Source of the DNA: Reclinomonas americana ATCC 50394
Lineage: Eukaryota
Assembly (NCBI GenBank): GCA_048213135.1
Contig: PS015016.1
Coordinates: 142,340 to 191,462, forward strand
DNA length: 49,123 bases
Direction: 5' to 3'
Part shown: one piece after another, positions 1 to 49,123 of the stretch
Position numbering within the stretch: the first letter of the stretch is position 1
How the letters are laid out: each line of letters starts with the position of its first letter
Translations under genes and position numbers: made by a program
The notes under the pieces: model-generated
What the model was told of the DNA's origin: nothing
The model's database searches: none
What the model saw: the letters and a program-made list of their open reading frames with translations, nothing else

Positions 1-3000
1 CCTCGAAGCGCTCAATCGGCTGCTGGATGACAATCGGGAACTGTTCATTCCCGACACGCAGGAGATTGTCCGTCCGCATCCCCAGTTCATGCTGTTTGCC
101 ACCCAAAACCCACCAGGCTTGTACGGTGGTCGAAAGGTGTGTGGCCTGTGGAGCTTCGTTCGTTTGTGCATGTGTGGTGCTGATATTCTTGAGGCACGCA
201 CCGCAGACTCTGTCACGAGCCTTCCGCAATCGCTTCCTGGAGATCCACGTGGATGACATCCCAACAGATGAGCTGGAGACCATCTTGCATCAGCGCTGCC
301 TCATTCCCATGTCGTACGCCAAGAAGCTCGTGGAGGTGCGTCGTGACACGAGTAGGAGGGAGATCAGGAGCACCGTGAGGTAACATGCGGTTGTAACGTG
401 CGCAGGTGATGAAGGAGTTGCAGAAGCGTCGCCAGGGCAGTCAGGTGTTTGCCGGACGGCATGGTTACATCACTCCGCGTGACCTGTTCCGCTGGGCCGA
501 ACGTCGCTCTGCGTCCTACGATGCATTGGCACGCGAGGGCTACTGCATTCTGGCGGAACGGCTGCGTAAGGACGACGAGAAGGAGACTGTGAAAGTGTGT
601 GACTGATTGTGTGTGTGACCGATGATGTAGTCTGAGCTCACCGACTCTTGTTGCCTCGTGCAGATGGTCATTGAGCAAGTGCTGCGCGTCAAGCTTGATG
701 TCGACAAGATGTATTCGTGCGAAGACAACACCATGTTTGATGTGCTGGAGGAGAAGCTTCGATTGCATCCCAGTGGCGGTGCGTGCATCTGTCACCAGCA
801 CACTTGTGCTTGAAGATCGGTGAGACTGAAGAAAACTTGTGTGCACTGCAGGTCTTCGCGGAATCGTGTGGACCAAGTCGATGAAGCGTCTCTTTTCGCT
901 GGTCGGCACTTGCTTGAAACATAAGGTGTGTTCTCCGTGGTCTCTGCTTGCTTCACGCTGCAGCCGTGTATTGACATGACCGCTGCAGGAACCCGTACTG
1001 CTGGTTGGCGAAACCGGGTGCGGCAAGACCACTGTGTGCCAGCTGTACTCGATCCTGTTGGACCAGCCGCTGCACATTGTCAACTGTCACATGCACACGG
1101 AGACTGCCGATTTCCTCGGCGGGCTACGACCGGTGCGGCGGAGGGCGGCGATTGGAGCGGAACTTACCAGTGCCATTCGCTACTGTGTCGATCGGTGTGT
1201 TTGCGAGTAACCACTGAGTTTCGCTCCTTGCTTGCTTGCTCACGGTTACTGACTTCTCAGCAATGCCGCCGTGTTTGCCGACTGCGGAGTGAACTTGCCT
1301 CTTATCCACGACTCGCCTTCTGTGGACGCCACGCTGGAGGAGTTTGAGCGTTGCATGGCCAGCATCACGGAGGACATGGTGAGTGGTGTGATGTTGTAGG
1401 ACATGTTAGCACTCCTCACTGACGTACATGCAGCTGGTGTCGATTCCTGCACTGCGAACGCAGCTGGAGCACGTTCGGCGAGAGGCTGCACGCTACAAGG
1501 CTCTCTTCGCGTGGTACGATGGTCCCCTGGTGCAGGCCATGGTTCGCGGTGACATGTTGTTGGTCGACGAGATTTCCCTGGCCGAGGATGCTGTGCTGGA
1601 GCGCTTGAACAGTGTTCTCGATCCGAACCGCACAGTGCTTCTGTCGGAGAAGGGTGGCGCGGCGTTGTCAGAGGTACAGGCGCACTCGGACTTCCGCATA
1701 CTGGCCACCATGAACCCCGGCGGCGACTTTGGCAAGAAGGAGCTGTCGCCGGCGTTGCGCAGTCGCTTCACCGAAATCTACGTGCCGGCGTTTTCATTCC
1801 AGGAGGACTTTGCCGTCATCATTGCTGCTCGCCTATGCGATGTCGAGTTGGCACTCCTCGCACCGTGCATGGTGGCGTTTTTCGAGTGGTGCTGGAGTGA
1901 CGCTGCGCGTAATCACATTGTGTTGAGCATGCGTGACGCGGCTTCGTGGGTGGACTTTGCCAATCATGCGTTTGTGCGACTCGGCGCCACAAGACGAGAG
2001 TGCTTCCTACACGGCGCATTCGTTACGGTCTTGGACGGCATTGGTACGAGCAGCACCATGTCACGAACAACGATTCTGGCCACCCGCCGGCGCGCAGTGG
2101 CGCACCTGCTCGCCGTCTCGCAGTCGATCCCGCTCGGTGAGTCATTGCTTCCACCACCACCACCACCTCCTCTTCCTCCTAGAAGCAACATCTCATGCAT
2201 CAGCATACCACAGACGTTGATGGTCGTGATGCGTATTTGACGCAAGTCGACACGGAAGACGCCTTCTTGTCGCAGGTGTTGAGCAGCGACGGTACTCTGC
2301 GATCGGCTGTCACCGAGCGCACCACCTTTGGAGTGCAGCCATTCACACTGCCTCTCGGCCCGCACTCGGTGCCTGCTTCGTTGCACTACACGTTGGCGGC
2401 ACCCACCACCTCGGTGAATGTATTCCGCATTCTGCGCGCCCTGCAACTGCGCAAACCAGTGCTGCTGGAGGGAAGCCCAGGCGTGGGCAAGACAAGTCTT
2501 GTGCAAGCAATCGCTAATGCCTCGGGGCACCGTGTGGTTCGCATCAACTTGAGCGAGCAGACCGACGTGATGGATTTGCTGGGCTCTGATCTGCCAGCGG
2601 AGAGTTGAGTCCATTGCCGCAGCAGTAGCATTCGAATCCCTCGCCGACTGACATTGTTTGCCCAGGTGGACGTGGTGGCGATTTTGCGTGGTGCGATGGT
2701 GTGTTCCTGCGGGCACTGAAGAACGGCGACTGGATTCTGCTGGACGAATTGAACTTGGCGCCGCAGCCGGTGTTGGAGGGCCTCAATGCTGTGCTCGACC
2801 ATCGTGGAGAGGTGTTTATTCCGGAACTCAACCAGCGCTTCACTTGCCCGCCGTCGCTGCGCATTTTTGCGTGTCAGAACCCACTGCAGGTGCGCGTGCT
2901 TGCGTTTTGTGGATGGTAGTCATTCTCTGACTGATTTTCTGTCCATTGCAGGAGGGCGGCGGTCGCAAGGGCCTCCCCAAGTCATTCCTCAACCGTTTCA

Positions 3001-6000
3001 CCACCATTGCTGTCGAGGGACTCGACGAGGGCGATTTGCAGTTCATTGCGACAGTCATGTTCCCAGCCATTCCGCGACCGGTCCTCGACTCGATGATTCG
3101 CTTCAACTGGCTCATGCATCAGGTGCGCACGCAAGTCTGGTGTCGTTCATTGTCGTTCCATGAGTCCAGTTGTTCACGCTGCTGGTCCNNNNNNNNNNNN
3201 NNNNNNNNTACAAGTCGCGAGACGAGTAGCAGACAGGCACTCCGACTGTTGGTGTAGCGCTGCCAGAGTTGCCGCACGTGTGGCGCACATGCAGCTCGGC
3301 GTGCAATGTGCTCTTGCAACGACAACCACTCGACGCCACGTAGCGACAACTGGCCAGACCACCTGCATGTACGTATATGTGTGTGCGTGTGCGTTCACTC
3401 TCGAGTTAGCCATTGTGCAGGGAGTGTAGTGGGCGGTGGAAGCGAGTGCACGCAACTGGCCCTCGGCACCGACCGCGGACAGGATCTCGTCGAGCGTCTC
3501 GTCGACCCACTGTCGCAGTGGATGCTGCGCCACCGTGTGCAACAATGCAGCACCGCCGTCCAACTGCGAACCAAGACGAAAACACAAGAGGCAACGTGAG
3601 ACTCCGACACAGATGGAAGCAGTGGAAAAAAAAGCGACACGCAACAAGCACGCGGGTGAGCGAACTCGACGTGGCCAGCGTCGCGCTGTCCAACAACGCG
3701 GCACGGAGATTGGTTTCGCCAGTCGTGGCACACTCGACGGCAACGCGCATAGCGGCGGTGCTAATCAGCTGCCAGTCGGCTTCCGGCACGCAGGTGAGAG
3801 GCGCCACCGACCGCAGTGTGCGTGACACAGCAGACTCGGCCATCATGTCGTACAGACGACTCAACCACACTGGTTGCAGTCTCTCTTGCATGTGCGCGTC
3901 ACCAGCCTCCACAAAGAGAACTTCGTCGACGGCCTGCGACACCGCTGCCGAGAGACCAGGCTCGGGGGCGTAGATTGATGACGCTGCAAGGTTGGTCGCT
4001 TCGCGCAGACTGAACCCGTTGCCGACAGCCTCGGTAATCAACTGGACCAGGCGCACCAGCAAACGAGGACCGGCCGTGGAGCGCATGTAGTTTGGCATCA
4101 CTCGTCGCACCAGCAGTTCGTGTAGCCTGACACGAATGCACATGGAATGAGACAAATAGCAGTAAGAAAACACAATTTAACAGAGTCCTTACCGGATCAA
4201 GCGTGGCGCGAGTTGCATGTGGGCGACGCCATTCTGCTGCAGCAGCGCCAGCATGTCCACCGAGTTGGTGCTCGGCTCCAGCAGTGCAATCTCAATGCCG
4301 CGGTTGCGCATGGCACGAGATACCTCCCCATATCTCGGCTCAATGGTCATGAACAGGCGGAAATCGGGATGTGGACGGATGAGCACATTGTTGGAGACAC
4401 TGCGTGATAACAACAACCAATAAGTCATCGATCAACGCAAGCGATTGGTGAAACAAAAAAACAGACCTCTCGTTGCCCGACACACCGCCTCCTCCACGCT
4501 CGTTCACCACCAGCACGCCATTCGGTTCAAAGAGCGAATTGAGGCGATCGAGCACAGTAGGATTGCAGAGGTTGGCGTTCTCCAACACGACCCAGTCGNN
4601 NNNNNNNNNNNNNNNNNNTTCTGCGATGCCGTGGCGTGCTGTCTGCCACACTCTCCCCGGACCAGTGGTGAGTTTTTGCGCGCGCGCGTGTGCGTGTACC
4701 TATCTTCCATTTCACACCTCACACATGGACGCAACTGCAGGACTGTTTTCCACGCGGCATTCGACGCGTCGCTGGGTGCGGTAGCTCGTCTGCAGGAGTC
4801 TCTCTTTGGGCGTGCCGGACTCGACATGTCGCGAACTCGATTCCGCAAGCAACTGGGACAGCCGTCGCCGGCATCCTCAGCCGAGCTGCGCCAATGTGTC
4901 GCCGAGGTGTCGGCGTCCGAGGTGCAGTGGTGAGTTGTTCCCCCTTGCCCCACGACAACATTTCTTTTTTTTGTGGTTTGCGCCTCAACGCGCACCTGAT
5001 GCAGGAGCCAATCGGCACAAAGTGTTGACTTGGTGTTGCTGGAAGCGCAACTGGGCGACTCTGCTTTCCGCTCGCTGATGCTGCAGTCACTGGCCACGGC
5101 GCAAGTGCTGGCGCTCGACAAGTTCCGCGACGATTCGGCGGGCGAGGCGGTGCTGCGTGCTCTCCGCGACACTGTGCAGCGTGCTGCCGGGCGTTCGGCG
5201 GTGCAGTCTGTCGAGACACTGACGCCTTCTCGCCGTGCCGAAAGAATCAACGACGCGTGTTCGGCACTGCGGTCGCGGCTCTGTGCCCGTGCTCTGAACA
5301 TGCAGCAGCAAGCCGTGCTGCTTGCGCAGTTGCACTCGGCGGTGCTTCTCGATGCACTCGAGGACCGAAGCGCATCGTTGCCCGGCTCGGACGCGATGCT
5401 GCGCTCACGCATGGCCACTGTGTCGGCTGTGGTTGACGAGGCGTGCGAGCTGTCGACGCGCAACCCCGCCGAACTCGCATCGTTGCAAGTACTGCGGTGG
5501 CACGGCGAGCAACTGGCCGCAGTCAGCAGTGTGCGTGGCAAGTCGCTGAGTCACGCCGACTGGCTCACACTGCTGCTGCACGTGCGCCGTGCCTGGTTCG
5601 AGAACTACTGGGACCAGTCGCCGTCGTCAGAAACTGCTACGCAGGTTGGTGTTCTTATTCGTTGTCGACTACTACTACTTTGTGAACATGCACACTGACG
5701 ACGGAGATGATGTGCAGTTGTTGGTTGGCAATCGATTCGTGGACAAGCGATACAACGATGTGGGGCCGGGTTTCTCTCTACGGCTGGCTTTTGGTAGTCT
5801 TGCCACGTGGTTTACCACGCCGCTTCGCAACGTGGCGGCGGTGACTCGTGAATTTGGCGGCATGGCAACGAGCATCATGCGCTTCCGGTCGGCCGCCGCA
5901 AACCATGCCGCCTTTGCCGACATGCTCACCGCCACGACTCTGCTGGCCGAGGCACATCTGAGTATGCTCGGTGCCTGGAGCCCCAAGCAGCGCGCCAGTG

Positions 6001-9000
6001 TTGGTGAGTGTTCTCCTCTCTTCTCGCTGCACGCGCGGTCAGCTCCAGATTCGTTTACACGCACCCGCATGTGCAGGAATGGCGCACAGCACACTTGTGC
6101 GTGAGACCGGGACGGTGTACGGCACCCTGCTGCAATCGTTGCAGGGCAGCCAAGGAAATGGAGCCTCGTGCGAGGAGCTCGGCCAGTTGCTGCTCCGCGT
6201 TGTGGCGCAGCTGACAGACGTGGATGCGGGAGATGTTGATCGTGGAGCAATTGAGTTCGTCAGCACCATGATGAAGCGACACGTGGCTCCTGCTGTTGCC
6301 GCGCTGCGTTTGGCACTGTCGCTTGTCGCGCGCGCCAGCTCCACACCACGCGATGTCGCCTGGATGCAGATTCACATTGGTCGACTGTGGGCTCACACCG
6401 GCATGCTGCGCTTCCACATGCTGATTCCGTCGCATCCGGTGGATCCGCTGCGCAAGCGCGCTCTCCGCCTCTCACAGTTGGTGTCTGCTCGCGGCGAAGT
6501 CGCCGTGCTGGACCGTCTGCTCGGTGCCATCTCGCAGTTGGAGAATGGCACACTGTGGCACGCCGATGCAGACGAACTCGGCCGCACTTCGCACCTGCTG
6601 GCACAGCAAGTGGACGAGGTACAACGCAAGCTCGTCGTGCGTGGCGATGGCGCCTCGGTGCGCTTCCCCGATCTGTACCGCGACCTGCACCAGTTCGCGG
6701 CAGCCAACATGGATGCGAGTCGCTTCCACACGTTGCTGGAGGGCTTCCAGCAAGCCATGTCTGGCGCTGCTGGTTCGTGCCTCTCTTTGTTGTTTGTATC
6801 CTCGTTGCCACTTCTCATACCGTGGGGTCGACATGCACAGGCAGTGCGCCTCGTGCCGAAGAAGAGGTGTGGCAGGACAGCGTGTGGACCGGTTTGCGTC
6901 GCATTCAGGCGCGCTATCCGGAGTTCGGCGACATTGTGGAGCCTCTCTGCGCAGCTGTGCTGGATTGCAAGCATGGTGTGCGCATGGTGGCGTCAGCAGA
7001 TCGCGCCGTACACGCAGCGTCGGCATTGCTCCCGCTCGTCACTGTGCCGCTGATTAAGAGCGTCGAACACGGTTCGTTCGTGGTGATCTCTGCGTGAACT
7101 CTCGTGGTCAAGAAATCTTTATTAATGCTGGTGCCGCACAGATCGCTACGAGGCCATGCTTGCACTCGTGTCGGACCTGGTGGAGCGACGTGTTCATCTG
7201 GAAAATCTGAGCGTGTTCCCGTGGGCCTTTGTGCGTCTCACCGAGGTTGTGCGCGTCTTGCGTCGCTCCACGCTGTCGTGTCGGCGAACCGAAACCGAGG
7301 CTGTGTGCCGGCTGGTGCGTGTGTTTGCCGATGCTATTGAACACGTGGCCGGCACATACGAGGAGGAGGAACAACGTCGGCGTGATCAGCGACGAATGCA
7401 CGGAATGTTGGACGGACTCAAGGGCAAGCCTGAGGAAGAGAAGGAGAAGACCGCGGAGGAAATCGAACAGGAGGAGGTGAGTGTGCGCTGGCGATGTTGC
7501 CTTGGTGTGTCGTAAATCTCACGTTGTGGGTGGTGTGTCGCCCAGATTGCTGTGCATTTCCCGTCGTTCGAGGCCGAGTTCCAGCAGCTGCTGATCCCGC
7601 GCGAGGAGCGCGATGAAGACGATTCTGCGGCTGCTCGCTCGATGCCCGTTGAGCAGTTGGCAAGAAACGTGCGTCTGACGCTGACGCAGCTCGACGAGGC
7701 CCTGGCACAATTTGCTCGGCTCTTTGTGGCTCACTTCTCGGCACCGACCGAGTCGCCGCCACCGACAACTGTTGGTGAGTGGTGTGCTGCACTGCTGTGT
7801 GCAAACGACACTCATTTCTCGTTTCCGTGCAGCAGCAGCGGCGGCGGTGGACAAGCACGCGGATGCACTCGACGTGCGAGCGCTCACCGTGTTGCAGTTG
7901 TACGCGCGAGGAGACTATCTGTCTGTGTTCGCGCAGCTTGACGTGGAATCGCTGCGCCAGGTCGAAACGCGTGCCTCGCACATGTGCACCAATCTCGTCC
8001 ATCAGCTCACTCAGGCGCCGTCGACGCAAGTGGAGTCGTCTTCTTTTTCCGTCGATGGTGCGTTACAGATCACAGATGGTGGCGCTGCCAGCAGACCAAA
8101 CACAAAACTCATGCATCTTCTATTTGTTCCAGCCATGTACGACATTTACCGCGACTCGAACATTGCCGAGGCGAAGTTGGTCATTGAACCGCTGAACAAG
8201 CTCATGGATCGCATCCGTGAACTGCTGGCCGAGTATCCCGACAATGCTATTCTGCTCATGCTGGAGGATCTGTGTCGATGCGTCCTCGGGTCGCCACTCA
8301 ATGGACCTGTGATGCGTTTGGTGCACGGTGTGGAAACTCTGCTGACCAAGGCGCTGGAATGGTGTGTTTGTTGTCGCTGTTGTCTCTGCAGCTATCTCCT
8401 CGTCGTCGTCACTCAATGCTTGTGTGTTCGTGCATCAGGGAGTCGTACGCAGCCAAGCATGTGTCATTGGCCGCGCAACTGGATTCGCTGAGCAAGCTGG
8501 TTCTGCGTTGGCGTCGACTTGAGCTGCACTCGTGGCAAGGCTTGCTGCATCGCACCGAGAGGGAGCACGAGCGGCAGGCCCTCTTGTGGTGGAAGCGTCT
8601 GTTTGATGTGACGAACGCCGCCGGCGCCAGTAGCACAGCCGCTGCCAGCGTTGATGGCGGTGATGAGGAAATGCGGGACGACAGCGGTACCGCTGCCGCA
8701 GCTGCTGGCTCGGCTGGCCCTTCACGACTCATGTCGATGTTCCAGCTGGTGGAGGAGTTTATGCAGACCAGCACGGTGGGCCAGTTTGCCGTTCGTCTGC
8801 ACATGCTGCAGTCCATGTCGCAATACTTGCGACTGGCTCTCGATGGTACTGGTCAGCAGGACAGCGACTTGTCGACGGAGCTGCGGTCGAAGATCACAGT
8901 GCTCGACAATGTCGTCCAATTCTATCAGCTCTTTGCGCCCATTGTGGAGGAACACTTGCGGGTTCGTTTCCTCGCATTTTCTCTCTTCTATCATGAATGC

Positions 9001-11561
9001 GAGTTTCTCACCAACTTTGCGTGTTTGGATCATCTCCAGAATGCCCAGGCACCGCTGTCAAAGCAGGTGCGAGAGCAGGGTCAACTCGTGCGGTGGAACG
9101 ACTCGACGTACTACACACTGCGAAACAGCTCACAAAAGGCACACCGCATCCTCACCAAGCTGGCGCGCAAGTACAAGGAGACGCTGGTGACCGCTGTACG
9201 GCCATTCTACGAGTCGTACTCGCTGGCTGCACAATATGCCAAAGTGGAGGCAGTGGCTGTCGGCAAGCGGCGGTCACGACGTCGGCGGCAGACGGCGGCG
9301 GCGGCATCGGAAGACGTCATGGCGGCTGCGCAGCGTCGTGCGTACGAAAAAGCCGTGCTGGCAACGTTGTTCCGTGGTGGGCGTGTCGAACACCTGGGCG
9401 ACGCGCTCGCACGACTGTCTGGCCTCGGTGACATCCTCTCGCGTCTCCCCCAGTTCGTGGTGAAGGCGGCCAAGAAGTGCAACAAGCTTGTCACCACCGG
9501 TCAGCTGCGTGCCATTGCGGAGGCGTGTACGGAGACGGTGGACGATCTGGCCGTGAGCGTGATCACCAGGTTTGGGGCATATGTCTTTGTGTGCAGTTGT
9601 CCACGCCCGCGTTATTCTCATTNNNNNNNNNNNNNNNNNNNNNNNNNNNNNNNNNNNNNNNNNNNNNNNNNNNNNNNNNNNNNNNNNNNNNNNNNNNNNN
9701 NNNNNNNNNNNNNNNNNNNNNNNNNNNNNNNNNNNNNNNNNNNNNNNNNNNNNNNNNNNNNNNNNNNNNNNNNNNNNNNNNNNNNNNNNNNNNNNNNNNN
9801 NNNNNNNNNNNNNNNNNNNNNNNNNNNNNNNNNNNNNNNNNNNNNNNNNNNNNNNNNNNNNNNNNNNNNNNNNNNNNNNNNNNNNNNNNNNNNNNNNNNN
9901 NNTGCATCGGTGGCTGAGACTGCGCAGTCGGCAACAGCGGTGCGTGAGCTGCTCACGTCGCTGCGAGTAGCCTGCACATCGGCCGACGAGGAACTGGTCA
10001 CATCCTGCGCCTCCATGGGTCACTCCTGGGCGATTGTGTCGGAAGCTGGCCGATCAACGCTACTCGCCGTGTGCCATCGCTTGACTGCTTGCACGTTGTC
10101 GTTTGCGGCGTCGCTGGAGGGCGCCACTGTCGGCATCGAGTCGGCCGTGCGCGGCGCGCTGTCGCATCTCGTGCGCGGTGTCGAGCGATGTGCCGAACAA
10201 CTCCGTTCGACTCTCGAGTCTGAGTGTGAACCTGGTCGCGCAGCGGAGCAGGCGTTTGTCGCGCAGTGTCAGTTGCTGGCCGAGGCACTTCTTGTTGGCA
10301 TCCAGTCGGCCGAGAAGGTCGATCTGGCACTCCAGCAACAGCAGCAGGAGCAACAGAAGCAGCAGGCGACGCCTGCGGGCGATGTGGAGATGGCGGTCGA
10401 CGCAGAAGTCGGTGCTGCGGGTGCTGCTGCTGGTGGTGACGAAGAGAGCGATTCGGTGCAACAGGATGAGCGCAACATCCTCAGCAACACTGTCAGCAGC
10501 ACGCTGCAGTGGCTTTCCGCTTTGCGGTTGCCCCATGTTCTTACTTCTCTCCGTGGCGCATTGCATGCGCTGTCGGTGTGCGACAGCACCGATGCCGGTG
10601 GGCGGACTCGAATGACACTGCTGGTGGGCCTACTTCCATTGCTGGACTCGTATCGCTCGGTCCTGCTGCTGGCCATGTCGCAGTTTGTGGCGTTGCATCG
10701 GGCGCTTGGCAAACTGTCGCTGGTTCTATGCTCGCTATTCGGCACACTCTTTGTCGACGGCTACTGCGACGAACCGGAGACAGAAGACGGCGAAGGCGAG
10801 GGTGACGTCAAGGAGGCCTCGGGCATGGGCATTGGCGAGGGAGAGGGCGAGAAGGACGTGACGGATGAAGTCGAGGAGGAACTGATGTTTGGCAACGAGG
10901 GCCAGGAGAAGCCAGAGGAGAACGCCGGTCAGAAGCCGCTGGAGGAGCGTGGCGATGGCAAGGAGATGGCGCAGGACTTTGAGGGTGCGCTGTACGACAA
11001 GCCAAAGGACGAGGACAAGAAGGACCAGGATGATGGTGCGTGGGAGGTTGCGCATGTAGGCGCATGGATTGCTTGCTTGTGTGTGTTGACTGACGAGTTT
11101 CCTTTGTGTTTGTGTGCTTCAGCATCGTCGCAAGAGGACGATGAGGAGGAGCAGATGGACGAACAAATGGGCGACGTGGGCGAGACGGGCGAAGTGATTG
11201 ATGAGAAGCAGTGGGCAAGCGACGATGAAGAGGACGACCGAGAAGATGAAGAAGGTGACGATCCGACGCAGAATNNNNNNNNNNNNNNNNNNNNATTCCG
11301 GTGACTTCTGGTGGCGGCGGCGCGTCGTCGTCCACGGGAACCGCGGCGGCGGCTGCAGCCGCAGCAGCCTCGGTCGGCACGTCAATTCTCGACATCAAGA
11401 GCGTCTCCTTTGTCAACGGCCGCATGCGCATGGAGTCGTACATGGACACCTTCCCGTTCCCCTACTACATTGTGTTGCGCGACCTGGCCGCTCTGCCCGA
11501 AATCCTGGGCGACACCCTGTGTCAGTGGTTTGAGCTCATGCGCACCACGACGGTGGATTAA
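1..11561 (+). CDS. MDN1: Midasin/Rea1 AAA-ATPase, multi-exon, 5' partial, interrupted by assembly gaps
   Basis: Spliced exons give tandem AAA modules (LEALNRLLDDNRELFIP..FATQNPPGLYGGRK; PVLLVGETGCGKT; LLVDEISLAEDAVLERLNSVL; PVLLEGSPGVGKTSL; WILLDELNLA), a long linker, a D/E-rich segment (GMGIGEGEGEKDV) and the typical C-terminus SYMDTFPFPYYIVLRDLAALPEILGDTLCQWF; TAA at 11559-11561. Confidence 0.95.
3209..4598 (-). CDS. MDN1: Midasin sixth AAA module exons on an inverted contig
   Basis: Minus strand encodes DWVVLENANLCNPTVLDRLNSLFEPNG..PHPDFRLFMTIEPRYGEVSRAMRNRGIEI; bounded on both sides by 20-N gaps. Confidence 0.9.
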
Positions 11562-11633
11562 AGTTGTCCCACACTGTTGATCCTCTCTTGTTCTCGTTGT
11601 GGGAGCGCTTGTCGCGCAGTGCTTGTGTTCATC

Positions 11634-12632
11634 ATGCCGGTGAGCAGGGCAATACCCACCAAGCGCCACTCATGAGCACTGGCGGGTCTCACCCTTTGTT
11701 TGTCATCACACAGCTCTTTGCGCTCTACATCAAAGCCGATCTCGAGAATGTCGAGGAGTGCGTGCGCGTTTTTTTGTCTATGCGGTGAGTGCCGCACTTA
11801 TGCTCAAGTTCGCCTGCGCGCAGGTTGACTGCCGAGCCCAACATGACTTTCGGATTCACGATGGCATGCGGTGCATGTGGTGCTGGTTGCGTCACACACA
11901 CGCACACACACGCACTCTGTCGCCTTGCGCATTGCGGCGATCTGATGAGTGTTTTTTGCGGCACAGTGACGGAGAAGCCAGTGTATGTCACTGCTGGCGA
12001 GGAGGTGAAGCTGGAGGGTTCCCGCGGCACCGCCAATCTGGTTGTCAAGTGCAAGATGTGCGAGCGCTCAGGCAACGTGAACATCCAGAAGGACGCCTTT
12101 ACACCGTACGCCGATACCAAGTTGCGTACACGTGGCAAGCACGCATGTAGAAGAGAACAAGGGAGGTGCACTGCTTATTTTTTCCGCTCACCGCCCACAC
12201 CGTACAGTGCATCCGAGTTTGGACGCATTGTGGCCATGGAGGTAACCGTGTGTGGGGGTGAAGCTGCTCTGACTGGTAACTCACTCTTGTGAACACGCAT
12301 ACGACCCCCCCACTTCTTGCAGTTCCGCGGCTACGGTTGAGTTGTCTTTCGCTTTCCCGCGCTTGCCTGCGGTCTCCGTTCTGACCATGATACGCGTGCT
12401 GCAGCTCCCGAAGAGTTTCTGCCGGCCAACGGGTGGCATGGTATGCTTGCTCGATAGCGAGGGGTGCACGTGTGTCGTCGATCGCTCACCTCTGGCTGAC
12501 ACAGTGAAGACGCCATCTGGCAAGGAGTTCAGCGACGTGGATCTGTCGGAGAGGGACTGGTCCGAGTTCGACGACGAGCTCAGCGAGCCTGTTGGCATCT
12601 ACGGCTTCGAGAGCAAGTGGGAACGGGAGTGA
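11634..12632 (+). CDS. CZIB: CXXC-motif zinc-binding protein (DUF866/UPF0587, C1orf123-like), 8 exons
   Basis: Spliced product MPLFALYIKADLENV..FTMACGACG..EGSRGTANLVVKCKMCER..MEFRGY..SGKEFSDVDLSERDWSEFDDELSEPVGIY; two CxxC motifs. Confidence 0.92.
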
Positions 12633-12808
12633 GGCGACAGAGGAGGAGCGGCACAGCGCGGACCTCGCAACACAACACACATTACACATTGTTTTCATTT
12701 CTACTGCAAGCTGCTGCTATCTGGGGGGTGCTGGTGGTGTTTTCGGTTCCCTGCGCAGCAACTCGTGAGTTTGTGATGACGTGAAGCGGCAGTGTCTGCA
12801 CGGCAGAC

Positions 12809-14403
12809 TCACCACGATGCTGGTGGCGGCAACGGCGCATTCTCGTCGTTGTTATTATTGGATGAACGTGGCGCGGGCGTCACTGTCGCAGTGGGGCCGA
12901 GAGGCACCACGTAAGCAGAGGCGTACTTTGCAGCCAGGCTCTCGCTAAGGCCACTGTCAGTAGAGACCATGGACGATGTCGATAGAGGCACGGCTGGCTC
13001 GGCCAATTCGGTCGCTCCCAACAGTCGATGCGTAGTTGAACTGCTGCGCATCTGGCGATACACACTCCCTCTGGAGGCAAAGGAGGACCCGGCTGCATCC
13101 GTGTAGCCCCCATCACCGCTCTCGGCACGTGCACAGCAGGCCCAACAGCGGAACATGATCGGCAGGTAGGCGCTGATGAAGAAGACATACAGAGCGGCGG
13201 CGGCCGGCGCCAGTCGAATGCAGATGCGAATGCAGATCTGCACACGTGACTCACGGGTGAGCGCAGGTGACGGAGCGCAGTATGCGTGTGGCACGCACCA
13301 CTAGGAACACGCCCCAGCCAATGTTTTCCAGATCGGCGCAACGATTTCCATGATTGACGAATTCGATATGCGTGTACACGTCGTACACCAACTGCGGAAG
13401 AAGCACTTGAGCGGGGAGACGCAAGCAAGCAGTGCTGCGAGACTTGCCTTGACGAGGGCACAAAAAGCGTCGAAGATGATGAGAAAGAGCAGCTGCCGTC
13501 GTTTGGACTGGCGTGACTTGCGCGCAACATCACTCGATCCGCCCACATCGCGACCGCGAAGCTGGCTGCGCTTGCCCGCGTGAATAGCAGAGTACGGGGG
13601 GGTGCCACACTGCACGGACACGTACCACACAATGTAGATCGAGGCCAGCAAGAAGATGCCGGCAATGGCCAAGGCACTCGCCGAGCTGAGCATCCACGAC
13701 AAGTCTGCGGTGGGGAGAGAGAGAGAGACCCGTCAGCGGTAACAGCAACAAGATCACAGCGCACAATGTCGCCGCCACTTGCCAGCGCAAGTGATCGTCT
13801 TGTCAATGGCATTGATGCACGAATACAGCAACACCGCAGTCGAGTAGATGATGACAATCGTGATCGCCACCACAGTCACTCTGCGCGTCCGAGTGAGCAT
13901 CCTCGCAGCGCGAGGTGAACAAAAAATAAACGACGAAACGGCCACAAGGTCTTGGCACCGGCCACTCGGATCGACAGACGCACAAAGAAGAACGCGAGGC
14001 AGGTGTAGAGCAAAACTTGGACTGCAGATGATGCGACGATGGTCAGATTGATTGATACAAGTAGACAAACCAAGCGCGAACGTGCGACTCTTGCACACAC
14101 AACTGTAATCGACGACAAAGTAGACCATGGCCGTCCGCAAGAGCAGGTTCTTGGAGAACAGCAGGAGACTCTGCAACGCCACCAGCGTGAACAGAACTAG
14201 ACGGAAGCCGCCAATCCGCTTCTTCCGCTCGAACAACAGCAACCACAGCGCAGTCAGCGCCAGTGCAAAGACACTGAAGGACAACCAGCCGACCACATTG
14301 GCACTGTGAAGACGACGGAGAGTGAGAAGACAACGCAACAAATCTAGACGCATCTCTGGTCTGCGAAGGCGAACCGAATGCAGTCGCTGGCCTCGCACTT
14401 CAT
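12809..14403 (-). CDS. Orphan seven-transmembrane (GPCR-like) protein, 8 exons
   Basis: Splicing gives MKCEASDCIRANVVGWLSF.. with seven hydrophobic segments and a Ser-rich tail; needs two GC-AG introns (donors 13782, 13447). Confidence 0.7.
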
Positions 14404-14511
14404 GCGCCCTCTCAGCAGCTCGCCACTGACAGAGCGAGAGGAAGAGAGTGGGAGAAGAGAGCGCCTTGCGTGTGCACGAAGATTGAATGGAGGAGGACGT
14501 GGAGGACACTC

Positions 14512-14514
<3 letters not shown>

Positions 14515-14558
<44 letters not shown>

Positions 14559-14562
14559 GTGT
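14515..14562. repeat. (GT)n microsatellite in the divergent 7TM/p52 spacer
   Basis: Direct reading. Confidence 0.95.
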
Positions 14563-14601
14563 GGTGGCGCGGTCGTCCGTCTGTGTGGGGGGAGAGAGAG
14601 A

Positions 14602-16485
14602 ATGAGCGACTTGTTCCAGTACGTGTGGAGTCTGGCTCCGGCCCAACTCGACCGTCTGTTTCAGAGTCCAGCTGTCGTGCAAGCACTCTTTCGGTACATT
14701 GTCTCTCTCTCTCTCACACACACTCTCTCTCTCTCTTCTTCTGCGGAAGCATTCATTCATGCATCACTGTCGCGCAGCGCTTTCCATCCACTCTCCAAAC
14801 TCTACATCTCACGACTGGCATTTGTCGACTTTGCATCGTCGTCATCATCATCATTGTTGTCGTCGCCATCTTCCATTCGCTTCTCCGAGATCGCCATGCT
14901 GGCCATGGACTCGGAGGAGGCCATGGCTGGTGATGCACGGATGGTTCTGTCCTCGTCGTCTTCCTCTTCATCGGGTGCTGCTGCAGCGGCGGCGGCGGCG
15001 GCAGCTGCGGCTGCATCGGCTGCTTCGGTCGACGAAGCTGTGTTGACGGCTGGCGAGGAGCTCATTCGGTGTCACGTGTTGCTGGTGGATGAGCAGGCGA
15101 CTGCTGCTGCCTCGGCGGCGGCTGCGGCTGCGGTGGCGGCCGTCACTGGCGTGATGGAGGTGGATGGTGTGGAGGAGGGTCCAAAGTTGCGCGCACGCGT
15201 GATTGCCTCTTTTTGTGTCCTCGTTGACACCCGCCCACTCGTTGTGTGTGCGTGTGCAGAACAAAACGCGCGCGCATGAGCGATCTGCGTCGATCAATGG
15301 TGCGGCTGCATCCTGCATTCCAAGAGAGCTACAGGTCGATCTTGTTGCATGGGTTGCCCGATCTGTACTCGGCCACCGACTTGGGTGTCGACCGGAATCA
15401 GCCGTCCATTGCCGACCTCGATGCATACGCGCAGAGCCAGTGGGAAGGTCAGTCAGTGCTGTGCGCTTCTCGCTGCTGGCCAGCCCGTCGCTGACCCCGT
15501 GCGGCAGACATGCTGCACTGGATGGTGAATCCGCATGATCAGACGCAGATCGACGACAGCATTCGCACGCTACTGAACCATGCCAAGCTGCTGCGGTTTG
15601 TGTCTCTGCAGATGTCGCGGTGACTGTGTGCGCTCACTGTTGTCGACAGAGGTCGAAATCTCACCAACCTCGGCTTCCAGTTCCTGCTCAAGGACACCCA
15701 CTCGCAAGTGTGGGACCTGTTGCACGAGTACATTGATTCGTCTGAGGTACCACATACTCTCTTCCATTCTCCTTGCTTGTGGAGTGCACCCACATGTTTT
15801 CGTCGCCGCAGTCGCGTGGCATGGACCGCGAAGAGCTCTTGCAGTTCCTGTTTGAGTTGAGCCACATGCGACTGGGTCAGGTGCGTCCTCTGTTTTTCAT
15901 NNNNNNNNNNNNNNNNNNNNNNNNNNNNNNNNNNNNNNNNNNNNNNNNNNNNNNNNNNNNNNNNNNNNNNNNNNNNNNNNNNNNNNNNNNNNNNNNNNNN
16001 NNNNNNNNNNNNNNNNNNNNNNNNNNNNNNNNNNNNNNNNNNNNNNNNNNNNNNNNNNNNNNNNNNNNNNNNNNNNNNNNNNNNNNNNNNNNNNNNNNNN
16101 NNNNNNNNNNNNNNNNNNNNNNNNNNNNNNNNNNNNNNNNNNNNNNNNNNNNNNNNNNNNNNNNNNNNNNNNNNNNNNNNNNNNNNNNNNNNNNNNNNNN
16201 NNNNNNNNNNNNNNNNNNNNNNNNNNNNNNNNNNNNNNNNNNNNNNNNNNNNNNNNNNNNNNNNNTTTTGCGCCCGTACGTTGCTCACATGTGTGTGTGT
16301 GCGTGCATGCAGTCGAGGCGTTTGCACGCGAGCGCAACTACTGCATGTGGTCCAACTTTGACACCATGATGTTGGTGGTTTCCGAGGAAGGCCATCTCAT
16401 TGTGAAGGACTTTACGAGTCGACTCAAGGATCAGCAGGACCGACGGGAGGCCAGCGGTTCTGCGTACGGAGCCTCGTGGACATGA
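14602..16485 (+). CDS. GTF2H4: TFIIH subunit p52/Tfb2; middle lost in gap
   Basis: MSDLFQYV..LDRLFQSPAVVQALFRAFHPLSKLYI; LDAYAQSQWEDMLHWMV; LTNLGFQFLLKDTHSQVW; ELLQFLFELS; C-terminal MLVVSEEGHLIVKDF. Confidence 0.9.
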
Positions 16486-16593
16486 CCACGATTTGCGAAG
16501 AGGGGCCAGGAAAAAATGTATTGCATTCACGTAAAAAGAGAGGGGAAACGGAGAACTTTCACTGCGTGGAGCACCACCACGGCGACAGGCTTA

Positions 16594-18814
16594 CTAGAGA
16601 CCATTGCACGGAGAGGTGTTCTGTGTGGGGGAAGATAGGAGTGTGTGAGTGAGTGAGGGAGGTCGTCGACACAAAACAAACTCGTGGCGACGAACCTTGG
16701 TCTGGACGGTGCCGGTGACCGTGACTTGATCGGCCTACACAATGGAGAGGTCAATGTCATGTGTGTGAAGAGGAAGCGTGGCGACACCCACGACAAAAAA
16801 TAAACGCCCACGCACCACGAATGCACACTTCGGGTCGCACCAACCGGCACCGCCATCTGTGGCCTGTGATCCAGACACTGTCGAGTGCGACACGTTGATC
16901 GAGCCGTACTGGTCGCAGTAGAATGTGCCGCCGTGGCCACGTGAACCGCCGAGGGCGATTGCGCGGTTGTTGATGAAGACGCAGCTGTCAAATGCCGCAT
17001 TCACATTGTCGCCGATGTACACAGCGCCGCCGTCGATATTGCTGCCGCCGTTGGAGCTGAACCTGTGTGGATGGACACGGGGAAGAGAGTTAAATGCACA
17101 AGAGCACAGTGTTGTCGAGTGTTGTTGCATCAATGAACGAACGTGGACTTGGTGACGACGATGCGGCCCTGCGGGGACGACGCATTCGGGATACCGTACG
17201 CATAGAGGGCAGTCGCGGTGGTGTTGAAGAACTGTGAGGTGAAAAAGCGGTCGGTGAGGAAACGCCACGACGACGAGACGGCGGCGAGAAACGTACTCGG
17301 GCGTTGCTGAGGTTGATGTAGAACGCACTGCAACAGAGAGTAGGGAAGCGTGAACATCGCGGTACGTGGCAATGGTCACCAACAGCACACGCACTGATTC
17401 TGGGTGGTGACCGACACACCCGTGGAGACATTCTCGAAAGTGAGACTGAGGAGTCAACGAGATGAAGGCACGTGTGAGAACATTGCTGGGGGGAAAAAAG
17501 ACGGGGAGTATACAAACGTGTCAGCCTGGAACTCCGAATATCCGCTGGCCACAGACAGGCCAATAGTGCCGCCAGTGACGCTGCGGATAGAATAGCAGAG
17601 ATGTCAACAGCTGGCATCTGTGAAAGAGTGCAGAGGCACAAGCGCTGCGCAACGTCACTCGCGACGCCAGAATCGACACCTTGGCCGGCGGGAAGTCGTC
17701 TGCGGACGGACATTCAAGCAACTCAGCACACATTCGAGGAGGAAAGAGGGAGACGGGCAAGTAACGCGACTGTAAGGGAATGCAATGGCTTTGCCATTGT
17801 TGACAAAGTTGACGTCCGTCAGAGTCGAAGAGCCAGTGCTCACGGCCAGACCGGTGTCGTTGTTCCAGAAGGCGCACTTGCTGAAGTTCACAGTGGCAGA
17901 GGCATACACGGCACCAAAACCGCTGTTGTACGCACTGTAGTGGTGCAGCAGAGAAAATGAAACCCAGTGAGACCACACACACACGCGCAGCTTGACACAC
18001 AGCGGTCGAGGTACGCAACAAGTCCGCAAAGCCAACGCCGGTAAACTGGCGAAAGAATGCAGCAGAGAGTGAACACAACAAAGCACCAGCATGAGCGACA
18101 CGCACGCAGTGACCTCACCAACACATTCACAGACGGGTCAAACGTGAAGCCGACGATTCCTGTGCATAAGAAGGAAAGAGAGCGCGAGGCCAGTCAGCCA
18201 CGATCATTGTTCCGAGTCGTCGTCACATGTACAGTACCAGAACGGCCCTGTCGCGTTGCAGTGAGGACGCTGTGTCAGAGTGGCAACATGCACTCATCAG
18301 CAGCTACGCAACTTGCCCCGAAAAGTACGCCTGACTCGGCGAATCCACTGTGTGTGTCTGCAGTCAAAAATAGTGGACATGCAGCAGTCAATGCGTGGTG
18401 AGACACACCAGATGAATCCGCGACAATGTTGACGGACTTGGTGATGCCTGTGTGCAGGCGCATGTCACTCTCACTCACTCAGCATACGTGACACGCGCAG
18501 ACACACACGCAACGAGGGAAGTTGATGGAGCCCGTGTACACGCCCGGCAACACAAACACGGAGCCGCCTGGGTTCACTGACGCGATGCCCTTGCTGACAG
18601 TGAGGTACGGTGACGCGTATGTACCACTGCCAGTGGTGTCACTGCCAAAGGGACCGATCCTGTGCGTGCGCGTGTGACGTGTTACGTGTTGTCACATGGC
18701 GGGGGTCAGTGCTACCGCAGTCACCAACCAGACAGTACTGGTCGACTGAGCATTGACGACAGTGCACAGAAGTACCAGTGCAACAGTGACGACGAGGATG
18801 AGGCGCGGTGACAT
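16594..18814 (-). CDS. Secreted right-handed beta-helix (pectin-lyase-fold / Pmp-repeat-like) protein, copy 1
   Basis: Signal peptide MSPRLILVVTVALVLLCTVVNA; cap motif GSDTTGSGTYASPYLTVSKGI..VFVLPGVYTG; GGAVY and FxxN motifs (FINNRA..HGGTFY); TAG at 16594-16596. Confidence 0.8.
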
Positions 18815-18890
18815 GGCGTTGGCGTGAGGTCGTCGGAGAAAAGGGAGGTGCGTGTGGTGCAGGACGACTGACTTTTGTTCGGTGCATTCT

Positions 18891-19245
18891 TCACCCATTG
18901 TTCTGCGCCTGCCACATGGAGGCGTAGATGCCATTCGGGTGCCGTAGCAGTTCGCTGTGAGTGCCACGCTCCGCAATCGAACCGTCCTTCAGCACTAGAA
19001 TCTGCGATGGATTGGTAAGTGGCAAACATGACAGAAGTGGACGCTCGCTAGTGGGCAAGGAGATGTAGTGGTGGTGGTGATGGTGGTGGTGGTGGTGGTG
19101 GTGGTGGTGGTAGTGGTGGTGGTGGTGGTAGTGGTGGTGGTGGCGGCGGTGGTGGTGGTGGGTGGCACGCAACTTGATCAGCACCGGGAATGGTGGCCAG
19201 ACGACGCGCAATGACAATACTGGTGGTGCCGGAGCGTCCGCTCGC
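18891..19245 (-). pseudogene. Duplicated 3' fragment (last intron and last exon) of ABC transporter B
   Basis: Near-identical to 21745-22030 ([36 protein letters not shown]); H-loop IAHRL changed to IARRL; no upstream exons. Confidence 0.85.
19068..19165. repeat. Intronic (GGT/CCA)n repeat, longer than its counterpart at about 21909-21955
   Basis: Direct reading. Confidence 0.9.
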
Positions 19246-19482
19246 TGTCCATGGTGCTGCCAACCCTCAAGTCTCTCGTTCTCCGTGGGCGGCCACCAGA
19301 GTGTTGAAGCACTGACGCGACAACAGTTCTCCTAGAACAACAACAACTGCGAGGATCGAAGGCCAGCCTCGTGACGATTGCGATGATAGAATGTTTTGCA
19401 TTAATATTCACGTAAAAAGAGGGGAGACGGAAAACATGCTCGCGTGGAGCACCACCACGACGACAAGGCGAGACGAGGTGGC

Positions 19483-21433
19483 TTACTGGAGACCACTGCA
19501 CGGAGAGGTGTTCTGTGTGTGGGTGAGACATGCGAATGTGAGTGAGAGGGAAGTCGTCACGCAGAAAAGCTCGTGTCGACAAACCTGAACCTGGACGGTG
19601 CCGGTGACTGTGACTTGCTTGGCCTGCACCAATGGTGTGGTCAATATCGCGTGTGTGGAGAGGAAGCGTGGCGACACAAAGTAAAAAGAATTCGAACCCA
19701 TGGCCACGAACCACAAATGTACAACTTGGAGCACACCAGCTGGCACCGCCATCTGTGGCCTGCGATCCAGACACTGTCGAGCGCGACACAGTGATCGAGC
19801 CGTACTGGTCGCAGTAGAATGTGCCGCCGTGGCCACGTGAACCGCCGAGGGCGATTGCGCGGTTGTTGGTGAAGGTGCAGCTGTCAAATGCCGCATTTAC
19901 ATTGTCGCCGATGTACACAGCGCCGCCGTCGACATTGCTGCCGCCGTTGGAGCTGAACCTGTGTGGATGGACACGGAGAGAGAGAAGAGAGAGTTAATGC
20001 ACAAGAGCACAGTGTTGTCGAGTGTTGCATCAACGAACGTGGACTTGGTGACGACGATGCGGCCCTGTGGATTTGACGGACCATACGCCCAGAGAGCAGA
20101 CGACGTGGTGTTGAAGAACTTCAAGATGAAAATAAGAAGTCAATGGAAAAGCCACGAAGATGAGAGAATGCATGCAAGACGATAAACGGTGCGTTCCTGG
20201 GCGTTGGTGAGGTTGATGTAGAATCCGCTGTGACAGGTTTGTAGGAAGCATGCGCGCATCATCCGTGAATATGGCAGCACGTCGCAAGGAGCACGCAAAT
20301 TAAACACACAAAACTACTCACTTGTGCCGAGACGCGACTGACACACCGTTGGAGAGATTCTCAAAGGTGAGACTGCATGCGCAGGGTCGACAGCATTAAT
20401 GCGTGTGAGAACAATACGGGAGAAGATGGAGACAGGGAATGCACAGACGTGTCAGCTTGGAACTCCGAGTATCCGGCGGCCTCTGACACACTTAAGCCAA
20501 TGCGACCGCCGGTGAAGCTGCAGAGGACATAAAAGACAGAGATGTAAACAACTGGCACTTGTAAAACATCGCGAGTGCGAAGGCAACAGCGGAACTTCAC
20601 TCGTGACGCCAGAATCGACGTTTTGGGTGGCGGGTTGACGCCTGTTTGCAATCAAGATACTCAGCACACCAGAGAGGGAGGGAGGGAGGGAGGAAAGAGG
20701 GTGGCAAAACGCGACTGTAAGGGAACTCAATGGCTTTGCCATTGTTGACAAAGTTGACGTCGGTCAGAGTCAATGAGCAGCCACTGCCCACGGCCAGACC
20801 GGTGTCGTTGTTCCAGAAGGCGCACTTGTTGAAATTCACAGTGGTGGCAGTGGCAGTCACAGCACCGAAACCGCTGTTGAACGGGCTATCGTGGTACACC
20901 AGAGAAAACAATCCCCAGTGAGAAGACGCACACGCGAAGCTTGACACACAGCGCACGCAACAAGTCCGCAAAGCCAACGCCGATAAACTTGTGCAAGGGT
21001 GCAGAAGAGGGTGAACAAAAAATAGCAGCAGCATGAGCGACACGCACGCAGTGACCTCACCAACACATTCACAGACGGGTCAAACGTGAAGCCGACGATT
21101 CCTGTGCATAAGAAGGAAAGAGAGTGCGAGGCCAGTCAGCCACGATCGTTGTTCCGAGTCGTCGTCACATGTACAGTACCAGAACGGCCCTGTCGCGTTG
21201 CAGTGAGGATGCAACGTCAGAGTGGCAACATACTCTCATCAACAGCTACGCAACCTGGCCTGAAAAGTACGCCTGACTCGGCGAATTCACTGCGTGTGTC
21301 TTGCAGTGAGTGAATGGACATGCATCGCCAATGCCGGAAGATACGAACCCGATGAATCCGCGACAATGTTGACGGACTTGGTGATGCCTGTGTGCAGGCA
21401 CATGTCACTCTCACTCGCTCAGCAGATGTGACA

Positions 21434-21492
<59 letters not shown>

Positions 21493-21676
21493 CGACGAAG
21501 GAGGTAGTGAGTCGGACCGTCCGTACGACCGANNNNNNNNNNNNNNNNNNNNGGGGGTCAGTGCTACCACTGTACTGCGCAGTCACCAACCAGACAGTGT
21601 TGGTCGACTGAGCATTGACGACAGTGCACAGAAGTACCAGTGCAACAGTGACGACGAGGATGAGGCGCGGTGACAT
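19483..21676 (-). CDS. Secreted beta-helix protein, copy 2 (exon 2 mostly in 20-N gap)
   Basis: Same signal peptide and exon structure as copy 1; ends NTSPCSGLQ TAA. Confidence 0.78.
21438..21490. repeat. Intronic (AC)n microsatellite
   Basis: Direct reading; much shorter in copy 1 (about 18501-18508). Confidence 0.95.
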
Positions 21677-21744
21677 GGCGTTGACGTGAGATCGTCGGAG
21701 AAAAAGGAGGTGCAGGACGATCTAATGTTTGTTCGGTGCACTCT

Positions 21745-24700
21745 TCACCCATTGTTCTGCGCCTGCCACATGGAGGCGTAGATGCCATTCGGATGCCGTA
21801 GCAGCTCGCTGTGAGTGCCACGCTCCGCAATCGAACCGTCCTTCAGCACTAGAATCTGCGATGGATTGGTAAGTGGCAAACATGACAGAAGTGGACGCTC
21901 GCTATTGTGTGGTGGTGGTGGTGGTGGTGATGGTGGCGGTGGTGGTGGTGGGTGGCACGCAACTTGATCAGCACCGGCAATGGTGGCCAGACGATGCGCA
22001 ATCACGATACTGGTGCGTCCGCTGGCCAGCGCAGCAATCGACTCTTGGATTTCGCGCTCCGTGGCAGTGTCCAGCGACGATGTGGCCTCTGCAGTTATGG
22101 TGAACGAGGGGGGCTACGGATGGAGAGCGGCAGCACGAGGAAGCACGAGTCGCAAACCGTCGAACAGCACCACGCGACTGTCCTTCAGGAAGCACCTCGC
22201 AATGCCGATGCGTTGTTTCTCTGCTCATACATCCACAGCAGTCAGGCATGACGACGGCGAGAACCTCAACGCCCCCCACACACTCCCGCACCACCGCCGG
22301 AGAGGCGGAGTCCACGTTCGCCCACCAGCATCTGATATCCCTCCTCTAGTCGATCCACAAAGTCATGAATGTGCGCCAACTTGGCGGCACGTATCACCTA
22401 CAACAGACAGCACACTCTCAGCTTACAGGATTGCAGTGGCAACCCATATGTACTGGTTGCCAACCTCGTCATGTGTGGCTCCCACACGTCCGTACGCTCT
22501 GCGCGCAACACACTGCTCTCACACCGAGCACAGAAACTGCAATCGCGTACAACAGCAACACCCACATGTTGTACTCGACACTGTCGTGCAGCAACGAGGT
22601 ATCCTGCGGCACGATACCAAGCTGCCTTCGCAGTGAGTGCTGGGTGACGGACCGCACGTCTTGTCCATCGATCATGATTGCTCCACCGTCCACCTAATTG
22701 TGCAGCGTGAACTCGCTGCTCCGTGTCTCCATGGATGCACGCAACGCAACATCAAAGTGCCGGAATAGTAGCTTGCCGATGGTGCTCTTGCCGGCTCCAG
22801 AAGGCCTGCACGTAAGCATGCATCGGTCATACCCGCACTGCAATCACATTCTTTCTAGCAGCATACCCGACAATGGCCGTCTGCTTGCCGGCCTCGCACA
22901 CAAAGGAAACGTTGCGGAGAACGGCAGGCCCATGAGCATATTGGAAACTTGGGGGAAATCACCACGTGAGAACGAGAACACTCAATGTAGACTTGTCAAT
23001 CTCATCACACCTGACATTGGCGAATTCTACTCGACCCTTCTCGACCTGGAGACACGTCGCGTCACTCGCATCGACAATGTCACACGGCTGCACGGCACAC
23101 AGTGCCACTCTCGGTGAGTGCTTGCCTCTGCGCGACCTCACTCGCTGAAGCAGCTCACCGTATCCTGCAGTGCAAACATGGGTTCCATGTCGGTGAGCGC
23201 ATCCTTTGTCATCCTGTGTGCGTGTTTGCGCATATCATGAGCGACAGACACCCTTTGCAATCAGACATGCTATCGCAACTGATACGAATTTGCCAGCTCG
23301 CCGAGTGGTGCAAACACCAGCTTCAAGTACGTTTCACACAGCACCAAATCGCCGACACTGAAAGAGCCTGCGGCAATCCATGCGTGAGTACCACCGCACA
23401 CACCGCGACACAGTGTATGCATGGTATGGCATCCACCTTCGAAAACACGCCGCGCGGCCACCAGCAACACAATGACCTGCACAACTCATCAACATGCTGG
23501 TCAGTGCATCATCAGTCCACTGCATCGAAGAGAACACGCACATTGCCGAGACCAACGATAAATGCTGCGCGTGGTTCCGCGAAAGCAAATCAGCAAAACA
23601 GCAACTCACTTGAATTCCTATCGAGCAGGCGCAACTCTGTGTCAGCGCCAACGGTGCGGAGCTCGCCGTGGCCACCACACTGCCGTGAGCAAACTGCTTC
23701 ATGGCCTCTGCGTATCGCTCCTCCTCAACACTGAGAGAGAAAGAGTGAGAGAGAGATGACCACGCAAGGCATCTCTCCACCACGAACCGCTCATTGGCCA
23801 TGTATTTGACAGTCTCGATCTGCATGAGAGGCAGGCAAGTGAGAGTGACATCAGAAGAGGAGCAGATCTCGTGTCAGACGCGAACATTGAGCAGGCCGTC
23901 CATGGCGAGAGCCACAGCATTCGCCGCGTGACCGTCGCGGTACCGTCGAAACTGTCACTGCGCACTCAGCCTGCGCTCAGACACACAGTGACACGCACAC
24001 ATCGCAAACCTTGGAGCGCCACTCCGATATCAGCAGCGTAGCGCCAATGTATGCCACGCTGCTAGCCAGAATCACCAGAAAGATGAGCCAGTCGTACTGT
24101 GTGCGCACATCAACACCCTCCAGTCAGCCACATGCGGTGACGCATTCCCCCGACAACACGAAACTAACCGTGGTCAACACCACACCACAGCAGGCGACGA
24201 TTTCCAGCAGAGTCGGCAGCGTGCGCAAAAAGGCATGATCGAATACCGTACTCATGCCCGCCGTACCTGCGGCAGTCGACGTCATGGTAAGCAAGACCAA
24301 TGACCTGCCAGCAGGCCCACCAACCCACCTGTTTCCATGGCTCGCAAAGTCTGACGAGACGCGAGTGAGTGCATGGCACACCTTCGAGCATGCGGCTCGC
24401 ACGCAACTTGAGCCGTCTTGCGGTGAACGTGAAAGGCCAGCGAGAGCGACTGGATGTGTGCCAGTGTGGACACCGATGCCGTCGTGATCCCATGCATTTG
24501 CACCTGCAGCGTCAAGGCAAGTCAGCACTCTTCTGCGTCGCGTACGCAACCCGCGCACAGTACCACGCAGCATTGATGAACAGCGAGTTGCGCAGATCAG
24601 TCAGCGCCTGTCGCACAAACTGACCGACGGCGACATACACGATCAGAATCGTCGTGCGCTCCCTCAGTGACGACGACTCATCGCCAAGAACGACGGCCTG

Positions 24701-25092
24701 TGGCAACGGTGCAGCAGTCGCCCCGGAAAGTAGGTCGACCACAGACTTGAGGGCTAGCGGCGTCAGCACCGACACCAACTTGGCGAGCAGCGTGCACATG
24801 ACCGCCAAGACAAGTCTGATCATCATCATCATCATCGTTATCCTGCTTGGCCTCTCTCTCTCTCCCTCTCAATGTGTGTGGGGGGCACCACTTGATGCGC
24901 AACTGACATCGAATCCACCAGTGATCGCGTGGCCACAGATACGCAAGAACCCGAAGCAGGCTGGGAATGAATCGGTACGGCTGGACAGAGGTGTGTGAGC
25001 GAAGACTCCCCCACTCTGCAACGAGGTACATATATATACACAGTGACCTTTAGTGCTGCTCTGCCGACGCCGGCACCGTCAGTTGGCGCCAT
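21745..25092 (-). CDS. ABCB6/ATM1/HMT1-like half ABC transporter, paralog B (start codon tentative)
   Basis: Open after splicing: TMD (YLWP..LRNSLF..WRSKFRR..LLNIETVKY), Walker [11 protein letters not shown]-loop [36 protein letters not shown]. Confidence 0.88.
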
Positions 25093-25195
25093 GCGACGAC
25101 AAAACGCGACAAATCCGTGGGACAACTTCGCTGTGCACCCCTTCTCACCACCCTTCCCTCCCTTGTTGGCGAACATAAAAGTGTCTACTACATTC

Positions 25196-28100
25196 TTAGT
25201 TGTCCGCGGATAGCGACGACTGGCTGGCACTATGAACCGACACCTCGTCCGTCTGCGTCTGCTTCCGCCACATTTCCGAGTACAACCCATCCTCCAACTG
25301 CAGCAACTCATTGTGCGTGCCACACTCGGCGATTCGCCCGTCCTTCAGCACCAGGATCTATGCGTGCGCCACTCAGTACCACAAACCGCGACAAGTCACC
25401 TCTCTCACGCTGCAGCAAGCGCACGCGACAAACCTTGTGGGCGTTCGCAATCGTGGCCAGTCGGTGAGCGATCACGATGGAGGTTCGACCGCGGGCCAGT
25501 GCCGTCATCGAGCCCTGGATGGCCAGCTCGGTGGCGGAATCCAGCGATGAGGTGGCCTCTGTGTGCAACGTAAGCAAGAGAGCATGCGAACTGTGGGAGG
25601 GTGTCATCGGCGGACGACACTGACCGTCGAACACCATGATGGGACTATCCTTCAGGAAGCACCGCGCGAGCGCAACGCGTTGCTTCTCGCCGCCAGAGAG
25701 ACGGAGACCACGCTCACCGACTTTGGTTTCATACTTTTCCGACAGGCCTAATGTACACACGTGTGAGGCAAGCGAGGCAACAACGACATAGCGTGTCGGC
25801 ATAAGCATTCACCATTAATGAAATCGTGAATCGCCGCCTGCTGCGCCACATACTCGACCTCCTCGTCTGTGGCATCGCGCTACGAGAGGGCGAGTAGTGA
25901 GGAATGTGGCATTGGGAGAACTGCATGCAGCTATGGACGAGAGAACCTTGGCGTACGAGATGTTGTACTTGATCGTGTCGTTGAACAACACTGTACAGAG
26001 AGCATGCAATGAGCGCGCATTCAAGTGGAGCGAACGAGGCAGTGCGACGACGCACCAGTATCCTGTGGAACCATGCCGATGCTTTCACGCACTGATGCCT
26101 GCGTGCATAGCGCAATGTCTTGTCCGTCGATGAGGATGCGACCGCCGAGGACGTCGTACAGGCGGAAGAGTAGTTTCGAGATACTGCGAGGTAGGAGTCA
26201 GCTCATCCACGAACATACAACGAAGGAAGATCGTGCGCCACGCGACGCAACGTGCTCTTTCCGGCTCCCGATGAGCCGACAATGGCCACCGTTTGACCGG
26301 GCTCACACGAGAATGTCACATCGTAAAGAATCGGTCGCCCATCGGAATACATGAAAGTGACGTGATCGAACTCGACTCGGCCCTCCGTGACGTGCAGCGG
26401 TTGGGCGCCAATGACGTCGGTCACCGTGCGTGGCTGTGTCGCGCACACAAGAACAGAAGAGGAGACCAGCGAGTGAGTCGATATGTGTGGGACGGAATGA
26501 AGGCTCCAGAGAAAGACTGACCTCGTCCAGCAAGTCGATCATGTCTTCCAGATCTGTGGCAACAGCACGTTTTCTTAACAAGGGGAACATGCATGATGCA
26601 GGGTCGACAAGATTACCAATCAAGCTGTTCTTGGTCATGCGATACGTCGTGCCGAGGAAGTTGAGTGGCTGCACACCGAACAGTGAGTCAGTGCGGCAAT
26701 CCATCCGCACGCCAGAGTGCAAACAACTCACCGAATACAGTTGTGCCAAATATGCTGCAATCAACAGGAAGAGTTGGCTGAAGTGCTGAAGAGCCAATCG
26801 AGAACAAGCAGAACGCAACTCTGAACCAGCACCACGTCGCCGACCGATTGCTCGCCTGCGCCACGATAAGGAAACAACAGAAGTGCACAACTCTTCGACA
26901 CCACCAACGAACCGTAGACCACACGATACGCCGACAGCATGACAATCGACACTGTTCCCACACCCATGATGAGTGCCTGCGTGACATTGAGGAAGGCCAG
27001 CGAGCTCGTGCTGCGCGAATTCGCGACGCCGTACTCCTCCATCGCCTTGTCATACCGGCCAACTTCAGCACTGCATTGGAGAGAGAGAGAGCATCAGTTT
27101 CACAGTCCCTGTCACCGCCTCCACCACAGTGACGCACGCTTCCTGCGAAAAGATCTTGACCGTCTCTGCGAGGGCGCTATCCTTTAGCATCGACAGCGGA
27201 AAAACGCACGGATCACGATTGTACACGCACCATAATTGAGCAGCGAGTCCGTAGCGATTTGATTCGCCTGCATATATGCGCATGAGAATGACGATACCGG
27301 TCACCTTGAAAGCAATGGACGGCTTACCCGGTTGTTGGCGTCATTCAGCGATCTGCAGCAGAGGGGGCGGTCATGCTAGATGCACAGTAACGACAGAGAC
27401 AAGGAGATGACACGAACCGTCGGAATTTGGTTCTCCAGTCGGTGAGAGCCGTCTGGCGGTAGAGTACAGTGAGACGAGAGTGGGTTCACTTCATCGTCAC
27501 AACACAGACGCAACTGTGGCCCAGGCGTACGACGAAATTGTGACAATGACAATAATCGCAAAGATCCAGTCGTACCGCGTCAATAGCACAATGCACACCA
27601 ACAAGATCTCCAGCACCTGCACACGAGAGGCCATGCAGGTGAGAAGAAAGTGAGCAAGGCAGAATTCGGAAGGAGAGCGCACCAAGGGAACAATCGAGAA
27701 CAACAGGAAGCTGAAGATTACTCTGCAGAGGGATGTAAGCACAGTGACTCTCCGCACACGAGAGAACACAAACGCACGCACCCAATGGCCGACGTGCCAC
27801 GATCCATGCTTCTCAGCACTGCAGAAAGAACATGAAAGCAAAAGAAATGAGCGAGGTGTTGAAGACGGCGGCCGATTGGTTTTCGTGTGCAAGACCTTGG
27901 CCAGTTTTTCTGTGCGATCAATAAGTCAGTGAGAGACATTACGCTGCGAGCCACGCATGGCATCACTCGAAATCACTCGAAATCACGCACCGCTTCACGT
28001 GAAACGACACGGACAGCGATTGCAGATGGCTGAAGGTTCGCGTCGATGCCGTGCGGAGAGCGTTTGTCGATACCTGCACGACGCAGTCAGCACAGCGCGC

Positions 28101-29216
28101 CAACGGGGATCGGCAGTGGTACAAACACGCAACTGCCACAAAGACACTGTCGCGCAGGTTGGAGAATGCATCGATGCTGAAACGCCCAATGCCCATGAAC
28201 AGCACGGCCCACAGCGGGAACGATGGCGGCTCCTCCGACAGGCTGTCGATAACGGCCTTGTAGGCGAACGGAGTGAGGATACTTGTCACTTTCGAACCGA
28301 TCAGACACATGAACGAGATGACGACTCTGTGATGAACACACGATATGAGCCCAATATCACGGGTTTTCAGCGGCGGTCAGCTGCTGACCGAAGGCGCAAA
28401 CCCCAGCGCCCCGCCGGCCACATGAGCGGCAGCAGGGATTTGATGTAGTACCAGTGCGAGTGCTTTCTCTGCAGACGCGCGTACACGTCAGTTGTGAGCG
28501 ACAACAAAAAACGCGCGCGCAGCACATGCACACGAAAGCACCTTTTTCTTCTCCTCTTCCGCGGGCTTCTTGCCGGAAGGCGACTTGGCCGCCGTCGGTG
28601 TACCCGCCGCCGTGCTGGCCACCTCCACGTCGCCTAGAGTGGACGCCGAGGCACCAGCGCGAGCCGGGCGCACCTGCACCACCGCCGACTGTGATCGCGG
28701 CAATGCATCCGACGACGACGGCAGCGGAATGTTTCGGAACGACGACCCGCGCGGCGCCACCGGCAGCATAGCGCGCGCCTGGTCGTGCGACCAGTGCCGC
28801 GAGTGACCCCCACGTCCGCGTGCCGCTCGCGTGTGCATGGTGGCCACTGGATCACGTGCAAGCGCCGCCGGCACTGCATCGACATCACCGCCATCATCTG
28901 CTGGCCCCGTCGCCGCCACATCCCCCTGCTCCACAGTGCGACGCACGGCCAGGTCGCTTGCTCGCGTGACCCACGAAGGCTGCCGCAGAGGGCCCGCCGG
29001 TGGCCCACTGGCGGCCGCGGGCACCATCAGTGGCGGAGGTCGTGCACCACGTCCCGCCACATTCGGAAAGGTCGGCGGCAGCCTCATGTGTGGTGCTTGC
29101 GGCACAGCCAGTGCACCAGGGCGAGGCACCGGCACTGCACGCAGTGGTGGTGACGACGAGGGCGGCGGCAGTGCATTCTGCGCGTCCTCGTCGAGGCGTG
29201 CGTAGCGCTCGCTCAT
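25196..29216 (-). CDS. ABCB6/ATM1/HMT1-like half ABC transporter, paralog A, with Pro/Ala-rich N-terminal extension
   Basis: [79 protein letters not shown] at 25196-25198. Confidence 0.92.
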
Positions 29217-29345
29217 GATCGCGTGCGAGACTGAGAGGAATGCTCTTTCGTGCGGAGGACGTCGGACCCGGAGGCTTCCGTACACGTTCATTCATTGATA
29301 GTGCTGTGCATCCCGGCCACCGCTTCTTCGCCCTCTCTACGCCGC

Positions 29346-30118
29346 TCATGGCTTGACTCTGCATCGCAAAATCTTGACCTCGTCCACTGGCCGATCCTGC
29401 GCGTCTGTGGTCACCAAACCCTGCAGCAACAACAACAACAGCGAATGCACGAGTGTGAGTGAGTCTCCTCTTAGTGCTGCAGAAGACACTCCAACGCAGA
29501 GACCAATCGTTGCACATTGCTCATGCCAGAGCTCACGCGTCCAAAGATCGTGTGCTTGCCGTCCAACCACGGAGTCGGTGCCTGCTCGCCCACCCGTCAC
29601 TCACAGAGAACACACAGTGCACGAGACAGCGAGAGAGAGACAGACCAGTGTGATAAAGAACTGCGATCCGTTTGTGTTGGCGCCGGCGTTGGCCATGCTG
29701 AGAATGCCTGCGCCTGTGTGCTTCAACGTGGGCGTGGTCTCGTCCTCAAAGTGCGCGCCATAGATGCTCTCGCCTCCGCGCCCTGTGCCAGTGGGGTCGC
29801 CGCCTTGTGCGATAAAGTCTTTGATTACGCGATGAAAGATGGTGTCGTTGTAGTAGCCGCGCTTGGCCAGCTCTGCAAAGTTCTTGCAGGCTTTGGGTGC
29901 CTCCTCGTAGTACAACTCCACCTGCAACGAGAGGAGTGAGGCACACACGCACAAAGGGGGAGAGAGACTGTGTGTGGCTCACCTCAACGGGACCCACAGT
30001 TGTCTCCAGCCTGCGCGTGTGCGTGCGTGAGAGAGAGAGAGATGCATCATTGGTGAAGCGTGAGAGAGAGAGAGAGACGCAACACGACGTGTGTGTAGCC
30101 GCAGTACTCGTCTGTCAT
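29346..30118 (-). CDS. PPIL1: Cyclophilin-type peptidyl-prolyl isomerase PPIL1-like, 5 exons
   Basis: [93 protein letters not shown]. Confidence 0.92.
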
Positions 30119-30231
30119 TGACAAAAAAAAGTCACAAAGGTCGACATCGACTTTGAGTCACATTTTTTGTTTCGCGTATACGCGCAGGCAATTTCTGACA
30201 CACATCCTCTCCCTCTTCTCGTACGAGTGAG
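30119..30231. promoter_or_regulatory. Probable 113-bp bidirectional promoter between PPIL1 and the HECT gene
   Basis: Divergent ATGs at 30118 and 30232; relatively AT-rich; contains palindrome CGCGTATACGCG (30173-30184). Confidence 0.55.
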
Positions 30232-30373
30232 ATGGGGCAGTCGCTAAGCAACGCCGACACCTTCTCGACCTCCGTGTCAGACTCGGGTGCGTCCACGCGA
30301 CATGTCGGGGTCGTTGTTCCTCCGCAACTCACGCTTTCGTTTGATGCCATGCTGTGATCTCTCTGCCCCGTGC

Positions 30374-30409
<36 letters not shown>

Positions 30410-33400
30410 AGAGGCCGGTGATCTGCTGTCGTTGCCATTGGAGCACCTGCTGGATCGTCGGTTTGTGCTGCTGAAGGCCGCCGAGGATGAGAGCCGTCGC
30501 TTGACTCTGCATCCCGTTGCGGAGGAGTCGGCAGACAAGTTGCGTGTACACACACACGCGCGCGCGCGCGCGAGCGCCACACAGTGTGGCATCGGTGATC
30601 AATGCATTGCTGACTGCTTGCTTGTTCGGATAAATCTTTGTGCCGCAGATCGTCGTCGGCAGTCTCGCGAACAGTGGAGCTTACGCGCCTGTTGCGTCAG
30701 GCGGCTCTGGAGCAGAGCCAGCGATTCGAGACGGCGGGCTTGCTGTCGGAATCGTCGACTGGTGCCTCGGCGACGGGAGCAGCGCCGGCATTGGCAACTG
30801 CGGCCGCGGCCACAGCGACCGCCGCCTCGGCGACAGCGGAGGATGCGATTGGTGGCGGAGTGGATCGCTCGTCGCTGCAATTGTGCGCCATTGCCAATGC
30901 TGACATGCGCGAGTCGTTTGAGACTCTGGCCGAGCAACGTGCGGCCATTCTGCTGCGCGTGCATCAGGCCCTGCAGCAGCAACACAAGCGCGTCAAGTCC
31001 AGTGATCGTCGCCGACGCCCGCCCAAGGCCGACACGTCGCCTGTGCTACGTCTCGGCATCATGTCGTTCAGTCGCATGATGTTCGCCATGCTGCGCCGTC
31101 TCAGTGTGGTCGAACCGTCCGAATGCGCCGAGGTGCTTGCCTTGCTGCGCGAGGAGGTGGGTCTGCTGGAACCCATGGCCCTCACGCCCGAGCGCACGGG
31201 CGGCGTGGCCGATGTGGCGTTGGACTCGACTGCCAACTTTTTGTACTCGCTGGCCGCACGCCCCGACGGTGACGCCTACGGCCGCATGTGCCTGGAGATG
31301 CTCATCTCCGTTGGTGTCGCTCGTGGAGTTGCGTCGGCACTCGCACTCGTGCGTGTGTGTGTGTGACACGCTCACAATGCGCCCTGTGTGTGTGTGCGTG
31401 TGTGCACGCGCAGTCGGTCCGCTACCTGTTGAACGCGATGAAGTTGCTGGCCTCTGCTGATTTGCCCGCCACCCGCGAGCGATTGATGGTGGCGCAGACG
31501 CTGCGCAACATGGCATTCGTGCAGCGTGTGTGTCACCTGGTCCCACCGACCGGCGCTCTGATTGGTGGTTGCGTCAAGAGAGGGGGGAAAGCGCCTCTCC
31601 TTTTCTTTGTTTGATTCGAGCTTCTCAACATCGCTGTCTGCAGGCAAATTCCCGTGGGAGGCCATGCAGCAGATTCGCCCCAGCCCTCTGTCGCTGATGC
31701 AGGGAACCACCACCACGTACCTGTCCATGACAGTCGACGGTGCCGGTCACATGTACTTGCACAGTGCCAGTGGTCTGTGGAAAGTCGGAACTGGTTCGTG
31801 ATGATAACTCCTCTGTATCGCTTTGTGTTCATTATGGGTTCACCTTCTTCTCCATCGCAGGCTATCAGGGGACGATGCAGTCGCGAGTGTACGCCTCCAA
31901 TTCCGAGTTCCGCCCTCGTGAGACTGGACATTTGCTGTTTGTGGGCAACATGCTGCTGTACCGTTCGGGGGCGATTTCGCCGGCAGTGTTTATTGTGGTG
32001 GACACCACCACGCTGCGAGTTGCGTTTATTCGAAGAGAGCTGCAAGTGGATTTTTATTTTTAACTCATCAACCGAGAAAAAATGTGCGTGCGGCGCTGCA
32101 GGAAGTCGGCACCATTTTGCGTGACGGCACCGGCACTGTGCGCACGGCAGACAACTCGAGCATTGCGGCATTTGCGGCACAGTTTGAGCCGAAGAAGCGC
32201 AAGCGCGTGAAGAAGGAAGTCGATCTGCAGGCGCAAGCGGTGCAGGCCTTGCAAGCGCAGCAGATGATGCAGCAGGCGCCGACGCGGAGTTTGTTCGGCA
32301 ACGCCACTACCCCAATGTTCAGCACCACGCCAGCACTCTCGGCGGGAACTGGCTTCGCATTTGGTGGTGTGTTGTTCGCCTCAAGCGTTGCGTTTAGGAT
32401 GATGACCAAACATCGCTGTGGTTGCGCAGGTGCCGCAGCACCTGGTGGCTTCGGTTTTGGCGGGCCCATGGCCATGCAGGCGGCGACGAAGAAAGTGAAG
32501 GATGATTCTGAGTTTGGTGCAGAGTCGTCCAAGGCTGCCGAAGCCGAAGACGATGCCCAGGAGGATAAAGAGGGTGCGGAGAGTGGGGATGACTCTGATG
32601 ACACGGGCAGCCAGGATGGAGGCGAGTGTTTCGTGTGCATGTTCATGGATGTGACAGTGGCAGGGTGTAACGTTTCGAGCACGCAGAGTCGAGGGGTGCG
32701 AGAAGTGTGCCCGCCGCGGACGAGGAAGTCGATCCTGATCAAGAATTCCTCCCCTATGTCGCGTTCGCGACAGACGGCCGCAACGTCGTCTCGGTTACAG
32801 TGGTCACACCCACCGACAAGAAGGTGTGTGTGTCATTGCGCCCAGTTACACTACTGCATCACCGCTCAACCACTGCGTGTGCAATCGCACAAAACAGGGA
32901 ACCGATGACGACGCACGCTCCACCCAAGTCGTGTGTGACGTTTTCGACGCCGCCAACGGCTTCCGACACACCAAGAATGTGGTGCTTCGTGGTCCCCAGT
33001 ACAGTTGCGCATCTTGCTTGCTTGCTTGCTCAGCAGTGGTGCGTGTGAATGTGTGTCTGTACTAAGCGTGCGTCCGTTTCGCAGCTTTCAGCACCAAGAC
33101 CGNNNNNNNNNNNNNNNNNNNNNNNNNNNNNNNNNNNNNNNNNNNNNNNNNNNNNNNNNNNNNNNNNNNNNNNNNNNNNNNNNNNNNNNNNNNNNNNNNN
33201 NNNNNNNNNNNNNNNNNNNNNNNNNNCCCGCGTGCAGGTGCAGAGCTGCATCACACCGCGCAATCCCAAGGTGCTCAATTTCAGTGGACCCTTCACGGTC
33301 GAGATGTGGATCCGTGCGCGCGATGTTGCGTTTTTTTTTTCGCTGCGTTCGCGCATGCGCCTCCTTGCCAGACGACTCACTTTTCTGGTGTCTTTCTTTT

Positions 33401-36400
33401 GCAGGTCAACAACAACACGTACGCACTGCTGTCCCGCGGTTCTCCGTCAACTGGAAACGGGCGCTGCATCAACATGTTGCGTCTGCATTGCACCTGGTGT
33501 GTGACCCGGTGGTGCTCACCTACGCTTCTTTGCCGACTACAGGGCCATTCAGTACGGCTCTTTGCAATGCAATATCATGTTGCGTCCTCGGTGGTGTTGT
33601 GAGTTGTTGGCCGCGTGCGTACGTGCTCATTATGCTTTGCTGGTGATGCAGCAATACGACTGTGAGCTGCCAGGTGTATGACTGCCAGAACAAGTGGACG
33701 CATGTTGCATGTACGTCATGGGTTGTCGCACAGATCTCATTCCCTACCTCATTGTGCCTTTATTCATTTGCATGTCATTAGTGGTGGCCGACGGCAGTCA
33801 CATCACGTTGTACAAGGACGGCTCCGCGGAGACCGCTCTCCCGAGCAGCAACGTGATGTTCGAGAGTGCAGTGGATTCGTGGTGGTTCGGCTGCATGGAG
33901 TTTGGTCGACAAGGCTTCAACGGCAACATGGCGGAGGTGTGTTCGTGATGTGATGCAAGCGTGTTCCGTCGGTGAAATTGTCACTCATCATGCGCTTTCT
34001 CCCACTGGCCGCAGCTGCGCATCTGGAAGTGTGCGCGGTGAGTGCTGCTGCTCGGCATATTTCAAGTCTGCGCATTTCTCGTCCACGTGCTGACACTGCT
34101 CTTTCTGTGACCGACCTCGCAGGTCGGCGTCGGAGATTGCCGAGTATCGCAACGTGTCGATGACGGGGCGTGAGAGTGGCCTCGTCGGCTACTACCGCAT
34201 GATTGAGGGTGCTGGTGACACACTGTGGAACTCGGCTGCCACCACTGGACATGCGACCTTTACGGGCTCCAGCTGGTGCGTTGAGCGGCCGCACGCGTGT
34301 GCGAGAGTCGCCTTGGAAATTTGACATACGTACGCTCTCACTCAGGTCGAATCATGAGTCGCCAGTCAAGCCCGACAAGGAGAGCCTGGCCGGTACGCTT
34401 GTGGACAGCGAGTCGTGCATGCCCACTGTGTGCGAGATGTCCCAATTGACCTCTTCCGTGTGCGTAGCCGTCGAGCTGCCGTGCTCGCTTGACGAGGACG
34501 TTCTCAAGCGTGCCCAGCTGGTCAGCAACGGCGACTCACTCGGTGTGTTGCTGCGCGAGAATCGCCAGCAACATTCGCAACACCCGCGTCAAGCAGGCCT
34601 GTTTGGGGGACCTGCACCGGCTGGTGGCGTGCACTATGTCGCTCGCTTCGAGGTCTACAGCCTGGAGACCGGAATGCTGGTGGCGGGCGAGGATGTGCCG
34701 GATGCGTGTGCCAGTTGAGAGAGTGTCGACTTTTGATCTCGGTGTTTCATTCGCACATGTGCATGGCTCACGCGTTCCTTTTCTTGCAGTTACCGACGTT
34801 TGCTACGATCGCGTGAACAACGTCCTCTGGGCGCCATCGTCTGCGGTTCGTTTCACCGGTGAACACAACGCTCACTGTGTGCGCACTTGTTCTGCTCACT
34901 GTTGTCCCCCACAGCAACCACGCACCATGTACCGTTTCCGCATGCCAGGCCGCGGCTCTCGTTGCGTGAACACTAACGAGAGCGAATTCATGTCGTCGAC
35001 CTCACTGCGCTTGTCTTTCTTTCGTTTGTTTGTTTGTGTCGCCCGACGTTTGCAGCATTGTACGCCGATTCCAACGCGGGTGCCAAGGCGTTTATCGATT
35101 CGGGTGCCGATCTGCTGCTGCTGCAGCCGGAGTGTGCGCTGACCGCAGAGCACGACGTATCTGGTGTCGACTCAACGACTGCGCTTCTCCGTCTCGTTGC
35201 GGTGTTGGACTCTGCAGGTGATTGCGGGCAGTCATATCTCTCTCTCTGTCTGTCTGTCTTTGCGCCTGACTCCGCGCAACGCAGCCGCAAGTGAGGTCGA
35301 TGACGAGCCGAATCCGACGCTGAGTGTGCCCGGTGTGCTTGACGTGTCGGTCGAGACCATTAGCACGCTGTGTGACATGGTCGAGCGCCTGTCCGACGTG
35401 TACCTGCAGCCGACTGCAGCCGTCGATGCTTTGCGACACCAAACCATTGTGTTCACCCTTCTGTACGCAATCCGCTGTGTCCGCACGCACATTTCGTATG
35501 TGATCAAGTGGAATCTGGATCCGGCCGTAGAATGTGACCTTGGTCCGGCTTCTGGTGCGTTTGTACACACACACACTCACACACTGAATCTGTCCACCTG
35601 CTAAGATATATACACGCTGTCACGCAGACATGACTCGCCGCCTCAAGTCGGCATTGCATCGTGTGCTGGTGACAGTGCCCACCGATGCCATTTCACGACT
35701 GGCAGCGTCGTCGCTGCAGATGGCCGCGTGTGAGGTTTGTGCTGGAAGGAATGCTGGCATGTTTTCTCTGTCTTGTCTGACACCTACGCTGGCAGATGTT
35801 GACCGGGGGCTTCCAAATCTTCTATCCGACACCAGTGATGCAGCGCGAGTTGCTGCAGCTGCTGTTCCGCGAGTGCGGCACTGCTGACGTGAGTTTTTTC
35901 TTCTCTTTCTATGTGTGTGTATGTATTCCCCGTAGCGCTTACCACATGAGTCTCTTTGCTCAGGCTACTGCGGCGGCGGCGGCCGAGGAAGAGTCGGAGA
36001 GCCCCCAGTTTACGTTCCTGCAGCATGCGCTGACCAAACTGGGCGAAACCAACTCGACCTTCCAGTTCCTCACGCAGGAGGATGACGATGCTGACAGCGA
36101 GTACTCTGTCATTCGTTGCGTGCGCCAGAGTTACTGGTGGTCAACTCGTGCCAACCCGCTGACATGAATGGTAGGCACTCTGCGCTTGTTGGTGGAGATT
36201 GCGTGTGACAACGACATGCGTCTCCTCGCCACTCGCGTGAGCGGTTCCGAGGATGCAATGCCGAGCTCAGTGTTCCGCGCCCTGCACGGCTTCCTGGTCT
36301 CCGTGCAAAAGGCTATCCTAAGTGAGGTGGGTATCTCACGCACTACGCGCTGCACACTTCACCTCCTCTTCATTGATCTCATGCTTTTGGTCTACGCAGG

Positions 36401-37712
36401 GATTCTCTCGTCGTTCGCCGGCAAGCAGCTCCACCGCGACACCTGCCTCGTCGGAGAGTCTCAACGTGATGCTCACGTACGTGCTCATTGTGTGGGAGGC
36501 TGCCGATCGACTCTTCCGCCGATGCATCTCGCTGGTGGCCGACGACACACGCGCTGCGGCACTGGTAATTGCCTACCTCTTTGTGCAAATGATCGACTGC
36601 TCACGTACCTGTCTGTGCATGCTGCTGGCATGGCAGGCTGGCAAGCTGGTGATGCAGAGCACCATCGGATCGCTGCTGCCGTCCTTGTGGACTACAATCG
36701 GTTGCATGTCGGTGGATCTGCCGACCAGCGGCCGTCTTCTGACTCCGCTGTTGAATGGACTGAGCACACTGTCGTCACTGGCGCAACACTTGCCCGAAGC
36801 ACAAGATACGGAGCGCCTGCTATGTGGCACGTATGCGCCGGAGCCAGTGGTTGTGGAGACCGACCACCCGTTGCGTCTCCCGTGTGTCTGCACTGTGTAT
36901 GTCTGCATCTCAATCCTGAAAATCTTCTTCGTATGTGCCTGCAGTGTCGAGCTGACTGAAGATCGCACAACATTCCGCGTGGCCGTCCCGTATGCAAACT
37001 CCCTCACAGTGGCGATTGCACCGGAAACAGAAGTGCCGGCGGGGTTCGTTTGTTTGTCGCTCTGGAACGCAACGCGAACTCTTAACCTCCTTCTCCCTAC
37101 AGATGTGTCCTTCGCGTGTATGGTGAGAACGACCAGCGTGGCGTCAAAATTTCGAACACGAGTTGGGTGGCGCCGTATTCGTCGAGTCGCTCTCTGGCCG
37201 AGGTCAAGCCGCTGTCGTTCTGGTCTTGCAATGTCGTGTACTTCATTCTGGAGAAGCGGTCCAAGACCGCTGGCCAGCCCGTCAAGCCCAGCTGGGGCTT
37301 CAAGTTGTGTTTGCTTGCACGAGGCGCCTCGTCCCTGTTGTACTGATCCGTCACGCCACACAGAGCGACTGTCACGACGACTGCCGTTGCACGCAATGCC
37401 GACACGGGACCACTTGTCGATCTGTGTCGCACTGTGGGACTTGTCGCTGGCAGGGTGCGCTGCTGTTTTTTTGTCGTCGCTCACACGGCTTCGAGACCCA
37501 GCGCTTGCGCTCATGATCTGTGTCACTGCAGTGCTGTGGCCGGCTGATGCGGTCGGAGAAATTGACAGACGACGAAAGCGCTTGCATTGAGTGGCTCAGC
37601 TCTGAAATCTTCTCCGAAGGTCTCGACGCTCACGGGCAGGTGTGTGCATTGTGATGACACGCGTGCATGCGTGTGTCGTGTGACTCTCANNNNNNNNNNN
37701 NNNNNNNNNACG

Positions 37713-37807
<95 letters not shown>

Positions 37808-40800
37808 GTTGGTTGCTAATGTTGCCGCTGCTGAAACGATGATCAGATGCGACTGCTGTCGCATTCCTCGAGGATATTGTCGAGTTGCGCGGTGACGCTG
37901 CACTGCTGATGGTGCGGTTGGAGACGGTGCAATCTGTGCCGCTGCTCGGACCGCAGAGTGCGGCCGCCGCTGCCAGTTGCGTTCACTGTCTCTGCACGAA
38001 AATCACTCTCGGCATCCGGGTGCTGAAACATACATACTACTGCGTGCATGATGAAACAGTCACGCGCAGCGTGCGAGCGGTGTTTGCCGCTCTGTTGCAC
38101 CACAATGGAATCACCTCGGATGCCATGTCCACTGCGCTTGGTGGCGCCGGTGCCGCCATTTCCGAGAGCCTCTCGCGCTGCTGGAAGACAGCCATCAAGG
38201 TAGATTGCAAAGTGCGCTGCCGCAGATCTGCCTGTGTACTCATCTTACAACTTTCCCACGCAGCTTTCCAAGTGGCTCATGCAGCGGTACCAGCAGGAAC
38301 GCAGCAAGCTTGCCGATGAAGATGAGGGCTCGGGTATTTCGTTGCGTCAGAGCGTCGATGATGGATATTCATGCACTCCTCGTCTCTGTTGTTTTTTGAA
38401 TTCCTCCTCGTGCTCGCTACGACTCGCAGCAACCTGTACGACTCGATCTGCAAAAAGGTCGTGAAGCGTGCTCGCTTTTTCATTGAGCTGCTGCCGTTCA
38501 TGAACGTTGCGTATGCGATGCACTCTGTTTTGTGAGCCTTCACACTGTGACTGACGTCATGCGAGCAGATTGTGACGGAGACTCCGGGTACGCCAAATCC
38601 CGCCAATCGTCGTGAACTGACGGAGAGTCAGCGACGCGCGAGAAGTGTAGCCATGGCCTGGAAGAACTTGCGCCGATCTGGCCTCGCGTCCGGCGAAGAT
38701 CGCTTCAGCCACGTGTGGCGCCTGCTGATCCACTTTGTCGGTGCCCCGGTATCCATCAAGAAACTGCGAGTCGCCATTATTGCACGCCAGCGCCGTGCGC
38801 GACTGCGTGCCGCCGGACTCAAAGCCATGAGTGACATGTTCCAGGCCGCGAAACTGGTCAGCATTCGGCAGGAGATTTTGCGCGCACTCGTTCCTGCTCT
38901 GCAGGAGGCGAGCCAGCCGCTCTCTGCTGCACCGACAGTCGTCAACAACCTCGAGGTCTTTTTTCTTTCATTTTGCGCGCGTGTGCGTATCTCACCGATG
39001 CCCTGACAAGCGACTTGTGACAGGGTTGTGGCCACGAGTGCCTGCTGTCGGTGAAGATGGCGTTCATGAAGCTGTACTCGGAGCTGGTCCGTGCATTGCA
39101 CGACCCAGTCAGTGCGGGCGAGGGTCTCATCACCAGCATCCTGCACGCATTCAACGTGGACTACAAGGGCGAGAACGACATTTTGGTGCAGCTCGAAGTG
39201 TTTACGGCTGTGCGCGAGATGCTGTCTGGAGTTTCGTTTGCGTGTCTGTGGGTCTTATTCAGGGCATTCGCCCGATCCTCACCAATGCCGTATGCTCCTC
39301 TCCACAGCCGCAAGCAGTCATCGGTTCCGCTCAGCGTGCCACTTGGATGCTGTTCGAGTTGGTGATGTCGAACGCCCTGCGTACTTCGTCGTCGACCGAG
39401 TCGGTCAGTGAGGTGCGGCAGATCGACGTGGAGCCCATCTTTGAGTTGCTGGTGGACCAAGTCACCAAGATTGGCCACGACATTGACAACCGTGTCTCGG
39501 ACGATGCCGACGGTGCGTGTCAGTTTGCGGGTGCTTCTGTATACTCCGTTCTCACCCTTGTTTACACTTTCGTGTGGGCTGCAGACGGCACGATTTCATC
39601 CACTCCCAAGCACGTGATTGTCAGCAATGCATTCGACACGGCTGTCGTACAGGCACAGGCGGTGCAACAGCAACAACTGCAACAGCAACAGCTGATGTTG
39701 CAGCAGCAGCAGCACATGCAGATGCAGCGTGAGGAGGAGCCGCAGCCAGAGGTGCGACGCAGCAGACGTGGCCGTCGATCGCGTGGCGGCGCCGCTGCTA
39801 CCGAGTCTTCTGGTGACGGCAGTGGCACCAGTGCAACCGTGCTCTCCACCTCTGGGACCGGCTTTGGTAGCTTGACAGCTGCAGCAAGTGCCTTGTCGCG
39901 TCATGCGTCGCACACGGAGATTCTTGCACTCCTGCTCTCGGCGTGTCGCTGGCAGCGAGCCAAGGAGCTCCTGTTCAGCGGTGATGTGATCTCCAGTCTG
40001 CTACGCATCTTCCGGTACGTCACCGCGGTTATTCTGGTGTGTTGTTGCGCCATGCTCACCCCCCGTTTCGCAGTCACGGCGATCACAAGCTGCAGCTGCT
40101 GGCGCTACGGATTCTGCGCAAAGTGCTGCCTGTGCATCCGCGACTCGAAGAGGTCAAGCGCCTTCCCTCTCATTTTTCTACTCAGTGCATTGTGCTTACT
40201 TCTACATGCCATCTCTGCAGGTGGACGCCGCTGCCACCTCACAATTCCCGTCGCAATGCACAACCGTGTCGTCGGTGCCGGGCTCGGCCTTTGTCTCTTT
40301 GATTCTGTACACGTGCGGCGTGTCCGTGTGCCTGCCGGTGGCTTGTTGCGTCTGTTGCCGGTATCTCGCGTGTTTTTTTCGTGCATAGTGACCCGCTCCT
40401 GTGTTTGTGCGAATCGAGCAGATGGCGAAGAGGGTGCCTTCCTGCGCACGGCACTGGACGTGCAGAGTCCCGCTGAGACACCATCTGCGGAAGCTTCAAG
40501 TGCTCCATCTGCAGCAATCTACGGTGTGCTTGTCGGTGAATGCGTCTCGCTGGTCCGGCTGCTCTTCCAGAGCGCATCATGGGTACGGTCGTGCAGAAAC
40601 TATGCATGCAGGTGGTCTCCGTTTTTTGACACTGTCTGTGTGTACGTGTGCATCTGCAGAAATCGGCCCTGCTTGCTGTGGTGTCGATGGCGTTCACTTC
40701 GCTGTCTGAGTTTGCTGCTGCAGCGGATCACGAGTGGCGCGCGTCAGAGTGGTCGGTGGACAAATGGCGCCGTTACATTCTGCTGCTGGCCTCTGTCGCA

Positions 40801-42934
40801 GTTTGCGGTCCGTGTGTCGTCCGTGTGTGTGTGCGTTGTGCATGTTTCAACTTAACGCTTTGCTTCGTATTGGATGGCAGGTGGACATATCGAGGCTCCT
40901 CGTGTCGGTGCCAGGCTGTTCCACAAAGACAAGTCGCAGTTCTCGACCATGTTGTCGGTGTCGAATGCGTTCAGCTTTAGTGTCGTTGTCGACCGTTCCT
41001 CAACTCCGACGTCGCTGAGCTGCAAGGGATTGCTGGTTGTGCCAGAGGTGGGTGTGACCGTGTTTTCGTTGCAGTGGATTGCGTACTGAGGAGACAATAA
41101 TGCAGGTGCAACCGCCAGTGGAGACGTTTGAGCAATTGTTCCACGTCGAACAGTTGGATGCGCTGTTCCACTACACGGAGGCGGTGCAGACAACTGGCGA
41201 AGGGCTTCGTGCAGAGCGCGATCGCATCGGCTCATCCAAGCTGCTGAACTGCCTGTTGCGAACGTCGACCCTCCGCATGTTGTCGGTGTTGGTCAGCCAG
41301 GAATCGTTTGTCGAGTCACTGGCGTCCAGCGGCCGTCTGTCGAGTCTCCTGGCGTTGTCGTTTGAGACTGCCCGCGCCGAGCGACCAATCAAGGAGATCG
41401 AGGATCTGACCACTGGCGCAATGACCTGGCTCCTCCGATCGGGCGTCTCGCAAGCGAACTCGGAAGTCAGGGTCGCGTTTGACGGTACGGAATCGTCGCC
41501 CCTCGACACTGATATTGTCCATACATTTGTTTGTTTTTGTGCTTCGCTCATGCAGCATCTGCACATGCACAGGCACGGTGCAGCTGAACGTGCTCAATGG
41601 TTTCGATCAGTGGGATGGCTTTGTCTCCGACACCAATCTCGGTCGTACTGCGAGCTTCCCGCCCACTCCCGTGCGCTACTTGCATTTCGAGTCGCCGCTG
41701 CCGTCTACCGCCGAGGTCAACGGCAAGGTGGTGATGTTGTACGCTGCGCGCGATTTCGAAGAGCGAGTTGCGTTCCCACGGCGACGAGAGTTTCCTGCTG
41801 CTGCTGCTGCTTTTATTTTTGCAAGCTGATGGTGATTGCTGCTCTTGGCGGTGCTGCAGATTCAAACGCTGCAGAAGAAGTTCACGCCAGTGTGCATTCT
41901 GGTCCAGGCAATGTCCGACGCCAATGTGCCTGCCAGCTTGACTGCTTTCAAGCAGGCATCGCGTGGCTGCCCGGTGCTGCGAGTAACACGTGACTTTACC
42001 AATCGCCTGATTGACGAGCTCGGTATCGAGAATCCGCTGACCGTGTTTGCCTCCGCTCTGGCCGACAACATGTCGAAGGATGTTGCGTGTGGCGTGTTTT
42101 TGAGATTGGCGCCTCACGTTCACTTTAACAACTCGTGCACGGCCATGCAGTATCCTCGCGAGTATGCCATGAAGGCACTGGAGAAGTGCGGTTACGATAC
42201 GACGCAAGCGGGTGAGTTGGGCGTGCTCTCTCGGGCAGTCGCCACACGTGATGTCTAATACGGTCGTGTAGAGAACTGGCTCAAGTACAACTACGAGATG
42301 TTGCTGGAGGAGGAGGAGCTCAACAAGGTGATGGCGCAAGAAAAGGATCGCGTACGCAAGCGCGACACGGAGACGACAACGGTGGCCAAGAAGGAGGCCT
42401 TCGACTTGTGCAAGATTCTGCGCAGCAACGTCACGTTCCTGGACGGAGGTTTGTGTGTTATCGCGACAAGGAGAAACACAGCCCCGCGCGCTCACTGTTG
42501 CGTCAGTGGTTACCGGCGAGTCGCTGGCGGATATCTTTGGTTCCCCCACCACTGAGTTCCCTGGTATTGTCAAGTACCACTTTGCGCACCTCAAGTCCAA
42601 GAGCTTTGGTCAAAATGCGTTTGCCCAACCCGGAGGCTTTGGTCAGCAGCCTGGCGGCTTTGGCCAGCCGGGAGGCTTTGGTCAGCAGCCTGGCGGATTT
42701 GGACAACCGGCCGGCTTTGGCCAGCCTGGATTGTTTGGTCAACCGGCAGGCTTTGGCCAGCCTGCACTGTTCGGGCAGCCAGCATTCGGACAACCTGCTG
42801 GCTTTGGCGGTGGAATGCTGGACGGACAACAACAACAACAACAATTGACGGTCAACTCTGTCACCCATGACTGTGCGTTGGTTCTTTCCCCCACATGCGA
42901 TACCCTTGCTGCTCGGTCTCACTGCGTCTCGATT

Positions 42935-42978
<44 letters not shown>

Positions 42979-45900
42979 TAGTGCTCTCGTCGCTGTCGAG
43001 TTTGCATGTGCAGTACGCGCGCCACGCGGTTATCTCGATGGTTGCCCGCTGGCCACTGCCTGTGCCGTTCTCCAGTCTCGGCGATACCGCCACCGTGTCC
43101 AAGATCGTTCGTCTCACGCACGTGTGCTCGGATGTGGTGCACAAGGTGCCGCTGGTGAGCGAGCCCACTCTGGCGCAGGATCGACTCGCCAGTATCCTCT
43201 CGCACGAGGTCGCCGCCAACGAGTTGCGCCTCTGTGCTCTATCCTCAGTCGCTCTGATTTGTGTGTGTCCTGTCCTCACTATGCATCTTGCAGGAGCTGG
43301 CTGCGCGGCATCATGGTTACCGATGTCTTGCAGGCTCTGGACATTGATCCGAATGCAAATACTCGCTCGGTGATGTTTGAGAGCGAGCATCCGGTACGTC
43401 TCCGCACACTTGCGTGTATTACGGAGCTCCTGTTTCACGTTTCTCTTGGTTGCTGCAGGTCATTCCGCAACAGCGACCGCCGATGCGCGTGTCGTTGCCC
43501 GGCGCGCCCTCTCTCGTTATTCGAATGGATCCCGCCATGGACTTCTCAGCAAACGAGTTCCTGTGCTTCTTCCGTCGTGAAACGTGCCAGCCGCAAGATC
43601 AGCTGGGGCGAGTGGGTAGTGGACAACCCATTCCGCCGAGTATCACGTTGCCTGTCGACACGTGCTGGTGAGAGCGTGCGCGTGTGTGTGCGTGCGTGCA
43701 TTTATTTCCTGCTATTGAGAAAGTTCATCGTTTGGTGTTTGCGTGCATTCTCAGGGTCGTCTACCAGGCCGAGATGTGGGGCCGCCAGAGCTGGGGATTC
43801 CGTTTTACCGCAGTCGCTGGAGACAGCGATTCGGATGCCGATTCGCCTCTGGAGCTGACGACGGCGCTTGGTGTGAAGACGATGCAGCTGCTCCTCAAAT
43901 CGCCCAACCTGCACTTGCCGCTGTCGGTGAGAGTCCCGTTCCGCGATTCGTCGCGCTAGCCTCGCTGCATCTCACATTGTGTGTACGCAATAGCTGCTGG
44001 AGAAGCTGTTGGAGACGCTGCCGCGGTCAGACAGTGTGGTGGCAGCGCGGTGGATGCGTGTGGCCATTCAGATGTTCAATCGGTGGAGCGAGTTCGACCA
44101 CGAGTCGTTGACATCGCGAGCGCACAAGGAGCGCATCCTGGAGGTGAGCTGCTGCACACCCACAGCTGCATTGTCGGCTGTCTCCACTTGGTGTCGCTGA
44201 ATCGTGAGTGCAGCTTCTGGAGACCATTCCCAAGAATCTCGTGGAGGAGGTGCAAGGCGAGGGCTCAGTGAGCATCATGATGCCGAACGAGGACAGCATC
44301 ACATGCCGTGGCGTCGAACCCATTGTGGTCGCGTCAGCCATGGAGACAGTGCTGGTAAGTTTGCGAGTGAGAGCGAGACCACGGAGATGTTTCGTCACGT
44401 GCTCACGTTCTGTAGATTGGAATGCGCACTGTTCGACTGGACGAGTCGGGTGTGGGACGTGATATTCCGGTGCCAGACTTTTTGTCGGCCAAGCGCGGCG
44501 ACTTTGTGGTGTTGGACGATCCGTTTGATGAAGCCAACGGACCGGGCCGCCCTGTTCCTGGTGGCTTTGGTGCCCAGCCGGCGTTTGGTGGTGGTTTCGG
44601 CGGCGGTGGCGGCGGCTTTGGTGCGTCCTCATTCTCGTTCGGCTCGACAGCTCCCGCATATGGCTTTGGTGCCGCTGCAGGTGGCTTTGGTGGCTTTGGA
44701 GGCGCGTCGAGCTTTGGTGGTGCTGTCAGCAGCTCGAGCGCCAGTGGATCGTCTCGTCGACCCACCGTGGAAGATGAAGATGACGATGTTCCGCTTCCCG
44801 AGGACGACGACGACGCGCCCTTCTTTGGCCCGGAACTGCCAACTGCCGCCGATTCCGCGCAGTCGCCCACCGGGGGTGCGGGTGCTGCGGCCGCCGGCGC
44901 CTCTGCCAGTGGTTCCAGCGGAAGCGGCGCTGCAGATGCAGCAAAGACCACAATGTCGAGCTTCACGCCCGAGCAACTGAAAAGTGCGTGCACGTGTGGG
45001 GTGGGTGAATAGCGTGTGACAAGCGAGTCATGCTAACATTATGTGCGCTTTGTGCAGTCCTGGCGGATCATCGCAAGGGCAAGGCTCTCAGCGCACTCGT
45101 TACGCTCTGGCCGTCGCAAAAGCGCGCACAGTTCACCAAGGACAACAAGGTACGATTGGCGAACACGTTGCATGCGTGCATCATATGTGTTCTTAACCAA
45201 CCCTGTGTGCGTTTTTTGCAGTTCTGGTTGATGAACACGTACGAGAACACCCTGGCTATCACCGACACAGTTGTCAGTTGCGCCACCACTCCTGCACCGA
45301 TTTGTTCCCTTGCGTGTGTGGTGTGTGCACTCACTGCGCTTTTTCTCGACAGATGGTGGCAAGTGGTACTTTGAGTGCGAGGTCAAGCTCGGCCAAAACA
45401 CCAACGTCTTCATCGGCGTTGTCCGCTCCAATTTCACGTTTGTGGTGCGTTCGTTGATCATGTGCGATGCAGTGACGGTATTTCGAGTCTTGCGAGCCGT
45501 CCTCACTCTCTGTCTGCTTGACAGAATGGCGTGCAACTGGGCTGCGACAACGCCGGCGCCTCCTGGGCCATGGCGATTCCGACCAACCAGCTGCGCCACG
45601 GCAATGTGCTCACCAGCAGCTTTGCCTACGATTGGTCTGTGTTGTTGGTTGCTTGCTTTGGGGTTTCAGTGCCCGACGCATTTTTNNNNNNNNNNNNNNN
45701 NNNNNNNNNNNNNNNNNNNNNNNNNNNNNNNNNNNNNNNNNNNNNNNNNNNNNNNNNNNNNNNNNNNNNNNNNNNNNNNNNNNNNNNNNNNNNNNNNNNN
45801 NNNNNNNNNNNNNNNNNNNNNNNNNNNNNNNNNNNNNNNNNNNNNNNNNNNNNNNNNNNNNNNNNNNNNNNNNNNNNNNNNNNNNNNNNNNNNNNNNNNN

Positions 45901-48900
45901 NNNNNNNNNNNNNNNNNNNNNNNNNNNNNNNNNNNNNNNNNNNNNNNNNNNNNNNNNNNNNNNNNNNNNNNNNNNNNNNNNNNNNNNNNNNNNNNNNNNN
46001 NNNNNNNNNNNNNNNNNNNNNNNNNNNNNNNNNNNNNNNNNNNNNNNNNNNNNNNNNNNNNNNNNNNNNNNNNNNNNNNNNNNNNNNNNNNNNNNNNNNN
46101 NNNNNNNNNNNNNNNNNNNNNNNNNNNNNNNNNNNNNNNNNNNNNNNNNNNNNNNNNNNNNNNNNNNNNNNNNNNNNNNNNNNNNNNNNNNNNNNNNNNN
46201 NNNNNNNNNNNNNNNNNNNNNNNNNNNNNNNNNNNNNNNNNNNNNNNNNNNNNNNNNNNNNNNNNNNNNNNNNNNNNNNNNNNNNNNNNNNNNNNNNNNN
46301 NNNNNNNNNNNNNNNNNNNNNNNNNNNNNNNNNNNNNNNNNNNNNNNNNNNNNNNNNNNNNNNNNNNNNNNNNNNNNNNNNNNNNNNNNNNNNNNNNNNN
46401 NNNNNNNNNNNNNNNNNNNNNNNNNNNNNNNNNNNNNNNNNNNNNNNNNNNNNNNNNNNNNNNNNNNNNNNNNNNNNNNNNNNNNNNNNNNNNNNNNNNN
46501 NNNNNNNNNNNNNNNNNNNNNNNNACGGTAAACGGTCATGCATGTGCATTACCTCTCTCACACACAGTGGCGTGCTGCAGAGGTGCGAACTTGGGTCGAC
46601 GATGTCATGTCGTGCTACGAGACTCTGTTGGCGGCACAAAGCGGCGAGGCGATTTCCGAGGCGTTTATGGACCGCTGTCTCGAGGGCGAAGGCTTGCCGA
46701 CCGGTGCGTGCGTGTGTGCGATGTCTGTGAGACCAGACGCGTGGCAGACTGTCGTTGACTGATGATGGTCGCAGAGACCACGCTCGCCTTGGAGGTTTTG
46801 TCGTGCGATGTGCCGACACGTCCGGGCGACAACATGAGTCTGTCGACCCTCACGGAGAACGATGGTGTGGCGTACACATTCCGCAAGGGTCGCAATGTGC
46901 ACGTCTCGTTCCGCATGGACGAGGACCAGGACTTTTTGCTGACCAAGATTCGAGTGTCACCCGGGTATGTTGCTAGCTGCTCAGCATGCGTTTTTGTTTT
47001 TTGTTCACTCGGACTTACCGCTGATTGGCACAGAGCGTTCGGCTCCAACCTGAGTGGCATGGTGTTTGTCACGGACGGTTTGTGTCGAATGTTGTTGTCA
47101 TTTGTCGTGCTCACCAACTGAATGCGCTTTCTTTATTCCGCTGCAGAGAAACCGCAATTCGACTCGCTGAGCTGGTGCGATGACTACGAGGAGGAGCGTT
47201 TCAAGAGTGCGTGGTGCTCTCTCTTGTTGGTCAAGTAGAGCCTTGCACGCCGTGTGCTCATCTGCGGTACAGAGTTCGCCGAGCGTAAGCGCGGCCTTGG
47301 CCAGGAGTGGCGCCCTCACGAACCGGTGGCGTACTTTATGTGCAATTCTGGGGCTGCGCCGACCACCAATGTGGCCGAGGTGCGACGCGGTCGCTACGTG
47401 ACTATCAGTTGCGGATGCGATCGCACGAGTTGTGCGAGTCTCAGCATTCTGACGTGCTATCCACACAGAGTTCATCCAGTCGTCGACTCCGCACGAGATC
47501 TCTGTGACGTTTGTGGAATTCACCGGCGTGCCTGGCGTCCATCCGGTGAGCGTGCACTCATTTTTTCGCGCCACTGCACTGCACCATCTGCTCATCGCAT
47601 TGTTTCTTGCAGTTGGCGCATCTGTACGGACAGCCGTCACTGGCCACCGAAGCGGACCGACTGCGTCTTGAGCTGAAACGCAACATGGTGTTCGACACCA
47701 GTTGGACCAGCGAGCATGACCGCGAATTGGTGGAACTGGTTTGTGGAAGAGGCGCGCTCGTGCGGTGGTGGTTAACTTGTGACATGCTCATTGCGTCGAC
47801 AGAGTCAAGTGTGCAGCAAGCGGTGGGGTATCAAGCCGTCGTCGGTCGACGTGTTCATGTTGAAGCCGACTGCCGAGGATCTGATGCGTTTCTACGCGCT
47901 GCGGGTGCGCTCGTTGATGTTTACGTGGTTGTGGGTGTGTTTTTGCATAACGAATGCTGGCGTGCTGTGCGCAGCGAGTCACCAAAGTGGAGACACTTCG
48001 TGCACGCCTCGCCATCATCAAGATGCTGAATCGCGCCGTCGTTCCGCTGCTGCGCTATTGCACGCTGTTGCCCGATGCGGTGACGGAAGAGGGATCGCTC
48101 AGCGCTCGCATCTTTGAGGTCAAGGAGGCGCTGTACTTGCACAACAAGACGGCGTTCTGGAATGCCGTGCTGTCGCAGACCACGGAACGCAACGGTGGTG
48201 GTGGCCTGTTCGCTTCGCGCGTGTCCATCAATCGTGTGAAGGCCACGCTGGCTCGCACTGGTTGGTGGTGTGCCAGTGCGTGCCGTGCAAACTGTCTCAT
48301 TTGCTGATCGCGCGTGCAATACAGAGCCTGCCAAGGATCCGGATGGCGCCAAGTCTATCTTTGGACAGTTGTACGCCTCTGTGCACCTGATGGCCCCGCG
48401 CCAGCTGCGACGCAATCACCAGTTGTGGAATGTGGAGTTTGTCGGGTGCGGTGTTTGGTCCTCTCACTTCTTCTCCATGTATTCGACTGTTCCTCACCCC
48501 TTCTATTCCACGCTCGCAGCGAGGGCTCCATCGATGCTGGGTTCGTTGTTTTTCTCACTCTTGTGCTGTTGCTGCAAGCTTTGCTTGATTCTCATGGCTG
48601 TTGCGTATTGCCTGACACGTTACTCAGTGGACCTTACCGTGAGGTATGTCATCACGTGCAAGTGTTACCGGGACGGGGGCTAATAATTGACTTGTCGTTT
48701 CGCAGTCGATTACGCTGGCTTGTGCCGATCTCATGTCGTCGGCCACCCCGCTGTTTATCAAATCGCCCAACGGTCGTCACGGGCTCGGCATCAACCGGTG
48801 AGTCGCGTGGAGAGGGAGAAGAGAGGAGGAGGAGGAGAAGAAGATGATGATGATGATGACCACGGTCAAGGAGGGCAAGAGAAGGAGGAGTAAGAGGAAG

Positions 48901-49123
48901 AGAAGAAGGTGTTTGTGTGCTGACGTGCATGTGCCGCAGTGAGAAATTCATTCCGAATCCGAGTGCGACATCATCGTTGCACCTCGACATGTATCGTGTC
49001 GTCGGCATGCTGATGGGAGTGTCGCTCCGTTCACGCTTCCCGCTTGCGTTCGACTTGCCTTCCATTGTGTGGAAGCGACTGGTACGGCGTGACTGCAATT
49101 CGTGTGTGCGTCTCTCATATCCA
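30232..49123 (+). CDS. Giant HERC/HECTD4-like HECT E3 ubiquitin ligase, 3' partial, dozens of short introns
   Basis: ARGSVRYLL and GLWKVGTGYQGTMQSRVY motifs; LamG-like (FTVEMWIR..WTHVALVADGSHITLYKDG); two ExxHP..WGF[KR] modules; UBA-like (YPREYAMKALEKCGYD..AENWL); SPRY-like (GKWYFECEV); HECT N-lobe (VEFVGEGSIDAGGPYRE..PLFIKSPNG..KFIPNP..GMLMGVSLR..LPSIVWKRL). Confidence 0.88.
37715..37804. repeat. Intronic (GT)n microsatellite next to a gap
   Basis: Direct reading. Confidence 0.95.
42605..42810 (+). repeat. Coding FGQ(Q)P[GA]G peptide repeat in the HECT ligase
   Basis: About ten FGQP-type units with synonymous codon variation. Confidence 0.85.
42939..42975. repeat. Intronic (CA)n microsatellite
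   Basis: Direct reading. Confidence 0.95.

Follow-up and report, generated by a model that had tools for sequence, protein, structure and literature searches.

A second class of 5' splice sites, (A)/GUUGCGU, in an intron-dense stretch of the Reclinomonas americana genome

In the intron-dense window analysed here, the whole of a 49,123-nucleotide stretch of DNA from Reclinomonas americana ATCC 50394, about a quarter of the introns begin with A/GTTGCGT (the slash marking the cut) and not with the usual G/GTGCGT, and we put the probability that these sites form a genuine second donor type at roughly 95%. The introns that carry them are GT-AG spliceosomal introns, and their donors make up a second 5' splice site class, (A)/GUUGCGU, which stands alongside an ordinary class, G/GUNNGU, whose commonest form is G/GUGCGU. 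The original prediction had listed 49 such donors from sequence inspection, and a direct check found that all 49 begin with the motif assigned to them on the strand assigned to them. The tally of motifs also came out as claimed (GTTGCGT 31, GTTGCGC 7, GTTGCGA 1, GTTGCGG 1, GTTGAGT 2, GTTGAGA 1, GTTGTGT 2, GTTTCGT 2 and GTCGCGT 2), and the counts of the preceding base, position -1, were exact (A 27, C 9, T 9, G 4). In the literature searched, no description of a class at this scale was found.

Protein homology backs 16 of the 49 donors (ten in the ABC transporter genes, two in a HECT ligase gene, three in a C1orf123-like gene and one in midasin), using either a spliced aligner that scored with BLOSUM, charged every intron the same penalty and knew no splice signal beyond GT-AG, or homology assessed by hand. 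Comparison of two paralogous gene copies, 79% identical, backs a further seven. The remaining 26 were placed by reading-frame logic only and were graded by their presence in a signal-trained gene model, from which eight of them are absent, and by the percentile of their local junction score. Wherever the claimed donors could be tested, they proved genuine.

In the two tandem ABC transporter genes, A1 and A2, GTTGCG donors open 10 of the 41 homology-defined introns, and including the C1orf123-like gene the proportion is 13 of 48, which bears out the predicted share of roughly a quarter. When A1 was aligned to P0069, the aligner recovered three of the claimed donors, all GTTGCGT on the minus strand: those of introns 28074..28133 and 27453..27514, both from homology-only spliced alignment, and that of 26184..26251, which splits the Walker A motif (GKS/T) and lacks any alternative GT in the same frame within 15 nt. 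A fourth minus-strand GTTGCGT intron in A1, 26755..26819, was resolved by hand: the aligner itself took a single 122-nt intron in this region, and 26755..26819 together with the intron 26856-26912 (donor GTTCGT) restores an SVGD stretch common to P0069 and A2. For A2, three claimed donors were recovered with P0069 and all six with the A1 product as the query. The minus-strand introns 24816..24903 (GTTGCGC), 24351..24407 (GTTGCGT) and 23565..23635 (GTTGCGC) come from the A1-product alignment, the second having no other same-frame GT and the third no other GT within 15 nt, and 23214..23279 (GTTGCGA), 22694..22750 (GTTGCGT) and 21856..21963 (GTTGCGT), also on the minus strand, come from both alignments. 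In total, six of the ten ABC donors have no rival GT in the same frame within 15 nt. A GTTGCGT upstream of the A1 alignment, at 30077..30083 (minus strand), was claimed by motif only and is absent from the model.

The homology-defined ABC stretches also allow the motif to be compared with other GT sites. They hold 456 GT sites on the sense strand, of which 40 are donors, and 12 sense copies of GTTGCG, of which nine are donors, two are intron-interior and one is exonic; the enrichment of GTTGCG at donors has a Fisher odds ratio of 40 (p = 2e-8). This bears on the possibility that the class is an artefact of hand-made gene models having been snapped to a motif merely common in this DNA, a reading that we consider very improbable. 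In its favor, some copies of GTTGCGT are not donors, namely those at 48600 (within an intron), 30691 (within exon 30649-31327) and 22745 (intron-internal, as is a further copy at 22509), and a donor-blind ab initio finder recovered just 3-7 of 20-21 known donors, being too weak for the sites in the giant HECT-ligase gene. The reading is nevertheless contradicted by the odds ratio in the verified ABC genes, by the homology-only alignment picking class sites, by the excess of the hexamer GTTGCG on the sense strand within gene spans (62 sense versus 21 antisense) and by a comparison with decoys, in which, given an equal bonus, GTTGCG was taken as a donor at 24 of 62 sites and ten decoys matched to it in composition at 0-13%. 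Across the window, GTTGCGT occurs 45 times, mostly on the coding strand, against a shuffle mean of 14.4 and a shuffle maximum of 25, with none of 100 shuffles reaching at least 45.

Outside the ABC genes, the midasin intron 2604..2665 (plus strand, GTTGAGT) lies in the AAA domain, where its flanking exons match Pfam AAA_5 and abut in that profile (positions 1-45, then 51-124), the intron end being taken from the model. The C1orf123/DUF866-like gene contributes three plus-strand introns. The first, 11886..11966 (GTTGCGT), was set by hand, in that it keeps a CxxC motif, which we take to be conserved, directly before a stretch matching 5zlq_A from residue 44. The other two, 12121..12207 (GTTGCGT) and 12336..12404 (GTTGAGT), the latter following a 13-nt exon (12323-12335), are supported by the spacing of anchors relative to 5zlq_A, with 29 residues between anchors in the model and 30 in 5zlq_A.

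The paralogue comparison concerns two beta-helix gene copies on the minus strand, A and B, in whose alignment similarity is lost or indels appear directly 3' of the motif. For instance, at the copy A donor 17647..17653 (GTTGCGC) similarity falls past the motif, copy B reading GTTCCGC; at 17764..17770 (GTCGCGT) the copies are identical up to the motif and then differ by an indel; and at 18013..18019 (GTTGCGT) a 7-nt indel follows directly. At 18306..18312 (GTTGCGT) both copies have the motif, with -1 A in copy A and G in copy B. The copy B donors 20709..20715 (GTCGCGT), 20955..20961 and 21248..21254 (both GTTGCGT) are backed by the same alignment. At a further GTTGCGT in copy A, 18507..18513, copy B has no counterpart (a microsatellite and a gap lie there); this site was claimed by motif only, is absent from the model and scores at the 42nd percentile. 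Three frame-logic sites in other genes are in the model: GTTGCGC at 15186..15192 (plus strand, TFIIH p52-like gene, 85th percentile), GTTTCGT at 13933..13939 (minus strand, membrane-protein-like gene, 100th percentile) and GTTGTGT at 14097..14103 (minus strand).

The giant HECT-ligase gene, on the plus strand, holds the largest share of the frame-logic sites. Spliced alignment to P0123 supports two of its GTTGCGT introns, 31328..31413 and 32019..32101. Thirteen more donors, placed by frame logic only, are in the model: GTTGCGT at 30539..30545 (98.6th percentile), 33325..33331 (97th), 33476..33482 (38th), 33579..33585 (72nd), 36115..36121 (96.7th), 38341..38347 (93.7th), 38506..38512 (93.1st), 40345..40351 (80th) and 41767..41773 (99.1st), together with GTTGAGA at 34714..34720 (98.7th), GTTTCGT at 39231..39237 (97th), GTTGCGC at 43223..43229 (98.7th) and GTTGCGG at 47408..47414 (98.8th). 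Also in the model are GTTGCGC at 45277..45283 (88th percentile), directly before an exon with a weak Pfam SPRY match from profile position 1 (E 0.015), and GTTGTGT at 37304..37310 (19th percentile). Of the donors that the original prediction had pinned by conserved motifs, 26251 at Walker A and 31328 are recovered by alignment; at 37304, where a WGFK motif had been invoked, the support is weak and comes from an internal repeat, the junction SWGFK-ATV resembling SWGFRFTAV within exon 43755-43926. Absent from the model are GTTGCGT at 34961..34967 (38th percentile), 36870..36876 (50th), 37976..37982 (53rd) and 42082..42088 (74.5th), an unsupported GTTGCGC at 33004..33010 that adjoins an N gap (12th), and an ambiguous GTTGCGT at 31568..31574 (67th), in place of which the P0123 alignment picked a GT in the same frame at 31532.

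The predicted bias at -1 is borne out: among 110 ordinary donors the base is G in 88, T in 17, A in 4 and C in 1, whereas G precedes only four of the 49 class donors (Fisher p = 2.5e-18 for G); in the homology-verified set alone, A precedes 8 of 10 GTTGCG donors and 0 of 31 others. The class needs an exact GCGU tail far more than ordinary donors do, with GCG[TC] present in 40 of 49 class donors versus 25 of 110 ordinary donors at the matching positions. The -1 base and the motif trade off: the exact heptamer GTTGCGT is found at 12 of 27 donors with -1 A versus 19 of 22 without it (p = 0.003). Likewise, claimed donors account for 20 of the 22 sense copies of GTTGCG preceded by A, 8 of the 15 preceded by C, 3 of 7 by G and 9 of 18 by T.

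Our best reading of these features, which we hold at about even odds, is that the class is recognized by U1 snRNA paired one nucleotide (+1) out of register. The -1 A would pair with U10 of U1 and the +1 G with C9, the +2 U would stand opposite C8 as a mismatch, the +3 U would pair with A7, and the GCGU tail would occupy the place of the +3 to +6 of ordinary donors. Cleavage would stay at the GU despite the shift because the later spliceosome, and not U1, sets the cleavage site. To our knowledge, such pairing has been described only in humans, where it is rare. The class has the same layout as a human shifted-register example in Table 2 of PMC4856993, in which A/GUC is followed by a normal tail.

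The shifted register is supported indirectly, by the enrichment of -1 A, by the way -1 A offsets an imperfect heptamer, by U at +3 in 47 of 49 donors, and by minimum-free-energy folding with three U1 5' ends, where shift outnumbers bulge by 17 to 2, 38 to 3 and 40 to 4 of 49. Less favorably, folding with the standard U1 5' end is weak (class mean -1.8 kcal/mol versus -6.0 for ordinary donors), with 17 of the 49 in the shifted register, 21 in other pairings and 8 unpaired. With a hypothetical U1, -1 G and -1 A come out nearly equal (-9.1 and -9.3 kcal/mol), and pairing energy as modeled fails to predict the near absence of -1 G. The C found at -3 in 23 of 49 donors is also at odds with this register, since it corresponds to neither -3 nor -4 of ordinary donors.

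An alternative that we regard as unlikely leaves +1 and +2 paired with U1 in the normal register and bulges one U (+2 or +3), so that GCGU meets its usual partners. Such registers exist in human splice sites (bulge +2/+3 at 54-68 sites and bulge +3 at 36-51, of 201,541; Table 3 of PMC4856993), sites preceded by G fold this way, and the GTCGCGT pair at 17770 and 20715, mutual paralogues, reads naturally with the C bulged and is accounted for better by a bulge at +3 than by a shift. The C at -3 (23 of 49) and A at -2 (16 of 49) also approximate the usual C-A before the cut. However, a bulge predicts the usual -1 G, gives no role to -1 A despite its enrichment and its offsetting of imperfect motifs, leaves the constancy of +3 U without a reason, and is the favored fold in just 2-4 of 49 donors.

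It is also doubtful, though conceivable, that a UGCGU element placed at +2 to +6 or +3 to +7, within a generally loose donor code, is read mainly by a protein or by U6 or U5 in a later snRNA contact, and not by U1 pairing. Ordinary donors do vary at +3 (of 110, G in 64, T in 30, A in 10 and C in 6), their preference for C at +4 is unexplained by standard U1, and the class gains almost no pairing energy from standard U1. Against this, the exon-side trade-off of -1 A and the strict +3 U resemble helix formation.

Finally, the two donor classes may be read by two RNAs and not by one flexible RNA, the second being a U1-like snRNA with a 5' end fully complementary to AGUUGCGU (e.g., with A and not C at position 8), which we consider improbable. 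The unusual uniformity of the class (31 of 49 share one heptamer and 40 the GCG[TC] tail) and its very poor pairing with the standard U1 end would suit such an RNA, and variant U1 genes reportedly exist and are expressed in humans. On the other hand, a single RNA would be just as expected to make -1 A and the motif trade off, and a search of the window for snRNA genes (U1, U6) found none. The preprint 10.1101/2022.06.08.495308 offers a precedent in Entamoeba and Mastigamoeba, where U1 5' ends co-evolve with atypical donors, and sets against it two +4 C lineages with a single standard U1, which may not include the lineage of this window.

Under the shifted register, the GCGU tail pairs poorly with standard U1, and the U1 thus predicted would have G/C at positions 5-6, or there would be a second variant. 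Since the class would bind a standard U1 5' end very weakly, it is possible that Reclinomonas americana has a non-standard or second U1.

All 49 of the 5' splice sites assigned by the original prediction to a second donor class, in which GT is followed by a pyrimidine and the downstream G stands at +6 in place of +5 (mostly GTTGCGT), carry their motif on the strand given for them, and both the motif tally and the counts of the preceding base (A 27, C 9, T 9, G 4) proved exact. The window in which they lie is eukaryotic nuclear DNA with a G+C content of about 57% and several N runs, and its introns are short and very dense, spanning 57-108 nt among the 41 defined by homology. On the plus strand we placed a midasin gene (about 1-11.3 kb; Pfam AAA_5 and MDN1 lid), a small C1orf123/DUF866-like gene (11.63-12.63 kb; PDB 5zlq_A), a TFIIH p52-like gene (about 14.5-15.9 kb; Pfam Tfb2), and a very large gene, gene B, which extends from 30.3 kb up to the end of the window and includes a HECT domain and a weak SPRY-like match. 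On the minus strand lie a tandem pair of beta-helix genes (16525-18511 and 19406-21451) and two tandem ABC half-transporter genes, A1 (about 28.4-25.2 kb) and A2 (about 25.0-21.75 kb). Pfam searches of the long ORFs of the window found little, and searches with single gene B exons returned no match.

The heptamer GTTGCGT occurs 45 times in the window, against a mean of 14.4 and a maximum of 25 in shuffled sequence, and it follows the direction of the genes: all 16 copies between 13 and 30 kb, a region whose genes are on the minus strand, are minus-strand copies. The hexamer GTTGCG, counted over the spans of all genes, has 62 sense and 21 antisense copies. Microsatellites (CACCAC, GATGAT, GT runs, and GC runs) are frequent in introns and at N gaps, for example at 21856-21963, 24816-24903, 30545-30580, and 37716-37788, and as a result the counts of GTGCGT-like words are inflated. 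As a decoy control, motifs of the same composition were given an equal score bonus in a frame-aware model, which then used 24 of 62 sense GTTGCG sites and 19 of 67 GTGCGT sites as donors, and 0-13% of the sites for each of ten decoys.

The ABC genes allowed exon structure to be derived from homology, using a protein-to-genome aligner restricted to BLOSUM62 scores, the GT-AG rule, and a constant penalty per intron. Most of the ABC proteins returned as possible queries were bacterial, and the sole useful one was a 644-aa homologue, P0069. Its near full-length alignment to A1 places introns at the predicted second-class donors 28133, 27514, and 26251, the last of which splits the Walker A motif just as had been proposed. 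Aligned to A2, the same protein yields introns at 23279, 22750, and 21963, and using the A1 product as query on A2 adds 24903, 24407, and 23635, so that all six second-class donors predicted in A2 are recovered. At the remaining A1 site, 26819, the aligner picked a single 122-nt intron; placing two introns by hand, 26912-26856 (donor GTTCGT) and 26819-26755 (donor GTTGCGT), restores an SVGD stretch that P0069 and A2 have in common and at equal length. For six of the ten second-class donors in the ABC genes there is no alternative GT in the same frame within 15 nt. Altogether, 41 GT-AG introns were defined in A1 and A2 from gap-poor alignments, the GT-AG rule itself being imposed by the aligner, and a branch-site-like YTNAY motif lies near the 3' end in 76% of them, as compared to 29% before random AGs. 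The two genes share only part of their intron positions, with A2 lacking the Walker A intron found at 26251 in A1, and A1 has about 22 introns in about 640 aligned codons, i.e., a mean exon of less than 100 nt.

With this structure in hand, 40 of the 456 sense GT dinucleotides in the ABC stretches are donors. The enrichment of GTTGCG at true donors that the original prediction implied is borne out here, as 9 of 12 sense copies are donors (odds ratio 40, p = 2e-8); the copies at 22745 and 22509 are intron-interior, that at 25676 is exonic, and a single antisense copy occurs in the same stretches. Elsewhere too, the motif is found at sites that are not donors. The GTTGCGT at 30691 falls within the exon 30649-31327, and that at 48600 lies within an 87-nt intron with a GTTCGT donor at 48541; choosing 48541 instead of 48600 by hand restores the HECT stretch EGSIDAGGPYRE via exons of 21 and 16 nt. 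A GTTGCGT outside the predicted set, at 32387-32430 on the plus strand, may be a donor: GCAG lies 44 nt further on, and the gene model used the site as the donor of a 93-nt intron.

For gene B, a representative search with a 226-aa exon query gave four weak matches, one of which, the 509-aa P0123, was useful; P0121, P0122, and P0124 provided no usable junction evidence for this gene. The P0123 alignment recovers the donors 31328 and 32019 exactly. At 31568, where P0123 lacks the corresponding stretch, it favours another GT of the same frame, at 31532, which leaves 31568 a candidate donor. In the C1orf123-like gene, two exons anchor on residues 44-88 and 124-155 of 5zlq_A, and the exon chain using donors 12121 and 12336, with a 13-nt exon included, supplies 29 residues for a 30-residue interval in that structure. 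Donor 11886 preserves a CxxC motif, which we take to be conserved, directly before the first anchor; the 20-aa exon preceding this donor gave no C1orf123 match when searched against PDB. The midasin exons around 2604 match AAA_5 profile positions 1-45 and 51-124. Micro-exons of 13 nt (12323-12335, in the C1orf123-like gene), 21 nt (48520-48540), and 16 nt (48628-48643, both in the HECT domain) are required for conserved protein stretches.

The beta-helix genes arose by a tandem duplication of about 2.1 kb, introns included, with 79% identity between the copies, near-identical exons, and indels in the introns. The copies remain near-identical up to the donor motifs at 17770/20715, 18019/20961, and 18312/21254, after which indels or lower identity set in. 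The counterpart of the donor at 17653 in the other copy reads GTTCCGC.

Taken together, homology supports 16 of the 49 predicted donors, comparison of paralogues 7, and reading-frame logic only the remaining 26, of which 18 are contained in a signal-trained gene model and 8 lie outside it. That model holds 31 of the 49 donors, a figure which is circular for the GTTGCG class; after retraining it recovered 25 of the 41 verified introns, and it makes errors such as using 48600 and skipping the exon 12208-12241. A donor-blind ab initio finder that combined an acceptor matrix with a branch motif and a length prior placed 3-7 of 20-21 known donors exactly and so gives evidence neither way, and codon self-training drifted to low-complexity ORFs. 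By a local junction score, with 3,583 other sense GT dinucleotides as background, 19 of 46 evaluated donors fall above the 90th percentile where 4.6 would be expected. This is a weak test, since the verified donors are spread over the 36th to 98th percentiles and the acceptor with the top score is often not the verified one.

One stretch of the midasin gene deserves a separate remark. Between 3209 and 4598, flanked by 20-N gaps at 3189-3208 and 4599-4618, the plus-strand midasin model is interrupted, and GTTGCGT copies at 3450 and 3639 together with a modelled coding chain are on the minus strand. The stretch could be inverted within the scaffold; Pfam searches of its ORFs on both strands returned nothing decisive.

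The second donor class is real and frequent in the window. Its predicted share of about a quarter of introns agrees with the homology-defined ABC introns, in which 10 of 41 donors are GTTGCG, and adding the seven introns of the C1orf123-like gene (two with GTTGCGT, one with GTTGAGT) brings second-class donors to 13 of 48. Midasin has few, with 1 among the first 11 modelled introns. The ordinary donors (n = 110) follow the pattern G|GTNNGT and have G at -1 in 88, G at +5 in 105, and T at +6 in 79, with C the commonest base at +4 and a loose +3 (G 64, T 30, A 10, C 6). In the second class, by comparison, G stands at +6 in 49 of 49 and at +5 in none, +3 is occupied by U (47) or C (2), and the bias in the preceding base noted from the start is pronounced: G at -1 occurs in 4 of 49 versus 88 of 110 ordinary donors (Fisher p = 2.5e-18) and A in 27 of 49 versus 4 of 110 (Fisher p = 3e-13), the latter reaching 8 of 10 versus 0 of 31 in the homology-verified subset. 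The second class is more than the ordinary donor with one T inserted: the tail GCG[TC] is found in 40 of 49 second-class donors and in 25 of 110 ordinary donors at the matching positions.

In length the introns of the two classes are alike (median 65.5 versus 66 nt). The ordinary class itself includes donors whose +3 is not limited to purines (GTTCGT, GTTTGT, GTTAGT, and GTCAGT), with examples among ordinary donors at 27417, 26912, 23787, 25433, and 24168 on the minus strand and 31794 and 48541 on the plus strand. We also counted as ordinary three minus-strand donors at 24009, 22157, and 23885, which read GTTTGCG (twice) and GTTCGCG and so have GCG two bases later than in GTGCGT; they keep G at +5, with G at -1 in both GTTTGCG donors and T at 23885. 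Two other readings of the class were considered and rejected. One is an introner-like origin; by eye the GTTGCG introns have no sequence in common past their first 7 bases. Minor, U12-type introns have the donor motif RTATCCTT, which none of the 49 donors resembles.

How such donors could be read by U1 depends on the register of pairing. In a helix shifted by one base, the U at +3 would pair with A7 of U1, and an A at -1 would pair with U10, the latter in the shifted register only. Alternatively, the pairing could be normal with the U at +2 or +3 bulged. This bulge register predicts a favoured G at -1, and G is found there in 4 of 49 donors as against 88 of 110 ordinary ones. The shifted helix is favoured over a bulged U by the +3 U in 47 of 49 donors, by the -1 A, and by an apparent compensation between that A and the motif: 19 of 22 donors without -1 A are exactly GTTGCGT versus 12 of 27 with it (p = 0.003), and sense GTTGCG preceded by A is a predicted donor in 20 of 22 cases. 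We regard -1 A as compensating for an imperfect motif, which counts in favour of the shifted helix.

Duplex folding ranks the registers in the same way, with shift above bulge. With the standard U1 5' end, taken from Table 2 of PMC4856993, second-class donors reach a mean of only -1.8 kcal/mol versus -6.0 for ordinary donors, and the shifted register is chosen in only 17 of 49. A U1 whose position 5 is G, like the variant that Roy and Bowser describe for Mastigamoeba (preprint 10.1101/2022.06.08.495308), gives shift in 38 of 49 with a mean of -5.3 kcal/mol, and a hypothetical U1 with GC at positions 5-6 gives shift in 40 of 49 with a mean of -7.2 kcal/mol; with these two ends the bulge is chosen in only 3-4 of 49. 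The strong reliance of the class on a GCGU tail that standard U1 reads poorly suggests that U1 has a non-standard 5' end, that there is a second U1, or that something else reads these sites. Some features are left unaccounted for by the shift, namely the scarcity of -1 G, although folding scores G about equal to A, and a high C at -3 (23 of 49), and for the two GTCGCGT donors the bulge fits better. An Rfam search of the window gave no match at the gathering score, and at E <= 1 it gave two chance-level matches, neither of them to a spliceosomal snRNA.

Both registers have been described for human sites (Tan et al. 2016, PMC4856993). According to the figures in that paper, the validated noncanonical registers together make up 1.5% of 201,541 human 5' splice sites, with 54-68 sites for bulge +2/+3 and 36-51 for bulge +3 (its Table 3). 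The mammalian shifted register of Roca and Krainer (2009), as described in PMC4856993 with the printed example A|GUC followed by the normal tail, resembles the class found here in having GU at the cut, a pyrimidine at +3, the +3 to +6 tail moved to +4 to +7, G at +6 in place of +5, and A at -1. However, it is a rarity in that account, whereas the class here takes about a quarter of introns; its tail there is AAGU, whereas the tail here is GCGU, which pairs poorly with standard U1; and the register here is predicted from sequence rather than proved with suppressor U1. The human bulge +2/+3 and +3 registers (Roca et al. 2012, cited in PMC4856993) are similar in that an extra nucleotide past GU brings a downstream G to C4 of U1, but as presented there they keep the -1 G and +1 G pairs, and -1 G is down to 4 of 49 here.

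The ordinary donors of the window, with GTGCGT as their preferred form, are like those of the lineages discussed by Roy and Bowser (preprint 10.1101/2022.06.08.495308) in favouring C at +4, a preference given there for Thecamonas trahens, Mamiellales, and Mastigamoeba balamuthi. U1 is reported there as standard in Thecamonas and Mamiellales and as an ACGUAC variant in Mastigamoeba, and the preprint shows that U1 5' ends can change together with donors. In contrast to the window, each of these lineages is presented in that account with a single consensus, and the account contains nothing like a second class one base out of step. Two human 5' splice-site classes, set by U5 versus U6 pairing potential, have also been described (PMC11732430), and the likeness is that one consensus conceals two classes differing on both the exon and the intron side; those classes, as described there, have one common register, whereas the intron-side motif of the class here is displaced by one base. 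A literature search covering article full texts found nothing on point for a GTTGCGT-type splice motif or a lineage-wide shifted class.

The second class is best described as a 5' splice site of the shifted-register type, a rarity raised here to a major class, in which the register itself and any change in U1, U6, or their proteins are inferred. A further-reaching reading, to which we give roughly one chance in three, is that two co-equal registers are constitutive in this lineage, with at least a quarter of introns lying one base off the U1 helix, enabled by a U1 5' end that pairs with GCGU or by a second U1. If true, this lineage would be the first case in nature where the choice of register, beyond helix strength, is a genome-wide splice-site variable. 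For annotation, gene finders trained on a single donor matrix will put about a quarter of donors in the wrong place, and they will also miss exons of 13 to 21 nt, as the models here did. To date, flexibility in the register between U1 and the 5' splice site is established for a small fraction of sites in humans. A genome with the shifted form as a major class would give hundreds to thousands of natural test cases. These could reveal in what way the cleavage site is uncoupled from the U1 helix, and by what means U1, U6, and their proteins cope with such uncoupling or adapt in its direction.
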